Part shown: one piece after another, positions 1-64,000 of the stretch | Numbering within the stretch: the first letter of the stretch is position 1 | How the letters are laid out: the number at the start of each line of letters is the position of its first letter | Source of the DNA: Chitinophagales bacterium | GTDB lineage: Bacteria > Bacteroidota > Bacteroidia > Chitinophagales > JADIYW01 | Direction of reading: 5' to 3' | Length of the DNA stretch: 64,000 bases | Assembly (NCBI GenBank): GCA_023957235.1 | Contig: JAMLHI010000009.1 | Span: 24,683 to 88,682 of the forward strand | The notes under the pieces: generated by a model | Seen by the model: only the letters and a program-made list of their open reading frames with translations | Databases searched by the model: none | What the model was told of the DNA's origin: nothing | Position numbers and translations under genes: made by a program

Positions 1-847
1 ATCTACCTCCATCCAAAGGAACTAATGGTCTCAATTCAGGTGGAATAACAGGAAGATGATCTACAACCATCCATGCTGGATTATTTTTAACACCACTTTC
101 ATTGGCAGATCTGAAAGATTCGACAACACTCAAACGCTTTAACGCTTCAGATTTTCTTTGCTGAGAAGATTCAGTAGAAGCCTTATGTCTAAGTGAAGCG
201 GCTAATGAATCTAATTCAATACTAGATAATAAATCTCTGACAGCTTCACCACCCATTTTAGCAATAAACTTATTAGGGTCATCATCACTCAATTGTTGGT
301 TACCTGCAGGTAAATTATCTAATATTTCCAAGTATTCCTCTTCTGTAAGAAGATCAAATTTCTTATGTACTTTTACTTCATTGCCAACTTGTACTCCTGC
401 TTCAAGAATACCAGCCTGAATAACTACAAAACGCTCATAATATACAATGGTTTCGAGGTTTTTAGAAGAAAGTCCTAAAAGATATCCAATCTTATTTGGC
501 AAAGATTTGAAATACCAAATATGAACGATAGGAACAACTAATTTTATGTGCCCCATCCTTTCGCGACGGACTTTCTTTTCAGTGACATCTACACCACAGC
601 GGTCACAAGTAATCCCTTTATAACGGATTCTTTTGTATTTACCACAATAACATTCATAGTCTTTGGTAGGTCCGAAAATACGCTCACAAAATAGACCATC
701 CATTTCAGGCTTATATGTTCTATAATTGATCGTCTCAGGTTTTTTCACCTCACCTTTTGAACGCTCCAGAATGCTATTGGGTGCAGCAAGCTTTATTGTG
801 ATTGATTTAAAATCACTTTTTATTTTTACTTCATTTTTAGAAGCCAT
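1..847 (-). CDS. rpoC: RNA polymerase beta' subunit, N-terminal part (runs off window start; not in ORF track)
   Basis: Manual translation from ATG at 847: [23 protein letters not shown]...[53 protein letters not shown]...[15 protein letters not shown]; lies directly downstream of rpoB. Confidence 0.99.
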
Positions 848-872
848 AATAGAGATTTTTGCTGTTATGAAT

Positions 873-3800
873 TTATTCGAAATCAAGATCTAATGCCAAT
901 CCTCTAAGCTCATGTACCAAAACATTAAACGATTCTGGAATACTTGGCTCAGGAAGATTATCACCTTTTACAATTGCTTCGTAAGCTTTTGCTCTACCGA
1001 AGATGTCGTCAGATTTTACAGTTAATAACTCTTGTAAGATATTTGATGCACCATAAGCTTCTAACGCCCATACCTCCATCTCACCTAAACGCTGACCTCC
1101 AAATTGAGCTTTACCACCCAATGGTTGTTGCGTAATCAATGAATATGGCCCTATTGAACGAGCATGCATCTTATCATCTATCATATGAGAAAGCTTCAAC
1201 ATATAAATAACTCCTACTGTTGTCTTCTGATGGAAAGGATCTCCTGTTTCACCATCATATAACCTAGTATGTCCAAATTTAGGCAAGCCAGCATTAGTTA
1301 CGAAGTCATCAATTTCTTCTACTGTTGCACCATCAAAAATTGGAGTAGCAAATTTGACACCCAATTCCTTTCCAGCCCAACCTAATACAGTTTCATAAAT
1401 CTGTCCAATATTCATACGAGAAGGTACCCCAAGTGGATTCAACACAATATCAACAGGAACTCCATCCTCAGTAAATGGCATATCTTCTTCTCTAACAATA
1501 CGAGAAACAATACCTTTATTACCATGACGGCCAGCCATCTTATCTCCAACTCTGAGTTTGCGTTTTTTAGCTACATAAACTTTAGCCAATTTTAAGACTC
1601 CTGAAGGTAATTCGTCACCGATACTGATATTAAATTTCTCACGTTTGTTATAACCGATTTCTTCATTGACTTTGATATTGTAATTATGCAATAATCTTTT
1701 CAACAAATCATTAGTTTCCTGATCTTTAGTCCAATCTTTTGCATCAACATTAGCATAGTCAATTGAAGCTAATACTCTCTCAGAGAATTTCGTTCCTTTA
1801 GGAATGATTTCTTCACCATAAACATTCTTGATGCCTTGAGTAGCTTTTCCTCCAATAAGAAGCATTAATTTCTCAATAAGGACATACTTAATACTTTCAA
1901 GATTTTTATAGTGAATCTTCTCTAAGCTTTCAAGCTCATCTTTTTCACGTTGTTTGCTTGCCTTGTCTTTACGAGCTTTTTGGAATAATCTCGTATTAAT
2001 AACAATAGCATCTGTACTAGGAGGAGCTTTATAAGAAGCATCTTTTACGTCACCCGCTTTATCACCAAATATTGCTCTCAATAATTTTTCTTCTGGAGTA
2101 GGATCTGTTTCACCTTTTGGAGTAATCTTACCAATAATAATATCACCTTCTTTGATATGAGCACCTATACGAATAATACCATTCTCATCCAATTGACGAG
2201 TAGCTTCTTCGCTTACATTAGGAATATCATTGGTCAATTCTTCTTCACCTAATTTTGTATCTCTCACATCCAATTCGTATTCAGTAATATGGATAGAAGT
2301 AAACAAATCATCTCTGACAACTTTTTCTGATATAACGATAGCATCCTCAAAGTTGTAACCCTTCCAAGGCATAAATGCAACTTTCAAGTTACGACCAAGA
2401 GCTAACTCACCGTTTTCAGTAGCATAACCTTCGCAAAGTATCTGACCTTTTTTAATGACATCACCTTTCCTAACAATAGGTCTAAGGTTAATACAAGAAC
2501 CTTGGTTGGTACGCTTAAATTTAGTTAGGCTATAGACTTTGACATCTTTATCAAATGAAATCAATTTTTCATTTTCCGTTCTTTCATAACGAATATGAAT
2601 TTCATTTGCATCCACATACTCAACAAGACCACCTCTTTCAGCATTAATTAAAACCATTGAATCTTGAGCAACTTTACCCTCAAGTCCAGTACCCACAATA
2701 GGTGCCTCAGGTCTCATTAATGGAACTGACTGACGTTGCATGTTAGAACCCATCAAAGCACGGTTAGCATCATCATTTTCCAAGAATGGAATCATTGATG
2801 CAGATACACCTACTATTTGATTAGGAGCAACATCCATATATTCTAAAGACTGCATATCCTTTTCATTATCAGACTCTACTATTGGAAAGTCTCCTTGAAA
2901 ACGACATTTAATTTTATTTGCAATAAATTCACCTTTATCATTGTACTGAATATCTGACTGAGCGATAGTTTTATCATCTTCTTCTTCAGCAGTCAAATAT
3001 TTAACCCCATCACCAGACATATTCACTATGCCTTTATTAACAATTCTATATGGAGTCTCAATAAAACCCATTTTATTGATTTTTGCATGTACACAAAGTG
3101 TAGAAATCAAACCAATATTTGGACCTTCAGGTGTTTCAATTGTACATAGACGACCATAATGAGAATAATGAACGTCACGTACTTCAAAACCAGCACGCTC
3201 TCTAGATAAACCACCAGGACCTAGTGCAGAAATTCTTCTTTTGTGAGTAATTTCAGAAAGAGGGTTGGTTTGGTCTAAGAATTGAGACAATTGGCTAGTT
3301 CCAAAAAATGAATTGATAACTGAGGATAATGTTCTAGCATTAATTAAGTCAATAGGAGTAAACACCTCATTATCTCTCACATTCATTCGCTCTCTAATTG
3401 TACGAGCCATACGAGCAAGACCCACGCCGAACTGAGCATAAAGCTGTTCGCCTACTGTTCTAACTCTTCTGTTGCTTAAATGATCAATGTCATCAATTTC
3501 CGCTTTTTGATTTACTAAGCGGATTAAATATTTAACGATAGCAACAATATCATTTTTTGTTAAAACACTCTCATCATCAGGGATATCCAACTCGAGCTTA
3601 CGGTTGATTTTATATCTACCTACTTCCCCGAGGTCATACCTCTTGTCTGAAAAGAATAATTTTTCAATAATACCTCTGGCGGTATCTTCATCAGGAGGAT
3701 CTGTACCTCTAAGCTGACGATAAATTGTTTGAAGTGCTTCTAATTCTGAGTTAGAAGTATCTTTTTGTAATGTATTAAAAATGATAGAATAATCTTCTTC

Positions 3801-4700
3801 AGTAGATTCTTTTTGAAGAATAATAAATTTAATTCCACTTTCGAGAATCAATTCAATATAATCTTCATCCAAATAAGTATCTCTTTCAACAATGATTTCA
3901 TTTCTTTCAATAGATACTACCTCGCCAGTATCTTCATCCACAAAATCTTCATTCCATGTTTTAAGGACACGAGCAGCTAATCTTCTACCTACACAATTTT
4001 TAAGATTTTCTCTGTTGACATCTATTTGGTCAGCCAAATCAAACAATTCAAGAATTTGACGGTCAGAATCATACCCAATAGCTCTTAATAATGTTGTAAC
4101 AGGAAACTTCTTTTTTCTGTCAATATAAGCATACATAACATTGTTGATGTCAGTAGCAAACTCCATCCATGCACCTTTAAAAGGAATGACTCTTGCAGAA
4201 AATATTTTAGTACCATTTGGGTGATAGCTCAGACCAAAGAAAACCCCTGGAGAGCGATGAAGTTGAGAAACAACTACACGTTCAGCACCATTGATAATAA
4301 AAGTACCCTTATTTGTCATATAAGGAATATTGCCTAAGAAAACATCTTGAACGATAGTTTGAAAATCAATATGTTCTTCATCATTACAAGACAATCTTAA
4401 TTTTGCTTTTAGAGGCACACTATAAGTTAGTCCTCTTTCATTACATTCTTCTTCGGAATATCTAGGAGGATCAATAAAATAATCCAAGAACTCCAATAAG
4501 AATATATTTCTAGCATCTGAAATTGGAAAATTTTCTTGGAATACATTATAAAGCCCTTCATTCGCACGGTTGTCCGGAGTAGTTTCCAATTGGAAAAAAT
4601 CCTGAAAGGATCGGACTTGAATGTCTAATAAGTTGGGGTATTCAAAGTTTTGTTGAATTTTACTAAAACTGATACGCCCGTTTGCTGCGTTTTTGGCCAT
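873..4700 (-). CDS. rpoB: RNA polymerase beta subunit
   Basis: 1275 aa; [20 protein letters not shown] and [15 protein letters not shown] motifs. Confidence 0.99.
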
Positions 4701-4728
4701 AGACTTTTAAAGTTGATTAATTTAAATG

Positions 4729-4768
4729 GCTAAGTGTCTTAGCAAAATTAAGTTGCCAGACACTTAGC
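4729..4768 (-). terminator. rplL-rpoB intergenic hairpin (attenuator or terminator-like)
   Basis: Perfect 11-bp inverted repeat gctaagtgtct (4729-4739) / agacacttagc (4758-4768) with an inner gcaa/ttgc pair; weak U-tract. Confidence 0.6.
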
Positions 4769-4803
4769 TTATAAGGTTTAGACCTTCAAATTAAGTTGGT
4801 GAG

Positions 4804-5181
4804 TTATTTCAACTCAACAGAAGCACCAGCTTCTTCCAATTTAGCTTTCAAAGATTCTGCATCTTCTTTAGATGTTCCTTCTTTTACAGCTTTTGGAGCT
4901 CCATCTACTAATTCTTTAGCTTCTTTAAGCCCAAGACCTGTAAGTTCTTTTACTACTTTTACTACAGCTAATTTTTGAGCACCTGCATCTTTAAGAATAA
5001 CATCAAAAGATGTTTTTTCTTCAACAGCAGCAGCTTCACCAGCAGCAGCAGGAGCAGCTACAGCTACAGCAGCAGCAGCAGGCTCAATACCATATTCGTC
5101 TTTTAAGATTGCAGCAAGCTCATTTACTTCTTTAACAGTAAGGTTTACTAGAGTTTCTGCTAATTGTTTTAAATCTGCCAT
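4804..5181 (-). CDS. rplL: 50S ribosomal protein bL12 (L7/L12)
   Basis: Ala-rich hinge, [23 protein letters not shown]. Confidence 0.99.
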
Positions 5182-5251
5182 TTCAGCGTTTTTTTAATTT
5201 TTAAGAGAAAATTGTTCTTTATTAATAATTGTTGCTTGGAAGTCGTTAAAA

Positions 5252-5773
5252 TTATGCGGCTCTTTCTTCAAGTGTCTTAACAAGACCTGCAATTGTATTC
5301 CCGCCTGATTTAAGAGCAGAAATAACATTTTTAGCAGGAGATTGAAGGAGACCTATTACCTCACCTATCAGCTCATTTTTAGATTTCAATGAACTTAAGG
5401 CTTTCAATTGGTCATCGCCAACAAAAATTGCACTATCAATATAAGCACCTTTTACTAAAGGTTTTGGGTTCTTTTTACGAAATTCAGTGATAAGCTTACC
5501 CGGCACATTTGCAGTTTCTGTAAACATAACAGCAGTAGGCCCTGCTAAAACTTGATCTAACTGTTCAGAATACTTTCCAGTTTCTTGAAGAGCTTTTTTA
5601 ATAAGGGTATTCTTCGCTACTTGTAGTTTAATCCCTTGTTTAAAACACTCTCTTCTCAAATTATTGACATGCTCAACAGTCAATCCAGATGTATCAGTAA
5701 AGTAGAAAAAATCACCAGAATTGAAAGACTCAATAAGTCCTTCAAGTACACTTTGTTTATCTGCTTTATTCAT
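5252..5773 (-). CDS. rplJ: 50S ribosomal protein uL10
   Basis: LRRECF...KNTLIKKAL, GEVIGLLQSP; position between rplA and rplL. Confidence 0.97.
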   Translation of the reverse strand: MNKADKQSVLEGLIESFNSGDFFYFTDTSGLTVEHVNNLRRECFKQGIKLQVAKNTLIKKALQETGKYSEQLDQVLAGPTAVMFTETANVPGKLITEFRKKNPKPLVKGAYIDSAIFVGDDQLKALSSLKSKNELIGEVIGLLQSPAKNVISALKSGGNTIAGLVKTLEERAA

Positions 5774-5794
5774 TACTATATTTTTTATCTATGA

Positions 5795-6490
5795 TTAAAT
5801 ACCTGAAACAGATTTTACATCTATCTGAACAGAAGGACTCATAGTCGTTGCTAAATAAACACTTTTAAAATAAACACCTTTTGCAGCTGAAGGCTTCATA
5901 CGAGAAAGCGTTACTAAAACTTCTTTCGCATTGTCTTGAATCTGCTCAGGTGTAAAGTCTATACGACCAACTGATGTATGGATGATACCAAACTTATCAA
6001 TTTTGAATGAGATTTTTCCTTTTTTAACTTCGCTTACAGCTTCACCAACATTATCAGTAACTGTTCCTGATTTAGGATTAGGCATTAAATTTCTCGGACC
6101 TAATACACGACCCAATCTACCAATCTTAGGCATTACACTTGGAGTCGCTATAATCACATCAATATCTGTCCAACCACCGTTGATTTTATCGATATACTCT
6201 TCCAAACCAACGTAATCTGCACCAGCTGCTTTAGCATCTGCTTCTTTGTCAGGAGGACAAAGAACCAATACAGTTTTAGATTTACCAGTACCATGTGGTA
6301 AACTGACTGTACCTCTAAGAGCTTGATCAGGTTTACGAGGGTCAACTCCGAGTCTTACGTGTAAGTCAACAGATGAGTTGAATTTAGTAGTGTTGATCTC
6401 TTTGACCAAACTGGCTGCTTCAGAAATAGAATAAAGTTTATCTTTTTCTACTTTAGAATTAACAGCACTTCTTCTTTTTGCTACTTTCAC
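5795..6490 (-). CDS. rplA: 50S ribosomal protein uL1 (GTG start)
   Basis: [27 protein letters not shown]. Confidence 0.99.
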
Positions 6491-6515
6491 CTCTAAAATT
6501 TTTTAATATTATTAA

Positions 6516-6959
6516 TTATTCTTGCCAAGGAGCATCTCCTGAAACTGAAATACCCATACTACGAGCTGAACCAGCAACCATTCTCATAGCAGCTTCTATA
6601 GTAAAGCAATTCAAATCAGGCATTTTGATTTCGGCAATTTCTTTCACTTGATCCCAAGTAACTAAACCTACTTTATTTCTGTTAGGTTGGGCTGAACCAG
6701 TTTTTACATTAGCATATTCCTTAAGTAAGGCAATTGCTGGAGGAGTTTTAACTACAAATGTGAAAGATTTGTCTTTAAACACAGTAATTACTACTGGGCA
6801 AATCTTTCCCATTTTATCTTGAGTTGCTGCATTAAACTGCTTACAAAACTCCATGATATTCACCCCTTTTGAACCTAAAGCAGGTCCAATTGGAGGAGCT
6901 GGATTTGCTTGACCGCCCTTCACTTGAAGTTTGATAAACGTTTCGATTTCTTTAGCCAT
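6516..6959 (-). CDS. rplK: 50S ribosomal protein uL11
   Basis: [29 protein letters not shown]. Confidence 0.99.
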
Positions 6960-6965
6960 CGCTTT

Positions 6966-7511
6966 TTATTGTTTTTCGACTTGTATAAAATTTAATTCAA
7001 CAGGAGTACTTCTGCCAAATATTTTCACTGTCACTCTTAATTTCTTTTTGTCTTCTAGAACTTCTTCAATAGACCCCATAAAGTCATTAAAAGGACCATC
7101 AATGATCTTGACAATTTCACCGACTAAGAACGGTTCGGAAGCTGAACTGCCGGTTTCTGCCATATCGTCCACCTTACCTAATATCCTATTCACCTCAGAT
7201 TTAGGTAATGGTAATGGATTTTCTTTTCCTAAAAAATGAATTACTCCATTTATTGAGTTGATAGTTGAGATAATATCTCCATTTAATTTCTTAGGAGTAG
7301 CTTCAACTAGAATATATCCAGGAAATAAGTTCTTTTCTGAGATAACCTTTTTCCCATTTTTTAATTTATATATTTTTTCAGTAGGAACTAAAATTTGAGA
7401 AATAGAATCTTTCCAAGTAGAACGAGATACTTCTAGTTCTATTTGATCTCTCAGTTTTTTCTCCTTTCCACTGACGACCCTGAGGACATACCATTTTTTA
7501 TCTTCTACCAT
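6966..7511 (-). CDS. nusG: Transcription termination/antitermination factor NusG
   Basis: WYVLRVVSGKE NGN domain, FPGYILVE, C-terminal KOW IFGRSTPVEL. Confidence 0.98.
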   Translation of the reverse strand: MVEDKKWYVLRVVSGKEKKLRDQIELEVSRSTWKDSISQILVPTEKIYKLKNGKKVISEKNLFPGYILVEATPKKLNGDIISTINSINGVIHFLGKENPLPLPKSEVNRILGKVDDMAETGSSASEPFLVGEIVKIIDGPFNDFMGSIEEVLEDKKKLRVTVKIFGRSTPVELNFIQVEKQ

Positions 7512-7520
7512 GAGATTGTC

Positions 7521-7718
7521 CTAGTTAGCAAGTTTATAAATAAAATCAGTAAAGAGTAGGCTTCCTGACATATCCATTAATCCAATAATTAAAGCAATTA
7601 TTATTGAAGCAACTGCAACAATCAATGAGTCTTTTTGTAAGTCTTTAAAGGTTGGCCAAGTCACTCTGTTCACCAACTCATCATAAGAATCTTTAAAATA
7701 GTTTATGATATTGTTCAT
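7521..7718 (-). CDS. secE: Preprotein translocase subunit SecE (start corrected to ATG 7718)
   Basis: ELVNRVTWP motif plus one TM helix; the ORF-track start (7748) overlaps tRNA-Trp. Confidence 0.93.
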   Translation of the reverse strand: MNNIINYFKDSYDELVNRVTWPTFKDLQKDSLIVAVASIIIALIIGLMDMSGSLLFTDFIYKLAN

Positions 7719-7737
7719 CTTCAATTTTTTTTCGCTG

Positions 7738-7808
7738 CACGGGCACAAGGATTCGAACCCTGATCAAAGGTTTTGGAGACCTCTATTCTACCATTGAACT
7801 ATGCCCGT
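7738..7808 (-). tRNA. trnW: tRNA-Trp (CCA)
   Basis: Reverse complement ACGGGCA...CT-CCA-AA...GTTCGAATCC...TGCCCGT-G; 3' CCA not encoded. Confidence 0.97.
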
Positions 7809-7819
7809 ATTATAACAAT

Positions 7820-7860
7820 AGTTATGGCTAATGGAATAAAAATACCCACTAGCCATAACT
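7820..7860 (-). terminator. Stem-loop downstream of tuf
   Basis: 11-bp inverted repeat agttatggcta / tagccataact between the tuf stop and trnW. Confidence 0.6.
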
Positions 7861-7874
7861 GATTTATAAAATTA

Positions 7875-9062
7875 TTATTTAATGATATCAGTCACCTGAC
7901 CAGCACCTACTGTTCTACCACCTTCACGGATAGCGAATTTAAGTCCTTTCTCAAGAGCAACTGGATAAATCAATTTAACAGTTAAAGCTACGTTATCACC
8001 TGGCATAACCATTTCAACACCTTCTGGAAGAGTAATTTCTCCAGTAACGTCAGTAGTTCTCAAATAGAATTGTGGACGATATTTGTTGAAGAATGGAGTG
8101 TGACGACCACCTTCTTCTTTAGAAAGAACGTAAACTTCACATTTAAACTCAGTATGAGGAGTGATAGAACCTGGTTTACAAATAACTTGACCTCTTTTGA
8201 TATCGTTTTTGTCAATACCACGAAGTAAGATACCTACGTTATCACCAGCTTCACCTGTATCCAATATTTTACGGAACATCTCAACTCCAGTTACAGTAGA
8301 AGTAGATGGTTTCTCTTGAAGACCTACTATTTCAACAGGATCTCCAGTGTGAATAATACCTCTTTCAATTCTACCTGTAGCTACAGTACCACGACCAGTG
8401 ATAGAGAATACGTCTTCTACTGGCAACAAGAATGGTTTATCAATAGCTCTTGGAGGAACTGGAATCCACTCATCAACAGCAGCCATTAACTTAGTGATTG
8501 CTTCAAGACCAGCAGCTTCATCATTTAAAGCAGCAAGTGCAGATCCTTGGATAACAGGAGTATTGTCACCATCATATCCGTAGAAGCTCAATAAATCTCT
8601 GATTTCCATTTCAACAAGCTCTAACAATTCAGGGTCATCCACTAAATCAACTTTGTTCATGAAAACAACCAATTTAGGAACACCTACCTGACGAGCCAAC
8701 AAGATGTGCTCACGAGTTTGAGGCATTGGACCATCTGTAGAAGCCACAACAATAATAGCACCATCCATCTGAGCAGCACCAGTAACCATGTTTTTCACAT
8801 AGTCAGCGTGACCAGGACAGTCAACGTGAGCATAGTGACGATTTTCTGTTTGATACTCAACGTGAGAAGTATTGATAGTAATACCTCTTTCTTTTTCTTC
8901 AGGAGCATTATCGATAGAATCGTAATCTTTTTGCTCAGCAAAACCTTTCAAAGAAAGGGTGTGGGTGATAGCAGCAGTCAAGGTAGTCTTACCGTGGTCA
9001 ACGTGACCAATAGTACCGATATTTACGTGCGGCTTATCTTTAATAAATTTTTCTTTAGCCAT
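7875..9062 (-). CDS. tuf: Elongation factor Tu
   Basis: [36 protein letters not shown]. Confidence 0.99.
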
Positions 9063-9111
9063 GATAAAATGGTTTAAATATAGTTAGGAATTTAAATATT
9101 TCTTCTAACAG

Positions 9112-9183
<72 letters not shown>

Positions 9184-9192
9184 TTAGTTTTG

Positions 9193-9265
9193 AGCGGATG
9201 ACGAGGCTCGAACCCGCGACCCTCAGCTTGGAAGGCTGATGCTCTACCAACTGAGCTACATCCGC
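9193..9265 (-). tRNA. trnG: tRNA-Gly (TCC)
   Basis: Reverse complement GCGGATGTAGCTCAGTTGGTAGAGC...CT-TCC-AA...GGTTCGAG...CATCCGCT. Confidence 0.97.
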
Positions 9266-9282
9266 ATAATCCTTCTTTAAAA

Positions 9283-9368
9283 TGGTGGGGAGAACAGGAT
9301 TCGAACCTGTGAAGGTGTAAACCAACAGATTTACAGTCTGTCCTCGTTGGCCGCTTGAGTATCTCCCC
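9283..9368 (-). tRNA. trnY: tRNA-Tyr (GTA)
   Basis: Reverse complement GGGGAGATACTCAAGCGGCC...CT-GTA-AA, long variable arm, ...TCTCCCCACCA (CCA encoded). Confidence 0.97.
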
Positions 9369-9384
9369 CTCCATTTTCAAATTG

Positions 9385-9457
9385 AGCCAGCAGAGGGACT
9401 CGAACCCCCGACCTACTGATTACAAATCAGTAGCTCTACCAACTGAGCTATGCTGGC
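9385..9457 (-). tRNA. trnT: tRNA-Thr (TGT)
   Basis: Reverse complement GCCAGCATAGCTCAGTTGGTAGAGC...TT-TGT-AA...GGTTCGAG...TGCTGGCT. Confidence 0.97.
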
Positions 9458-9522
9458 CTCAACTTTGCATTATTTGCAAGAACTTTCAAACATTTAACGC
9501 ATTCCGTTTGTGTTTGAGGACG

Positions 9523-9552
9523 CAAATTTACAACTAAATTTCATAATGCAAA
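9523..9552 (-). promoter_or_regulatory. Bacteroidota primary-sigma promoter of the tRNA-tuf operon
   Basis: Minus strand TTTG (9552-9549), 18-nt spacer, TAAATTTG (9530-9523); fits the -33/-7 consensus TTTG / TAnnTTTG. Confidence 0.75.
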
Positions 9553-9570
9553 GCATCTTACCTGTTTTTT

Positions 9571-9864
9571 TTAATTTTTATTTTTAATTCGCTCTAGTTG
9601 TCGTTTTAATGAATCAATTGCTAAATCTACTGACTCTTCAAACACTTTGGCTGTCTCTTTCGCCACTAAAGTATTGCCGGGGATATTTGTGCGTATAACT
9701 ACCATCTTATCTTTTACTTGCGTGTTCAAATTTTCCATACTTAAAACTACGCTTGAATCAATTATTTTGTCATAAAATAAATTAAGCTTGCCAACTTTTT
9801 TTTCAATAAAATCTAAAAGTTTTTGATCTGCTGTAAAATGAACTGTTTGAATTTGAATTTTCAT
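9571..9864 (-). CDS. hpf: Ribosome hibernation factor HPF/RaiA
   Basis: MKIQIQTVHFTADQKLLDFIEKKV...FEESVDLAIDSLKRQL; conserved rpsU-xerC-hpf-tRNA order. Confidence 0.9.
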   Translation of the reverse strand: MKIQIQTVHFTADQKLLDFIEKKVGKLNLFYDKIIDSSVVLSMENLNTQVKDKMVVIRTNIPGNTLVAKETAKVFEESVDLAIDSLKRQLERIKNKN

Positions 9865-9868
9865 AATC

Positions 9869-10756
9869 TTAAGCTTTTGGATGTGAATGTTTAAAAATTT
9901 CTTTTAATTTCTCTATAGAATTATGTGTGTAAACCTGTGTTGATGCAAGGCTAGCATGCCCTAACAATTCTTTAATATCGTTCAATGGAGCTCCTTGATT
10001 GGATAAATGGGTGGCAAATGTATGCCTTAAAACGTGAGGACTTTTTTGTGTCTTTATTTCTGCTTCTTTCAATCTATTGTGAACTATTCTGTATATCAAA
10101 ATCGGATAGGCCATCTCTCCCTTGTCTGTGAGAATAACAAATCCCCAGTTGTCAAAATTTTCAAAATGTGTATTACATACATTTTTATAGGATAGTAATA
10201 ATTGTATCAACTCATTGCTAATGGGAACAATTCGTTCTTTATTCCCTTTCCCTAGAATTTTAATTTGTTTCAAAATTGTATCGATATCTTTCCATTTTAA
10301 GTTTAATAATTCTTGTCGCCTAATTCCAGTAGCATATAAAATTTCAAAAACTACTTTATTTCTATAAGACACAAAATCGCCTTCATTTGTTTCCAAATGT
10401 TCAAATAAATTTTCAATATTACTTTGCTCTATATATTTAGGCAATCGACTAGGCTGCTTAGGGAGTTGGATGCCTTTTGCTGGATTAACAGTAGTATATC
10501 CCTTCTTGATAGAAAATTTATAAAATGTATTTAAAGAGGAGAGCTTTCTGTGCAAGGAACTGGATTCGTACTTATCCTCGACTAAACTTACCACCCACAA
10601 TCTAACTTGCTGTGGATTGACAGAATATAAGAACTCAATTCCCAAGTCATCTAAATAACCTGAAAATTGAGTGATATCTTTTATATAGGCTTCTACTGTA
10701 TGAACAGAGAAGCGTTTTTCATAAGTTAAATATTCTCTAAATTCATCTGCAACCAT
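9869..10756 (-). CDS. xerC: Tyrosine recombinase XerC
   Basis: Catalytic set intact: ATGIRRQE, GKGNKER, PHVLRHTFATH, LGHASLASTQVYTH; housekeeping synteny. Confidence 0.85.
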   Translation of the reverse strand: MVADEFREYLTYEKRFSVHTVEAYIKDITQFSGYLDDLGIEFLYSVNPQQVRLWVVSLVEDKYESSSLHRKLSSLNTFYKFSIKKGYTTVNPAKGIQLPKQPSRLPKYIEQSNIENLFEHLETNEGDFVSYRNKVVFEILYATGIRRQELLNLKWKDIDTILKQIKILGKGNKERIVPISNELIQLLLSYKNVCNTHFENFDNWGFVILTDKGEMAYPILIYRIVHNRLKEAEIKTQKSPHVLRHTFATHLSNQGAPLNDIKELLGHASLASTQVYTHNSIEKLKEIFKHSHPKA

Positions 10757-10812
10757 ACTTCCTCATACTGGGAAATTTAAGATAGCAAATAAATTTATAA
10801 AATCAAAGAAAA

Positions 10813-11004
10813 TTATTCTTCAATTCTTCTTATTTGGTCGCGATAGATAGCTTTTAACTTTTGGTCACGTTTTGTGATAGATGGTTTAGTGAAAGATTGT
10901 CTTGCACGAACTTCTTTCATCACACCCGCTTTTTCATATTTTTTCTTGTACACTCTAAGTGCTTTGTCTAATGAATCTGACTCTCTTGCGTCAATGATAA
11001 GCAT
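10813..11004 (-). CDS. rpsU: 30S ribosomal protein bS21
   Basis: LDKALRVYKKK...RQSFTKPSITKR. Confidence 0.96.
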   Translation of the reverse strand: MLIIDARESDSLDKALRVYKKKYEKAGVMKEVRARQSFTKPSITKRDQKLKAIYRDQIRRIEE

Positions 11005-11036
11005 ATTTGAAAATTTTCTTTTATTAATTTGGAGTG

Positions 11037-11044
11037 CAAATGTA
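11037..11044 (-). promoter_or_regulatory. -7 promoter element of rpsU-xerC-hpf
   Basis: TACATTTG (followed by C) on the minus strand, 32 nt upstream of the rpsU ATG. Confidence 0.65.
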
Positions 11045-11206
11045 CATAATATATTTTAGAAAAAGAATTCTTTTTTCATTAAGCTATAATTATATCCTTC
11101 TAATTCAATTATCGTCTATTTGCATTGATGACAGATTCAATGAAGTATCAAAATAAACATCCATAATTTCAGTATTTTGGATATTCTAATAAGTATTGAT
11201 TGAAAT

Positions 11207-12346
11207 TTATTTTAAAATCTGTCTAGCTATGACTAGTTTCTGAACTTCTGAAGTTCCTTCGCCAATGGTGCAAAGCTTGGAGTCTCTATAAAATTTTTCT
11301 ACAGGAAAATCTTTGATATAACCGTAACCACCATGAATCTGAACAGCTTCAGTAGCTACTCTTACACACATTTCAGAAGCATAATATTTTGCAATTGCAG
11401 ATTCTTTGGTGCAAACTCCATCTCTCATTAATTTATCAGCCGCTTGAAATGTCAAAAGTTTTGCAGCTTCCAACTCTGCAGCCATTTCAGCCAATTTGAA
11501 TGAAATTCCTTGAAATTCTGAAATAGGTTTACCAAATTGTTCTCTTTGCTTTGAATATGCAATAGATGCATCTAAAGCACCTTGACCAATACTCAGGCTC
11601 AAAGCAGCAATAGAAATTCTACCACCATCTAAAATCTTCATAGCTTGAATAAAACCATCTCCCACTTTACCAAGCACATTCTCTTTAGGTATTCTACAGT
11701 TGTCAAAAATCAACTCTGCTGTTTCAGAACAACGCATTCCCAGTTTGTTTTCTTTCTTACCCCCAGAAAACCCAGGTGTTCCTCTTTCAACTACAAATGC
11801 TGTCATACCATGACTATCAAGTGGCTCTCCAGTACGTGCAATTACAACTGTAATATTGCTTGAAATACCATGAGTAATAAAATTCTTTGTGCCATTAATC
11901 ACCCAATCCTCTCCTTCTTGTTTTGCCACACACTGCATTCTTCCAGCATCAGAGCCTGTATTAGGCTCAGTAAGTCCCCAAGAGCCAATCCATTGGCCAG
12001 ATGCTAATTTTGGAACCCATTTTCTTCTTTGCTCTTCATTACCAAATTTATATATATGGTTGGTGCAAAGTGAATTATGAGCAGCAACAGATAATGCTAA
12101 TGAACTATCTACTCTTCCAATTTCTATTAACGCAGTAATATATTCATAATAACCTAAACCAGAACCTCCATACTCTTCAGGAATAACAATTCCCATCAAT
12201 CCTAATTCTCCTAAAGCTCTTAAAGTATCTGCAGGAAAATGCTGAGATTCATCCCATTCCAACACATAAGGTCTGATATTTTTTTCTGCAAAATCTCTAA
12301 CTGTTTGAGAGATCATTTTTTGATTTTCTGAATATTCAAAATTCAT
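11207..12346 (-). CDS. Acyl-CoA dehydrogenase
   Basis: [40 protein letters not shown]. Confidence 0.95.
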
Positions 12347-12368
12347 CGTGATTTTTTTTGCCGCTAAT

Positions 12369-13091
12369 TTAATAAATAATCAAATAATGTTTCAGTTTAT
12401 TAAAAATACTATCATTCATAGCATATAACTTTTTAACATCATCTATATTTTCAAATGGTTTAACCTTTTGTCTATACCCAATGATTTGCTTTGAAAGTGT
12501 CTTAGAGATATACGGATGGGTTTGTAATTCTTCTATAGAAGCATGATTGATATCTATTTTTATAAGATTTTCAGTTGAAATTTTCAGTTGGGGCTTAATC
12601 ATTAAAAATATTGAATCATTAATACCATATACTTCATTTATTTGTTCAAGAGAATAGAATCCTCCCAGCTTTGTTCTATACTTAATTATCCTATCAGAAA
12701 ACACTTTACCTATTCCTCGAATTTGAATAAAATCATCTATGGTAGCCTTATTGATATCTATTATTAGACGAGTATTTTTTCTTTGTTCTCTATGTTTTTC
12801 AAAGGCTACAATATCTTTATTCCCCTCGCTCATAGATTTAATATTACTATCCTCCTTTCCCTGCATCTGTCTCTGATAGCTCAACGCCTTGGAACTATCC
12901 ATCTGAGATTTTAGCTGGCTCCAAATCTGTTGATTTTGCTTGACCAATTGGGCTTCTTTCGTTTTCCTAGAATAATTGGTAATTGGACCTTTAATCAGTA
13001 TTAATAATAAAACAAAAAAGATTATCATTACGAGCCCCTTTCTCTGTTCTCTAGTAAAATACCATACTTTCCAAAAAGGATACTGCTTCAT
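12369..13091 (-). CDS. comEA: ComEA-like helix-hairpin-helix DNA-binding membrane protein
   Basis: N-terminal TM; IDINKAT...IRGIGKVFSDRIIKYR and a second IDINHAS...HPYISK HhH pair. Confidence 0.8.
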   Translation of the reverse strand: MKQYPFWKVWYFTREQRKGLVMIIFFVLLLILIKGPITNYSRKTKEAQLVKQNQQIWSQLKSQMDSSKALSYQRQMQGKEDSNIKSMSEGNKDIVAFEKHREQRKNTRLIIDINKATIDDFIQIRGIGKVFSDRIIKYRTKLGGFYSLEQINEVYGINDSIFLMIKPQLKISTENLIKIDINHASIEELQTHPYISKTLSKQIIGYRQKVKPFENIDDVKKLYAMNDSIFNKLKHYLIIY

Positions 13092-13101
13092 ATTTTAAAA
13101 A

Positions 13102-13133
13102 TAAAAAAGAGCGATAATAAAAATTACCGCTCT
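13102..13133 (-). terminator. Rho-independent terminator of ompA
   Basis: agagcg/cgctct stem followed by a U-tract on the minus strand. Confidence 0.7.
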
Positions 13134-13155
13134 CTAAAATAGTTATTAATTTGAA

Positions 13156-14574
13156 TTAATCTTTCAAAGAAAGTTTAAATTCTGTCCTTCTATTTTTTGC
13201 TCTACCTTCAGCAGTTTTATTGTCTGCAACAGGAACTTTAGAACCAAATCCTGCAGAAGAAACTCTTTTTGCATCAATTCCTTTTGAAACTAAATAATCA
13301 GCACAAACTTTTGCTCTCTCAGCAGATAGCTTATCATTCAAAGCTACTGAACCAGTACTGTCAGTATGTCCTTCTACACTTACATTATATGCTGGATAAT
13401 CATTCATAATTTTCACAACTTCATCTAATAATGAATAAGATTCTTTTTTCAATACAGATTTTCCAGATTCAAATTTCACTGAACTTGCAATTTTTTGCAA
13501 TTTAACTTTCACTTCTTCTTTAATTTCAGGGCATCCTTTATTTGATTTTGGTCCCGCTACATCTGGACATTTGTCATCAATATCAGCTATGCCGTCTCCA
13601 TCTCTATCAGGACAACCAGCCAATTCAGCCAAACCAGCTACTTCTGGACAACGATCTTTGCTATCTACGATTCCATCTCCATCTCTATCTGGTTCAGGAC
13701 AACCATTAAAACGTGCCAATCCTGCAACATCTGGACACTCATCTTTATGATCAGCGATTCCATCACCATCTCTGTCAGGACATCCATTTAAAGTAGCTAA
13801 TCCTGCTACTTCTGGACACTCATCTTTGTGATCAACAATTCCATCACCATCTGTATCTGGGCATCCTTGAAACTCAGCCAAACCTGCTACTTCTGGACAC
13901 TCATCTACTTCATCAGCGATTCCATCACCATCTGTATCTATAGGAACAAACACTTGCGGTTCTTCTACAATTTTACCTTTCTTAGGAAGCCCTAATGTTG
14001 CTCCTGCACTCCAAAAAATATTACTTTCGTTGTAGTCAGTCAAGCCAAATGCATAACCAGCTTTGATATTAATACCAATAGCATCTACAACTTTAAAATA
14101 TAATCCTGCACCTACTGGAATGCCAAATCCAAATTTCACTGAATTAGATTCACTAGGCACCTGAGCAACTGAAGCTAAAGCATTGGCAAATACAAAAGGA
14201 GCCACTGGAGATGAAGCTTTTATCAGATATTCATTTTGGAAATTATATACTAATCCAGGCCCTGCCATAAGTAAATAATTATTTATATCAGGCAATCCCT
14301 CCTTATTACTTAGGAAAGCTAGAGAAGGAGATAAAACATTTGCACTTACACCTAAACCAATTTTAGACCAATGTCTAGTCATGTTAAAGTCTGGACCGAT
14401 AGCCATCTTTTGTTTAAAAGAAGAAAATTTATTCAATTTTGGTGAATAAAAATCAAATGCAGTTGCATTCAAATCAAATGTCCATTTTGCAAAGCCATTA
14501 TTATCAGACTCGTTAGCAAAGACATTTGAAAAAAAGAAACATGCAATGATTACGCTAATAAGATTTCTTTTCAT
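13156..14574 (-). CDS. OmpA-family outer membrane protein with thrombospondin type-3 repeats (likely start MKRNL at 14574)
   Basis: Signal peptide, N-terminal barrel, five DxDGDG..D.CP...G..GCP repeats, OmpA C-domain (EGHTDS, NRRTEF). Confidence 0.92.
   Translation of the reverse strand: MKRNLISVIIACFFFSNVFANESDNNGFAKWTFDLNATAFDFYSPKLNKFSSFKQKMAIGPDFNMTRHWSKIGLGVSANVLSPSLAFLSNKEGLPDINNYLLMAGPGLVYNFQNEYLIKASSPVAPFVFANALASVAQVPSESNSVKFGFGIPVGAGLYFKVVDAIGINIKAGYAFGLTDYNESNIFWSAGATLGLPKKGKIVEEPQVFVPIDTDGDGIADEVDECPEVAGLAEFQGCPDTDGDGIVDHKDECPEVAGLATLNGCPDRDGDGIADHKDECPDVAGLARFNGCPEPDRDGDGIVDSKDRCPEVAGLAELAGCPDRDGDGIADIDDKCPDVAGPKSNKGCPEIKEEVKVKLQKIASSVKFESGKSVLKKESYSLLDEVVKIMNDYPAYNVSVEGHTDSTGSVALNDKLSAERAKVCADYLVSKGIDAKRVSSAGFGSKVPVADNKTAEGRAKNRRTEFKLSLKD
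13528..13938 (-). repeat. Five tandem ~27-aa (81-nt) TSP3-type Ca-binding repeats
   Basis: DTDGDGIADEVDECP, DTDGDGIVDHKDECP, DRDGDGIADHKDECP, DRDGDGIVDSKDRCP, DRDGDGIADIDDKCP. Confidence 0.92.
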
Positions 14575-14597
14575 AATATCAATTTTTATAAACACGA

Positions 14598-14605
14598 CAA
14601 AATTA
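14598..14605 (-). promoter_or_regulatory. -7 promoter element of ompA
   Basis: TAATTTTG on the minus strand, 23 nt upstream of ATG 14574. Confidence 0.6.
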
Positions 14606-14705
14606 ATATATTTTATTAGTTAACAACAAGTAAAACACATAATTAGTTATTAAAATAGAATTTCATTAACTATTAATTTACAATAGACAATAAAAAGACA
14701 TAGCG

Positions 14706-14713
14706 TATATTTG
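14706..14713 (+). promoter_or_regulatory. -7 promoter element of marC
   Basis: TATATTTG, 14 nt upstream of ATG 14728. Confidence 0.55.
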
Positions 14714-14727
14714 AAAAAAATTGAAAA

Positions 14728-15321
14728 ATGGAAATCATTGAAAATATCAATTTAAAAGATATCATCACTATATCACTTATCTTATTTGCTGTAATCGATA
14801 TTCTAGGTTCTATTCCAGTCATTTTAGATTTAAAAGCCAAGACAGGTCCCATAGATGCCAAACTGACAACACTTGTTTCAGGATTCATCATGTTTATGTT
14901 TCTATTTATCGGCAATCAGATTTTAAAACTCATTGGTCTTGATGTAGCATCCTTCTCTGTAGCTGGTGCAATTGTCATCTTTCTATTAGGCTTAGAAATG
15001 GTTTTAAATAGAGATATTTTCAAATCTCATGGTGACCCTAAAACCTCATCAATTATTCCTATTGCTTTCCCAATTATTGCAGGAGCTGGGACATTAACTA
15101 CTTTATTAGCACTTAGAGCTGAATACCACCTAACTAATATTATTATTAGCATTCTTATTAATCTTCTTTTTGTCTATGTTGTCATTTTATTCCTTCCAAA
15201 AATTGAAAAAACAATAGGTGATGGTGGAATTGAAGTCCTTAGAAGAGTTTTTGGAATTATCCTTTTAGCTATAGCAGTAAAATTATTTACCAAAAATTTA
15301 TATCTTTTATTTGGGGTATAA
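14728..15321 (+). CDS. MarC family integral membrane protein
   Basis: FAVIDILGSIP, PIAFPIIAGAG, LRRVFGIILLAIAV; about six TM helices. Confidence 0.9.
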   Translation: MEIIENINLKDIITISLILFAVIDILGSIPVILDLKAKTGPIDAKLTTLVSGFIMFMFLFIGNQILKLIGLDVASFSVAGAIVIFLLGLEMVLNRDIFKSHGDPKTSSIIPIAFPIIAGAGTLTTLLALRAEYHLTNIIISILINLLFVYVVILFLPKIEKTIGDGGIEVLRRVFGIILLAIAVKLFTKNLYLLFGV

Positions 15322-15324
15322 AAA

Positions 15325-15346
15325 AAGGCAACACTAAGGTTGCCTT
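15325..15346. terminator. Likely bidirectional terminator between marC and the TBDR gene
   Basis: aaggcaac-actaag-gttgcctt with A-tracts on both flanks (U-tract clear only on the minus strand). Confidence 0.7.
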
Positions 15347-15368
15347 CAAAAATAAATATCAGTAATTG

Positions 15369-18128
15369 TTATTTTTTATTTCTTTCCAAATCAAACAATA
15401 TAGAACCATATACCATTCCTCCAATCATTGGAGAACCGTAAGCCTCTATATGTTTATTGTTTGTAATATTTGAACCGCCTACTTGCAAGGTGATAAATTT
15501 AGGGAATTCATAAGTTGCACTCATATCTAATGTAGTATATGAAGGAATTTTGCCATCACCAAAAGGACTCTCCCAGAAGAAAGATTCTACCCATTTGACA
15601 TTGACATTAAATCCAAATCCTTTGACTAATTTCTGACCACCAATACCGATATTAGCTTTATTCCTAGGCGTATTGAATCCTGGCAAAATTGGGTCAGTCA
15701 AATCTTTTGTGTCAATTTTAGAATATGTATAGTTGGCATAAGCAGACAAACCTTTATATATATAATAATTTAAAGCAGCTGAAAATCCATAAGTTTTGAC
15801 ATTTTGGCTAGCATTTACAGCATATTGGAATGCATCATATTCTTTCAATAATATTTGGTCTATTCCACTTTCTTTACCTACAACACCAGGAAATCTTGGA
15901 GAAGTCAGTCTAACATCACCAATAAAATTGGAATATATATTAAAATACCCAGTCAAATCAATAAAGAATTTGTTTTTGATAATTCCTCTATATCCACCTT
16001 CTACTGATTTTACGTGTTCTTGTTTTAGTGGAGAGAAAGAAGTCTCTACTAAAATACTTGGATCTACTTCTAACGTATTTTCATAATGTTCAATAAAATC
16101 TTTTGTAGATTGCAAAGTATAACTCAAAGGCACTCCTTCTAGATTTCCTTTCAATGTAATCACTCCTAAATTCAGTAAAATATATTGATTCTGCAAAGTC
16201 GGAGATCTAAATGCTGATTGTGCAGAAGCTCTAATAACATGGTTTTTGTATGAAAATATTGCAGATACTCTTGGTGACCATTGCAAATCAAAATTCATGT
16301 GTTTATCAGCTCTTACAGAACCTATTAACTTCAATTTATCTTTTATAAGATCAAATGTACCTTGAATATATCCTCCTGTTTCCCATGTGTTTAATTTTTC
16401 ATAAGAACCATCTGGTAGCATTGTATCTCTAAAAATACTACCATAAGATTGTGGTGCATAATTTCTAAAAGAAGCGCCAAAGTTAAAATTTGCAACCTTC
16501 TTAAAGTTTAAATTATACTGTCCTTCTACATGTTGAATTTTTGAATTATCCTTAAACTTAGAACCTTCTTTCAAGTCTGGATTTGACACAACTTCATCAT
16601 ACACTTGTTTAAATTCAGGAGTGCCAGGTTTTAAGAATCCTGATTGATAAGCAGATTTAAATGCAGAATCTTTAGCAATTAGAACATCTCTTTCTCTAGG
16701 TTCATTCTTAAACTCATTGGTCGAAGCTTTTAGCAATTCAAAATAGTCTTTGATATAATCAGCAGCAAAATTTTTAAATCCTTTTCTAGCCAAGCCTATA
16801 CCTGTAAAGACAATATCATAAGCATCTCCAGCGTCTTCAATAGTCGTATATGCTTTTACAAAAAACTGTTTACCTCTAAGTTCTATTTTGTGTTGTTGGA
16901 ATAAGATATTTTTTACATTATATCTATTGGCTCCTTGGTAAACTGCTTCGCCTCTACCAAATTTGTATAAATAGGATAGTTCAATATTAGGAGTAATATT
17001 ATAATACAAGCCAGCACCTGCTTTCAAACTTTGGGTTGTATTGTCTGTCAATTCTTCTTCCATGTAACCAGGAGCTTCTACGGTAACAATTCCTGGCAAT
17101 GCATTAGGATAAAAATCTAAATAAGCATTCAACTTTCTAAAAGTATTCGCTTGTTCTTCATCATCGCTATATTGTAAACTTCTTACAACATCTCCAATTC
17201 TGATATCAGTTTCCACTTTACCATATCTATTTATCTCAGGGTCTCTAGCTATCCAATCCTTAGCTCTCATATATGATAAAGTGAATTTGTAACCAAATTT
17301 TTTCTTACCATCCATGTCTTTCCCAAAAGAATTAGCATAACGTATTTGACCATCAAACAATGCTCTCGAACCTCCTTTTGCTTTAATCTGTAAACCAGGA
17401 TAGTTAAATGGGTCTTTGGATATCATACTTACAACACCTTGGAAGGCATTAGCACCATACATTGCAGAAGCAGCTCCTGAGATCAACTCCACACTTGCCA
17501 AATCAATATCACTAGCTCCCACTAGATTACCAATAGGAAAGTTGAGCCCTGGTGCTTGATTGTCAATTCCATCAACAAATTGCACCATCCTGACAGGTGC
17601 AGTTGTATTAAAACCTCTTGTGTTAATAATCTGGAAGCCCAAAGAAGAAGTAGTAATATCCACATCTGCCATATTTCCCATACTTTGATAAAAGCTACCC
17701 GAAGCCGCATTGGCAATTTGAGAAACATTCATTTTCTGAATAGTAACAGGAGATTCTATGATTCTCTCACTAACTCTTGATGCCGTAACAACAACTTCTT
17801 GTCCGATTAATGCTGTTTCTTCCAATAACACTTCTTTTACTTCCGATCCATCATTTACAGCGATTTCTTTAGAATTATATCCTAGATAAGCTACAACCAA
17901 TGTTACAGGCAATTTATCTACTTCTATTGAGAAATTACCTTCATAATCAGTAATAACACCTTTATCAGTGTCTTTTATCATGACTGAACAGCCGATAAGT
18001 GGTTCTTTATAATTTTTGTCTAAAATCTTTCCTTTTAGCGTTGTTTTTGCATAAGCAAATTGAATAGCAAATAGACTCAACAACAAATATGTCGATAAGG
18101 TAATTATCCTCTTTTTATAAAATTTCAT
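15369..18128 (-). CDS. TonB-dependent receptor with N-terminal carboxypeptidase-regulatory-like domain (likely start ATG 18128)
   Basis: Signal peptide, GKILD..EPLIG..TDYEGNF, EVVVTASR, plug (INTRGF...ELISGAASAMYGANA), barrel ending GSNITNN...YGSILF. Confidence 0.92.
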   Translation of the reverse strand: MKFYKKRIITLSTYLLLSLFAIQFAYAKTTLKGKILDKNYKEPLIGCSVMIKDTDKGVITDYEGNFSIEVDKLPVTLVVAYLGYNSKEIAVNDGSEVKEVLLEETALIGQEVVVTASRVSERIIESPVTIQKMNVSQIANAASGSFYQSMGNMADVDITTSSLGFQIINTRGFNTTAPVRMVQFVDGIDNQAPGLNFPIGNLVGASDIDLASVELISGAASAMYGANAFQGVVSMISKDPFNYPGLQIKAKGGSRALFDGQIRYANSFGKDMDGKKKFGYKFTLSYMRAKDWIARDPEINRYGKVETDIRIGDVVRSLQYSDDEEQANTFRKLNAYLDFYPNALPGIVTVEAPGYMEEELTDNTTQSLKAGAGLYYNITPNIELSYLYKFGRGEAVYQGANRYNVKNILFQQHKIELRGKQFFVKAYTTIEDAGDAYDIVFTGIGLARKGFKNFAADYIKDYFELLKASTNEFKNEPRERDVLIAKDSAFKSAYQSGFLKPGTPEFKQVYDEVVSNPDLKEGSKFKDNSKIQHVEGQYNLNFKKVANFNFGASFRNYAPQSYGSIFRDTMLPDGSYEKLNTWETGGYIQGTFDLIKDKLKLIGSVRADKHMNFDLQWSPRVSAIFSYKNHVIRASAQSAFRSPTLQNQYILLNLGVITLKGNLEGVPLSYTLQSTKDFIEHYENTLEVDPSILVETSFSPLKQEHVKSVEGGYRGIIKNKFFIDLTGYFNIYSNFIGDVRLTSPRFPGVVGKESGIDQILLKEYDAFQYAVNASQNVKTYGFSAALNYYIYKGLSAYANYTYSKIDTKDLTDPILPGFNTPRNKANIGIGGQKLVKGFGFNVNVKWVESFFWESPFGDGKIPSYTTLDMSATYEFPKFITLQVGGSNITNNKHIEAYGSPMIGGMVYGSILFDLERNKK

Positions 18129-18149
18129 GTGTTTCAACTTTGATAGTGA

Positions 18150-21053
18150 TTAAAAAATTGAAATTGCTTTAGTCAATTTGTTCTCAGGGTTTGATTTCTC
18201 TTGAATCTCAATATAATATTGACCTTTAGCTTGTTGTGATAGGTCTAAACTTAATTGATTGTCAAATGCCACAGATTTAACATGTTGTCCCATTGCATTA
18301 AAGATATTTCCGACAAACTGACCAGATTTAGTCAAATAGATATTCAATTTGCCATTTGATGGATTAGGATAAATCTGAGCATCCCAATCTAGTTTAGAAA
18401 TATTTTCTTTCACACTTACTGCTTTGCTATCGCCATAGACAGGTAACATCAATTGAGAAGGATATTCAGGTGAAAATGCTATCCTTTGTATTGCTTTTCT
18501 AGGAGTCATTTCTACACCATTGAACACATAGGTTTTCCCATCACCTGGTTGTCTTCTGAAGAACTCACCGTCATTGATTGGCAAGTTTGGACTGGATTGA
18601 TATCTAGGGTGATTGCTACTACTAACTAATATTTTGATTTTATGTCCTTTACCAAAAGTGTAACCTATAGGTAGAAATTGAAAATAATACTCATAGATTT
18701 TGCCAGTTTCAATATTGCTATATGGAGCGTCATCATCTTCAATACCATCTGCATATAATCTTGCCCATTCTCTAGCTCTTGCATTGACTGTACCCTCTTG
18801 CACAAAATATTCATCACCATTAGGATAGACATCAACAATTCTTACCATGAAATCAGTATCCGTAGGATCTCCTTCTTGTGCTCCAGCAGGATTAGATTTG
18901 GCATATATTTTTGCTTTGGGATACCCAATCACACTTACAGAGTCTTCCAAAGTGGCTGTTTCAAATTTGATGACCCCTTCTCTATCCATAGTGTAGGGTG
19001 CAAATAAAGGGCTTGACAATTTCATCTGACCTTGGCTTTTTCTATCTCCTTGAGGTGTGTTGGTAATCATATTGGCACCACCCACAGTCATCACAGGATT
19101 ATCAGGATCATGGATGTAGATGCCAAATCCCTCATCAGTACTAGGCGCATGATTTGACAGACGGTCACCTGCTCTAAGATACAAACTTCTCCAGTTGATA
19201 TTATTTAAGATGGGGAAGGTATCAGCAGCGAACCAATAATTACCCACTTTTGGGTTCTCAGCATCTAAATTTGGATTAGGTCCTACAATATAAAATCTAG
19301 CAGGAGCGATAGTTTTGAAATCAGACATATCTAATTTATCAATTTTGTCACTGCCGAATCCTTCTATCAGTGGAGGCATTTTGGGCAAGTCTAAATCAAA
19401 TGGTGTTACAAAAGTTTTTAACAACCTCAACTCTACTGGTATTTTTTTCAAGCCATCTGCTCCAGAAAGAAAATTAATCAAATCAACATGAGTCATTGTA
19501 TATTCTTTAGCTGGAAATCTAATCTCTATACCATCCAATACCTTTTGAAACTCCTTGGATTCTTTCAAATAAATTGTTGGCTCTCCGACATTATTCAATT
19601 GATTATAATTTAATGTATATCTAAACCAACCTAATAGTTCAGATTTGGTAATATCGGCAATATTAATATTATCATCTTCAAACTGACTAATATCAATTTT
19701 TGTAATATCTTTTACATTTTCAGGATAAGTCATATCTCCTGTAACGCTACTTGCAATAGTCTGATGCGCCCATGGTCCCATTACAACTTTCACCATATCC
19801 TTATTTCCATAAGTATTGCTGACGTAATGTCTTTGTAAATTAAAGGTTTCAAAAGTACCATCAACAAAGATATCCCACCAACCACCAACGTGAAATGAAG
19901 GCACCTCCATATTAGTATATCTACTAAATTTTCCATTAGGATCACTTTCTCCTGTAGAGTCAACAGGAGCTCTAGAAGCATCCATATCACCACGACCAGG
20001 AGAGTTAGGATATGCACCTGCATTTTTATTCAAATAGCGAACAGCACTAAAGTGGTCAATTGCCAAATTAGCTGCTTCAAACTTATCCTGAGTGCCGTAG
20101 TCAAAAGAAGTATGAATATTATTGAACATATCATGATCTATATCCATTTTCTCATCTTCAGTATCTGCAATCTGGCCTCTCAACCAACCAGTCACCAATT
20201 GTTCTCTAAAAACTCCATTTTGAAAGCCTGTACTTTTATAAAATTCCAATGGTCCTACTATTGGAAACAATGATTTCAATCCTGGTTTTGTAGGGTCTGT
20301 TCTATGGGTCGCTGCAGCTTGGACTTGATTATATCCCAATGCCGATGCTCCAAACATACCTATTGAACCATTATACACTAAATCTTCAGTCTCAGCAATA
20401 CCATCACCATCAAGGTCATACATTCTTTTCAGATTATTCTTAATGTATTCTACAGAGTTATATCCATCTTCATGTTTATTAGAATTCATTGGATGATCCA
20501 AAGGTGTCCTATCTAAAACGTGAGCATATTCAGGATGATAAGTGTTTTTATTCCATGAGTCAGAATAAATTGGAAAATAAACACCATCTGATCTATAACG
20601 ACCTCTCATATCCTGATTGATACCAGCATATCCCAACAAAGCAACTGCTGAACCTAAAGTAGGATCTTTTTTGTTATAGGGAGTACGGCTCATCACAATA
20701 GGAAGGCGATAAGGATTGGGATTTTTCTCTCCATTCAAAGAGTCATATCGAATGTATTGAGAACCCCTTGGAATAATAACAAGCCTTATCGTCTTATTAA
20801 TAACTGGCACTGGAAATTCAAATGCCATGCTATCTTCAAATATCGGAAGAAAGACATCTGTTTTTAAAACCGTTCCATCAGGCATTTTAAGAGGCACTTC
20901 TATCCTCTGAGAAAAATCTGACAAATCATCTAGTGTTCCATTTTTAGGTCTATCATTAGACATATTGTACGAACCAGGAACAGTGATACTGTGATCTTGT
21001 GCTTTTACAACACACACCACCACTATAAATAGTAGTGTAAAAAGTTGTTTCAT
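18150..21053 (-). CDS. CocE/NonD-family serine hydrolase with T9SS type-A C-terminal sorting domain (likely start MKQLF at 21053)
   Basis: SRTPYN, QDMRGRYRSDG, GASALG (Ser), GGWWD (Asp), GPWAH (His), C-terminal jelly-roll TDFMVRIVDVYP, CTD QIYPNPSNG...KGQYYIEI. Confidence 0.88.
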   Translation of the reverse strand: MKQLFTLLFIVVVCVVKAQDHSITVPGSYNMSNDRPKNGTLDDLSDFSQRIEVPLKMPDGTVLKTDVFLPIFEDSMAFEFPVPVINKTIRLVIIPRGSQYIRYDSLNGEKNPNPYRLPIVMSRTPYNKKDPTLGSAVALLGYAGINQDMRGRYRSDGVYFPIYSDSWNKNTYHPEYAHVLDRTPLDHPMNSNKHEDGYNSVEYIKNNLKRMYDLDGDGIAETEDLVYNGSIGMFGASALGYNQVQAAATHRTDPTKPGLKSLFPIVGPLEFYKSTGFQNGVFREQLVTGWLRGQIADTEDEKMDIDHDMFNNIHTSFDYGTQDKFEAANLAIDHFSAVRYLNKNAGAYPNSPGRGDMDASRAPVDSTGESDPNGKFSRYTNMEVPSFHVGGWWDIFVDGTFETFNLQRHYVSNTYGNKDMVKVVMGPWAHQTIASSVTGDMTYPENVKDITKIDISQFEDDNINIADITKSELLGWFRYTLNYNQLNNVGEPTIYLKESKEFQKVLDGIEIRFPAKEYTMTHVDLINFLSGADGLKKIPVELRLLKTFVTPFDLDLPKMPPLIEGFGSDKIDKLDMSDFKTIAPARFYIVGPNPNLDAENPKVGNYWFAADTFPILNNINWRSLYLRAGDRLSNHAPSTDEGFGIYIHDPDNPVMTVGGANMITNTPQGDRKSQGQMKLSSPLFAPYTMDREGVIKFETATLEDSVSVIGYPKAKIYAKSNPAGAQEGDPTDTDFMVRIVDVYPNGDEYFVQEGTVNARAREWARLYADGIEDDDAPYSNIETGKIYEYYFQFLPIGYTFGKGHKIKILVSSSNHPRYQSSPNLPINDGEFFRRQPGDGKTYVFNGVEMTPRKAIQRIAFSPEYPSQLMLPVYGDSKAVSVKENISKLDWDAQIYPNPSNGKLNIYLTKSGQFVGNIFNAMGQHVKSVAFDNQLSLDLSQQAKGQYYIEIQEKSNPENKLTKAISIF

Positions 21054-21305
21054 AATTTTCGTAGTATTGATAATTGTCAAAAATATTGTTTCTTTTTATA
21101 TTATTTTAATTTTTTTAAACATTTTTTTAACATAAATACTAAAAATAATCCTCTTAGAATCAACATTCTCTTGTTGAATAATTAACATTGAAAATATTCG
21201 ATATTACATCCCTATATATTGAAGAAGATTATCCATCGATTTGAAACAGCAAATACATGCAATCGCATTATATACAACTCTTCTTTTCTAATTACACCCA
21301 AAAAA

Positions 21306-21334
21306 AATAGGTGACTGTATTTGAGTCACCTATT
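21306..21334 (-). terminator. Rho-independent terminator of lysA
   Basis: aataggtgact-gtatttg-agtcacctatt with a long U-tract on the minus strand. Confidence 0.8.
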
Positions 21335-21354
21335 CTAAATCAAAAAAATAATTT

Positions 21355-22587
21355 CTAAAAATCTACCTCTAACTGAGTACTCAATATATCTTCAAAATTT
21401 TCTCTTCTTCTAATTAAGTGAGCTTTCCCATTCAAGACAAATACTTCTGCAGGTCTGTATCTGGAATTATAGTTGGAAGCCATTGAATACCCATAGGCTC
21501 CCGCATTATGCAAAGCAAGAATATCCCCTTCTCTAACTTCATTTAATTTCCTATCCCATCCAAAAGTATCAGTTTCACAGATATATCCCACAACAGAATA
21601 TATCCTATTCGTTCCTTTAGGATTAGAAACATTGGTGATATGATGATAAGCATCATACATCATTGGTCGTACAAGATGATTCTGCCCTGAATCTACTCCT
21701 GCAAACACAGTAGAAATTGTCTGTTTAATGACATTCGTCTTTACAAATAAATAGCCTGCTTCACTCACTAAAAACTTTCCTGGCTCAAACATTATTTGCA
21801 ACTCTCTACCATAAGCTTTGCAGAATTCATTGAATCTAACGGTCAGTTTTTTCCCTAGAAGTTCAACATTTGTAGTGATATCATCTGCAGAATATTTCAC
21901 TTTAAAACCACTTCCAAAATCAATAAACTCCAATTCTTCAAACTGTGCAGCATATTCCAATAAAATATCAGCTCCTCTTAAAAACACATCAACATCTTTG
22001 ATATCAGAACCAGTATGCATGTGCATACCTGTAACTTTTATATTATTGTTTTTAACTACTCTTTCTAAATGTCTCATCTGATAAATAGAAATACCAAACT
22101 TTGAATCGATATGTCCAACTGAAATTTTGGTATTTCCTCCTGCCATAATATGTGGATTCAAACGAATACACACTGGATAACTATTGCCATAAAGTGTCCC
22201 AAATTGCTCTAATACTGATATGTTATCAATATTGATGATTACACCATATTCAACAGCTTTCTTAATTTCTTCAAAGCTCACACAATTGGGTGTAAAAATA
22301 ATATCCTTGGGATCATAGCCTGCTTTCAAACCTAATTGAACCTCCTGAATAGAAACAGTATCTAATCCTGCACCCAAAGATTTCATGTATTTTAAAATAT
22401 TAACATTTGTCAATGCCTTACAAGCATAGTTTATTTTAAGATTTAAGCCCTTAAATGCCTCTGTCATCCTGTTGAATTGGCGTTCAATTATTGCTCCTTC
22501 ATAAACATAAAGAGGCACGCCAAATTCATTACAAATATCTAATACCGGAATTCCATCAATGGTATATTGGTTGTTTACCAATTGCAT
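21355..22587 (-). CDS. lysA: Diaminopimelate decarboxylase
   Basis: YACKAL (PLP Lys), SKFGI, HMHTGS, EPGKFLV, GYICETD, GAYGYSMASNYN. Confidence 0.97.
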   Translation of the reverse strand: MQLVNNQYTIDGIPVLDICNEFGVPLYVYEGAIIERQFNRMTEAFKGLNLKINYACKALTNVNILKYMKSLGAGLDTVSIQEVQLGLKAGYDPKDIIFTPNCVSFEEIKKAVEYGVIINIDNISVLEQFGTLYGNSYPVCIRLNPHIMAGGNTKISVGHIDSKFGISIYQMRHLERVVKNNNIKVTGMHMHTGSDIKDVDVFLRGADILLEYAAQFEELEFIDFGSGFKVKYSADDITTNVELLGKKLTVRFNEFCKAYGRELQIMFEPGKFLVSEAGYLFVKTNVIKQTISTVFAGVDSGQNHLVRPMMYDAYHHITNVSNPKGTNRIYSVVGYICETDTFGWDRKLNEVREGDILALHNAGAYGYSMASNYNSRYRPAEVFVLNGKAHLIRRRENFEDILSTQLEVDF

Positions 22588-22703
22588 ATAAAAAAATTTA
22601 GAATGTGAATTTAAACCAAAAGATGAATTGCAGAAAAAAAAATCAAAAAAATATCATTTACTTAATTTCACATTTATATCACTAAATCTGTTTACTAAAC
22701 TCG

Positions 22704-22711
22704 TATCTTTG
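22704..22711 (+). promoter_or_regulatory. -7 promoter element immediately before iscA
   Basis: TATCTTTG followed by CAAA then ATG (22716). Confidence 0.6.
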
Positions 22712-22715
22712 CAAA

Positions 22716-23042
22716 ATGATATTCATTAGTGATAAAGCTAAAGTCAGAGTAGATGAAATGTGGGCAATAGAAAATCTTAGCCCCAAACATTTTATTAGAG
22801 TATCTGTAACAAGCGGTGGATGCTCAGGGTTGTCTTACAATATGACTTTTGACAATGACGTCAAAAAAGATGATGAACTATTTGAAGATAAGGGTGTAAA
22901 AATAGTAGTAGATGCAAGAAGTTTACTATATGTCATTGGTACTACTTTAGAATTTTCTGATGGATTAAATGGTAAAGGATTTTATTTTGAAAACCCAAAT
23001 GCCTCTAGAACTTGTAGTTGTGGAGACAGTTTCTGTTTATAG
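22716..23042 (+). CDS. iscA: A-type Fe-S cluster carrier (HesB/IscA family)
   Basis: SGGCSGLSY, FENPNASRTCSCGDSF. Confidence 0.93.
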   Translation: MIFISDKAKVRVDEMWAIENLSPKHFIRVSVTSGGCSGLSYNMTFDNDVKKDDELFEDKGVKIVVDARSLLYVIGTTLEFSDGLNGKGFYFENPNASRTCSCGDSFCL

Positions 23043-23152
23043 GTAAGTCTTATTTCTATTTTTTCATTTTTTTTAGAAGTTCATATTATTTGTTTTAAAG
23101 AATAAGAAAAATTCTATCTTAGTTATTACCTTTTCATTTTCAAAAATCAAAT

Positions 23153-23884
23153 ATGATGTTCCGAAAAAATATACAAATCATTCTTCCCTGCTTATTCATA
23201 CTATTGATTTCATGTAAAAAGAAGGATGATTTTACTCCTATAAAATATGCAGAAGAAACTATCTTGTATCCTGAAAACATTGAAGATATTGATGCATTGC
23301 TTATGGCAATCAGAGATGATATAGGTATAGATTTATTAAATAAAGAAATCTCAGTTGATTTTGCGTTTGCAAGATTTGGTCAAACCAATTCAGTAGATGT
23401 GGGAGATGTTAAACTGAATAATATCCTTCTTTCAAAAACTTCTGCCAATCAGTATATCTCTCCAATAGATAAGAATAATTTTAATCTAAACTCCGGCATT
23501 CAAAATAAATGGGAAATCGAAGGAGGGAGTGACTACTCAGCCTTTAATAAAAGTGCTAGTATAAAAATGCCCGCTAAGATTACTCTTGACCAAGTGCCAG
23601 ACGTCATTCCATTAAATCAAGCTATTACATTAAAAGTAAATGGATTGCCTAGTAACGCTCAAGCTATCATTTGGCAATTGAAGGATATCAATAATCAATA
23701 TATTCAAAAGGAAACTACTACATCACAATTGACAATCACTATTGATGAATTAAAGCAACTCTCTTTGGGTGAAAACAGTTTATTAAAAGTAGCTGCTTAT
23801 TCATTAGAAAAATGGGAAATGGATGGGAAAAAATTTGCTTTCTTAAACGAGTTTGTAGAAACTAAAAATATACAACTTAAATAA
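23153..23884 (+). CDS. Hypothetical lipoprotein, probably surface-exposed
   Basis: SPII signal LLIS-C followed by KKKDD (Lys then acidic residues, resembling the Bacteroidota lipoprotein export signal); family not recognised. Confidence 0.7.
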   Translation: MMFRKNIQIILPCLFILLISCKKKDDFTPIKYAEETILYPENIEDIDALLMAIRDDIGIDLLNKEISVDFAFARFGQTNSVDVGDVKLNNILLSKTSANQYISPIDKNNFNLNSGIQNKWEIEGGSDYSAFNKSASIKMPAKITLDQVPDVIPLNQAITLKVNGLPSNAQAIIWQLKDINNQYIQKETTTSQLTITIDELKQLSLGENSLLKVAAYSLEKWEMDGKKFAFLNEFVETKNIQLK

Positions 23885-23943
23885 GTCCCGCCCTTCGTGT
23901 AGTTGCAAAACAATAACTACAGCATATTTCAAACAACCTTTCA
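23883..23943. repeat. Left copy of imperfect ~61-bp direct repeat
   Basis: aagtcccgcccttcgtgtagttgcaaaacaataactacagc-atatttcaaacaacctttca; 39/41 and 17/20 identity to 43999-44063, separated by one 4-nt gap. Confidence 0.92.
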
Positions 23944-24400
23944 CCTGACTTTATCAATACAACACCCATTAGGAATTATTCGCTTAAAAGTATTTTTCAA
24001 ATAGTATGGTGATAGATTTATATTTATCTGTCAGGAGCTTGGTGAAATGAAACATTAGAAGCAAATCCCAAACACCTATCGAAATTCTTAAGGCTCTTTC
24101 CACTTGCCATAAATAGCTAAATAATTTGTAAACGTCGTTTTTTGTCAGGTTTGTGTTGGAGACATACCCATTAAACCCGTCCCTATTTTCGTTTTCTGCA
24201 GTCTTTGAATAATCAATCTGTACACTTACATTGTTGTCAATGGTTAAGAATATATTGTATCTGCGATTATTGATTTTACCCTTGGCTATCAGTCAGCTTT
24301 TATATTTTTTTCCAATCGTTTAATACCTTTCTCGTGATTATTATGATAAGGGAATCAAACGATGCGAACAACTATTTTGTCCACATCGCCATGATTAAAA
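23944..24400 (-). pseudogene. IS1634-family (IS4-superfamily DDE) transposase remnant, frameshifted and 5'-truncated
   Basis: Manual translation: NNHEKGIKRLEKN, then frameshifts, then GKINNRRYNIFLTIDNNVSVQIDYSK...DGFNGYVSNTNLTKNDVYKLFSYLWQVERALRISIGVWDLLLMFHFT (24280 to 23984); resembles the IS1634 C-terminal DGLKGY.TNT.L...LW.VE.AFR...RP.FH pattern as recalled; candidate terminal sequence CCTGACTT at 23944. Confidence 0.82.
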
Positions 24401-24519
24401 AACACTTCTTACCTACATAGCTATTTTATAAAATCAAATAAAAAGCTACCAATAGAATTAAACAATATTTTAGATAAAAACTTCATACTGTTGAATAGAT
24501 TTATAAATTTACAATTAAT

Positions 24520-25695
24520 ATGTCCTTACTGATTTTATTGTTAATTGTAGTTGCTTTTTTGTTACTTACCTTTTCACTCCATCTATTCTTTACTAAGCAA
24601 GGTAGCCATACCATCAATTATCTTTTAGGCTTTAGTTTTTTTGCTAGATTCTTTCAAGTAGGTGTTTTTCTAATTATTATCACTTCATACACCGTTTTAC
24701 TTCCTATTACTCATTTATTCCCAATTGTTCAAATTATATATACTATTCTTTACTTTGGAAGCCTGGCGAGCTCTTATTTATATATTCGTTGTTTCATTAA
24801 TGGAGAAAAATATTTAAAAAAAAGTGATTTAATCCATCTAGTTCCAATAATTTTTATAATAATTCATCTATTTCCATATTCTCTAATTGGAAAAATAAAT
24901 TGGGAAATAATAGCCAAAGAGATTATCACTGGAGGGCAACTCTCCATTACAGAAAAATTGGGTGTATTCCCTAACATATTGTATAATATTGTACAACTAT
25001 TATTTTCTGTATTATATTTATTGGCCTCATGGGCAGTATTATTCAGTTCTAAATTCTTTAGTAGAGAATGGAATATCAATAAAAAATGGATGATATTTTT
25101 TATTAGCACCTCTACTTTTTTTAAGCTATTAGGATTTTTTGCTATGGTTTATGGTCAAGGAGGACGCACCTATACAAACAGTCTGTTTTTTTTATCTCTT
25201 TGTAGTATTGTATTACTATACATGTTACTTTTTGTAATTTATCAACCACAAATATTGTATGGTTATATTGTATTATCAGAAAATTACAAAGTACAAGAAA
25301 CAAAAGTATCTGTCTCAACAAAAAATACATCTTTAAAAAAAATACCGAATAAAGAGTACGTGGAATGGGTCAATCTGCTTAAAAATCATGTAGAAACCAA
25401 AAAATTATTTTTAAAGAAGGATTTGCAAATGAAAGATTTATCTAATGAAGCTGATCTGCCAGCACATAATTGTTCTGAAGTGATTAATGCTGTTTTAGAT
25501 AAAAATTTTAGAGATTGGATTAACGGTTACCGAATTCAATATTTTATTGAACAATATCCTATCTTAAAGGATAATATGACTGTAGAAGCTGTAGCTTCTC
25601 AATCAGGTTTTAAAAATATGAGAACCTTTTATAGTGCATTTAAAAAAGAGACCAACCAAAGCCCTACTGAATATTTCAAAAATAGAATGATATAG
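24520..25695 (+). CDS. Membrane-anchored (multi-TM) AraC-family transcriptional regulator
   Basis: About seven hydrophobic segments in the N-terminal 240 aa; C-terminal HTH LFLKKDLQMKDLS...SEVINAVLDKNFRDWINGYRI...VASQSGFKNMRTFYSAFKKETNQSPTEY. Confidence 0.9.
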   Translation: MSLLILLLIVVAFLLLTFSLHLFFTKQGSHTINYLLGFSFFARFFQVGVFLIIITSYTVLLPITHLFPIVQIIYTILYFGSLASSYLYIRCFINGEKYLKKSDLIHLVPIIFIIIHLFPYSLIGKINWEIIAKEIITGGQLSITEKLGVFPNILYNIVQLLFSVLYLLASWAVLFSSKFFSREWNINKKWMIFFISTSTFFKLLGFFAMVYGQGGRTYTNSLFFLSLCSIVLLYMLLFVIYQPQILYGYIVLSENYKVQETKVSVSTKNTSLKKIPNKEYVEWVNLLKNHVETKKLFLKKDLQMKDLSNEADLPAHNCSEVINAVLDKNFRDWINGYRIQYFIEQYPILKDNMTVEAVASQSGFKNMRTFYSAFKKETNQSPTEYFKNRMI

Positions 25696-25814
25696 TTGCA
25701 TCTAAAGGCAATCAACTCACATTGGGTTTATATATTTTTATGTTTTAGCTTTCTTCTTACTGTAAGCATGTCCTTCATTTTAGTTTCAAAAACTCCGTAA
25801 GAGCTTGAAATTTA

Positions 25815-25835
25815 TGTAACAATTCAAAAGTTACA
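25815..25835. promoter_or_regulatory. Candidate operator (inverted repeat) upstream of the giant gene
   Basis: TGTAAC-N9-GTTACA, 84 nt upstream of ATG 25920. Confidence 0.3.
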
Positions 25836-25919
25836 CAAGCAATAGATGGCTAATGTCCCACACTAATAGTAAAAATCATTTTTTTACAAGTCAATTTAGA
25901 ATTAGTATAAATTATTTTT

Positions 25920-28900
25920 ATGAAAAAAAATGCTACAAACTTAAATTCTCTATGCCATAATATAACCTCTGTCTTTCATAAAAGATTTCACAAGATTTTT
26001 TTTATATTATCTATTATGATAAACCTATTCATAGGTCATATCAATGCACAATCTATTATTTATGTAGATAGTAGTAAAAGTTCAAGTGGAATAGGTAATT
26101 CATGGAGTACTGCTTTTAAAACTTTAAAAGAAGCGACAATATTAGCCAATAATAATTCATCTATAAAAGAAATTAGAATTGCTAAAGGGACTTACTTTTC
26201 TACAACAAATACAAATCGTGATTCCACTTTTTTAATTAGTAGAGGTGACATCAGATTATATGGAGGATATCCAAATGGAGGAGGAACAAGAAACGTATCT
26301 TTATATCCTACTATACTCAGTGGGGATATTGGCACACTTGGAACCCATACTGATAATAGCTATCACGTAATGGTGATTGCAGGACTAGCATCTGGAGATG
26401 ATAGCGTGATAATTGATGGATTAAAAATCCGTTTTGGAAGAGCAGATGCAAATAATAGTGTAGTCTATAATGGTCAAAGCATTCCAAGAAGTTACGGAGG
26501 AGGAATAGCAATAAAAAATAATTCAAATGCTTATAAAATAAGTATAAGAAATACAATTATTTCAGGTAATTATGCTTCTAACAACGGCGCAGGAATAAAT
26601 ATAGAAGCCACCATTTCTACTTTTATCAATTGCTTGTTTTCTGGTAACTACGCTGATTATGGTGGAGCTGCTTTTAATAATTCAAACTCACATACCAATT
26701 ATATCAATTGTACGTTTGGAGGAAATCACGATAATCATTCGGGAGGAGCCATGAGAAACTCATCCTCGAATCCTGTTATCACCAATTGCATCATATATGG
26801 TAATGATGGAGGAATATCCAATAACAATAGCATTCCAGCAATTACTTATTCATTGGTGCAAGGGCTAACTGATATTTCAAATGGCAATTTGAATGGCACA
26901 AGTAATCCGAACTTTGTATCTCCTGTGCCAGCAGGAACAGTTAATATTAATGGAGATTATAGCTTACAATTGGCCAGCACATGCATTAACAAAGGAAATA
27001 ACTCAGTACTAAATGGAGTGGCTACTGATCTTGCAGGGAATACTCGTATATACAATAGCCAAGTAGAATTAGGTGCTTATGAGTTTGTTTTTTGCACAGC
27101 CACCGCCATCCTATATGTAGATAGTAGCAAATCTATCTCGGGAGATGGAGCATCTTGGAATACTGCTTTTAAAACTTTAGCAGAAGCTATAACTCGACAA
27201 TCTTGTTCAAATATCAAGGAAATACATGTAGCCAAAGGAACCTATTATCCTACTGGTGAGCAAGTAAATTTTAACAGAGATTCTACTTTTCTTATTACAA
27301 GAGGAGATATTAAAATACTTGGTGGATATCCTTCAGGGGGTGGCACAAGAAATCCATCGACATATCCTACAATATTAAGTGGGGATATCGGTGGCTCAAA
27401 TAATATATTAGACAATAGTTACCACCTCATGACTATCTCAGGAATAGGAAATACTGAAGATAGCATTATCATTGATGGATTTAGATTTATTCATTCAAAC
27501 GCTAATGGAAGTGGAACTAAAAATTTTAACGGAGCAAATATTGCTAGAAATGATGGAGGCGGTATAATCATTTGGAATGCATTAAATACTGTTAAAACAC
27601 AAATCCGAAATTGTATATTCTCTTCTAATAGAGCTGAAGATGCTGGAGGTGCAATCTTTATCGAGAATTCGACTCCTTTATTAGTCAATCTATTAGTTTC
27701 CGGAAATCTTGCAAATTATGGAGGAGGCATAGCTTTAGTTAGCGCATCTCATGCCAAATTAATCAACTGTACTATTGCTGGAAATCGCTGTGGAAGCTCA
27801 GGCGCAGGTGGAGCAATAAGAAATTCTAGCTCAAATCCAACAATAGTCAACACTATTATTTATGATAATAATTCTGGCATTTCTAATAATTCATCTATAC
27901 CCAACATATCTTATTCATTAGTGCAGAGCTTAACCTCTATAGCAAATGGAAATCTAAATGGAAATCTAATCAACCCAAACTTCATTCTTCCAATTGATTA
28001 TGCTCAGACTCCAAACTTACTAGGTGACTATCGACTACAAGCTGGTAGTGCATGCATCAACAAAGGAAACAATACTGAAGTTCCTAGTTTTATCACTACT
28101 GATTTAGAAGGAAATGAACGAATAAATTTAGGCACTGTCGAAATGGGTGCTTATGAATATGTAAACTGCCCCAATATAGAAATTGTATATGTGGATAGTA
28201 GTGTAGCATTCTCAGGAAATGGAGGAACATGGGCTAATGCATATAAAACCCTTTCAGAGGCTTTGAATTTGATACATTGCTATAATATCAAAGAAATTAG
28301 AATCGCTGGTGGAACCTATTTCCCCACTGGACTACAAAATGGCACCAATAAAGATTCTACTTTTCTCATAACCAGAGGAGGAATTAAGATAATAGGTGGA
28401 TATCCAAGTGGTGGAGGACAGAGGAATCCCGCAATTAACAAAACAATATTAAGCGGTGATATAGGTGCAAAAAACAATAATACTGACAATAATTACCATA
28501 TAATGATTATTGCTGGTATTACTTCAGGTGCAGATAGTATTATAATTGACGGGCTTAATTTCCAATGGGCCAATGCGAATGGAAGTGGTTCAAAAGTTTA
28601 TAATGGACAGACCATAGAAAGAAATAATGGAGGAGGCTTAGTAATATGGAATGTACTCAACGGCGAAAAAGTTCAAGTGAGCAATTGTGTCTTTTCTGCA
28701 AATAGAGCTGCAGATGGCGGTGCTGGATTATATCTAACTAATTCTACTCCTCTAATCATCAATTCACTTTTCAGCGGAAATCTTGCTAACTTTGGAGGAG
28801 CTACAGTTAATTATAATCAATCTCACGCAAAGTATATTAATTGTACTTTTGCAGGCAATAAAGCTGGTGATTCTGGTGGAGCGATGAGAAATTCTTCCTC

Positions 28901-31900
28901 GAACCCTACCCTTAAAAACACTATCATTTTTGGAAATAATTCTGGAGTATCTAACAACTCTTCAGTCCCATTATATTATAACTCGTTGGTGCAGGGGTTA
29001 ACATCGACCTCCAATGGTAACTTGAATGGTAATACTTCCAATCCATATTTTATATTCACAATAGATGCATCATTAGCACCAACCGACGAAGGTGATTATC
29101 GTATTCAGTCATTAGGAGAAGGGATTAATGTAGGAACTAATACTGCAATCCCATCTAATATTACAACTGATTTATATGGAAACACAAGGATTTATGGTAG
29201 CACGGTAGATATTGGAGCATTTGAGGTAAGCTGTTCAAGTACTATATCTATATATGTGGATAGTGCAAAAACTGCTTCTGGAAATGGAGAATCGTGGGCT
29301 ACCGCTTACAAAACAATGTCAGAGGCTCTAGCGAAGGCTCAGTTTTGTTCAAGCATTAAAAACATTTATGTAGCAAAGGGTACTTACTTCCCTAGTAGCA
29401 TCAATAATCAAGATGGAACATTTCTGATTTCCAGAGGTGGTTTGAAAATATTAGGAGGCTATCCATCAGGCGGAGGAGTTAGAAATATTAATACAAACAA
29501 AACGATTTTAAGTGGAGACATTGGCACTAGAGAATTAGATACGGACAATAGCTATCATATCATGATAATTGCTGGACTATCTAGCGGAACAGATAGTGTT
29601 ATTTTAGATGGATTCCAATTTGTCTGGGGCAAAGCTGTCGGTTCCGGAACAAGACTTTATAATACGTTTAACATCCCTAGAAATGCTGGAGGAGGATTGG
29701 TATTATGGTCTAATGCCAACGGAGCTAAAATTCAAATAAGAAACTGCATTTTCTCTGCAAATAGAGCAGATGACATTGGAGGGGCATTTTATAGTGCTTC
29801 TTCATCAGCATCTGTGGTGAATTGTTTATTCTCAGGAAATCTTGCTAACTACGGTGGAGCTATGTCTAATGCCAACTCTTCTAATACAAGAATTATTAAT
29901 TGTACTTTTTCAGGAAATAGAGCCGGACAGTCAGGTGGAGCAATTAGAAATTCTAACTCAAGTCCCACTCTAATCAATTCTATTATTTATGGAAACAATA
30001 GTGCAATTTCCAACAACTCCTCTACTACAAATATCTCATACTCATTAGTTCAAGATTTTAGTGGCACGGCATCAGGAAATATAGATGTATCAGCAAACTT
30101 ATACGGAACAATAAATAATCCATTGTTTATCTATGAAATCAATCCAAATCTTGCTCCTACTTTAGAAGGGAATTTCAAAGTCAACTTGATAAGTCCAGTC
30201 ATCAATACAGGCTCAACTGTAGTTGAAAACACCAGCTCATCTATTGATCTAGCAGGAAATATTAGAATTTCAGATGGCACTATTGATCTTGGAGCATATG
30301 AAAATTTTTGTGATGCGCCCTCTACTATTTATGTTGATAATAGTCGTTCGACTTCAGGCAATGGATATACTTGGAATCAAGCATTTAAAAACTTGACCGA
30401 AGCTTTAGCATTAGCTCAATCTTGTAATCAAGTCAATACAATTCTAATTGCAGAAGGAACATATTATCCAAATTTTCAAACAGACAGAACTGCTTCTTTT
30501 GTCATATCTAGAGGAAATATAAGATTAATTGGGGGCTATCCTAGTGGCGGAGGAGAAAGAAATTTACAAACACATCCTACAATTTTAAGTGGAGATATTG
30601 GTGTAAAAGATACTCATTCAGACAATAGCTATCATGTACTTGTAATTGCTGATCTCGAATCTTCAGCCGACAGTGTCATAATAGATGGAGTTAAAATATT
30701 TTGGGGCAGAGCTGATGGAGGGGGAACAAAACTAATAAACGGACAAACAATATTACAAAACCAAGGTGGTGGACTTGTATTATTTAACAATCAAAATGGC
30801 AGTAAAGTACAAATAAGAAATACAGAAATTTCTGGAAATTATGCAAGTGATATAGGAGCTGGGGTTTTTCTTCAATCATTATCAAACAGTGCACCATCTA
30901 CCTCATTTTATAATTGTTTAATAGCTGGCAATCATGCAAATTATGGAGGAGGTGTTGGAAATGTTTCTTCATCACCTACTTTTGTAAACACTACTATTGC
31001 TGGAAACAGAGGAGGAAACACAGGAGGAGGAATGCGAAATTCAAACTCCTACCCTATCTTGAGAAATACAATTATATACGGCAACTCCAATGGCATATCT
31101 AATGTAGGTAGTTCGACTCCTATTATTGAATACTCTTTGATTCAGGGGCTCACAAGCACTGCTAATAATAATCTAAATGGAAATACGACTTCTCCAAATT
31201 TTAAATATTTGGCAGACGCAAATACAGCTCCAACAATATCAGGAGACTATAGCGTATTGTTGAATAGCTCTATTATAGATAAAGGAAATAACTCACTTCT
31301 CCCTTCATTTATGAATCAAGACTTAAACAGTAATTTGAGAATTAACAATAGTACTATTGACTTAGGAGCATACGAATCAGGATGTGAAGTATCATTCAAT
31401 ACTTTGTACGTGGACAGTAGCCAAAGTATTTCGGGAGATGGTTCTACTTGGCTCAAAGCGTATAAAACATTGAACGAAGCACTTTTACTTGCTAATTCGT
31501 GTACGAACATAAAAAATATTTTTGTTGCTAAAGGAACATACTATCCTACTGATTTATCAGATAGAGATGCTACCTTTTTAATTTCAAGAGGTGATTTAAG
31601 AATTTATGGTGGCTATTCCAATGGTGGTGTAATAAGAAACATATATGCAAATCCAACAATATTAAGCGGGGATATAGGTGCAATAAATTCAAATACAGAC
31701 AATAGTTTCCACGTAATGATAGCTGCTGGAATTGGCGCAGAAGAAGATAGCCTAATTTTAGATGGACTTTCTGTTTTTTGGGGAAATGCAAATGGAAGTG
31801 GATCAAAATTTTTTAATAATCAATCTATACCCAGAAATAGTGCAGGTGGTTTAACGATGTGGAACAATGGAAATGCAGATAAAATCCTCATTAAAAACTG

Positions 31901-34900
31901 TATTATTTCTGGAAATAAAGCCGAAGATGCAGGTGGCGGTATTTATAATAACAGTACATCTGCCACGTATTTAAATTGTTTGGTCACAGGAAACCTTGCA
32001 GATTATGGAGGAGGTTTTGCAAATATCCAATCATCTCATGTAAAATTGATTAATAATACCATTGCCAGCAATCGAAGTAATAATGGGAGTGCTATGAGAA
32101 ATTCAAACTCAAATCCAGAAATTACAAACTCTCTCATTTATTACAATTCTAATGGAACAATTTCAAACAATGGCTCTTCAAATCCCAAAATATCCTATTC
32201 ATTGATACAAGATAAGTTTGTTGAAACTGATAGCAATATTAATGGCAATTTAGATCCTAAGCTCGTTGCTCCTGCAAATTATGCTAATGCACCTACTATT
32301 GGGGGACAATATACTTTACTAGAAGGTAGTTCAACCCTAGACAAAGGTGACAATTTTGCCTACCAAACATCAGGAGGTAGTATTGCTTTCAATGTTGATT
32401 TAGCAAATAATATAAGAGTATATGATTATAATTATGAAGGTAGGATTGAAATAGGTGCTTATGAATTTGTTATAGCTAATTCCGGCAATACTGATATCAG
32501 TGTAATAAGATATGTAAAACCAAATGGCACAGGCAATGGCACTTCATGGGCTAATGCTTCAGGAGACTTACAAGAAATGATTAATATTTCAAATCGAAAT
32601 GATCAAATATGGATAGCTACGGGAAAATATTATCCGAATAGAAGGATTCAAGAAATAGGCACAATTACTCCCAAAAATAGAGATAACGCCTTTTTACTAA
32701 AAACAGGGATAGCTATCTATGGAGGTTTTGCAGGATTTGAAAATATTTTAAACGATAGAGATATTGAATTAAATCCTACTATTTTATCGGGAGATTTTAA
32801 CAATAACGATAGCATCAGTATCAGTCAAGATAGCATTGTATCTATTTCTTACAAAACTGAAAATGCATATCATGTACTTGTTGGCGCCAATGAGACTCAA
32901 TTCAGCCTTCATGATTTAATTATTGAAGGAGGAAATGCCAATGGTGATGGAGAAGTAAAGGTAAACAATGTCAATATTAGTCGAATTGTTGGAGGATTAT
33001 TTGCTGGTAATGGGATACAAAATATCACTATTTCTAACTGTACTTTTCAGAAAGGCTATGCTAACCATACTGGAGGTGCAATTGATATCGAAAATGGAGA
33101 TAATATAAAAATACTTGACAGTGATATAAAATACAATAGAGCAAATCATGGTGGTGGATTTACTACCAGAAACACTAGCCAATACAACAATTACTATATA
33201 GAAAATACAACGATTTTAGTTAACAATGCCAATAAAGACGGAGGAGGTGTTTTTTGCAGAAGTGGCAATACTAAAATTACCAATACTATCATATCTGGCA
33301 ATACTGCTATGACTGGCATGGGAGGAGGAGTATATGCCTCCAGAATAGAAAAAGGTTCAGATTGTAAAATGACCTTAACAGGATGTCTTGTTACAGGAAA
33401 TGTAGCAGCCACAGCTGGCGGAGGCTTGCGTCTAGCCGTATATTTTTTTGACAAAGCTTTTGAAGAGCCTGAAAAAACAAACATCAATCATTTGACTTCT
33501 GCTGTTCATAGTTGCACCTTCTCTGGAAATCGTGCTGAGAGTGGTGGTGGAATTTCTTTAAAAGAAAAGGGTGGATTACTTGAAATACAAAATTCCATAA
33601 TATGGGAAAATAGTTCTTCTATTAAGGCACACAATACAGATATATTTTTAACCTCCTCTATTATAGATGGAAGTTTTAATGGTAAAAATATTTTTAACAG
33701 AAACCCTTCTTTTATACTAGCTCCTTCTTTCAGTCTAGCACCTTTTACTGGAGGGGATTTTAGAGTACAAGATTGTAGTTATTCTATTAATTTAGGGGAA
33801 AATTCAATAGTCAAAATATTAAAAGACATTGATGGGAACCCTCGAATATATGGAGAAAACATAGATTTGGGAGCTTATGAATCTCCAATAAAAGTTCCTG
33901 TAAAAAATTATAAATATGTCAAGCAAGGAAGTACTGGTGATGGATCTTCATGGGCTAATGCTTCAGGTGACCTTCAAGATATCATCAATAAAAGTGACTG
34001 CAATATTGATATATATGTTGCAAAAGGAACCTATGTACCCATAAGACAAGCAAATAATCCCTATTCTATTACTACCATGAACAGAGATAATGCTTTTGTA
34101 CTAAAGGAGTCAATTAACATTTATGGAGGATTTGCTGGAACTGAAACAGATATTAGCCAACGAGACTTAAGCAATCCAAACAATGTTTCAATACTGAGTG
34201 GTGATTTTCTTAATAATGATTCCGTTTCTGTCGATTCCAACGGAGTACTCAATTATACAAATAATCAAGAAAATGCTTATCACGTTGTCGTCATATCCAA
34301 TAGTAATGGAATAGAATTAAATGGCTTTAAGATTAAAGGTGGTAATGCTAATAATACCAATACAAATACCATCAATAAGATTGGAGTTGATCGTAATAGT
34401 GGAGGAGGAATAGTAGTTAATAGTTCAACAAATATTGATATCAAAAATTGTACTATCGAACACAACATGGCTTCAAATGCTGGAGGAGGAATGTTTTATT
34501 ACGCCTCAAGAAACTTCAATGTACTACATTCTACTATTCAAAAAAATAAAGCTACCTATGGTGGAGGAATTATGACTAGAAATACAGTAAGGTCTGATAG
34601 TAGCAAATATGAAAATTGTAATATTCTATCCAACAATTCTATTGAAGAAGGAGGTGGAATTGCTATTAAGTCAGGGACTTCATATGTAATAAACACAAAA
34701 ATTTGTGGAAACCAATCTCTATCTAGCCATGGAGGTGGAGCTTATGCATACCGCGCACCTCATTCTGAAGGAGTTGAAGCTTTTTTCGTCAATTGTCAGG
34801 TCACTGGAAATAAGGCCAAAGGCAATGGCGGAGGGCTGCGTTTTGCACATCATTTTGATGGTGGTTATGGCTCAGACGATGTATCATGGTATGCTAAGTT

Positions 34901-37900
34901 TTATTTGTATAATACAACCGTTGCAGGAAATATGGCTACTGCTGGTGGAGGTCTGGATGCTTATGGTCGTGGAAGTGGTGCCACAATTGAAATTAACAAC
35001 TCAATTATATGGGGAAATAGCTCTATGATATCTAGCGATAGATGTGTAGTAAACACCAATTATTCCATACTAGATAATCAGTGGAATGGAGATTACAACC
35101 AATATGAATCTCCCCTATTTAAAAATGATCCTTCTTTTGCTACTGCTCCTTTTACACAAGGAGATTATTCCATAGGTCAATGTAGTCCAGCAGTAAATAC
35201 TGGAAATAATTCATATAGTATCATACCTAAATTCGATATTCAAGGAAAAAGCAGATATATAGGAAGTATAGATAAAGGCGCTTTTGAGTATCAAGATGGT
35301 GAAATATTACATGGAATAAAGTGGTATGTCAAAGAAGGGCAATCAGGAGACGGCACTTCATGGGCTACAGCATCAGGAGATTTACAAGCTATCATTAACA
35401 ATGCTACTTGTGGAGATACAATCCTCGTCGCCAAAGGAACATACTTACCTAGTAGAAAAGCAGACCAGCTAAATGTTCTTAGCCCAAATAATAGAGACAA
35501 TGCTTTTGTATTAAAATCTAATATCTCAATCTATGGAGGTTTCATAGGAAACGAAACTAATATTGCTCAAAGAGATCTTACCGATACCCTCAACTACTCC
35601 ATTTTGAGCGGAGACTTTTTAGGAAATGATGGATTGAACCCAGATGCAAATGGATTACCAAATTTTACCAATAATGGTGAAAATGCCTACCACATTTTAG
35701 TATTATCAAATGTAACTAACATTATTTTAGATGGATTCTCTATTAGTGGAGGTAGAGCCACTGAGAACAACTCATTAAAAGTAAACAAAGTAAATATCAA
35801 CAGAAATAGAGGTGCAGGCTTGACAATTAATCAAGCATATAATATTCAAATTGACAATTGTACTTTCCAAAATAGCCATGCATCAGATAATGGAGGGGCT
35901 ATTTATACCGAAAAATCTAAAATTACTATTAAAAACACTAAGGCAATTAATAATAAAGCAGATTACGGTGGAGCTTTAGGACTTAATGATGGGAATTCTG
36001 TTATAACTAATTGTATCATAGAGAAAAATCGTGCTTATCAAAAAGGAGGAGGAATTTATACTACTAAAAACAATCTAATAATAGATTCAAATACAATCAT
36101 CAGTAACCAAGCCCAAGAAGGTGGAGCACTCTTTGCTAATGAATCAGTTACAACAAATTTGAAATATTGTAAAATATCAGGAAATAGAGCAACAGATGGT
36201 GGTGGCGGTGGCATCTATAATAGTAGCTCTTCTAACCTAATAGCACTCAATTCATTAATTACTGGAAATGTTTCAACCAAATCTGGTGCAGCAATAAGAA
36301 ATAACAATACTGCTACTATCATAGGATGTACTATAGCAGGAAACAATTCCTACGACGGCGCAGGTGGGATTCGCAATGAAAATGACAAGTCACAATTAGT
36401 ACAAAACTGCATTATATATGGAAATAATTTAGGAGTTTCAGGAGCGGGGAACTATAAATACTCACTAGTGCAAAGTGGTGTTACCGGAAATACCATTTAC
36501 ACTGAAAATCCCTATTTTGTCAATTTACCACCATACGATACAGCCCCTTTTACTCATGGCGATTTTCACACTTCAGGATGTTGGCCAGTGATTAATAATG
36601 GAAGTGTTGACGGCATTTCAAAATTTATTTTCAATAAAGATTTTGATGGCAATCCTCGAATTAAAAATGACATAATAGATATCGGCGTTTATGAAACAGA
36701 AACACCAAGCCAAAAACTGTATGTTAAAGTTGGTGGTGCGGGCAATCAATCAGGTAGTTCATGGGCTAATGCAATGGGAGATTTACAACAAGCAATTAAC
36801 ATGGTATGTACCGGAGACTCTATCTTCATCGCTGAAGGTAAATATTTCCCTAATCGCAAAGCTAATGCTTTAAATATTATTACTTTAAACGATAGAAACA
36901 ACTCCTTCGTCTTAAAAAACAATATCAAATTATTTGGAGGCTTTAAGGGTACTGAATCTAGTTTATCAGAAAGAGTCATCAGCGGCATTTCGGGCACAAC
37001 ACTATCAGGAGATTTCACTGGAAATGATAGTGCATACTATGATTATAATACAAATAAAATCACATTATTAAATAACGGCGAAAATGCATTTCAAGTTATT
37101 ATAGCATCCGGATTAGAAAATATTATACTAGATGGATTTTTGATACAGGGAGGCAATACAGTAGGAAGTAGTAGTAGTTATAACCTAAAAGGAAATAACA
37201 TCAATAGAAATCATGGAGGCGGAGGACAAATCATAGACAATAAAAACTTTACTTTTAACAACCTGACATTCCAAAGGAATAGAGCCTCTTCTTATGGCGG
37301 TGGGCTAGCTATACGCAATTCTAATGGAACTATGAATAATTGTGAATTCCTTTACAACTTTTCTGACTATGCTGGAGGATTATGGGTAGATAATTCTACT
37401 ATCAATATAAAAGATATTTCTTTAGTTTCAAATACAGTATCAACTGATGGAGGAGGACTAGCTATAGGTACTCAATCATCATTAAACATCACTAATTTAT
37501 TCTCTAATAGCAATTATGCAAGTCAAAATGGTGGAGGAATAAAAGTAAATAATTCAAATGTGAAATGTAACACTTGTAACTTTGCCTACAACCTTGCGAA
37601 AAATGGGTCTGGTGGAGGTGTGATGAATACCACTAACGCTAATCTTAATTTGTCAAATACCAATATATACAATAATACAGCTGGAGATGATCATGGCGGA
37701 GGAGTTTGGAATGGTATCGAGTCTTCATTAACCATATCAAAAGGATTAATAAAAAATAATATAGCAGACAATGAAGGTGGAGGTCTTTATAACTACTCAA
37801 ATAGTACAGCATATTTAAAGTATGTAGAAATTACTGATAATACTGCATACAGAGGTGGGGGAATAGCAACTTCTGGGAATGGAACTGAACAAAACAGTGG

Positions 37901-40900
37901 AACAAGCTTAGGCTCTGCTGTCTCTTATAATGGTGGATATACATCAGTAACAAACAGTTTAATAGCCAGAAATTTAGCTAGAAAAGACGGAGGAGGAATA
38001 TTTAATAATTTCAGTTCCAAAACAGATATAGTCAATGTGACCGTAACAGCTAATACTGCGGATAATGGCGGAGGTATATATAATGATGCTGAAAAATGTC
38101 CTCCAATTCCTAATATTGGACAATATTACAAATGCTCTGACGACATAAGCACTTCTATTATAAAAAATAGTATAGTATGGGGAAATATAGTTACTAATAA
38201 TGGAGTTGGAATATATGAAGGTGTTTCTAATTATAGTTCTAAAATAGAAAATTCATTTATTGAAGGAAATAAAAATTGGTCAGATGGAAATATCAATACG
38301 GCTTATATAACACCTGAGTTTAAGAGTTTTGAAACTGGAGATTATACTTTAGTTGGCTCTAGTCTTTGTGTCAATAGTGGAAGCAATAGCTATCAATCGG
38401 GAAATGTAGATTTATTAAATCAGCCTAGAGTAGCATTTACTTATATAGACATGGGGGCTTACGAATATCAACAAGAACCTAATCAAGAAAATATTCGTTT
38501 TGTACGTCAAGGAGCTACAGGTGATGGAACCACTTGGGATAGAGCATCTGGAAATATCCAAGCAATGATTAATTCTCCTGGTGTTCGCCAAGTATGGGTA
38601 GCAGAAGGAACTTATATTCCAAGTGGAAATGGATTTATCTTAAAAAACTACGTAACAATTTATGGAGGTTTTCCTAATACCGGAAACCCATCGCTCAGCA
38701 GTCGAAACTGGGATACATATCCAACTATTTTATCTGGAAATAATATCAATAGAGTGGTTTACAATAATTTTACGGTCAATGACTCTCTCAATTCAACAGC
38801 TATTTTAAATGGATTTATTATAAAAGATGGCAACACCAATGGAAATGGTGGAGGAATGTACAATAATAATGCATCACCAAAAATAGAAAATGTCACTTTT
38901 GTCAATAATAGTGCCACTGGAGGACTAGGAGGAGGAGCTGTATATAATTCAGCATCAAATCCTATATTCAAAAATTGTATTTTCAAAGAAAATATCACTA
39001 CCGCAAATGGTGGGGCAATGTTTAATGAGCAATCTAATCCATTGATCATAAACGGATTAATTTTCTCAAATTCAGCAACTGGAGGAAGTGCAATAGCTGC
39101 TATTAATAACTCTACTTATCAACTAGTCAATACGACTATAACTAAAAATATATCTACTGCAGGAGATGTAATATTCAATGATGGGGCAAACACTGAAGCA
39201 AAAATCTTCAACTCAATAATATATAACAACCCTGACATTAATAATAATTTTACACCGAATATAGTCAATGATCAAAATGGAGCAAATACAACTGCACAGC
39301 ATTCATTAATACAATTTGGATTCCAAGGTATTGGGGTCATATCTTCTGATCCATTATTTACAAATCCTAATATTAATGACTTCTCACTTCAAGAAATGAG
39401 CCCTGCTATTAATAGTGGAAATAATCAATCTTATACTCAAACAGGTCAAGTATTAGAGGCTGATATAGACTTAAAGTGTCAAAATAGATTGATGGATTCT
39501 ATAATTGATATAGGAGCTTATGAGTTCAAAGCAGATATTGTCCCTATCAGATATGTAAAAGTTGGCGGAACTGGTAACGGAAAATCCTGGTCTGATGCTT
39601 CGGGTAATTTACAAAGCATGATTGATGCTAGAGGTGTTGAAGAAGTTTGGGTTGCAGCAGGAATCTACACTAGTCCTATTAGTGGATTTAGATTAAAAAA
39701 CAATGTAAAAGTATATGGCGCTTTCCCTTCTACTGGCAACCCTGAATTTTCTGACAGAAATATTCAATTAAATACTACTATCTTATCTGGAGAAACCACT
39801 AGAAGAATCTTCAATAACAATTTCGAAACAACACCTGAACTTGACAATTCAGCGGTTTTAGATGGCTTCACCTTGAAAGATGGATATTCAGCCGAAAATG
39901 GAGCAGCCATGTATAATTTCAATGCCTCACCTACCTTGTCTAATCTTATATTTACCAATAACTTAACCACTTCAGAAGGAGGAGCCTTATATAACTTACA
40001 ATCTAATCCAATCATTGAAAAATGTAAATTTATTTCAAATTTAGCTACAACCAAAGGAGGTGCAATTTGCAATATTACTTCTGAACCTATCATCACTAAT
40101 TCATTATTTATTCAAAATAATTCTGCTAGCGGAGGTGCAATATTTGCAGCAAATGGCTCTTCATATAAAATTACAAATAGTACTTTTAGCCAAAACACCT
40201 CTCCTTTAGGAACACTTTATCACTATGGTTCAGCAACTCAACCACAAATATATAATAGTATCTTCTATGGCAACAGTTCTGCAATTATAGAAGAAGATTC
40301 TTCTATAACTATCAAGGTCAATAATATTATTGAAGGAATAAATAGCGATAGCCTCAACTTTGATTTTGACCCAATGTTTGTAAATCCTTCCTTAGGCGAT
40401 TATACTTTACAACAAGGGAGTTCTGCAATAAATCAAGGAGAAAACTCGTGGATAATAAATGATTTGGAAGAAACAGAAATACTTAAAGACTTAGATTTGC
40501 ACCCAAGAATTTATGACTATTCTAATGGTGGAATTATTGATCTAGGAGCTTATGAATATCAAGGAAATACTAATTTTCCTATTCGTTATGTAAAAACAGA
40601 TGGCAAAGGAAATGGTAGCTCTTGGGGCAATGCAGCTGGAAGTCTGCAAGCAATGATGAATGCAAAAGATGTACAACAAGTATGGGTGGCTGAAGGAACT
40701 TATATCAGTGAAAATGATGGATGGCTATTAAAAAACAATGTAACCGTCTTAGGAGGTTTTCCTAACTCTGGAAATCCTCAAATTGAAGACAGAAATTGGA
40801 GTCAACATCCAACCGTTTTATCAGGAAATCATCAAAAAAGAATTTTTAATCATACAGGAATAATTACTAATAATGACTCAGATTCAATTACGATAAATAT

Positions 40901-43745
40901 CATAGACTCTACTGCTATATTAGATGGATTCATCCTAACTCAAGGCTATTCAGAAGAAAATGGAGCTGCAATGTATAACCAATTGGCATCTCCTACTTTA
41001 AGAAACTTAGAATTTACTAATAATCATTCCGTTCAAAATGGAGGAGCTATATACAGCTTGCTATCTAGACTCAATATCTATAATAGTAAATTTTCAAATA
41101 ATACAGCAGATAATTATGGTGGAGCTATAGCCAATGAATATTTCTCAGAAACAAAAGTTTTCAATACTGTTTTCTCAAAAAATACTGCGCAGTTAGGAAG
41201 TGTTTTTTACACAAGCGATACTTCAAAAACAATACTTGTAAATAATACTTTAACAGAAAACATTTCTTCTCAAAATACTGGAGCAATATTCACGTTTGGA
41301 GGAGGTTCAATAATCCAAGTATATAATAGCATCTTATTTCATAATGGTAAAAATATTATAGATTCTTTAGGTGCTCAAACAATCATTTTGAATTCATTAG
41401 TAGAAGGCGGATTTACTGGAAATGGAAATATCGATACAGATCCTTTATTTACTGATGCTATGCAAAATGATTATTCTCTTCAAGAATCCAGCCCTGTCAT
41501 AAATTTAGGTGACAATAATAGCTATCAAAACCAAGGAGGAAATCTACAAAACGATAAAGATTTAGCATTACAATCACGTGTTTACAATTATGCTTCTTCT
41601 GGTATAATTGATATGGGTGCTTATGAATATCAAGGCAATCCTAAGTATCCTATTAGATATGTCAGACAAAATGCAACTGGTAGTGGAACTTCTTGGGGAA
41701 CAGCATCAGGCGATTTACAAGCTATGATAAACAGTTCAGCAGTACAACAGGTTTGGGTAGCTGAAGGCTCCTATTTTAGCACAGGGAATGGATTTATTCT
41801 TAAAAATGGAGTAAAAGTTTTAGGTGGATTTTCGAGTGAAGGAAGTCCAAAGCTAGAAGAAAGAAACCCATTCAATTACAATTCTACCTTATCAGGAAAT
41901 AATGAAAGGAGAGTCTTTTATAATAATTTTTCTCCAAGTGCAAAACTAACTAATTCAGCTGTATTAGATGGCTTTACCATTACTGAAGGCAATCTGAATG
42001 CTAATGGTGCAGGGATGTATAATGCTAATGCTGATCCTATCTTAAAAAACCTAAAATTCACCAACAATCATTCAGGCACTGCAAATGGAGGTGCTATATA
42101 TAATGCAGCTGCAAACCCATTGATAATCAATTGTCAATTCTATGAAAATTCATCCTTGAATAATGGTGGTGCTATTTGTAATGCATCAGGTTCAAAACCC
42201 AATATTATCAACTGTCTGTTTTACGAAAATACTGCTACGAATAATGGTGGAGCTATTTACGCAAATAACGCTTCATCTTATCATCTTATCAATAGTACTG
42301 TTTATAATAACACTGCTAATTCAGGGGGTGGTCTGCATCATGCTGGAAGTACTACACTCCCCTTAGTGAAAAACTCTATTATTTATGGCAATACACAACA
42401 AATTATTAATAGCAGTTCGGCAGTCACTACTGTAGATTACTCTCTAATTCAAGGTGGATATTCAGGCAACCATAATCTCCAAGAAAATCCAACTTTTGAA
42501 AATGTTAATGACAAAAATTTCAACTTATCTTTAGCTTCTCCTGCAATTAATGCCGCTGACAACTCAGCACTTCCCGATTCAATAATAAAAGATTTGAATG
42601 GAAATAATAGAATAGAGCAAGATTTATTAGATATCGGGGCTTTTGAAAACAGAGGCTTCGTGCTGGCTAACACTGCTAATGATACCATTGTTTCTAATCT
42701 TAGTTACCCAAATGAAGAGGGCTGGATTCACTATTACAAATCAGATGATTCTACTTTAGTACTCTCTCTCAATACTCAAAATCAATTTTTAGGCGAGGTA
42801 GAAATCAATTCAATTCTTAATAATAATTTCGGACAAAGCAGCATTGGTTTAATTATGCCTTATGGTCAAACAAAAAATATTTATCCTGCCAACAGAAGCT
42901 GGACTATTCATGCTTCTGAAAGTTTTTCTCAACCAGTAAAAGTAAGATTTTATATTTCAGACTTAGACAGTATAGATATCATGCAAGCAATGCCTTTCCA
43001 TTCTAAAGAACAATTGGTCCTATACAAAGTCAGTGGAAATTATGTTTGGGATACTTCTTCAAATGGTTATTTAGAATATACTTTAGACACTATTGCAGAC
43101 ACTTCAACTTATGTGTATGGGAGTTTCCAAGGTATTCAATATGTCGAATTCATGGTCAATTCTTTCAGTTCTGGAACGATAGCTATGACATTAGATGAAA
43201 GTATTCTTCCTCTCGATTTAATTTCATTTATTGCAGGAGCAGTCAATGACAAAACTCAATTGCAATGGAATACGGTCAACGAGGTCAATGTTTCCCACTT
43301 TGAAATAGAGAGGAGTTCGGATGGAATTCATTGGGAAATATTATCTAGTATAAATGCAACTAACGGGATTGCTCAACAATATACTGCTTGGGACAATGCT
43401 CCACATCAAGGAGACAACTATTATAGATTAAAAATGATAGATATTGATGGCTCCTTTAAATACAGTAAAATTGTCCAAGTATTCTTTGCAAATAATAGCC
43501 TAGCTCCTGATTTCTCAGTCTATCCCAATCCTAGTAAAGGAGATTTTACAATTACTGCAAAAGACATGACTACACCTACTGCAAAAATTCAAATCTTTGA
43601 TGAATTAGGAAGAATGATATTTAACCACCAAATTAAAGAGGGGAAAAACTCAATACATCTAGAGCATCTACCTAGTGGTACATATATATTAAATATCAAT
43701 AGTTCTTTGAATACTAATATCCAAAAAATAATTATAGAGAAATAA
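25920..43745 (+). CDS. Giant (5941 aa) T9SS-secreted protein: 14 tandem right-handed beta-helix / choice-of-anchor-Q-like modules, LPxxLxSF Ig/FN3-like domain, type-A CTD
   Basis: Signal peptide ending INA-Q; modules start YV(D/K)..G.G.(S/T)W..A and end (D/E)xG(A/V)(Y/F)E; GGAI/GGGI repeats; C-terminus ILPLDLISF...YYRLKMIDIDG, FSVYPNPSKG...LPSGTYILNI...KIIIEK. Confidence 0.9.
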   Translation: MKKNATNLNSLCHNITSVFHKRFHKIFFILSIMINLFIGHINAQSIIYVDSSKSSSGIGNSWSTAFKTLKEATILANNNSSIKEIRIAKGTYFSTTNTNRDSTFLISRGDIRLYGGYPNGGGTRNVSLYPTILSGDIGTLGTHTDNSYHVMVIAGLASGDDSVIIDGLKIRFGRADANNSVVYNGQSIPRSYGGGIAIKNNSNAYKISIRNTIISGNYASNNGAGINIEATISTFINCLFSGNYADYGGAAFNNSNSHTNYINCTFGGNHDNHSGGAMRNSSSNPVITNCIIYGNDGGISNNNSIPAITYSLVQGLTDISNGNLNGTSNPNFVSPVPAGTVNINGDYSLQLASTCINKGNNSVLNGVATDLAGNTRIYNSQVELGAYEFVFCTATAILYVDSSKSISGDGASWNTAFKTLAEAITRQSCSNIKEIHVAKGTYYPTGEQVNFNRDSTFLITRGDIKILGGYPSGGGTRNPSTYPTILSGDIGGSNNILDNSYHLMTISGIGNTEDSIIIDGFRFIHSNANGSGTKNFNGANIARNDGGGIIIWNALNTVKTQIRNCIFSSNRAEDAGGAIFIENSTPLLVNLLVSGNLANYGGGIALVSASHAKLINCTIAGNRCGSSGAGGAIRNSSSNPTIVNTIIYDNNSGISNNSSIPNISYSLVQSLTSIANGNLNGNLINPNFILPIDYAQTPNLLGDYRLQAGSACINKGNNTEVPSFITTDLEGNERINLGTVEMGAYEYVNCPNIEIVYVDSSVAFSGNGGTWANAYKTLSEALNLIHCYNIKEIRIAGGTYFPTGLQNGTNKDSTFLITRGGIKIIGGYPSGGGQRNPAINKTILSGDIGAKNNNTDNNYHIMIIAGITSGADSIIIDGLNFQWANANGSGSKVYNGQTIERNNGGGLVIWNVLNGEKVQVSNCVFSANRAADGGAGLYLTNSTPLIINSLFSGNLANFGGATVNYNQSHAKYINCTFAGNKAGDSGGAMRNSSSNPTLKNTIIFGNNSGVSNNSSVPLYYNSLVQGLTSTSNGNLNGNTSNPYFIFTIDASLAPTDEGDYRIQSLGEGINVGTNTAIPSNITTDLYGNTRIYGSTVDIGAFEVSCSSTISIYVDSAKTASGNGESWATAYKTMSEALAKAQFCSSIKNIYVAKGTYFPSSINNQDGTFLISRGGLKILGGYPSGGGVRNINTNKTILSGDIGTRELDTDNSYHIMIIAGLSSGTDSVILDGFQFVWGKAVGSGTRLYNTFNIPRNAGGGLVLWSNANGAKIQIRNCIFSANRADDIGGAFYSASSSASVVNCLFSGNLANYGGAMSNANSSNTRIINCTFSGNRAGQSGGAIRNSNSSPTLINSIIYGNNSAISNNSSTTNISYSLVQDFSGTASGNIDVSANLYGTINNPLFIYEINPNLAPTLEGNFKVNLISPVINTGSTVVENTSSSIDLAGNIRISDGTIDLGAYENFCDAPSTIYVDNSRSTSGNGYTWNQAFKNLTEALALAQSCNQVNTILIAEGTYYPNFQTDRTASFVISRGNIRLIGGYPSGGGERNLQTHPTILSGDIGVKDTHSDNSYHVLVIADLESSADSVIIDGVKIFWGRADGGGTKLINGQTILQNQGGGLVLFNNQNGSKVQIRNTEISGNYASDIGAGVFLQSLSNSAPSTSFYNCLIAGNHANYGGGVGNVSSSPTFVNTTIAGNRGGNTGGGMRNSNSYPILRNTIIYGNSNGISNVGSSTPIIEYSLIQGLTSTANNNLNGNTTSPNFKYLADANTAPTISGDYSVLLNSSIIDKGNNSLLPSFMNQDLNSNLRINNSTIDLGAYESGCEVSFNTLYVDSSQSISGDGSTWLKAYKTLNEALLLANSCTNIKNIFVAKGTYYPTDLSDRDATFLISRGDLRIYGGYSNGGVIRNIYANPTILSGDIGAINSNTDNSFHVMIAAGIGAEEDSLILDGLSVFWGNANGSGSKFFNNQSIPRNSAGGLTMWNNGNADKILIKNCIISGNKAEDAGGGIYNNSTSATYLNCLVTGNLADYGGGFANIQSSHVKLINNTIASNRSNNGSAMRNSNSNPEITNSLIYYNSNGTISNNGSSNPKISYSLIQDKFVETDSNINGNLDPKLVAPANYANAPTIGGQYTLLEGSSTLDKGDNFAYQTSGGSIAFNVDLANNIRVYDYNYEGRIEIGAYEFVIANSGNTDISVIRYVKPNGTGNGTSWANASGDLQEMINISNRNDQIWIATGKYYPNRRIQEIGTITPKNRDNAFLLKTGIAIYGGFAGFENILNDRDIELNPTILSGDFNNNDSISISQDSIVSISYKTENAYHVLVGANETQFSLHDLIIEGGNANGDGEVKVNNVNISRIVGGLFAGNGIQNITISNCTFQKGYANHTGGAIDIENGDNIKILDSDIKYNRANHGGGFTTRNTSQYNNYYIENTTILVNNANKDGGGVFCRSGNTKITNTIISGNTAMTGMGGGVYASRIEKGSDCKMTLTGCLVTGNVAATAGGGLRLAVYFFDKAFEEPEKTNINHLTSAVHSCTFSGNRAESGGGISLKEKGGLLEIQNSIIWENSSSIKAHNTDIFLTSSIIDGSFNGKNIFNRNPSFILAPSFSLAPFTGGDFRVQDCSYSINLGENSIVKILKDIDGNPRIYGENIDLGAYESPIKVPVKNYKYVKQGSTGDGSSWANASGDLQDIINKSDCNIDIYVAKGTYVPIRQANNPYSITTMNRDNAFVLKESINIYGGFAGTETDISQRDLSNPNNVSILSGDFLNNDSVSVDSNGVLNYTNNQENAYHVVVISNSNGIELNGFKIKGGNANNTNTNTINKIGVDRNSGGGIVVNSSTNIDIKNCTIEHNMASNAGGGMFYYASRNFNVLHSTIQKNKATYGGGIMTRNTVRSDSSKYENCNILSNNSIEEGGGIAIKSGTSYVINTKICGNQSLSSHGGGAYAYRAPHSEGVEAFFVNCQVTGNKAKGNGGGLRFAHHFDGGYGSDDVSWYAKFYLYNTTVAGNMATAGGGLDAYGRGSGATIEINNSIIWGNSSMISSDRCVVNTNYSILDNQWNGDYNQYESPLFKNDPSFATAPFTQGDYSIGQCSPAVNTGNNSYSIIPKFDIQGKSRYIGSIDKGAFEYQDGEILHGIKWYVKEGQSGDGTSWATASGDLQAIINNATCGDTILVAKGTYLPSRKADQLNVLSPNNRDNAFVLKSNISIYGGFIGNETNIAQRDLTDTLNYSILSGDFLGNDGLNPDANGLPNFTNNGENAYHILVLSNVTNIILDGFSISGGRATENNSLKVNKVNINRNRGAGLTINQAYNIQIDNCTFQNSHASDNGGAIYTEKSKITIKNTKAINNKADYGGALGLNDGNSVITNCIIEKNRAYQKGGGIYTTKNNLIIDSNTIISNQAQEGGALFANESVTTNLKYCKISGNRATDGGGGGIYNSSSSNLIALNSLITGNVSTKSGAAIRNNNTATIIGCTIAGNNSYDGAGGIRNENDKSQLVQNCIIYGNNLGVSGAGNYKYSLVQSGVTGNTIYTENPYFVNLPPYDTAPFTHGDFHTSGCWPVINNGSVDGISKFIFNKDFDGNPRIKNDIIDIGVYETETPSQKLYVKVGGAGNQSGSSWANAMGDLQQAINMVCTGDSIFIAEGKYFPNRKANALNIITLNDRNNSFVLKNNIKLFGGFKGTESSLSERVISGISGTTLSGDFTGNDSAYYDYNTNKITLLNNGENAFQVIIASGLENIILDGFLIQGGNTVGSSSSYNLKGNNINRNHGGGGQIIDNKNFTFNNLTFQRNRASSYGGGLAIRNSNGTMNNCEFLYNFSDYAGGLWVDNSTINIKDISLVSNTVSTDGGGLAIGTQSSLNITNLFSNSNYASQNGGGIKVNNSNVKCNTCNFAYNLAKNGSGGGVMNTTNANLNLSNTNIYNNTAGDDHGGGVWNGIESSLTISKGLIKNNIADNEGGGLYNYSNSTAYLKYVEITDNTAYRGGGIATSGNGTEQNSGTSLGSAVSYNGGYTSVTNSLIARNLARKDGGGIFNNFSSKTDIVNVTVTANTADNGGGIYNDAEKCPPIPNIGQYYKCSDDISTSIIKNSIVWGNIVTNNGVGIYEGVSNYSSKIENSFIEGNKNWSDGNINTAYITPEFKSFETGDYTLVGSSLCVNSGSNSYQSGNVDLLNQPRVAFTYIDMGAYEYQQEPNQENIRFVRQGATGDGTTWDRASGNIQAMINSPGVRQVWVAEGTYIPSGNGFILKNYVTIYGGFPNTGNPSLSSRNWDTYPTILSGNNINRVVYNNFTVNDSLNSTAILNGFIIKDGNTNGNGGGMYNNNASPKIENVTFVNNSATGGLGGGAVYNSASNPIFKNCIFKENITTANGGAMFNEQSNPLIINGLIFSNSATGGSAIAAINNSTYQLVNTTITKNISTAGDVIFNDGANTEAKIFNSIIYNNPDINNNFTPNIVNDQNGANTTAQHSLIQFGFQGIGVISSDPLFTNPNINDFSLQEMSPAINSGNNQSYTQTGQVLEADIDLKCQNRLMDSIIDIGAYEFKADIVPIRYVKVGGTGNGKSWSDASGNLQSMIDARGVEEVWVAAGIYTSPISGFRLKNNVKVYGAFPSTGNPEFSDRNIQLNTTILSGETTRRIFNNNFETTPELDNSAVLDGFTLKDGYSAENGAAMYNFNASPTLSNLIFTNNLTTSEGGALYNLQSNPIIEKCKFISNLATTKGGAICNITSEPIITNSLFIQNNSASGGAIFAANGSSYKITNSTFSQNTSPLGTLYHYGSATQPQIYNSIFYGNSSAIIEEDSSITIKVNNIIEGINSDSLNFDFDPMFVNPSLGDYTLQQGSSAINQGENSWIINDLEETEILKDLDLHPRIYDYSNGGIIDLGAYEYQGNTNFPIRYVKTDGKGNGSSWGNAAGSLQAMMNAKDVQQVWVAEGTYISENDGWLLKNNVTVLGGFPNSGNPQIEDRNWSQHPTVLSGNHQKRIFNHTGIITNNDSDSITINIIDSTAILDGFILTQGYSEENGAAMYNQLASPTLRNLEFTNNHSVQNGGAIYSLLSRLNIYNSKFSNNTADNYGGAIANEYFSETKVFNTVFSKNTAQLGSVFYTSDTSKTILVNNTLTENISSQNTGAIFTFGGGSIIQVYNSILFHNGKNIIDSLGAQTIILNSLVEGGFTGNGNIDTDPLFTDAMQNDYSLQESSPVINLGDNNSYQNQGGNLQNDKDLALQSRVYNYASSGIIDMGAYEYQGNPKYPIRYVRQNATGSGTSWGTASGDLQAMINSSAVQQVWVAEGSYFSTGNGFILKNGVKVLGGFSSEGSPKLEERNPFNYNSTLSGNNERRVFYNNFSPSAKLTNSAVLDGFTITEGNLNANGAGMYNANADPILKNLKFTNNHSGTANGGAIYNAAANPLIINCQFYENSSLNNGGAICNASGSKPNIINCLFYENTATNNGGAIYANNASSYHLINSTVYNNTANSGGGLHHAGSTTLPLVKNSIIYGNTQQIINSSSAVTTVDYSLIQGGYSGNHNLQENPTFENVNDKNFNLSLASPAINAADNSALPDSIIKDLNGNNRIEQDLLDIGAFENRGFVLANTANDTIVSNLSYPNEEGWIHYYKSDDSTLVLSLNTQNQFLGEVEINSILNNNFGQSSIGLIMPYGQTKNIYPANRSWTIHASESFSQPVKVRFYISDLDSIDIMQAMPFHSKEQLVLYKVSGNYVWDTSSNGYLEYTLDTIADTSTYVYGSFQGIQYVEFMVNSFSSGTIAMTLDESILPLDLISFIAGAVNDKTQLQWNTVNEVNVSHFEIERSSDGIHWEILSSINATNGIAQQYTAWDNAPHQGDNYYRLKMIDIDGSFKYSKIVQVFFANNSLAPDFSVYPNPSKGDFTITAKDMTTPTAKIQIFDELGRMIFNHQIKEGKNSIHLEHLPSGTYILNINSSLNTNIQKIIIEK
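26055..42650 (+). repeat. 14 protein-level tandem modules (~345-590 aa), diverged at DNA level
   Basis: Approximate module ends at 27083, 28157, 29225, 30302, 31376, 32465, 33881, 35288, 36695, 38465, 39524, 40556, 41627 and 42647. Confidence 0.9.
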
Positions 43746-43998
43746 GATTTAATAGACATTTTTTAGGCTATCCGCTATAATCCCTATTATCATTAGCTTT
43801 GAGGGCAATCAAAGGTGATGAATGAAAAAGTGATTTTACTATTGTAAAAGGATTTAGTAAGAAAAATAGTATTGTTAAAGGTGTTCAGTTAAACAATTGC
43901 ACTAATTAGCAAACAGTTTTTCAGCAATAATAGGCTATTTTAGTGTAAACCTATTTTAGGACAAGGCATTTTGTTTTTCAAAACAAGTTTTGTGTTAA

Positions 43999-44063
43999 AA
44001 GTCTCGCCCTTCGGGTAGTTGCAAAACAATAACTACAGCTTCTATATTTCAATTAGCCTTTCA
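43999..44063. repeat. Right copy of imperfect direct repeat (includes batE stop codon and last six codons)
   Basis: aagtctcgcccttcgggtagttgcaaaacaataactacagc-ttct-atatttcaattagcctttca; contains a gtagtt/aactac hairpin. Confidence 0.92.
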
Positions 44064-44770
44064 GAAGGCATCCAACCTTTCCTATTCAAACCTACATTTA
44101 CCTTGAGCCATCCATTCTTTTCATCTAACACTTCTATTTTTTGTCCGATAAACAAATCATAAGTTTCATCAGATAACAGTGCAGGTTGATTATACATCGC
44201 TGACTCCTCCTGTACAATTGCAAACTGTTGAACATGAAGAACTCTATATAGTTTTATGCTATTAAAAATAAGATAGACAGCAAGGATAAAAAGTAGCACA
44301 GAGCTAAAGAAATAAATTTTTCTATTCTGCTTTGACACCAATAAGAAGGTGACCGACAGCAAAATAATCCAAGCCCAAGTTGCCAAAACAGACAGAGAAT
44401 ACATATTTAATTCGCCTATCTTATTTCTCCAATGTCTATCACTTTCATCCGTAAGTGCCATTTTTTTTCTAAGAAAAATAAGGTTGGATTCAGTAGCAGA
44501 TTCATTAGGTGATAATTTCAATGCTTTTTCATAAAAAGCTATTGCCCTTGCATATTTTTTTAATTGTGTACATGTATTAGCATAATTAAAAAACAATTGA
44601 AAACTTAAATTTCCCTCTTGAACCAATCCATCAAATAGCCAATAAGCCTTATCGTAATCTTTTTGCTGATACTTTAAAACCGCCTGATTAAATAATGAAT
44701 CTTGCTCATTAGCTATTAGGCTATTGGCAGAGAACATCAACATAAAAAATATCAATAGATAATGTTTCAT
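44042..44770 (-). CDS. batE: BatE (TPR + SH3b domain protein)
   Basis: Signal peptide, TPR (FNYANTC...AIAFYEKALKLSP), TM pair, SH3b (GQKIEVLDEKNGWLKV...GWMP); last gene of the bat operon. Confidence 0.85.
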   Translation of the reverse strand: MKHYLLIFFMLMFSANSLIANEQDSLFNQAVLKYQQKDYDKAYWLFDGLVQEGNLSFQLFFNYANTCTQLKKYARAIAFYEKALKLSPNESATESNLIFLRKKMALTDESDRHWRNKIGELNMYSLSVLATWAWIILLSVTFLLVSKQNRKIYFFSSVLLFILAVYLIFNSIKLYRVLHVQQFAIVQEESAMYNQPALLSDETYDLFIGQKIEVLDEKNGWLKVNVGLNRKGWMPSERLIEI

Positions 44771-46482
44771 AGTTGTGCCTTTTGTTGGTTTTCAATATTA
44801 TCTAGACAACTCTCAGCAAGGCTTTTCAATTCTTTAATTGTGGAAAAACGCATAGGAGAATATGCTGCACTATCAAATGCTATAAGGATATATTTGGTTT
44901 TTTCACGAATCGTTTCATCCTTAATCCTCTCAAATATTTCTATATCTGATGAGTGTTCTACACCCAACAGATGTTTCAATCTTTTTCTAAAAGCTTCAGA
45001 TAAAATAGCAAACTGCCTTTGTTCAGGAAGCCCATCTATATTAGGCCATGAAAATAAAAGATTCTCTTTTAGGTCCATCTTATTAGCTAAATGCTTTCGC
45101 CATGCCAATAGACCAAGCAATGCAACAATAGGCACTCCTGAACCCATCGCAACATATAATAACAGAAGAGAAAAATTGGATGGAGGGGTCTTTTCTTTCA
45201 AATTTGAAATGAACTCTTGTTTCAAATCTTGATGATTATCACTAGTTATTCCTTCTGGTAAAACATTCAAAACTATTTGTTCCAAAGGCTGAGAAATATA
45301 CTTTTTCTGACTAGGGTCAAAATAAACAAACTCAGATGTTGGAATAATTAATTTCCCCTCCTTTTGAGGAACAATGGCGTAACTAAATTTTCTTTCTCCG
45401 CCATAGGTGTCTCCATTTTTTTGCGGAGTATCAGAAATATTTGGGGGATAGAACTCCACCGAATTGCCAGTTTCTTGAGGAATATTATCAATTGCTTTCA
45501 AATTGCCCCATCCCTTTATATCAATATCAATCGTAGTGGACTGTCCTTTTTGCAAAGTAGTATTTTGAATTGACCTTCGAGCATCAAATTGTCCAACAGC
45601 ACCGGAAAAATTTTGGGGTTGCTGATCCAAAGGCAATGGTAAAACATTTAATTTTAATTGATTTGAAGCAAAAGTTACCATTTTGGGTTGTGAGGAAGAA
45701 AAAAAAGTAGTACCAAAAAACGGGTCTTTTTCAGGTACCAAAATTACACCTCTCACTAACAATGGGTCAATCGTCTGCACTCCTGCCTGAGTAGCAAATA
45801 AAGCTACTTTTCTAAAAGCCTGAAAATAATATTTTTTCCCTTTATACTCCATTATCCCTTCAGTCTGATGACTAGGAATCTCCATTTCTTCTGATAAAAA
45901 GTTATTAAAGAGGGGCAGCTTTTCAACTTCCAAAGATTGATAGTCTATACGTCTCAATAATTTGTAAGTAATCATTAATTGCTCACCAACATATAATTGA
46001 TTTTTATTGGCTTCGGCAATTAGAAAAATGTTATCTCTCCAATTATCAGAGGCGGCATCTACTTGTTGCTGATTGTTTGAGAAAGGAGAATTTCCTTGTT
46101 GATTTGACATAGCACCATGATCTACAACCTTTATCTTAAAGGGAGAAGAATAAATAGTTTTGCCTTTATAATTAGCTTTTGCTCCACTAATTTCAAACTC
46201 TCCTTCCATTTCTGGGACGACAGTAATATTATAGGAAATACTTTTTGAAATTTTCCCATTCACTATGCTCACATTTGTTGATTGGCCAGACTGGTACACT
46301 TTAAATCCTTTTAAATCAGGAAGTTGAAAATCTTGAACATCTCCTTCCACAGAATACTCTACCAAAAAAGATTCACCCAAATTGATTTGATTTGCACTCA
46401 CTTGCACAGAAATACTTTGGGCAGAAAGTTGAGTACCCAATAGGGAGAAAAATATAATATGTAGCCAATATGTTATTTTCAT
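44767..46482 (-). CDS. batD: BatD (likely start ATG 46482, coupled to the batB/C stop)
   Basis: Signal peptide, Ig-like BatD repeats (SQSTNVSIVNG, GAVGQF, GWGNLK), C-terminal TM. Confidence 0.85.
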   Translation of the reverse strand: MKITYWLHIIFFSLLGTQLSAQSISVQVSANQINLGESFLVEYSVEGDVQDFQLPDLKGFKVYQSGQSTNVSIVNGKISKSISYNITVVPEMEGEFEISGAKANYKGKTIYSSPFKIKVVDHGAMSNQQGNSPFSNNQQQVDAASDNWRDNIFLIAEANKNQLYVGEQLMITYKLLRRIDYQSLEVEKLPLFNNFLSEEMEIPSHQTEGIMEYKGKKYYFQAFRKVALFATQAGVQTIDPLLVRGVILVPEKDPFFGTTFFSSSQPKMVTFASNQLKLNVLPLPLDQQPQNFSGAVGQFDARRSIQNTTLQKGQSTTIDIDIKGWGNLKAIDNIPQETGNSVEFYPPNISDTPQKNGDTYGGERKFSYAIVPQKEGKLIIPTSEFVYFDPSQKKYISQPLEQIVLNVLPEGITSDNHQDLKQEFISNLKEKTPPSNFSLLLLYVAMGSGVPIVALLGLLAWRKHLANKMDLKENLLFSWPNIDGLPEQRQFAILSEAFRKRLKHLLGVEHSSDIEIFERIKDETIREKTKYILIAFDSAAYSPMRFSTIKELKSLAESCLDNIENQQKAQL

Positions 46483-48296
46483 TACCAATCTTTTTCTATA
46501 AATGGGCGAGTAGATTTATCATTATTCTGTTGATTCATTATCCTTCTTTGAATTTCTTTTTCTTGTTGATCTAGAGCCTGAAACAAACGTTGGATATCCT
46601 GAGGGGACAAGTTCATAGGCTTTTCATTTGGTTTCTGCTTAGATTGATTTTCTTCTTGTTGATTATCTTCTTGTTTCCTTTCTTGTGATTTATCTTCTGA
46701 ATTTTGACTTTTATCTTTTGAATCCTTTTGATCCTTTTGGTCTTTTGAATTTTCTTGATTCTTTTTTTCCTCCTGATTATTTTTATTTTCCTGATTTTTT
46801 TTCTCCTCTTGATTAGAATCATCTTTTTGTTGATTCTGTTGCTGATGTTGTTGTTCAGGAGACTCAGATGGAGGAGGAAGATGAGCCAATGCCAAACTCA
46901 AATTATATTGTGCCCTATAATTATCGGGGGAAAATTTTAAAGCGTTGACAAATTGAGCAGAGGCTTCTTTATACTTGGATTGTTTAAACAAAATATTACC
47001 TATATTAAAAGTTGCCTTTGCTCGCAGAATAGAGTCGGGATTATCTTGTATCACTTGTTCAAAAATAGCTAATGCGCTATCCTCTTTATTGGCTGCTAAA
47101 AGACCTACACCAAAATTATATTTATTTTTAGCTACGCTATCTTTGGCCAAAAGACTCCGATAAAGCTCTAAAGATAAATCATACTTGCCTTCTTTAAAAG
47201 CCGCATCTGCTTGATAAGGCTTTTTCTCCTTCGTACATGAAATCCAAAACAATATAGGGAGCAAAACCAATAATATCTTTGTTTTCTTACTCTCTCTGAA
47301 GCTCAAAATATGAACCCCAGCTAGTTCAAACATTAATAAAATAATAGATGGGAACAAAAACCATTGAAAATAGCTTTTATATTTTGTATATACTCGCTCT
47401 TCTCCAGTACTAGTTCTTGCCCACTTTAAACTTCTCCGAATTTCTTTTAAAGCTTGTTTCTTAGATGATATATTAAAATATTTCCCTCTACCAGCATTAG
47501 CGATTTGTTTGAGTGTATTTTCATTGAGTCGGGTCAATATCTGATTGCCATCTTTATCTCTTTTAAAAGAAACGCCTCCTGCCATTGCTCTATCTGGAAT
47601 TGGAGCACCAGTAATAGTACCTACACCAATTGTATGAATAATCATATTCTTTGATGAAGCTAATTTGGCCATTTCGATTGCCTTGCTATCATGGTCTTCT
47701 CCATCAGACATTAATACCAAAATTTTTGATTTATTCTTAGAACTAGCTTCTAAAGATTCCGCCAACTGTATAGCCTCTCCGAGTGCAGTTCCCTGAGTAG
47801 GCATCATATCCGTATTGACAGCATCTAATTGCATTTCAAAAGCACCATAATCCGTAGTAAATGGCATCTGAATATATGCTTTCCCAGCAAAAACAATGAA
47901 TGCAATCCTATCTCCACCTAATGATTGAACTAGATTGGAAAGAAATTTTTTACTCACTTCCAACCTACTTGGAGCGATATCTTTTGCCAACATACTATTG
48001 GACAAGTCTAATGCGACAATAATATTACTATCTACATTTGTTACCGTTTCTTCTTCTGAACCAGATTGAGGGTTCATCATTGCTAATATCATCAACAAAA
48101 TAGCTATTAGCCATATCAATCTTTTAAGAAGAAGTTGCTCAGAAGAACAAGTATGAATTAAATCTTTTATTTTATCAGAATCACCTAACTTTTCTAGTTT
48201 TTGCTCTCTTCTTCTTTTGAAATACAAAAACAAGATGATGATAATAGGAATAGTCAGCAACCACCAAAATGCACTAATATGTTCTACTCTCCACAT
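46482..48296 (-). CDS. batB: BatB-BatC fusion (VWA domain, TM segments, TPRs, Q/K/E/N-rich linker, conserved C-terminal KDW)
   Basis: DLSNSM MIDAS, LMSDGEDH; then KKTKILLVLLPILFWISC, TPRs, low-complexity linker, LFQALDQQEKE...IEKDW. Confidence 0.8.
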   Translation of the reverse strand: MWRVEHISAFWWLLTIPIIIILFLYFKRRREQKLEKLGDSDKIKDLIHTCSSEQLLLKRLIWLIAILLMILAMMNPQSGSEEETVTNVDSNIIVALDLSNSMLAKDIAPSRLEVSKKFLSNLVQSLGGDRIAFIVFAGKAYIQMPFTTDYGAFEMQLDAVNTDMMPTQGTALGEAIQLAESLEASSKNKSKILVLMSDGEDHDSKAIEMAKLASSKNMIIHTIGVGTITGAPIPDRAMAGGVSFKRDKDGNQILTRLNENTLKQIANAGRGKYFNISSKKQALKEIRRSLKWARTSTGEERVYTKYKSYFQWFLFPSIILLMFELAGVHILSFRESKKTKILLVLLPILFWISCTKEKKPYQADAAFKEGKYDLSLELYRSLLAKDSVAKNKYNFGVGLLAANKEDSALAIFEQVIQDNPDSILRAKATFNIGNILFKQSKYKEASAQFVNALKFSPDNYRAQYNLSLALAHLPPPSESPEQQHQQQNQQKDDSNQEEKKNQENKNNQEEKKNQENSKDQKDQKDSKDKSQNSEDKSQERKQEDNQQEENQSKQKPNEKPMNLSPQDIQRLFQALDQQEKEIQRRIMNQQNNDKSTRPFIEKDW

Positions 48297-48297
48297 T

Positions 48298-49296
48298 TTA
48301 CAAATCTTGCTTTAAATAGATGGTTTTCACTCCCCATTCCAATAATAGAATAAGTAATGCCATTAGTAAAAAATTATAAAACAACTCTTCTTTAGGTGTA
48401 TAAGCACTTACCTTAATTTTAGTTTTTTCTAATTGATCGATTGTATGATAAATTTGTTCCAGCTCCTTATTATTTTCAGCCCGATAATACTCTCCACCGG
48501 TATTTTTTGAAATTAGTTTCAGCAAATTCTCATCAATTTGAACTTCCATTTCCTTATATGCTGTCCTTCCAGTAAAAGGGTCTGGGACTGGATATGGAGC
48601 CGAACCATTTCGACCTATTCCTATGGTATAAACTTTTATATTTTCCGCTTTTGCCATTTCCATAGCTGTTTGAGGATCAATATATCCAGTGTTATTCACA
48701 CCATCAGTCATCAAAATCACTACTTTAGATTTAGCCTCACTATTTTTTAATCTACTTACTGCCGTTGCCAATCCCATACCTATAGCCGTACCATCTTCAA
48801 GAATATTAGGTTGAATATTGTTTAACAATGTATTTAAAACCCGATAATCAGTTGTCAAAGGACACTGAGTAAAACTTTCTGCAGCAAAAATCACTAAGCC
48901 AATTCTATCATTTGTCCTTTTTTTAATAAAATCTTCTGCAACATGAATAGCTGCTTGTAATCTATCTGGCTTAAAATCCTGCGCCAACATACTTCCTGAA
49001 ATATCCAATGACAATATGATATCTATACCTTCAATACTTAATGGCGAACTGCCGATAGGTTTCTGAGGCCGAGCCAGAGCTACTATCATCATTACCAATG
49101 CCATTAATCGCAAATAAATAGGTAAGTGTCTCCATTTTACTCGACCACTATTTTGGGGTATTCCGACAGTTCTTATAGAAGGAATTTTCATCTTCCTTGC
49201 TACCGAGTTTTCTGTCTTTTTATAATGCCTCCATAAAATAGGCAACATGATTAAAAGCAAAAAAAACCAAGGATATGCAAAAGTGATATTATTCAT
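48298..49296 (-). CDS. batA: BatA (VWA domain membrane protein)
   Basis: LALARPQ, DISGSM MIDAS, GTAIGMG, LMTDGVNN, KVYTIGIG. Confidence 0.9.
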   Translation of the reverse strand: MNNITFAYPWFFLLLIMLPILWRHYKKTENSVARKMKIPSIRTVGIPQNSGRVKWRHLPIYLRLMALVMMIVALARPQKPIGSSPLSIEGIDIILSLDISGSMLAQDFKPDRLQAAIHVAEDFIKKRTNDRIGLVIFAAESFTQCPLTTDYRVLNTLLNNIQPNILEDGTAIGMGLATAVSRLKNSEAKSKVVILMTDGVNNTGYIDPQTAMEMAKAENIKVYTIGIGRNGSAPYPVPDPFTGRTAYKEMEVQIDENLLKLISKNTGGEYYRAENNKELEQIYHTIDQLEKTKIKVSAYTPKEELFYNFLLMALLILLLEWGVKTIYLKQDL

Positions 49297-50215
49297 CTTT
49301 TACCTCCTCTTTTATTGAATCTTCCAGTTCATCAAACCCAATCAGGTCTCTAACTTTTTGGATAGTCGCATTTTGTTCATCAATATTAGTAGTCACTCTA
49401 GCAAACTTGACTTGATCACAAACAGATAGAACTTCTGACACTTTTATCAATTGAGAAGAATATTTTCTACTTGATGCAATTGCTCCTAAGACTTCGCCCG
49501 AAGAAAAGAAAGGAGCAGGTATCAACCAGACTCGTTCCATATATAACCTTAAAATATTAGATAATAATGCCCAATCTTCTTTCTCTTTAACAAATGGAAT
49601 TCTATTTTCTAAATCTTTCAATTGTTCAAAAGCCCACTCTCTAGGATTTTTATTTAAAGGAATACTCAGTCGATTTTTATTATGTTTCCAATAATACAAT
49701 CCTCCTAAAACACTTAATAATAGTACTGAAGCGATGACAATAATATATATATACCATTTAGATTTAGTGGAAGTATATAATGGTTCATATTCCCTCCTTA
49801 ATGCATCAGTCGTATCAACAGGAATTCTATGTACTTGAAAATTTTGTATTGATATTGCAAAAGTATCTACTATATTATTTTGACTATATGGGATGAGGAT
49901 TTGATTTTCATTTCCTGTTATACTATCAAAAGCTACATAGGCAAACCGTACTTTATAAATCAATGAGTCTTCACTTTTTATCACTTCCAACCCATTTAAA
50001 GGATTATTATTCACAATGTCCAAGCCATTTATTGAGGGAGCTGTAATGGGTGCTTGAACTTTTATATCCATAGGAGCTTTTACTTCTATGTCTAAAAAAA
50101 ATGTTTGCCCAATATAAATTTCTTTTTGAAAGAAGGTAGCTTGTCCTCGTACAGCATCATTCGCCCATGAAAGGAATGGATAACAAAAAAAACAAAATAT
50201 CCACCATTTTATCAT
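49289..50215 (-). CDS. Hypothetical bat-operon membrane protein
   Basis: Signal peptide, Ig-like region, single TM, C-terminal LSNILRLYMER...CDQVKFA; usual position between DUF58 and batA. Confidence 0.7.
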   Translation of the reverse strand: MIKWWIFCFFCYPFLSWANDAVRGQATFFQKEIYIGQTFFLDIEVKAPMDIKVQAPITAPSINGLDIVNNNPLNGLEVIKSEDSLIYKVRFAYVAFDSITGNENQILIPYSQNNIVDTFAISIQNFQVHRIPVDTTDALRREYEPLYTSTKSKWYIYIIVIASVLLLSVLGGLYYWKHNKNRLSIPLNKNPREWAFEQLKDLENRIPFVKEKEDWALLSNILRLYMERVWLIPAPFFSSGEVLGAIASSRKYSSQLIKVSEVLSVCDQVKFARVTTNIDEQNATIQKVRDLIGFDELEDSIKEEVKDE

Positions 50216-50216
50216 C

Positions 50217-51095
50217 CTAATTTTTTTTTATCCTTTGATGAAAAAACAATTGTAATTTTTTAATATAATCCTCTTGATCTGAAAGCATAATAATATCTGC
50301 ATTAGCTTCTAAAAACACCTTTTTAAAATAACTGTTTCGATATTGAGCCTGTTGCTGATACCATGCCCTATAACTTTCTGACGATGTATCTACCCATTGA
50401 ACTAAATTATTTTCTGCATCTTGAATCTGAACTAATCCTATATCAGGAAGCCTATCATCAAGAGGATCTTTCACAGACACTCCAATAACATCATTCTTTG
50501 CTGACAGGATAGATAAAGCATTTTTATAATTATCAAATAAAAAATCGGAAAGTAAAAAAACAATTGAATTACGTTTTTGAACCTTACAGAAATAATTGAC
50601 TGCCGTTTCAAAATGAGTAGTGTTATTTACAGAAGAATCAGCAATCATTATTGCTCTGATGATTTGTAATATTTGTTGATATCCCTTTTTAGGAGGCAAA
50701 TATTTTTTAATCTCCGAGTCAAACAAAAGTAATCCAATATTATCTTGACTTCTATTTGCAGAAAATGCCAAAGTAGCAACAATTTCTGCTATTCGTTCTC
50801 TCCTATCTGTTTTCCCGATAGAAGTCAATACTGATTGGCTAATATCCACCATAAACATAACCGTCTGTTCTCTTTCTTCATGAAAAAGTTTGACATAAGG
50901 TGATTTCATTCTAGCAGAGACATTCCAGTCTATATGACGTATATCATCACCATAAGTATATTCCCTTACCTCACTAAACTCCATTCCTTTACCCTTAAAT
51001 GCAGTGTGATATACTCCAGCAAATTGCTGGTTGGATAGCAATTTTGAAGTGATTTCAATCTTTTTGACTTTACGAATGATATTAGAGATATCCAT
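50217..51095 (-). CDS. DUF58-domain (VWA-like) MoxR partner
   Basis: FKGKGMEFSEVREYTYGDDIRHIDWNVSAR, MVDISQS, FLLSDF. Confidence 0.92.
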   Translation of the reverse strand: MDISNIIRKVKKIEITSKLLSNQQFAGVYHTAFKGKGMEFSEVREYTYGDDIRHIDWNVSARMKSPYVKLFHEEREQTVMFMVDISQSVLTSIGKTDRRERIAEIVATLAFSANRSQDNIGLLLFDSEIKKYLPPKKGYQQILQIIRAIMIADSSVNNTTHFETAVNYFCKVQKRNSIVFLLSDFLFDNYKNALSILSAKNDVIGVSVKDPLDDRLPDIGLVQIQDAENNLVQWVDTSSESYRAWYQQQAQYRNSYFKKVFLEANADIIMLSDQEDYIKKLQLFFHQRIKKN

Positions 51096-52102
51096 TACGG
51101 TACGTCTATTCTTTGAATTATTTTTTCAACAATCTGCTCACTTGTAATCTGCTCAGCTTCAGCTTCAAAAGTCAATCCTATTCTATGTCGAAGAACATCT
51201 AAAACCACCGTTTTCACATCTTCTGGAATGACGTAGGCTCTTTTATTAAGAAATGCATTGGCTCTAGCTCCCATTGCTAAACTGATTGATGCCCTTGGAG
51301 AAGCACCATAAGAGATATAATTATTTAATTCTGACAGTCTGTATTTATCGGGATGGCGTGTTGCAAAAACTAAATCTAAAATATACTGCTCAATTTTCTC
51401 ATCCATATAAATTTCTTTCACTATCGTTCTAGCATTAAAAATATCCTCTATTGAAACACAAGGTTTAATTTTAGGCCATTCCCCTATAGTATTCATTCTC
51501 ATTATTAACCTTTCTTCTTCATATTTAGGATAAGTGATGACCACTTTAAGCATAAATCTATCTACCTGAGCCTCAGGTAAAGGATACGTTCCTTCTTGTT
51601 CAATAGGATTTTGAGTAGCCATAACTAAAAATGGCTCAGGAAGATGAAAAACATGTTCACCAATTGTGACTGTCCTTTCTTGCATCGCCTGTAATAATGC
51701 TGCCTGAACTTTTGCAGGAGCACGATTGATTTCGTCAGCTAAGACAAAATTGGAAAATACAGGACCTTTTTTAACTTCAAAAATACCTTTCTGTTGTTGA
51801 AAAATCATTGTTCCTGTAATATCAGATGGCAACAAATCTGGAGTAAACTGTATTCTATTAAAATCTACATCAACTGCTTCTGAAAGAGATTTAATGGCTA
51901 AGGTCTTTGCTAAGCCCGGCACTCCTTCTAGCAATATATGACCATTTGTTAATAATGCCAATAGCAATCGGTCTAACATCCCTTGCTGGCCAATTATCAC
52001 TTTGGAAAGTTCCTTTCTGAGCACATCAATAAATGCACTATGATCTTGAACTTTCAATTGCAATTCTGAGAGAGAATTAGCGGTTAAATGATTTATATCC
52101 AT
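51095..52102 (-). CDS. moxR: MoxR-family AAA+ ATPase (likely start ATG 52102)
   Basis: LLEGVPGLAKT, IQFTPDLLPSD, ADEINRAPAK, ATQNPIEQEGTYPLPEAQVDRF, GASPRAS. Confidence 0.95.
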   Translation of the reverse strand: MDINHLTANSLSELQLKVQDHSAFIDVLRKELSKVIIGQQGMLDRLLLALLTNGHILLEGVPGLAKTLAIKSLSEAVDVDFNRIQFTPDLLPSDITGTMIFQQQKGIFEVKKGPVFSNFVLADEINRAPAKVQAALLQAMQERTVTIGEHVFHLPEPFLVMATQNPIEQEGTYPLPEAQVDRFMLKVVITYPKYEEERLIMRMNTIGEWPKIKPCVSIEDIFNARTIVKEIYMDEKIEQYILDLVFATRHPDKYRLSELNNYISYGASPRASISLAMGARANAFLNKRAYVIPEDVKTVVLDVLRHRIGLTFEAEAEQITSEQIVEKIIQRIDVP

Positions 52103-52413
52103 CTGACTAGTCAATTTTAAAGATAAATAATACTATAAGAATGTATTTAAATATTCTATATCCATTATACAGTTAAATACTTTAACCCAAAAACTTCAAA
52201 TAGAAATTCATACAGCCCAATAAACTCATGCTTTACCATAAAACAAAGCACGAATTTAATCAATAGCAAGAGCAATGAATATTTATCAGGGTTAAAATAT
52301 GTTAGACAATCAACAGCGTTATTCTATTAAATGTTAATACTTAAAATAGAAAAACTTCTGTCATCTAAAACAAAGACACTTGGTTTAAATATAGGATAAG
52401 TGAAATTTTCAAA

Positions 52414-52815
52414 TTATTTTTTTTGACATAATTCAATTAAACTCCCTCCAGTAGTTTTAGGATGAAAAAAACAAACTAATTTACCCAACGCCCCTATATA
52501 TGGCTCTTCAGACAATGCCTTAAATCCTTCAGATTTCATTCTTTGCATTTCAGAGTGAATATTATCGACTAAAAAAGCGACATGATGAATCCCTGGTCCT
52601 TTATTAAGAAGAAATTTGCTAATTGCACTATCAGTAGAAGTAGGTTCTAAAAGTTCAATTTTTGTATTTCCTATTTCATAAAATGTAGCTATCAATTTCT
52701 GCGATACAATTTCTTCCTTATGAAAAGGAATACTATCCAATATAGCATTAAACAATTGAACACCTTCTCCCATATTATTTACAGCTATACCAATATGATC
52801 AATTTGTTTTATCAT
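52414..52815 (-). CDS. mce: Methylmalonyl-CoA epimerase (likely start ATG 52815)
   Basis: IDHIGIAV, IELLEP, GPGIHHVAF, FFHPKTTGGSLIELCQ (VOC fold). Confidence 0.88.
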   Translation of the reverse strand: MIKQIDHIGIAVNNMGEGVQLFNAILDSIPFHKEEIVSQKLIATFYEIGNTKIELLEPTSTDSAISKFLLNKGPGIHHVAFLVDNIHSEMQRMKSEGFKALSEEPYIGALGKLVCFFHPKTTGGSLIELCQKK

Positions 52816-52879
52816 AAAATATAAAATTATTTGATAGATTGTAAATTTAAACAGAATAGGTATTAATTTAATAAGGGAA

Positions 52880-54007
52880 ATGAATTCATTTATATATTTC
52901 GACCACAATGCAACAACCGCAGTTGATGAAAGAGTCTTAGAGACAATGTTGCCCTATTTTAATAAAAACTATGGTAATGCTTCAAGTATCACCTACGGCA
53001 TGGGATTAAGTGCAAAAAATGCAGTAGAAACAGCTAGAATACAAGTTGCAAATCTAATCAATTGTATAGCACAAGAGATTATATTCACTTCAGGGGCAAC
53101 AGAAGCAATAAACACCGCCATCAAAGGAATATTTTGGAGATATCAAATAAAAGGAAAACACTTTATTACTGCAAAGACAGAGCATAAAGCTGTGCTAGAT
53201 AGCTTAAAATGGATAGAAACTCAAGGAGCAGAGGTAAGCTATCTAGGTGTCAACGAAAATGGATTAATAAAAATCGAAGAGTTAGAAAATCTTATCAGAA
53301 AAGACACAGTGGCTGTAATTGTTATGCTTGCCAATAATGAAACTGGAGTCATTCAACCCATAAAAGAAATATCTCAGATTACAAACCAAAAAAATACTAT
53401 TTTAATCTGTGATGCAACACAAGCAATAGGCAAAATAAACGTTGATGTACAAAAATATGGAATTGATGTTTTGGCATTGAGTGCTCATAAATTTTATGGA
53501 CCTAAAGGTGTTGGAGCTCTCTATTTAAGGAGAAAATCACCAAGAGTAAGCCTAACCCCATTATTGCATGGAGGAGGACATGAAAGAGAAAATAGGTCTG
53601 GAACACTAAATGTCCCATTAATTGTAGGATTAGGAAAGGCATCAGTATTAGCTACTGAATATATACAGACTTATCAAGAAAAAATTCTTCCAATTAAACA
53701 ATTTTTAGAAGATCAGTTGATATCTAAAAAAATAGCCACAATTAATGCTTATCAAACACAAAGATTACCCAATACCATTAGTGCCCAACTCCACAATATC
53801 AAGGCTGAGACCATCATAAAAAAGATTCAAAGTAGAATTGGAATTTCTACAGGGTCAGCATGTAGCAGCTCAAGACCAGAACCTTCACATGTATTATTAG
53901 CCATGGGATTGACACAAGAACAAGCACATCACACTATAAGAATAAGTTTAGGAATAGACAATAAAATGGAAGATGCAGAATTATTCTTGAAATTAATAAA
54001 TGAATAA
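52880..54007 (+). CDS. iscS: Cysteine desulfurase (IscS/NifS family)
   Basis: YFDHNATT, FTSGATEA, SAHKFYGPKG (PLP Lys), STGSACSS (catalytic Cys). Confidence 0.92.
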   Translation: MNSFIYFDHNATTAVDERVLETMLPYFNKNYGNASSITYGMGLSAKNAVETARIQVANLINCIAQEIIFTSGATEAINTAIKGIFWRYQIKGKHFITAKTEHKAVLDSLKWIETQGAEVSYLGVNENGLIKIEELENLIRKDTVAVIVMLANNETGVIQPIKEISQITNQKNTILICDATQAIGKINVDVQKYGIDVLALSAHKFYGPKGVGALYLRRKSPRVSLTPLLHGGGHERENRSGTLNVPLIVGLGKASVLATEYIQTYQEKILPIKQFLEDQLISKKIATINAYQTQRLPNTISAQLHNIKAETIIKKIQSRIGISTGSACSSSRPEPSHVLLAMGLTQEQAHHTIRISLGIDNKMEDAELFLKLINE

Positions 54008-54028
54008 AAAGAGTATTGATATTAATAA

Positions 54029-54056
54029 AAAAAGCGATTCTTTCGAATCGCTTTTT
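54029..54056. terminator. Bidirectional terminator between iscS and gldN
   Basis: aaaaagcgattc-tttc-gaatcgcttttt. Confidence 0.85.
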
Positions 54057-54059
54057 ATT

Positions 54060-54950
54060 TTAAAACTCCCAAAGGTCATGTTCAAAATTGAATATCTTTT
54101 CCTTAATCCTTTCTGATTCATACAATTGATCGATAGGGTCTTCCCAGATATCTTTAACACGTTCATCACGGACATTATCCTCTTTATAAATAATAGAGCT
54201 AAATAATCTCAATGTAAATATATCATCCCATGTCAATCTGACACCATCAGGAAAAGGGTTAAATGCTTCTGTTTTCACAAGAACATTTCTAAGATTAGGC
54301 ATATATATCCAAAACAATGCTTTAGTACCTCTAAAAACCCCTTCTTCACTATAGTCATCCATAATAGGAGCAATTCCTAAAATGCGAACTTGCATTGTAG
54401 AACTTTGCTTATTAAAATACCACATTTCTTTTAACCTATACTGCTTAACATTTTCAAAATTGAAGTCTTTAGTAATAACAGTAGGAATCAAAATATCTGG
54501 ATTCATAGCATCAGGCACCCAAACTGTATCTGAGGTAGAACCAGTCATGGCTAATGCTTCTTCAGGTTTAATAGGTGTTTTGAAATCATCATCATTTGCA
54601 CCAAAAACAGGAACCTCGCCAGATTTCACAGCATCTATAAGGATATTGATAAGGGGAGCTTTCGGATAACTAAAAGGAAGATTCATCTTTTCTCTAGTAT
54701 CCACTACTCTCCAAATTTCTTTTTTCCAAAAGACATCTGCCTCTCTCACAAAATCAGGATCAAGAACAACTCTTTGCCCTGTAACTTCCTGAATCCAAGG
54801 TAAAACTTGTAATTCTGTCTGCTCAGTCTTTTCAGTATTAGCTTCAGAAGCATCTACAACTTGCATTGTCGGCTGCTGTGCATGAACACCGAAGACAAAT
54901 ACAACACCAAATGTGCTTGTAAATAATGATTTTAAAAAATTGTTTTTCAT
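54060..54950 (-). CDS. gldN: Gliding motility/T9SS protein GldN (PorN)
   Basis: VREADVFWKKEIWRVVDTREKMNLPF, YRLKEMWYFNK, RILGIAP, FEHDLWEF. Confidence 0.93.
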   Translation of the reverse strand: MKNNFLKSLFTSTFGVVFVFGVHAQQPTMQVVDASEANTEKTEQTELQVLPWIQEVTGQRVVLDPDFVREADVFWKKEIWRVVDTREKMNLPFSYPKAPLINILIDAVKSGEVPVFGANDDDFKTPIKPEEALAMTGSTSDTVWVPDAMNPDILIPTVITKDFNFENVKQYRLKEMWYFNKQSSTMQVRILGIAPIMDDYSEEGVFRGTKALFWIYMPNLRNVLVKTEAFNPFPDGVRLTWDDIFTLRLFSSIIYKEDNVRDERVKDIWEDPIDQLYESERIKEKIFNFEHDLWEF

Positions 54951-54969
54951 TTAAGTATTTTTGACAATA

Positions 54970-56598
54970 TTAGATCAGTGTAAATACGATACCTGGAATT
55001 CTTCTGGTTGTACCATCAGGTCCCTTCACTCTGATTTCTTCGAAATATACAGTATCACCTGGTTTCATTTCCCTTTGGAATCCTTGAACTTGAGAATTGA
55101 AATAAGCTCCATTACAAACGGCAGATACTGGATCTTGACGTTTTGGAACAAAGGTTACTTGATATGAAACAACTTCAAAACGAGCATCAAAATCAAAATT
55201 CTCTAATATAGCAGACAATCCATTTTGAACACGCATTTCAGCAGAAGAAATCCGTCCACCTTTTTTACCACCCACACTAGCTACAGGGTCAGGAATCATT
55301 TTAACTCTAAATTCTTTAGAAGTTAATGATTTTCCTTTTGCAGTTACATTCACCTGAGCTTTACCAGCAGTGGTTACACGTACAACATAATTACCGCCTG
55401 AACCAGAAATTGAACCACCAGAAACAGATACATTCAAATCTTGTGCTCTTACACCTGCAGCAGAAACATCTACTGGATTATCAACACCGATATAAAACAC
55501 ATTCATTTTGGTAGGAGACACAGTTGCAAACGGAGCTGCAACAGTATATTTGTATTCAGGAAGTTTATATGAAGCAACAGCATTAGTCCTATCATTTCTT
55601 ACATTAATAGTACCAGAAACTGGAAACTCACCAACACTAGTAGCAGTACGTTTAAATGTACCAACTCCATCAGAGTTAACAGGTAAGCCACTTCCGTTTA
55701 CAGTAATAGAAACATTATTTGTTTTAGAGTTAAAAGCAGCCAAAAACACTTCAGCCTCAAAAGTTTCCCCCAACATCACATAAGATGTAGGTGCAACAAT
55801 TTTTGCTTGAAACTTATCAAATACAATTTCATCAACTTGAAGTTCCTGAGATTTACCAATTTTTGAAAAGAAATAAGAAGCCAAATCATTCTCAATACCT
55901 TTAATATCAGAATTGAATTTTGTCAACATTGTTTGAGATGCGATAGCTGGAATCTGACCAAAACTTTCTCGAACCCAATCATTAGCTGGATTAGCAATAG
56001 GATTTCTTTCATTAGATTTTGAAGGTGCTTGAGATGCAATAATTGAAACTTTGCCATTATCAATTACCATATTAAAAGGCCAATTGGCAGTCACTTCATT
56101 AACATCAGCAGTATCAACCAATGAAACAAACTTAGTTAAGGCCTGTTCAATTTTTGCTTGTAGTTCATAACCTTTCCCCCCTTTTACATTACCTCTCTCA
56201 GTTCCTTCCACAAGAAATCTAGTTGACAAATCAACATCATCACGTTTCTTCATGTCACCATTGTATTCTTCAGCAGGACCGCCACCTTGTTCTACAAGCT
56301 GACTGACTAAAGTTTCAATATAACCTTCAAGATCTTCAGCAACTGACTTTGCCTCATTTAATTTAGGTTCATATATAGCAAATTTAGGGTTGCCTGGTTC
56401 TTTTGCCTTTTTAGCAGCAAAACTTTCATAAATATTTTTCTTTCTAACATCGATTGTTTCTGAAGATTTAATCAAACTCTTATTGATTAATGAAAATGCA
56501 TTTAAGAGTTCGGCAGAAACGTTCAAGGCTAGCATAGCTGTCAACACGATATACATCATGTTGATCATCTGTTGCCGGTTTTCCTTAGGTATAGCCAT
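54970..56598 (-). CDS. gldM: Gliding motility/T9SS motor protein GldM (PorM)
   Basis: RQQMINMMYIVLTAMLALNVS, KMNVFYIGVDNPV. Confidence 0.96.
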   Translation of the reverse strand: MAIPKENRQQMINMMYIVLTAMLALNVSAELLNAFSLINKSLIKSSETIDVRKKNIYESFAAKKAKEPGNPKFAIYEPKLNEAKSVAEDLEGYIETLVSQLVEQGGGPAEEYNGDMKKRDDVDLSTRFLVEGTERGNVKGGKGYELQAKIEQALTKFVSLVDTADVNEVTANWPFNMVIDNGKVSIIASQAPSKSNERNPIANPANDWVRESFGQIPAIASQTMLTKFNSDIKGIENDLASYFFSKIGKSQELQVDEIVFDKFQAKIVAPTSYVMLGETFEAEVFLAAFNSKTNNVSITVNGSGLPVNSDGVGTFKRTATSVGEFPVSGTINVRNDRTNAVASYKLPEYKYTVAAPFATVSPTKMNVFYIGVDNPVDVSAAGVRAQDLNVSVSGGSISGSGGNYVVRVTTAGKAQVNVTAKGKSLTSKEFRVKMIPDPVASVGGKKGGRISSAEMRVQNGLSAILENFDFDARFEVVSYQVTFVPKRQDPVSAVCNGAYFNSQVQGFQREMKPGDTVYFEEIRVKGPDGTTRRIPGIVFTLI

Positions 56599-56642
56599 TA
56601 TTAATTCGTTTTATTGAATGATAAAATAAATAAAACGAGGAA

Positions 56643-57239
56643 CTATGATTTCATAGCAGAAAGCATATTACCATAAACTTTAGTCAAGTTGTCTAAGCTT
56701 GAAGACAATGCACCCATAGCGTCATTAGCTTGCTTAGTTTGAGCTTCAATATTCTTTGAAAGTGAAGTCATAGAATCTGCTGCTTGTTTAGTCTGAGTTA
56801 CAAAATTTTCTGTAGCTGCATGAGCATTTAACACACCAGAGATAGAATTGACATTTTCACTTAATTTTTTCAAATTGTCACCTAATCTGTTGATTGTTGA
56901 CTGATCTATTTTGGCTTCATCCAACATTTTGTCTAGCGAAGCAGTGGAGCCACTTCCTGCAGCTTTAGGTGCTGATAATCCTTGGATTCCTTGCATTGTA
57001 CTTTCTGGATCTTCAAGACCTGGGAATAATTTACTCCAATAATAATCTGGTTCTGGGGGAATGATACCCGATATTGCAAATATAATTGCCTCTGTCATAA
57101 GTCCTACTGTCAAAGCAACGTTTGCCCAAGGTAAGTGTGTCAACTTACCCCAAGCCCCTATAATAACTACAGAAGCACCAACGCCGAAAAGTAAGTTTTT
57201 TGCGTATTTAAATCCTTTTGAATGAAAAACTGAAGCCAT
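56643..57239 (-). CDS. gldL: Gliding motility/T9SS motor protein GldL (PorL)
   Basis: GVGASVVIIGAWGKLTH, GLMTEAIIF (TM Glu), LTKVYGNMLSAM. Confidence 0.95.
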   Translation of the reverse strand: MASVFHSKGFKYAKNLLFGVGASVVIIGAWGKLTHLPWANVALTVGLMTEAIIFAISGIIPPEPDYYWSKLFPGLEDPESTMQGIQGLSAPKAAGSGSTASLDKMLDEAKIDQSTINRLGDNLKKLSENVNSISGVLNAHAATENFVTQTKQAADSMTSLSKNIEAQTKQANDAMGALSSSLDNLTKVYGNMLSAMKS

Positions 57240-57286
57240 AAAATTGTGTTTGTGTTATTGGTTTAAAAAAATAAAAAATATAGTGT

Positions 57287-58570
57287 TTATTTAAAGTCAT
57301 TGATAGATCTACCCATGAAAGGCATTACGTTTCTAAATCCTATAAAAGATTTTGAAGAGTCTTGATATTCCCAACTTCTAGTGCTTGTCTGTAAAAAGTA
57401 AGCAATATCTTTCCAAGAACCTCCACGTACAACTTTTCTTTTTAAGCTAGACGGGTCACCTTCTTTTGCATCATAACGGATATCAGGGTTCATATCGTGC
57501 ATAAATGCATAAGAATTTTCAGAGAAAGAAGACAATGTCCATTCTGCAACGTTTCCAGCCATATTATACAAACCGTAATCATTCGGCCAATATGATTTAG
57601 CATTTACGGTATAAATACCTCCGTCATCAGCATAAGAGCCACGACCTGGTTTAAAGTTGGCAAGTAAGCAACCTTTTGTATTTCTGATATAAGGACCTCC
57701 CCAAGGATATGGAGACAATTGTTTTCCTCCTCTAGCTGCATATTCCCATTCATGTTCAAATGGCAATCTGAATTCTTCAGGGAAAGCTTCCCCTTGTTTT
57801 TCTTTAAATACAGTCCATAATGAAGTCCTCCAATATGCAAATGCATTAGCTTGTTCCCAAGTAACACCCACTACAGGATAATCATCATAAGCTGGGTGAG
57901 TATAGTATGTTCTAGTCATTGGCTCATTGTAAGAATAAGAGAAATCTCTAATCCATGCTTGCTCGTCTGGCCAAATATTAACTGTTTTTCTCTCAATAAA
58001 AGAAGATCTTGGCTTTCCTTTATTTTCAGCTTTGGCCATTTCTCTCCATTTAACCCATGTATATTCATAGGATAATTTATTAGGATCTAATTCTCTCCTG
58101 CCATATAATCTATTTTCAGGAGTATAAAACAATTCTTCAACTTGCTTAGCATCTTCACCATCAGCAGACCAATCAATAGGATAATCCCAATTAATACGTT
58201 GCTCACCACCTCCATCTTCAGAAGAAATAAGATGTTCACCACCAATTAATTTATGAGCGATAGAGTCTCTCACCCAATCTGTAAATTGACGATATTCATT
58301 ATTAGTGATCTCTGTTTCATCCATAAAAAAGCCTACAATAGAAATTTGCTTATTAGTCGCTTGTAACGAATAAACGATATCCTGATCTGAAGGACCTGTA
58401 TGAAACGTACCTGATGGAACATAGACCATACCATAAGGCATCAATCCAGCATCCCACTTAGGTCTGTCAGTCGCCCCAACTAACTGACCTTCCAGTCCAC
58501 TCTTTTTATTACATCCCACTAACACAAGTAGGAATAGAGCATTCAATAATAATTTCGATTTGTTCATCAT
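57287..58570 (-). CDS. gldK: Gliding motility/T9SS lipoprotein GldK (PorK), FGE-sulfatase fold
   Basis: Lipobox LVG-C, MDETEITNNEY, YPVVGV, EWEYAARGG, NDYGLYNMAGNVAEW, RGGSWKD. Confidence 0.95.
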   Translation of the reverse strand: MMNKSKLLLNALFLLVLVGCNKKSGLEGQLVGATDRPKWDAGLMPYGMVYVPSGTFHTGPSDQDIVYSLQATNKQISIVGFFMDETEITNNEYRQFTDWVRDSIAHKLIGGEHLISSEDGGGEQRINWDYPIDWSADGEDAKQVEELFYTPENRLYGRRELDPNKLSYEYTWVKWREMAKAENKGKPRSSFIERKTVNIWPDEQAWIRDFSYSYNEPMTRTYYTHPAYDDYPVVGVTWEQANAFAYWRTSLWTVFKEKQGEAFPEEFRLPFEHEWEYAARGGKQLSPYPWGGPYIRNTKGCLLANFKPGRGSYADDGGIYTVNAKSYWPNDYGLYNMAGNVAEWTLSSFSENSYAFMHDMNPDIRYDAKEGDPSSLKRKVVRGGSWKDIAYFLQTSTRSWEYQDSSKSFIGFRNVMPFMGRSINDFK

Positions 58571-58681
58571 CGTGTTGTTGCTTTATCTTTCGTTTTGGTT
58601 TCTTTAATAATGAGATAAATTACGAAGTTATAGATTTTTTTAACTCAATATAACTTTATCAAAAAATCTTTAACATATTTT

Positions 58682-59665
58682 TTAGAGATATCTTGGGTGA
58701 TTAACTATTTTACTGCGATTTGAAATGTATTTTTTAGGAATTATGTATTGAAATGACACTTCATGTGAACCGTGATTAACAGATTTCAAAGCATTAAATA
58801 TCATATCAAAGCTATACATAATTTCTAAATTATCTAATATTTGAACTTTTGTTATGAAAAATAACGATTCAAAACTCATTTTATTATATCCTCTAGCTCC
58901 AATTCCCAATGAATATTTTTCTTTATAAGTAGAGGATAAAGATATATCAAGTTGATAATTTACCAAATCTGATTTGAAAAGAAAATTAGGATTGATACTA
59001 AATTTTTCATGAACAGGTACTGAAGCTCCCATACCAATTCCTAAATATCTCCCATTATCTATTCGCAATTCTGATTTCAAACCATTCATTTTTGTTTTAA
59101 AATTGCTCAAATTATCAACAAATGTATGTACATAGAAAATTGGATGGATATATGCTATGCCAAAAGCAATATTTGCTCTGAACCCTGATTCTTTTTTAAG
59201 ACTGAGATTGGGGTCTTCAATGGGTTGATTCATTGATGGTGTGGTCAATTTTGTGCCATCTAAAATAGTTCCTACCATACCAATATTGGCTCCTAAATTC
59301 AATGAACTTTTCTTAATAGGAATAGTATAAGCATAAGATATACTTGCAGACGTATATGATGCTAACCCTAATCTATCATGGGCTATTAATAAACCTCCAC
59401 TACTATTTTTAATAGGTAGTTTCATATCTACACCTGCATAAATCGTCATTGGAGAGCCTTCTATTCCTACCCACTGATACCTATATGAAGCAAATGCTCT
59501 TATACCATCAGATTGCCCCATAAATGCTGGTTGAATCATTTGGGTATGCCATGTAGAAACATGTGTGCTATTCAAATTGACTTGCGCATTGCTTTTCGAA
59601 TAGAAAGCAAAGGAAAGGACTAATAAAAATCCATTGATCCATATATGATGACAACTTACCTTCAT
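58682..59665 (-). CDS. porP: PorP/SprF-family T9SS outer membrane barrel protein
   Basis: YRYQWVGIEGSP, GSHEVSF; directly upstream of gldK. Confidence 0.85.
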   Translation of the reverse strand: MKVSCHHIWINGFLLVLSFAFYSKSNAQVNLNSTHVSTWHTQMIQPAFMGQSDGIRAFASYRYQWVGIEGSPMTIYAGVDMKLPIKNSSGGLLIAHDRLGLASYTSASISYAYTIPIKKSSLNLGANIGMVGTILDGTKLTTPSMNQPIEDPNLSLKKESGFRANIAFGIAYIHPIFYVHTFVDNLSNFKTKMNGLKSELRIDNGRYLGIGMGASVPVHEKFSINPNFLFKSDLVNYQLDISLSSTYKEKYSLGIGARGYNKMSFESLFFITKVQILDNLEIMYSFDMIFNALKSVNHGSHEVSFQYIIPKKYISNRSKIVNHPRYL

Positions 59666-59700
59666 AGATATGCGCTACAATTTAAAGTAAGTTAGACAAA

Positions 59701-60486
59701 TTAATTGATTTTATTTGCCTCTTCTATATATGCTTTTACTGCACTGACCATAGAAGGGTAAATAGGACTAGGTGCTTGAATGTCGATTCGAAGGTCTCTT
59801 TCCTTGGCTGCTTCAGCAGTTGTATTTCCAAATACTGCAATACGCGTTTCTTCTTGGACAAAATCTGGGAAATTTTTAAACAATGAACCTATGCCTGTTG
59901 GGCTAAAGAAAACTAATATATCGTATTTCACATCACTCAAGTCTGACAAATCACTTGCAAGTGTCCTAAACATTACTGCTTCGGCAAAGTCAATATTGGC
60001 ATTGGTCAATAAATCAATAGTCCCTTGATCTCTCACATCAGAACATGGCAAAAGAAATTTTCCATCAGTCTTATCTTTGTGTTTGATTAATACTTCTATC
60101 AATTTAGAAATCTTGCCATCACCAAAAAAGACCTTTCTCTTCCTATATTGGATGTATTTTTGCAAATACAAAGCAATTGCTTCACTTATACAAAAATATT
60201 TAGTGTCCTCAGACACTTTAATTCTCATTTCTTCACACAGCCTAAAATAATGCTCAATAGCATTTTTGCTGGTAAAAATTACAGATGAGTATTGGTCTAT
60301 ATAGATTCTGGATTTCCTAAAATCTTTAGCTACTATACCATCTACATAAATAAATTGTCTGAAATCAACTTTAATACCATACTCATTCACAAGTTCCAAA
60401 AATGGAGACTTTCCATTCTCAGGAGCAGGTTGAGATATTAAAACAGATTTTACTTCTTTCAATGTATTCACTTCCATCTTCATCAT
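59701..60486 (-). CDS. hemD: Uroporphyrinogen-III synthase (HemD family)
   Basis: VLISQP, VIFTSKNAI, FFSPTGI, AVFGNTTA; usual Bacteroidota position upstream of porP. Confidence 0.8.
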   Translation of the reverse strand: MMKMEVNTLKEVKSVLISQPAPENGKSPFLELVNEYGIKVDFRQFIYVDGIVAKDFRKSRIYIDQYSSVIFTSKNAIEHYFRLCEEMRIKVSEDTKYFCISEAIALYLQKYIQYRKRKVFFGDGKISKLIEVLIKHKDKTDGKFLLPCSDVRDQGTIDLLTNANIDFAEAVMFRTLASDLSDLSDVKYDILVFFSPTGIGSLFKNFPDFVQEETRIAVFGNTTAEAAKERDLRIDIQAPSPIYPSMVSAVKAYIEEANKIN

Positions 60487-60505
60487 TCAATCATCCTTTT
60501 TCTTA

Positions 60506-61381
60506 TTATACTTTCAACCAAAAATCTTGAACAATTTTCATCAAAATCAAATAAGGAATGATTTTAAAAGTGCAAAGGTACATAAAAAAATAAATCAAAT
60601 AATCTTTCCATACACCTTTCCATAAAATCATTGCTCGAATAATCGAAAAACCAAAAATAATAGCAATAGGTAGGATAAAAACAAATGTAATAATTTGAGA
60701 ATTAAGATGAAATGAATTGAGATATACGACTAGTATCACTAAAATAAAAGGTAGAATCAACCATGTATTTAAAATAAAATGTTGAGTGAAATATATTTTA
60801 AATTTGTCACTTACTCCGATTATACTCATTGATAAATATTCTAAGAAATATTTTACTGAAAAAAATAAAGTAGTAAAAGCAATTCCCACTATCATTGATT
60901 CAACACTTAAGAATATCTTTTCCCCTAATAAATGGTATAAGAAAAACTGCCCTATCAAAACTAAAGCTATACTCCTAATCAAAAAAACCAACAAAATAGG
61001 AAGAAGCTCAGACACTCTCATATTTCGATAACGCAATTGAAAAACCTTATCATTCAATAGTCCAGAAAAACAGCTGAGATAGAAATCCTTAAATCCAAAC
61101 TTTAAGAATAATAATAAAATGATTATAATAGGAATACCCAAAAGCATCGCAGGAGAACTTCTCTCTTTTTTGAGCTTTTGGACATCCCATATAGTGTTCT
61201 CTCTCACTTTAGCATGATCTATTTTCCCAACAATATCAGAAATCTCAGCATCATGAGAATTTTGAATCAAAAAAGAATCTACAAATTCAGGACTATAGTC
61301 TTTATCCTGAGCATGAGAATAGCTCACTGAAAAAAGAACAAGAAGCAAGTAAAAATACTTTATTTTAGAAAATATTGACAT
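60506..61381 (-). CDS. DUF4271-like membrane protein (likely start ATG 61381)
   Basis: Multi-TM protein ending YFFMYLCTFKIIP; usual neighbour of hemD; the longer ORF-track start overlaps the upstream gene. Confidence 0.7.
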   Translation of the reverse strand: MSIFSKIKYFYLLLVLFSVSYSHAQDKDYSPEFVDSFLIQNSHDAEISDIVGKIDHAKVRENTIWDVQKLKKERSSPAMLLGIPIIIILLLFLKFGFKDFYLSCFSGLLNDKVFQLRYRNMRVSELLPILLVFLIRSIALVLIGQFFLYHLLGEKIFLSVESMIVGIAFTTLFFSVKYFLEYLSMSIIGVSDKFKIYFTQHFILNTWLILPFILVILVVYLNSFHLNSQIITFVFILPIAIIFGFSIIRAMILWKGVWKDYLIYFFMYLCTFKIIPYLILMKIVQDFWLKV

Positions 61382-63119
61382 ACCCAAAATGGATTTTAGA
61401 TGTTCTAAAATCAATCGGATTTGATTGTTGCCTTCCCACTGCATAACTGACTCCAAATATACCTGCTTTTGTTTCAAATGCGACTCCTGCACCCATCCCA
61501 AAAGGGAAATCATTATTAAATTTATCTTCAAGCTGTTTTGACACCCATGCTGCATCAAAAAAAGTATAAAAATAAGAGTTTTGATCAAGAATAAATCTAT
61601 ATTCTAATGTAGCCAATGCAAAATGTTGTGCATATATAGATTCTTCATCAAATCCTCTTAAAACCTTTGAGCCTCCTATTCTATACCATTCATTCTGTAA
61701 AACACCTGAATTAAATTTTGAAGCCCCCTGAAAACCCAATTTGAGCACCTGCCTTTTTGCTATTGGAATATAAGCACTCATCTGAGCTTTAAACTGCATT
61801 TGCATAGATCTTAGTCGGATAGAATCATACAGTGCTTTATACTCTTCGCCCATATTAGTAATCATATTATTAGGCTTAATTTTTCTAGCCCCTATCTGAA
61901 GATTAAGACCCACCTCAATTCCTCTCTTGGGATTAAAAAGGTAATCCAAATTTTCAAAATAGGATTCAATACCATAATGCAGGCCTGAGACATCTTGAAT
62001 ATTTGGCAATTTCAGGTTGCGCTTTAATAGTAATGTATCTATATGTAATACTATAGTCTGAGTGTTTTCTATATAAGCTTTAATGAAATTATTAGCCTTA
62101 GTTCGATAAGGTACGCCTAATGTCCAGTTGAGGTCCAAATATGAAGAATCTCTTTTGTCCAGAACAAAGGTACCCGATGCTCCTATAGAAGATTGTAAAA
62201 TATAAGGATAATTAAACTTTAAGTTGAGTTTCTGAGAGTTGGCTTTCACTCTCTTCCACTCAAAAAATATTTCTTCTCCTCTTTTAAATGCATTTTGAAG
62301 TTGTAATCTAGCTTCTCCTGTAATTAGTAATTTATTTTTCCCATTTTCATTAGTAGGTAATAGTCCAATAATAAAATCAAATTTACTCACCTTCCTTTGT
62401 GCAAGATATACATTCATAGTAGCATAGTTGGAGTGAAATAACACAGTAGAAGCTTTGGCAAACTTGACAAAGGGAAGTTTCTTAAGCAAATTATCACTTT
62501 CATTTAAAAATGATTCTTGGTATAGCATACCCTTTTTCATTCCTAAATATGATTTCAAAAAAGTCTCAGATATTTTACCATTCTCTCTGTTTTTAATACT
62601 ATCAAATGTAATCAATGGGCCTTCTTTTAAATGAGCATGAATTTTGAATTTTGTTTCATCCACTAGCAAACTATCCATAAAAATCTGAGCAAAAGGATAT
62701 CCATTTTCTTGAAGATAATTTAATTGCTTATCTAAAGTTAAAATGGTTTGATTAATTGACAATAACTCTTCCTGTTGATTCTTTCTTTTACTCTTTAAGT
62801 TCAAATCTGGCAAGTTTGCCTCTACAGAATATTTTTGACCGATATATAGTTGAACGTATAAAGAATCTTGCCCTTGCTCCCACAAAGAATCTACAGAAGC
62901 TTCTAAATACATGTCAGCATGAAAATTTTTGACTAATTGATTCAAAAATTCATCACGTTTTTCTTGAGAAGAAAAAATTTGAACATCAGATAATTTATAT
63001 TCTTTTAGATTTTGCTCACTTAAAATTTTTAAAAAATACACATTTTCACTGCATAGGCCAGCAGGCATTCTCAAAAGAGAAAACAAAATTACCCAACAAT
63101 AGAACTTCAATAGTCGCAT
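61365..63119 (-). CDS. Omp85/BamA-TamA-family outer membrane protein (likely start ATG 63119)
   Basis: POTRA-like LQENGYPFAQI, barrel with RIGGSKVLRGFDEES, KIHFGYVNIF C-terminus. Confidence 0.8.
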   Translation of the reverse strand: MRLLKFYCWVILFSLLRMPAGLCSENVYFLKILSEQNLKEYKLSDVQIFSSQEKRDEFLNQLVKNFHADMYLEASVDSLWEQGQDSLYVQLYIGQKYSVEANLPDLNLKSKRKNQQEELLSINQTILTLDKQLNYLQENGYPFAQIFMDSLLVDETKFKIHAHLKEGPLITFDSIKNRENGKISETFLKSYLGMKKGMLYQESFLNESDNLLKKLPFVKFAKASTVLFHSNYATMNVYLAQRKVSKFDFIIGLLPTNENGKNKLLITGEARLQLQNAFKRGEEIFFEWKRVKANSQKLNLKFNYPYILQSSIGASGTFVLDKRDSSYLDLNWTLGVPYRTKANNFIKAYIENTQTIVLHIDTLLLKRNLKLPNIQDVSGLHYGIESYFENLDYLFNPKRGIEVGLNLQIGARKIKPNNMITNMGEEYKALYDSIRLRSMQMQFKAQMSAYIPIAKRQVLKLGFQGASKFNSGVLQNEWYRIGGSKVLRGFDEESIYAQHFALATLEYRFILDQNSYFYTFFDAAWVSKQLEDKFNNDFPFGMGAGVAFETKAGIFGVSYAVGRQQSNPIDFRTSKIHFGYVNIF

Positions 63120-63137
63120 TAAATACTGCTTAATCTG

Positions 63138-63145
63138 TAAATTTG
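63138..63145 (+). promoter_or_regulatory. -7 promoter element of hemW
   Basis: TAAATTTG, 15 nt upstream of ATG 63161, in a 41-nt divergent spacer. Confidence 0.55.
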
Positions 63146-63160
63146 AGATATTTTTGGTAA

Positions 63161-64000
63161 ATGGCTGGCATTTATATTCATATTCCATTCTGTAAGCAAG
63201 CATGTCATTATTGCAATTTTCATTTCTCTACTACATTTGAAAAATATAGAAATCAAATGATTGGTGCAATATGTCAGGAAATATATCTTCAAAAAGATTT
63301 TTTTGGCTCTTCAAAAACGCAGATTCAATCTGTATATTTTGGAGGAGGCACACCTTCACTTCTTAATAATATAGAGCTTCAACAAATATGGAGTGCTTTG
63401 AAAGAGAATTTTGATTTATCCTATTTAAAAGAAGTGACATTAGAAGCCAATCCTGATGATATGGATAAACTTTTTTTTGACATGCTCTCACAATCATCTA
63501 TCAATAGATTAAGTATTGGAGTTCAATCATTTGACAATCTTGATCTAGCCTATCTCAATAGAGTTCATAGTGGGGAAAGTGCCATAGAAGCCATTAGCAA
63601 GGCAATCAACCTGGGGATAGAAAAAATTTCTACTGATTTGATTTTTGGGATTCCTACATCTGGTATCTCTCGATTAGAAAAAGATATTAGAAGGCTCGCC
63701 AATCTGGGAGTTAATCATATTTCTGTCTATGGACTGACAATAGAAAAGAACACCGCTTTAGATCTATTAATTAAAAAGAAAAAATCTATTCCTGTCAATG
63801 AAGAAAAATCTGCTGAAGAGATGGAATGGCTGATGGAGTTCATGCCTTCATTGGGTTATCAGCAATATGAAATTTCCAATTTTGCACTTCCAGGTGAAGA
63901 AGCTATTCATAACAATAGTTATTGGCATAATATTCCTTATTTAGGCATAGGGCCTTCTGCTCATAGCTACAAAGCACCTTATAGAAGCTGGAATATTGCA
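63161..64000 (+). CDS. hemW: Radical SAM heme chaperone HemW (HemN-like), runs off window end; not in ORF track
   Basis: Manual translation MAGIYIHIPFCKQACHYCNFHFSTT...YFGGGTPS...TLEANPDD...LSIGVQSF...YEISNF...YLGIGPSAHS. Confidence 0.93.
   Translation, partial: MAGIYIHIPFCKQACHYCNFHFSTTFEKYRNQMIGAICQEIYLQKDFFGSSKTQIQSVYFGGGTPSLLNNIELQQIWSALKENFDLSYLKEVTLEANPDDMDKLFFDMLSQSSINRLSIGVQSFDNLDLAYLNRVHSGESAIEAISKAINLGIEKISTDLIFGIPTSGISRLEKDIRRLANLGVNHISVYGLTIEKNTALDLLIKKKKSIPVNEEKSAEEMEWLMEFMPSLGYQQYEISNFALPGEEAIHNNSYWHNIPYLGIGPSAHSYKAPYRSWNIA

Follow-up and report, generated by a model that had tools for sequence, protein, structure and literature searches.

What placed 20 kb of DNA, carrying a regulator gene and one very large gene, between a lipoprotein-like gene and batE in a Chitinophagales bacterium, and why does a sequence resembling the 3' end of batE stand on both sides of it? 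In the original prediction, made from the letters of a 64-kb window (the whole stretch of DNA analysed, 64,000 nt), a transposon-like unit had delivered both genes to this spot and had afterwards lost its mobility gene. This reading is, overall, largely supported by the analysis reported here, which covered the window, the 3.0-Mb genome and related genomes, and each of the checks put forward with the prediction turned out to favour it. The features discussed below are collected in Table 1.

Table 1. Coordinates of the island, its boundaries and its flanking genes in the 64-kb window.
Feature	Positions	Strand	Evidence and remarks
Left flank, lipoprotein-like gene, 243 aa	23153..23884	+	ORF list; no Pfam family
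DR-L, left copy of target-site duplication	23885..23943	none	alignment and pattern search; may begin at 23877
IS1634-family terminus, on the downstream side of the transposase gene, with the final transposase codons WVLY* (stop 23954-23956)	23944..23972	-	end alignment
Internal IS1634-family transposase fragment	23987..24340	-	NF033559, phmmer, tblastn; without start
Cargo gene 1, AraC-type regulator, 391 aa	24520..25695	+	Pfam HTH_18 and HTH_AraC, residues 308-387
Cargo gene 2, giant right-handed beta-helix repeat protein, 5,941 aa	25920..43745	+	Pfam Beta_helix (7 stretches), Por_Secre_tail
Solo left terminal repeat, 30 nt, of an IS3-family element	43938..43968	-	outer end faces DR-R, 30 nt off
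DR-R, right copy of target-site duplication	about 43999..44063	none	alignment and pattern search; may begin at 43995
Right flank, batE (TPR and SH3)	44042..44770	-	Pfam TPR/SH3_3; last gene of a batA-E-type operon

Results

A direct repeat containing the batE 3' end flanks the island

Pairwise alignment of DR-L and DR-R gave 39 matches over 41 nt and 17 over 20 nt with one 4-nt gap, as had been described, and 56 of the 59 aligned positions beyond the gap were identical. A 35-nt core (23889-23923 and 44005-44039) contains a single mismatch and is followed by the gap, TTCT, which is present in the right copy only, and then by the 17/20-nt stretch; within the repeat, 25 nt are identical in both copies, with differences on either side. 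The repeat may extend 6-8 nt further to the left (TTAAATAAGTC versus TTAAA--AGTC), in which case the lipoprotein stop codon would lie inside it. Its length is accordingly 59-69 nt (about 65 nt), and it is composed of host target DNA including the batE tail: DR-R holds the batE stop codon (44042-44044) together with the last six codons (ERLIEI*), and the minus strand of DR-L reads ERLFEI, a displaced, stop-less pseudo-copy of these six codons, as originally proposed. The presence of batE-tail sequence in DR-L identifies the repeat as target DNA that was duplicated. The similarity stops at 23943 and 44063, and 23944 is base 1 of an IS1634-family terminus, so that the claim of an abrupt end at the IS remnant holds to the base. 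A 35-nt degenerate pattern matched twice in the 64-kb window against 0.00 matches expected from shuffles, and a search of the whole genome (3.0 Mb) returned the same number of copies, two, at E<0.1, with the next matches at E > 0.1. With two copies genome-wide the repeat does not belong to a REP-like family, and a REP or other dispersed intergenic repeat was ruled out.

DR-L also holds spacer sequence with a weak hairpin. The hairpin common to both copies folds at -6 to -7 kcal/mol, no better than shuffled sequences, and a scan for terminator consensus sequences found none; a strong shared terminator was therefore not supported. Rfam gave no match in or near the island, the only matches being tRNAs at 7738-9457.

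The arrangement is present in independent assemblies and has an empty counterpart

The left junction was covered by Logan contigs from four different metagenome studies and the right junction by two runs, in each case with 0 differences, and single Logan contigs of 43.6 and 47.3 kb contained both repeat copies, 20,116 nt apart. No alternative contigs were found among the metagenome contigs covering either junction. The agreement of contigs from four independent studies excludes an assembly artefact. The species group is present in wastewater and activated-sludge samples.

An unoccupied site, which the original prediction had named as a check, was found in a sister species. The lipoprotein gene has an ortholog with 70% identity in the Chitinophagales MAG JAMLHJ01 (L016, 10004-10732), with batE directly after it and the batE operon syntenic; in the window, this operon runs to about 50215 and the genes neighbouring batE match Pfam BatD, VWA and BatA. 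Blastn collinearity with the sister genome ends at 23884, the last base of the lipoprotein stop, and restarts at 44041, with about 10 kb collinear on each side and full synteny. At the empty site, seen in one genome, the lipoprotein gene and batE converge with their stops 6 nt apart, and neither a repeat copy nor the hairpin was present there. The tidy convergent pair that had been postulated for the state before insertion thus exists, but the hairpin that the two genes were supposed to share is weak and indistinguishable from shuffles. In more distant genomes of the genus, the lipoprotein gene lies in other contexts. The sister species also carries an orthologous pair of AraC-type regulator gene and giant gene, at another locus and bracketed by a repeat of about 100 nt.

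A decayed IS1634-family element abuts the left repeat

The sequence CCTGACTT at 23944 is its sole plus-strand occurrence in the 64-kb window (83 occurrences genome-wide in 6.0 M positions), and the same start is common to elements of G018 and G043 and to those of the P0353 type. Over 23944-23968, 18 of 25 nt agree with the right end of a P0353-type element of full length; the ungapped alignment starts from terminus base 1 (shuffle p about 0.0015) and has the orientation expected from the adjoining transposase fragment. This stretch is a genuine IS1634-family terminus abutting DR-L. The fragment itself is 118 residues long (354 nt) and covers residues about 337-454 of a protein of 518 aa. Deletions have removed about 1.1 kb encoding the N-terminal part and, ahead of the terminus, about 165 nt, leaving, besides the fragment, only the last about 5 codons and no intact gene. 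The IS remnant is thus a true IS1634-family relic, and the mobility gene is indeed lost, as had been suggested. The fragment matches positions 321-392 of 483 of NCBIfam NF033559 (IS1634-type DDE transposase, long N3-C1 spacer; E 8.7e-8), with a score of 31.6 bits that is below the whole-protein cut-off only because the protein is a fragment. A phmmer search with it yielded 190 matches, the full-length ones being 508-518 aa long, and tblastn with P0065 aligned it at 40% identity over 108 aa (residues 347-454, E 1.6e-19). The nearest full-length relatives, P0065 and P0085, score 384 and 354 bits on NF033559 (cut-off 100). No intact IS1634-family member was found in the assembly, where the best match reached 97 bits, under the cut-off.

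Related intact elements make long target duplications

IS1549 is an element of Mycobacterium smegmatis. It and IS1634 from Mycoplasma mycoides subsp. mycoides SC (Vilei, Nicolet & Frey 1999, as cited in PMC1798306) are the two members of the IS1634 family for which the making of long, variable direct repeats, of 8-514 bp, is reported (PMC2266710). Among intact IS1634-family elements from the same bacterial family as our genome, 15 of 16 copies are flanked by perfect duplications of 75-428 bp abutting both ends: 75-348 bp in all 11 copies of the G010 elements and 86-428 bp in 4 of the 5 copies of the G018 elements. An element from the same genus (G043) has a duplication of about 45-53 bp, and P0353-type elements have duplications of 84 and 847 bp, giving an overall range of 45-850 bp for related intact elements, in agreement with the long duplications invoked in the original prediction. 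Since 15 of 16 intact copies carry long perfect duplications, the repeat in the window is an IS1634-type target duplication. The same lengths contradict the notion that elements of this clade generate duplications of 5-6 bp only.

The cargo is a regulator gene and a giant gene with orthologs in relatives

The cargo (19.5 kb) consists of the regulator gene and the giant gene, and the only ORFs of the island are these two and the IS relic; no recombinase gene was found among them. The regulator combines a multi-pass hydrophobic N-terminal part with a C-terminal AraC-type HTH. It has orthologs with 59-60% identity in G040 and L056, at another locus, and its homologs with 40-50% identity always lie just upstream of a gene for a T9SS-sorted protein. 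The giant gene (17.8 kb) has an uninterrupted reading frame, and the last 75 residues of its product match Por_Secre_tail (PF18962; E 7.5e-15, 55 bits, cut-off 27); by this C-terminal type IX sorting domain, the product is predicted to be a secreted surface protein. Full-length orthologs show 72-74% identity in G040 (5,938 aa) and L059 (5,932 aa), and 64% in L062; Logan run SRR28248388 contains an L059-type contig of 25.5 kb.

The G+C content of the island equals that of the flanks, with no break in G+C or skew at its borders, and a foreign origin by composition was therefore rejected. The cargo divergence (59-72% aa) is inside the range of the flanking core genes (57-96%). Ortholog-level similarity of the cargo (72-74% identity) together with host-like G+C points to relocation within the lineage, with no new genes arriving, and judged from these sequence comparisons the cargo is most likely a conserved chromosomal module rather than foreign DNA.

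The right end of the island

When the 30 nt inside DR-R were compared with six IS ends, no significant match to a distal IS1634-type terminus was found, the best match beside DR-R being a 6-mer (shuffle p 0.03 to 0.8). Neither did AAGTCAGG, allowing up to 2 mismatches, occur inside the right end of the island, and tblastn detected no transposase similarity between the giant gene and DR-R (43746-43998). The locus thus has one IS1634-type relic, on the left, and not the two bracketing IS copies of a composite transposon. No inverted repeats were found at the two inner ends of the island and no conserved ends were found when it was compared with the G040 copy. The right end does contain a solo IS3-family end, unique in the window, which is identical at 29 of 30 positions to the end of its parent element and diverges inside; the parent element (1,467 bp, orfB with 249 bits on NF033516 IS3) is present in full at 7 other places in the genome.

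The gene pair occupies several loci in close relatives

The prediction that the pair would recur at other loci was borne out, an orthologous pair being found at three or more loci in close relatives. In G040, and on the AraC side in L056, it lies between an OEP/AcrB efflux operon and a gene for a Cys/Met PLP enzyme; L062, the outgroup in the giant-protein tree, has the efflux linkage in common. At the syntenic site of G000 this 25-kb block is missing. In our own genome, the 512-nt spacer between ASD and CysMet showed no remnants of an IS, of the efflux operon or of the gene pair, and ASD and CysMet are not adjacent in other genomes of the genus. A duplication of 60-100 nt brackets the pair at two loci, in both rebuilding the 3' end of the convergent neighbour gene; the repeat in G040 is unrelated in sequence to that in the window, and no IS terminus was found at its inner boundaries. 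Likewise, no IS1634 relics or CCTGACTT termini were found beside the pair at nine other loci. The IS relic is specific to this genome and is seen only where the pair has moved.

Discussion

A probable single IS1634-family transposition and its rivals

The long target-site duplication goes back to one transposition event, in which an IS1634-family element landed in the short spacer that separated batE from the lipoprotein gene; this step we regard as demonstrated. The two ends of the element were attached to the target at points about 65 nt from each other, the first beside the stop codon of the lipoprotein gene and the second 20 nt within batE. The stretch between these points was then copied by repair synthesis, so that batE retained an intact 3' end in the right-hand repeat, while the copy on the left serves no purpose. 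The transposed unit most likely already held the regulator gene and the 17.8-kb T9SS beta-helix gene, either as a composite of two IS copies or as one IS with a distant or surrogate far end. Comparison with relatives suggests that the pair was taken from an older chromosomal site, linked there to an RND efflux operon; the donor site was assigned from the cargo gene tree, with moderate bootstrap support (83-86%) and few genomes, and transfer of the pair from a close relative is a conceivable alternative to relocation. Later, the transposase gene would have decayed to its 354-nt internal fragment and the terminus, the distal IS end would have been lost, and an IS3-family element would have arrived and left near the right end. 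We give this whole history, one transposition of a unit that most likely carried both genes from the start, a probability of roughly 0.55. As regards the delivery of both genes by a transposon-like unit, the original prediction is therefore upheld by the duplication and the IS end, but travel of the cargo with the IS is no more than probable, and no distal end could be recognised. The lack of an IS1634-type terminus beside DR-R and of a second transposase relic counts against the favoured history, as does the comparable repeat of G040 without IS termini. We know of no precedent for the use of surrogate ends in the IS1634 family.

Because the far end of the IS could not be recognised, a history in two steps is a serious competitor, although we consider it the less likely of the two. 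In it, an IS1634-family element inserted alone and made the duplication, and the 19.5-kb segment lodged in the resident IS later, through illegitimate recombination, a second transposon or an exchange between copies of the IS. That later event would have destroyed the distal end of the IS along with the part of its gene that encodes the N-terminal two thirds of the transposase. Such a course accounts equally well for the duplication and the IS terminus, and it fits the truncation of the transposase gene on the cargo side (residue about 337), the absence of a recognisable distal terminus and the solo IS3-family end near the right junction, which indicates that other mobile DNA has visited this spot. 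However, it needs an extra insertion mechanism without a footprint, no direct or inverted repeats being found around the cargo within the IS remains, as well as the loss of over 1 kb of IS DNA up to a few bases from DR-R, with DR-R left undamaged. In addition, a long repeat also flanks the pair at its separate locus in G040, which suggests that the pair itself moves. Under any model, the two internal deletions in the IS relic require several later events. Movement of the cargo inside the unit, in one step, is favoured over later lodging.

Two further explanations are far less probable. Circular DNA carrying the pair and a segment resembling the batE tail could have recombined with the batE 3' end in a Campbell-type event, by homology or through a site-specific recombinase, which predicts that both repeat copies are hybrids whose cores are identical and whose arms have diverged. 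The differences do flank the 25-nt identical core, and of the three substitutions that affect the batE tail, two hit a single Leu codon without altering the amino acid; yet the sister outgroup has CTG at this codon, so that one change per copy (to CTA and to TTG) suffices and selection for coding need not be invoked for the left copy. Moreover, the island is without a recombinase gene, a genuine transposon terminus adjoins the repeat, and the unrelated repeat sequence at the second locus, in G040, speaks against a site-specific enzyme, which makes this route very improbable. An integrative genomic island with a tyrosine or serine recombinase and att sites was rejected for lack of a recombinase and of an att core common with the G040 repeat. 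Least credible of all is that the arrangement is ancestral and the sister species lost the island by recombination between the repeats, or that the repeat is a REP-like element or an assembly artefact. That the empty site comes from a single genome, and that distant genomes have the lipoprotein gene in other contexts, would be compatible with an ancestral island, but the sister genome has the pair at another locus, the outgroup L062 shares the efflux linkage, the empty site has no repeat copy or hairpin, and the IS terminus is the mark of an insertion junction; the two copies of the repeat and the base-for-base agreement of contigs from four studies contradict the remaining variants.

Relation to known systems

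A long IS1634-family footprint and a decayed IS end abutting DR-L clearly make the locus an example of a known process rather than of a new mechanism. The transposase belongs to the same family (NF033559) as those of IS1634 and IS1549, the duplication likewise measures tens of bases rather than 5-6 bp with a length that varies between copies of related elements, and it likewise leaves the target gene with its 3' end preserved. Here, however, it brackets 20 kb instead of an IS of 1.6-1.9 kb, what is left of the transposase is a decayed piece sharing only about 40% identity with its closest full-length relative, the element has no recognisable far end, and the host is a Chitinophagales bacterium. 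As in the composite transposons Tn5 and Tn10, a chromosomal segment of many kb associated with a DDE-type IS of the IS4 superfamily stands at a new position with a target duplication, but only one IS relic is present, a second copy not being demonstrable, and the cargo is a regulator and a giant T9SS protein, not resistance or metabolic genes. ISEcp1, of the IS1380 family, makes 5-bp duplications and mobilises adjacent DNA by means of a surrogate distal end. By analogy, one good IS end could move its neighbours here as well, and the duplication abuts non-IS sequence at the far side, as it does at the right junction; ISEcp1 nevertheless belongs to another family with 5-bp duplications, and surrogate-end behaviour in the IS1634 family would be conjectural. 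Chromosomal segments of many kb with an IS of the IS4 superfamily are also found in M. mycoides PG1, where 13-kb and 8-kb segments flanked by IS1634 are tandem duplications (PMC1798306), in contrast to the insertion at a distant site seen here. Neither long duplications of the IS1634 type nor the shifting of large stretches of chromosome by IS elements is new, and to call the cassette unusual in size and composition overstated its novelty. Nor is the cargo exotic.

The locus provides a clean, datable case in which a single-gene cargo of 17.8 kb, encoding a type IX-secreted protein of 5,941 residues, changed its chromosomal position together with its regulator, and in which the footprint names the responsible transposon family. 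For annotation, old insertions can be recognised from a displaced gene tail together with a short terminus of the CCTGACTT type even where the transposase has nearly gone. The locus adds to the evidence that long, variable target duplications are normal for whole IS1634-family clades in Bacteroidota rather than an oddity of two elements, and such duplications bear on an unexplained step of the transposition mechanism. More speculatively, and on balance doubtfully, the AraC-type regulator and the giant T9SS beta-helix gene may be long-term passengers of an IS1634-family 'transporter' element that hopped repeatedly in this Chitinophagales lineage. If so, long duplications would let a 20-kb unit land on the ends of genes without killing them, and the giant adhesin-like gene would be a mobile trait rather than a fixed chromosomal one.

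An island flanked by a two-copy repeat and missing from a sister genome

In the species-representative collection, the lipoprotein gene on the left flank of the island had one close relative (70% identity), in the sister-species Chitinophagales MAG JAMLHJ01 (G040), where batE comes next on the opposite strand, the two stops being 6 nt apart. Gene order agrees with the window for five genes to either side, and nucleotide collinearity stops at 23884 and restarts at 44041. The original prediction had anticipated an empty site in relatives with the flanking genes directly adjacent, and G040 has one; the tidy convergent pair foreseen there exists, but the hairpin spacer is absent. In more distant genomes of the genus the lipoprotein gene stands in other contexts, which are uninformative for the site. 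The island did not differ from its flanks in G+C content or skews. Five tRNA genes are clustered on the minus strand at 7738-9457, about 14 kb left of the island and not at its border.

Coordinates of the island, its repeats and related elements
Feature	Location	Strand	Remarks
Lipoprotein-like gene, 243 aa	23153-23884		Left flank; without family match
Left repeat copy	23885-23943		Stop-less batE pseudo-tail (ERLFEI)
AraC-type regulator, 391 aa	24520-25695		Hydrophobic N-terminal part, AraC-type HTH
Giant ORF, 5,941 aa, uninterrupted	25920-43745		Right-handed beta-helix repeats, type IX secretion C-terminal sorting domain
Solo IS3-family left end, 30 nt	43938-43968		29/30 identical; 30 nt from right repeat copy
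Right repeat copy	44001-44063		Overlaps batE stop and last six codons (ERLIEI, stop)
batE	44042-44770	minus	Right flank, in batA-E-type operon
G040 repeat copies	C19:201646-201744, C19:221214-221311		Loci L039/L040
IS3-family full copies 1-4	C3:8079-9545, C3:17403-18869, C10:139758-141224, C14:3859-5325		Own genome
IS3-family full copies 5-7	C13:15684-17146, C12:44399-45865, C12:291118-292576		Own genome
Intact IS1634-family elements	L093-L108 (G010, G018), L111 (G043), L112-L119 (metagenome contigs)		Perfect TSDs of 45-847 bp in nearly every copy

Re-alignment of the two repeat copies reproduced the earlier figures, with 39 of 41 positions identical, a 4-nt gap (TTCT, present in the right copy only) and then 17 of 20 identical, and confirmed the batE end in the right copy and its displaced tail in the left; the repeat may start 6-8 nt earlier, taking in the lipoprotein stop codon. 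Its hairpin is weak and folds no better than shuffled sequence. A pattern search with a degenerate 35-mer gave 2 matches against 0.00 expected, and just two copies were found in the whole 3.0-Mb assembly, which rules out a REP-like family, as it does a dispersed repeat. Four metagenome studies with no connection to each other (wastewater, sludge, activated sludge and 'soil') supplied Logan contigs that matched the left junction with 0 differences; two runs matched the right junction with 0 differences, and one contig of 43.6 kb and another of 47.3 kb each spanned both copies, 20,116 nt apart. No alternative junction was seen among the metagenome contigs, which drop rare variants. This agreement excludes an assembly artefact: the arrangement is real and apparently fixed in the species.

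The left repeat adjoins an IS1634-family terminus

On the minus strand, a frame open from stop to stop (23984-24292) matches positions 321-392 of the 483-position NCBIfam IS1634 transposase model (E 8.7e-8). A search without a profile among 1.8 billion representatives returned 190 matches to this relic, the full-length ones of 508-518 aa, and two full-length relatives scored 354-384 bits on the IS1634 model; by tblastn, the relic corresponds to residues 337-454 of the 518-aa transposase P0065 (window 24340-23987). A reading of the relic as a fragment cut on both sides, short of the repeat, was overturned by the ends of intact family members. In three of four element types (G018, G043 and P0353 type) the termini start with CCTGACTT, the ends of the G010 element deviating (TCTCGAGTTTGACAC). 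The plus strand of the window has a single CCTGACTT, at 23944, immediately past the left repeat (83 occurrences in 6.0 million positions genome-wide), and 23944-23968 matches the P0353-type right end at 18 of 25 positions, ungapped from terminus base 1 (shuffle p ~0.0015), with the alignment extending through the last transposase codons (WVTR and WVLY, each followed by the stop). The orientation is as expected, the end lying downstream of the stop of a minus-strand transposase relic. Similarity had been said to end at the IS remnant, and it does so to the base. Position, match and orientation together identify this as the junction that transposition first made; an internal deletion of ~165 nt followed. 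The relic, which has the family-model match and one terminus and lacks a second terminus and an intact transposase, is on these alignments a genuine IS1634-family remnant whose end abuts the left repeat. The own genome holds more decayed IS1634-family fragments (C11:21274-21768, C11:301556-301753, C10:95819-95992 and C1:565264 for these and one solo CCTGACTTGTCC-type end), and no intact copy was found in its assembly.

Intact IS1634-family members were gathered from the same bacterial family, and 19 copies were taken with their flanks. The 1,834-bp element of G010 was abutted at both ends by a perfect direct repeat in all 11 copies (75, 331, 348, 82, 109, 131, 127, 170, 146, 222 and 75 bp), and the 1,601-bp element of G018 in four of five copies (428, 258, 86 and 105 bp). 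The repeat was ~45-53 bp in the G043 copy, from the same genus, and 84 and 847 bp in P0065-like/P0353-type elements from metagenomes; flanks common to several P0353-type contigs suggest that some duplications extend past the assembled flanks. The long, variable duplications claimed for IS1634 relatives were thus seen close to home, in line with direct repeats of 8-514 bp for IS1634 and IS1549, against 5-6 bp in most of the family (PMC2266710). The window repeat is of this long, variable kind, and we put the probability that it is an IS1634-type target duplication at about 90%.

Alternative origins and the arrival of the cargo

Att-like or Campbell-type integration at the batE 3' end could draw on two substitutions that fall in the same Leu codon of the copies and leave it synonymous, an argument weakened because G040 has CTG here, from which CTA and TTG are each one change away. 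Further observations contradict integration of this type: a transposon terminus adjoins the repeat, the island has no recombinase gene, and the repeat at the second locus (see below) is unrelated in sequence. An ancestral island lost from the relative is likewise contradicted, by an orthologous pair at another G040 locus and by the IS1634 terminus abutting the left repeat.

If the cargo lay inside the transposed unit, either two IS copies formed a composite around it or a single IS employed a far end that was distant or a surrogate. A two-step history, in which the IS inserted alone and the cargo lodged in it afterwards, remains, and agrees with the lack of a recognisable IS1634 terminus at the right-hand end of the insert: the 30 nt searched inside the right repeat yielded just the 6-mer ACAAGT (shuffle p 0.03-0.8), and no transposase similarity was seen in the 253 nt that separate the right repeat from the stop of the giant gene. 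Of the transposon-like delivery unit originally proposed, the duplication and one terminus stand. Two steps would require, however, an extra traceless insertion and a deletion of >1 kb that ended just a few bases from the right repeat, and at other loci the AraC-giant pair seems to have moved as one; for these reasons we lean slightly towards arrival of the cargo with the IS1634-type event. No direct or inverted repeats flanking the cargo were found inside the IS remains.

The solo IS3-family end near the right repeat accounts for isolated high-depth 31-mers in all four metagenomes. It belongs to a 1,467-bp element (orfA 144 aa, orfB 321 aa) with seven full genome copies, of which four are identical, so the element has been recently active.

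The cargo at other loci

The pair was also sought elsewhere in relatives and was found at a different locus in G040 (giant protein 5,938 aa, 72% identical over its full length; regulator 59%). This divergence looks orthologous, since flanking core genes of window and G040 span 57%-96% identity. The G040 order is aspartate-semialdehyde dehydrogenase (ASD), an MFP-AcrB-OEP efflux operon, giant gene, AraC and a Cys/Met PLP-enzyme gene (CysMet). In the own genome ASD and CysMet have orthologs side by side, without the 25-kb block of efflux operon, giant gene and AraC; the 512-nt spacer between them (C1:398854-399365), at the syntenic site, has no match in the own or sister genome. In other genomes of the genus ASD and CysMet are non-adjacent and do not help to polarise the site. 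The metagenome contig L062 is the outgroup in the giant-protein tree (inner nodes 86/99 and 83/98), and its giant gene adjoins orthologous OEP/AcrB genes; L056, from a close relative of G040, shares the AraC/CysMet side. The cargo gene tree and these few genomes point to the efflux-linked site as the older and the window's site as derived, and transfer of the cargo from a close relative is possible. Genes for a DUF4411 protein and an M78 peptidase, a kind of pair often seen in mobile or defence contexts, are inserted between the giant and OEP genes of L062 (14955-16594). A third locus, beside a paralogous CysMet gene, is occupied in L059 (giant 5,932 aa, 74% identical).

The G040 pair is itself bracketed by a ~100-nt direct repeat (76/100 identities, E 2e-15). 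The geometry is that of the window: past the giant gene the repeat forms the functional 3' end of a convergent gene, the TolC-like OEP gene, and upstream of AraC it is a frame-shifted pseudo-copy of that end. The pseudo-copy recurs in L056/L057 (L056 6039-6135), where it shares 80% identity with the functional copy and 71% with the G040 pseudo-copy, a pattern that independent decay would produce. The inner boundaries showed neither a terminus nor a relic of an IS1634 element, and an old IS1634-type duplication is our guess.

Downstream of homologs (40-50% identity) of the regulator, a membrane-anchored protein of AraC type, there is always a gene for a T9SS-sorted beta-helix/LRR-like protein on many Chitinophagales contigs, in unrelated neighbourhoods (including L050, L051, L053, L059 and L060, from metagenomes and MAGs). 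The pair is a conserved module of regulator and target, not a chance association; as the partners range from 882 to ~5,940 residues, the pair with the giant protein looks like a widespread two-gene module in repeat-expanded form.

IS elements are well known to move chromosomal segments as composite transposons. In M. mycoides, IS1634-flanked chromosomal segments are a known case of such movement (PMC1798306). IS-driven segment movement and long IS1634/IS1549 duplications are thus already known; the intact elements cleanly demonstrate that long duplications are the rule for the IS1634 family in this bacterial family, and what stands out at the island is the size and nature of the cargo and the occurrence of the same module at several loci in close relatives.

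What the first reader, a model, noticed from the sequence alone, without database searches (positions are those of the whole stretch)
25920..43745. 5,941-aa T9SS cargo built from 14 complete beta-helix modules
Seen: one uninterrupted 17.8-kb ORF with a signal peptide (INA-Q), 14 modules each running from a YV(D/K)...SW..A cap through GG(A/G)I-type repeats to a (D/E)xGA(Y/F)E end resembling choice-of-anchor Q, then an Ig-like domain and a type-A CTD. Known: type-A CTDs route proteins through the T9SS, whose motor genes gldKLMN-porP lie 10 kb away. Inference: a very long surface filament or adhesin, lectin or polysaccharide-active array. An end motif usually seen once per protein is used here as an internal repeat unit 14 times.
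Basis: partly seen in the sequence, partly recalled or inferred. Interest (0 to 1): 0.75.

Follow-up and report, generated by a model that had tools for sequence, protein, structure and literature searches.

The report
Giant 14-module beta-helix surface protein
This is a real 5,941-residue secreted protein of an uncultured wastewater Chitinophagales bacterium, built from 14 beta-helix domains in a row and most likely a long sticky surface fibre; it belongs to a very large, widespread family that nobody has studied, so it is a large member of a known kind and not a new kind.

Summary
The ORF 25920-43745(+) is uninterrupted (5,941 aa). Independent metagenome assemblies reproduce it without indels. 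It has a Sec signal peptide (INA|Q) and 14 complete modules. After the modules come a weakly modelled beta-rich region, an Fn3/Ig-like domain and a type-A T9SS CTD. An AlphaFold model of module 2 (pLDDT 97) is a capped right-handed beta-helix. Its nearest solved structures are A. baumannii RbtA (function unknown) and pectate lyase Pel9A.

The modules fall into four old classes in the order A6-B3-C1-D4. Identity is 24-33% between classes.

The claim of unusualness fails. The choice-of-anchor-Q motif is simply the C-terminal cap of this domain type. More than 100 giant proteins carry 2-19 such modules. About 360,000 protein clusters match the module profile. Collinear 14-module orthologues at 71-72% identity exist, and none is characterised.

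No conserved charged residue lies in the helix core, and no enzyme-family signature was found. I therefore favour a PorU-processed, surface-attached adhesive fibre of roughly 90 nm.

Extra findings:
- The membrane-bound AraC-type regulator upstream is conserved with the gene.
- The two genes form a 20-kb insert flanked by ~60-bp direct repeats, and a congener shows the empty site.
- Junction-specific cysteine pairs occur between class-A modules.

The parts
23884..23943 (+). Left copy of the ~60-bp direct repeat that bounds the 20.1-kb insert. It starts at the stop of the 243-aa ORF.
   Evidence: The 35-nt core pattern has only two copies in the 3.0-Mb genome.
24520..25695 (+). Membrane-embedded AraC-family regulator (391 aa). 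The first ~250 residues are very hydrophobic, apparently several membrane-spanning segments (judged by eye). The C-terminus carries HTH_18/HTH_AraC. It is the conserved upstream partner of the giant gene.
   Evidence: Pfam PF12833 and PF00165. Sequence. An orthologue (58-60% identity) lies directly upstream of the orthologous giant gene in congener G002.
25920..26051 (+). Sec signal peptide (aa 1-44), predicted cleavage INA|Q
   Evidence: Sequence. Orthologues have the same architecture with VNA|Q. Q-rule from PMC5837995. No predictor was run.
26052..32468 (+). Class A modules M1-M6, 345-357 aa each. Nucleotide ranges: 26052-27086, 27105-28160, 28179-29228, 29244-30305, 30321-31379, 31398-32468.
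   Evidence: 46-60% pairwise identity. AF2 model of M2 has pLDDT 97.2 and is a right-handed beta-helix. Linker-Cys/N-cap-Cys pairs occur at junctions M1/2 to M5/6.
32502..36698 (+). Class B modules M7-M9, 461-462 aa each. Nucleotide ranges: 32502-33884, 33906-35291, 35316-36698.
   Evidence: 37-41% identity to each other and 24-33% to other classes. DNA period is 1404-1410 nt.
36711..38468 (+). Class C module M10 (586 aa). It is the longest module and the least conserved between orthologues (50-52%).
38490..42650 (+). Class D modules M11-M14, 334-351 aa each. Nucleotide ranges: 38490-39527, 39543-40559, 40578-41630, 41649-42650.
   Evidence: 40-47% identity. Chlam_PMP/POMP repeat hit in M14.
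42651..43211 (+). Tail region A (aa 5578-5764): beta-rich region with no family match. Found only in the orthologues and in two shorter relatives (P0010, P0012).
   Evidence: AF2 shows beta strands at pLDDT ~40-73. jackhmmer distribution. No Pfam hit.
43212..43490 (+). Tail domain B (aa 5765-5857): Fn3/Ig-like beta-sandwich. It commonly precedes the CTD in related T9SS cargo.
   Evidence: AF2 pLDDT 81-89. Foldseek hits to FnIII tandems. Present before the CTD in many homologues.
43509..43745 (+). Type-A T9SS C-terminal sorting domain plus stop codon
   Evidence: PF18962 at 55-60 bits and TIGR04183 at 48 bits. Foldseek against 8glk_D, a chain of a T9SS complex with bound substrate NucA: TMt 0.88, rmsd 2.1 A, 34% identity.
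44001..44065 (+). Right copy of the direct repeat. It overlaps the 3' end of batE (44042-44770, minus strand).
54060..59665 (-). T9SS core genes gldN, gldM, gldL, gldK and a porP/sprF-family gene
   Evidence: TIGR03523, TIGR03517, TIGR03513, TIGR03525 and TIGR03519 all score above their cut-offs.

Best explanation
The gene encodes a 629-kDa cell-surface fibre.

Export and attachment. The Sec system exports it (signal peptide cut at INA|Q) and it folds in the periplasm. The T9SS carries it across the outer membrane through its type-A C-terminal domain. The PorU sortase then removes that domain, which in studied species leaves such cargo attached to the cell surface (inferred here).

Mature protein. 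It is a chain of 14 self-contained right-handed beta-helix domains. Each has its own N-terminal cap (YV.....G.G.SW..A helix), about 11-20 PMP-type coils (FxxN...GGA[ILV]) and a C-terminal cap, which is the choice-of-anchor-Q motif. Linkers are only 7-14 residues long. At five class-A junctions, cysteine pairs probably staple the linker to the next cap. If extended, the chain would be a semi-rigid rod of roughly 90 nm with its N-terminal class-A modules pointing outward.

Function. The caps and the Gly/Asn skeleton are conserved while the coil surfaces vary. I read the modules as binding surfaces (adhesin or lectin-like) and not as enzymes. They would hold the cell to floc polysaccharide, other cells or particles in activated sludge.

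Regulation. Expression is probably controlled by the adjacent membrane-bound AraC-type regulator, which travels with the gene.

Shown: ORF, modules, fold, CTD, presence of T9SS, PorU and SprA, family size, conserved regulator pairing, insertion. Inferred: surface attachment, rod geometry, disulfides, adhesion.
For: - ORF and the 14 modules.
- Family signatures.
- AF2 model of M2: pLDDT 97.2, pTM 0.95, all-beta helix.
- Foldseek top hits are RbtA 9cdv and Pel9A 1ru4. The profile hits the RbtA sequence at E 5e-15, including the C-cap D..G..R...D.GA.E.
- The CTD superposes on 8glk_D, a chain of a T9SS complex with bound NucA (TMt 0.88).
- GldKLMN and PorP lie in the window. PorU (1232 bits) and SprA (2426 bits) are elsewhere in the genome.
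- In the 73-sequence alignment, the only nearly invariant positions in the helix core (M2 positions 105-290) are 11 Gly/Asn and one Ile. Conserved charged residues sit in the first coils and the caps.
- No polysaccharide-lyase, hydrolase or esterase Pfam family matches at E<=0.01.
- Collinear 14-module orthologues at 50-88% identity per module show long-term purifying selection on the whole array.
- PMP-type GGA(I,L,V)/FxxN repeats form beta-helix coils (PMC11166332). They mediate adhesion in Chlamydia Pmp proteins (PMC2997323).
- An upstream linker Cys co-occurs with a Cys 26-44 residues downstream in 56 of 68 modules, against 146 of 774 without it.
- Short 99-100% identical contigs occur in a cDNA-labelled run and in a metatranscriptome. 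This is weak evidence of transcription.
Against: - No experiment exists on any member of the family. RbtA, the closest solved structure, has no known function (PMC12643943).
- The fold is shared with many polysaccharide lyases, hydrolases and esterases. A module-specific active site that is not conserved across classes would escape my conservation test.
- Rod geometry, length and disulfides could not be measured, because the tools return no coordinates and no module pair was modelled.
- Surface attachment after PorU cleavage is extrapolated from Porphyromonas. Many type-A cargos in other Bacteroidota are released instead.
- The transcription evidence is weak and could be DNA carry-over.
Confidence: 0.6

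Rival explanations
1. It is a multi-enzyme array. Some or all beta-helix modules would be polysaccharide lyases, glycoside hydrolases or esterases with different specificities, strung together like a multi-depolymerase tailspike. The fibre would then degrade several exopolysaccharides at the cell surface.
For: - Foldseek hits after RbtA are Pel9A (PL9), PelA (PL1), PL6 alginate lyase, fucoidan lyase, GH110, CE8 pectin methylesterases and RbmB.
- Four divergent module classes could mean four specificities.
- The habitat is rich in exopolymers: activated sludge, biofilm and soil.
Against: - No enzyme-family HMM matches.
- TM-scores to enzymes are only 0.27-0.48 at 10-16% identity.
- No conserved acidic or basic residue lies in the helix core across 73 homologous modules.
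- Class B, C and D modules have no PDB sequence match at all.
- No PUL, SusC/D or other CAZyme gene lies beside it.
Confidence: 0.2
2. It is a non-adhesive structural or protective coat element, such as a spacer, glycocalyx scaffold or anti-grazing/anti-phage shield. In this reading length matters more than binding specificity, which would explain why module number varies among congeners.
For: - Module number differs within one genus: 14 modules in G000 and G002; shorter tail-related frames of 2,453-3,362 aa (modules not counted there), or none, in the other four genomes. Shorter database relatives P0008/P0010/P0012 carry 7-8 modules.
- The class order is kept while the class copy number changes.
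- The gene sits in a relocatable cassette, typical of strain-variable surface features.
Against: - Nothing direct supports this reading.
- Orthologous modules are held at up to 88% identity. That suggests specific surfaces are under selection, not just bulk.
- There is a single copy per genome, and low word depth in the cDNA-labelled run (a poor measure of expression) gives no hint of coat-like abundance.
Confidence: 0.12
3. It is an artefact: a mis-assembled repeat region, or a decaying gene that is no longer made.
For: Giant repetitive ORFs in MAGs are a classic source of assembly error. The public gene call for this protein starts 32 codons later (P0002, 5,909 aa).
Against: - Modules share only 60-75% DNA identity, too low to collapse.
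- Independent assemblies from other studies reproduce the sequence with no indels.
- Two orthologues of 5,932 and 5,938 aa are collinear.
- There is no internal stop in 17.8 kb at 34% GC.
Confidence: 0.02

Closest known systems
Uncharacterised 'choice-of-anchor Q domain-containing / right-handed parallel beta-helix repeat-containing' giant proteins of Bacteroidota. Examples: the 5,938-aa protein of Chitinophagales bacterium ACE_NR_BACT7 (contig JAMLHJ010000005.1) and the ~7,856-aa Pedobacter proteins.
   Same: The module is the same: N-cap, PMP-type coils and a choice-of-anchor-Q C-cap, repeated in tandem 2-19 times. Many end in a T9SS CTD, often preceded by the same Fn3/Ig-like domain. The ACE_NR_BACT7 protein is a collinear 14-module orthologue (71% identity).
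   Different: This protein is at the upper end for module number; 19 was the most seen. It consists of beta-helix modules only, while the Pedobacter proteins add Big/Ig, MBG and other domains. None of these proteins has a tested function.
Rhombotarget A (RbtA) of Acinetobacter baumannii, PDB 9CDV/9CDU (PMC12643943)
   Same: It is the best structural (Foldseek E 3e-6) and sequence-profile (E 5e-15) match. It is a single beta-helix domain of the same type, including the C-cap motif D..G..R...D.GA.E, and it is a cell-surface protein.
   Different: RbtA has one module, not 14. By its name and family annotation it is a rhombosortase target (my own knowledge, not checked in the paper), whereas this protein has a T9SS CTD. 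It belongs to a different phylum. Its function is also unknown, so it gives no functional transfer.
Chlamydial polymorphic membrane proteins (Pmp21/PmpD) (PMC2997323, PMC11166332)
   Same: The coils carry the GGA(I,L,V) and FxxN repeat signature (PF02415 and TIGR01376 above cut-off). In Pmps these repeats form a beta-helix and mediate adhesion.
   Different: Pmps are type V autotransporters with one long passenger helix and a C-terminal beta-barrel. Here there is no barrel, secretion is by T9SS, and there are 14 separately capped helices.
SprB and RemA of Flavobacterium johnsoniae (giant T9SS-secreted surface adhesins; own knowledge)
   Same: They show that the T9SS can export >600-kDa surface adhesins that form long filaments. 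The likely mode of action is similar.
   Different: SprB uses a type-B CTD and SprB repeats, is not a beta-helix, and is propelled for gliding. No SprB-repeat or type-B CTD signature is present here (CHU_C scores 21 bits against a cut-off of 27).
Pectate lyase Pel9A (PL9), PDB 1RU4
   Same: It is the second-best fold match and has the same kind of capped right-handed beta-helix.
   Different: Identity is 14% and TM 0.43. No pectate-lyase family HMM hit was found, and no conserved catalytic or Ca-binding constellation was detected.

Membership tests
T9SS type-A CTD cargo | C-terminal ~75-aa beta-sandwich sorting domain matching TIGR04183/PF18962 above cut-off | tested here: met
   TIGR04183 scores 48 bits (cut-off 23). 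PF18962 scores 55-60 bits (cut-off 27). The AF2 CTD superposes on 8glk_D, a chain of a T9SS complex with bound NucA (TMt 0.88).
T9SS type-A CTD cargo | N-terminal Sec signal peptide | tested here: met
   A basic n-region, a hydrophobic core and INA|Q are present and conserved in orthologues. This was read by eye and no predictor was run.
T9SS type-A CTD cargo | Genome encodes the T9SS machinery, including translocon and sortase | tested here: met
   GldK/L/M/N and PorP, PorU and SprA all score above their curated cut-offs.
T9SS type-A CTD cargo | Secretion actually depends on the T9SS, and the CTD is cleaved | not testable with these tools
   This needs proteomics of wild type against a gldK or porU mutant.
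Choice-of-anchor Q domain proteins (NF041518) | Match to NF041518 above 25 bits | tested here: met
   The two halves score 158.7 and 140.8 bits. 11 of the 14 module ends are detected individually.
Right-handed parallel beta-helix (PF13229) domain | Predicted fold is a right-handed parallel beta-helix | tested here: met
   PF13229 scores 100 and 66 bits. The AF2 model has pLDDT 97.2, and its top Foldseek hits (E<=0.001) are all right-handed beta-helix proteins. Only module 2 was modelled. The other 13 modules are assigned by homology.
Chlamydial Pmp autotransporter family | GGA(I,L,V)/FxxN repeats | tested here: met
   PF02415 scores 23.4 bits (cut-off 20.6). TIGR01376 scores 24.7 bits (cut-off 15).
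Chlamydial Pmp autotransporter family | C-terminal autotransporter beta-barrel (type V secretion) | tested here: not met
   No autotransporter domain was found in the Pfam or NCBIfam scans. The C-terminus is a T9SS CTD. The protein shares the repeat but is not a family member.
Polysaccharide lyase / glycoside hydrolase beta-helix enzymes (PL1, PL9, PL6, GH28, GH110, CE8) | Match to a family HMM and a conserved catalytic or Ca-binding residue set in the central groove | tested here: not met
   No such Pfam family matches at E<=0.01. The only nearly invariant core positions in 73 modules are Gly, Asn and one Ile. Class-specific sites were not examined in 3D.
Rhombotarget A family | GlyGly-CTERM/rhombosortase sorting signal (defining feature taken from my own knowledge of the family) | tested here: not met
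   The C-terminus is a type-A T9SS CTD. Only the beta-helix domain is homologous.

The most novel reading that the evidence does not exclude
These proteins may define a distinct, undescribed class of T9SS surface organelle. It would be a length-tunable rod made by concatenating individually capped beta-helices head to tail in a fixed class order (A-B-C-D-tail). In this reading the rod grows or shrinks by class-internal duplication: 7 modules in P0008 against 14 here. Linker-to-cap disulfides stiffen it at class-A junctions. Different classes present different glycan-binding or glycan-cutting faces at defined distances from the cell. The gene and its own membrane-bound AraC sensor would move between genomic sites as a two-gene cassette.
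Probability: 0.2. Interest if true: 0.6.

Novelty: new member of a known kind. Interest (0 to 1): 0.4.

Why it matters
Giant proteins of this family are among the largest genes in many Bacteroidota. They are very common: about 360,000 clusters at 50% identity match the module profile. Yet no member has a known function.

This locus is a clean example for study. It consists of beta-helix modules only, has four ordered classes, a collinear orthologue, shorter relatives, a dedicated regulator and a complete T9SS. The organism recurs in wastewater and activated-sludge metagenomes, where cell-to-floc adhesion matters in practice.

It does not change any current concept. Its value is as a well-dissected entry point to an unstudied family.

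Tried and rejected
- Tandem Repeats Finder found no module-scale repeat. The modules are too diverged, so the periodicity only shows at 60-75% DNA identity.
- Class B, C and D modules searched singly against PDB sequences gave nothing.
- A full-text search for 'choice-of-anchor Q' found no paper.
I reached its context through the search for related loci and the genome search instead.
I could not confirm it.
- Runs X1 and X6 were listed as holders but laid no contigs on the gene body. I did not use them.
- No Bacteroidota-type promoter or intrinsic terminator was identified. The downstream scan found no terminator, and the upstream sequence was not analysed further.
- I considered modelling a module pair to test rod geometry and the cysteine staple. 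I dropped it because the tool returns no coordinates or inter-residue distances. I used the second structure job on the tail instead.
Full report
**1. The observation**

The window holds one open frame, 25920-43745 on the + strand, of 5,941 codons. The region has 33-37% G+C and a positive GC and AT skew that mark its + strand coding against mostly minus-strand neighbours.

A regular-expression scan finds exactly 14 C-terminal motifs [DEK]xG[AV][YF]E and 14 N-terminal motifs [YF]V[DKR]...G..W. They alternate strictly. HMMs that I built from the 14 N-caps and 14 C-caps recover 14/14.

The curated models agree.
- NCBIfam choice_anch_Q (NF041518) scores 158.7 and 140.8 bits on the two halves (cut-off 25).
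- Pfam gives Beta_helix, Chlam_PMP and Por_Secre_tail.
- NCBIfam gives TIGR04183, the type-A sorting domain.
- In the whole-genome scan NF041518 sees 11 of the 14 ends. Modules 6, 8 and 9 escape it.

The gene is not an assembly artefact. Module DNA is only 60-75% identical and Tandem Repeats Finder sees no module-scale repeat. Contigs from independent activated-sludge and soil metagenomes cover the gene at >99% identity without a single indel, one of them 13.4 kb long. Short 99-100% identical contigs in a cDNA-labelled run and one in a metatranscriptome give weak evidence of transcription.

**2. Anatomy**

*Signal peptide.* Residues 1-44 form a long signal peptide (...HKRFHK-IFFILSIMINLFIGHINA|Q). 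The orthologues have the same layout with VNA|Q. A Gln at +1 is the Bacteroidetes rule for signal peptidase I substrates (PMC5837995). The public gene call (P0002, 5,909 aa) starts at Met33. That start would delete the basic n-region, so the longer start is better.

*Module classes.* The 14 modules fall into four classes by pairwise identity.

| Class | Modules | Length (aa) | Identity within class |
|---|---|---|---|
| A | M1-M6 | 345-357 | 46-60% |
| B | M7-M9 | 461-462 | 37-41% |
| C | M10 | 586 | single module |
| D | M11-M14 | 334-351 | 40-47% |

Between classes identity is 24-33%. Linkers are 7-14 residues long.

*Tail.* After M14 come 364 residues. An AlphaFold model (12-sequence alignment, mean pLDDT 69) resolves three beta regions.
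- A weakly modelled ~190-aa region with no family match.
- A confident Fn3/Ig-like sandwich (pLDDT 81-89).
- The CTD.

Foldseek matches the tail to FnIII tandems. It matches the CTD to 8glk_D, a chain of a T9SS complex with the substrate NucA bound (TMt 0.88, rmsd 2.1 A, 34% identity).

The mature protein is about 629 kDa, has pI 5.1 and is rich in Asn, Gly, Ser and Ile.

**3. The fold**

Module 2, modelled with a 73-sequence alignment of the 14 modules and single-module homologues, gives pLDDT 97.2 and pTM 0.95. The model has a short N-terminal strand, a cap helix and then about 11 coils of short strands.

Foldseek against the PDB puts A. baumannii Rhombotarget A first (9cdv, E 3e-6) and pectate lyase Pel9A second (1ru4). 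Other right-handed beta-helix enzymes follow at TM 0.27-0.48 and 10-16% identity.

A profile search of PDB sequences also finds RbtA (E 5e-15). That alignment runs through the C-cap motif D..G..R...D.GA.E. The choice-of-anchor-Q motif is therefore simply the C-terminal cap of this beta-helix type. RbtA is a surface protein of unknown function, crystallised as a design target (PMC12643943), so no function can be transferred from it.

**4. How common is it**

This does not hold.
- A search limited to proteins of similar length returned 227 hits. In the 120 best, my cap HMMs count 2-19 N-cap/C-cap pairs per protein. Examples are P0006 with 19 in 6,961 aa and Pedobacter 'choice-of-anchor Q domain-containing proteins' of ~7,856 aa with 11.
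- The same genome has a second frame of 2,669 aa with at least five C-caps.
- A profile search of 1.84 billion cluster representatives finds 359,234 matching proteins, 122,638 of them at E<=1e-30. Many have numerous matched stretches.
- Single-module relatives occur in Planctomycetota, Chloroflexota, Armatimonadota and others.
- No hit carries a functional name, and a full-text search for 'choice-of-anchor Q' found no paper.

**5. Orthologues and module evolution**

Two near full-length homologues exist: P0003 (5,932 aa, 72% identity) and P0004 (5,938 aa, 71%; Chitinophagales bacterium ACE_NR_BACT7). A contig-truncated third, P0005, also exists.

P0004 is collinear module for module, at 50-85% identity. 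These values exceed the within-protein identities, so all 14 modules predate the split of the two species and have been kept since. M2 is the best conserved module, followed by M4, M14, M1, M3 and M12. M10, M7 and M8 are the least conserved.

Among six genomes of the genus, only two carry the 14-module gene. Three have open frames of 2,453-3,362 aa carrying a 47-50% identical tail-A region (their modules were not counted), and one has none. The 7-module protein P0008 has its modules in the same class order, A-B-B-C-?-D-D. The 14-module form therefore looks like an expansion within classes of a conserved class order.

**6. Junction cysteines**

In this protein a Cys lies in each of the five linkers between class-A modules (392, 750, 1105, 1464, 1822). 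A second Cys lies 37-39 residues later, at the end of the next module's cap helix (429, 787, 1143, 1502, 1861). M1 has no preceding module and lacks both.

Across 842 N-caps in the homologue set, an upstream Cys is accompanied by the downstream Cys in 56 of 68 cases. Without an upstream Cys the figure is 146 of 774. The cases are not phylogenetically independent.

A linker-to-cap disulfide is a reasonable inference for a protein that folds in the periplasm. I could not measure distances.

**7. Context**

*Downstream.* The Bat (aerotolerance-type) operon occupies 44042-52114. gldN, gldM, gldL, gldK and a porP-family gene lie at 54060-59665. PorU and SprA are elsewhere in the genome.

*Upstream.* At 24520-25695 lies a 391-aa protein whose first ~250 residues are very hydrophobic, apparently several membrane-spanning segments (judged by eye), with a C-terminal AraC-type HTH. 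Its orthologue (58-60% identity) again sits directly upstream of the giant gene in the congener, while all other neighbours differ.

*The insert.* In this genome the pair, plus ~600 bp of non-coding DNA, is bracketed by a ~60-bp direct repeat at 23884-23943 and 44001-44065. The core of the repeat occurs only at these two places in the 3.0-Mb genome. The right copy overlaps the 3' end of batE.

In the congener the 243-aa ORF and batE are convergent and 12 bp apart. That is an empty site. There the cassette lies between a Cys/Met PLP enzyme gene and an efflux operon. The PLP enzyme's orthologue in this genome is on another contig.

So the regulator and giant gene form a unit that has been relocated or inserted, with a long target duplication. 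A proposed transposase fossil next to the left repeat had no Pfam match.

**8. Function**

In the 73-sequence alignment the nearly invariant positions in the helix core are Gly and Asn plus one Ile. These are turn and ladder residues. Conserved charged residues (R82, D94, D333, R339, E351 in M2 numbering) lie in the first coils and the C-cap. D94 is replaced by N or E in class D. No lyase, hydrolase or esterase family model matches.

The coils carry the FxxN...GGA(I,L,V) signature of chlamydial Pmp proteins. There these repeats form the beta-helix (PMC11166332) and mediate adhesion (PMC2997323).

The most likely reading is a non-enzymatic adhesive fibre. With about 11 coils per short module, proportionally more for classes B and C, and 4.8 A per coil, the array would be of the order of 90 nm if extended. 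This is an estimate from the secondary structure, not a measurement.

Attachment by the C-terminus after PorU cleavage would place the class-A modules (most of them among the better conserved) farthest from the cell. An enzyme array remains a serious rival, because the fold is that of many polysaccharide-active enzymes and class-specific sites were not examined in three dimensions.

**9. Verdict**

The protein is a large, clean member of a very common but unstudied family of multi-module beta-helix T9SS cargo. It is not a new kind of system.

The added value of this analysis is fivefold:
- the four ordered module classes;
- the collinear orthologue and shorter relatives;
- the co-varying junction cysteines;
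- the conserved membrane-bound AraC partner;
- the demonstrated insertion with an empty site in a congener.

Noticed in passing
window 23884-23943 and 44001-44065; L021 (G002:C22:119900-122400): A ~60-bp direct repeat, with only two copies in the genome, brackets a 20.1-kb insert that holds non-coding DNA, the AraC-type gene and the giant gene. The insert lies between a 243-aa ORF and batE. In a same-genus genome those two genes are convergent and 12 bp apart, which is an empty site. The long target duplication suggests transposition or site-specific integration, but no intact recombinase is present.
   Followed up: yes
The 98-codon frame 23984-24280(-) gave no Pfam match at E<=0.01, so I could not confirm it. 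From my own knowledge, IS1634-type elements make long target duplications, which would fit the 60-bp repeat.
   Followed up: partly
window 24520-25695: The AraC-family regulator has a very hydrophobic N-terminal ~250 residues, apparently several membrane-spanning segments (judged by eye), with no family match. It would be a membrane-bound one-component regulator. It stays adjacent to the giant gene in the congener although every other neighbour differs.
   Followed up: partly
G000:C11:~263500-268100, G000:C11:111866-111982 and G000:C1:172320-172499: The same genome encodes a second multi-module choice-of-anchor-Q protein (2,669-aa frame, at least 5 C-caps) and a 490-aa single-module one. A 2,495-aa frame shares only the end of the tail-A region.
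   Followed up: no
window 32469-32501 and class B modules (aa 2619, 3088, 3554; 2694, 3164, 3630): Class B and C modules have a Cys in the N-cap helix but none in the preceding linker. Class B modules also have a Cys in the C-cap (FRVQDCSYS, SIGQCSPA, HTSGCWPV). These may form a different, intra-module or cross-junction disulfide pattern from class A.
   Followed up: no
window 44042-52114: A complete Bat-type operon (BatE-like TPR, BatD, BatB/C fusion, BatA, DUF58, MoxR AAA_3 ATPase) lies directly downstream on the minus strand. Its batE 3' end was the insertion target.
   Followed up: partly
window 43879-44500 in runs X1 and X6: Two wastewater/sludge runs were listed as holding 98% of the sampled words of 41000-43745, yet laid no long contig on the gene body. 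They showed high depth only from ~43.9 kb onward, together with many 31-nt contigs at 43939-43971. This may be a strain without the insert, a short repeated element, or an indexing quirk.
   Followed up: no
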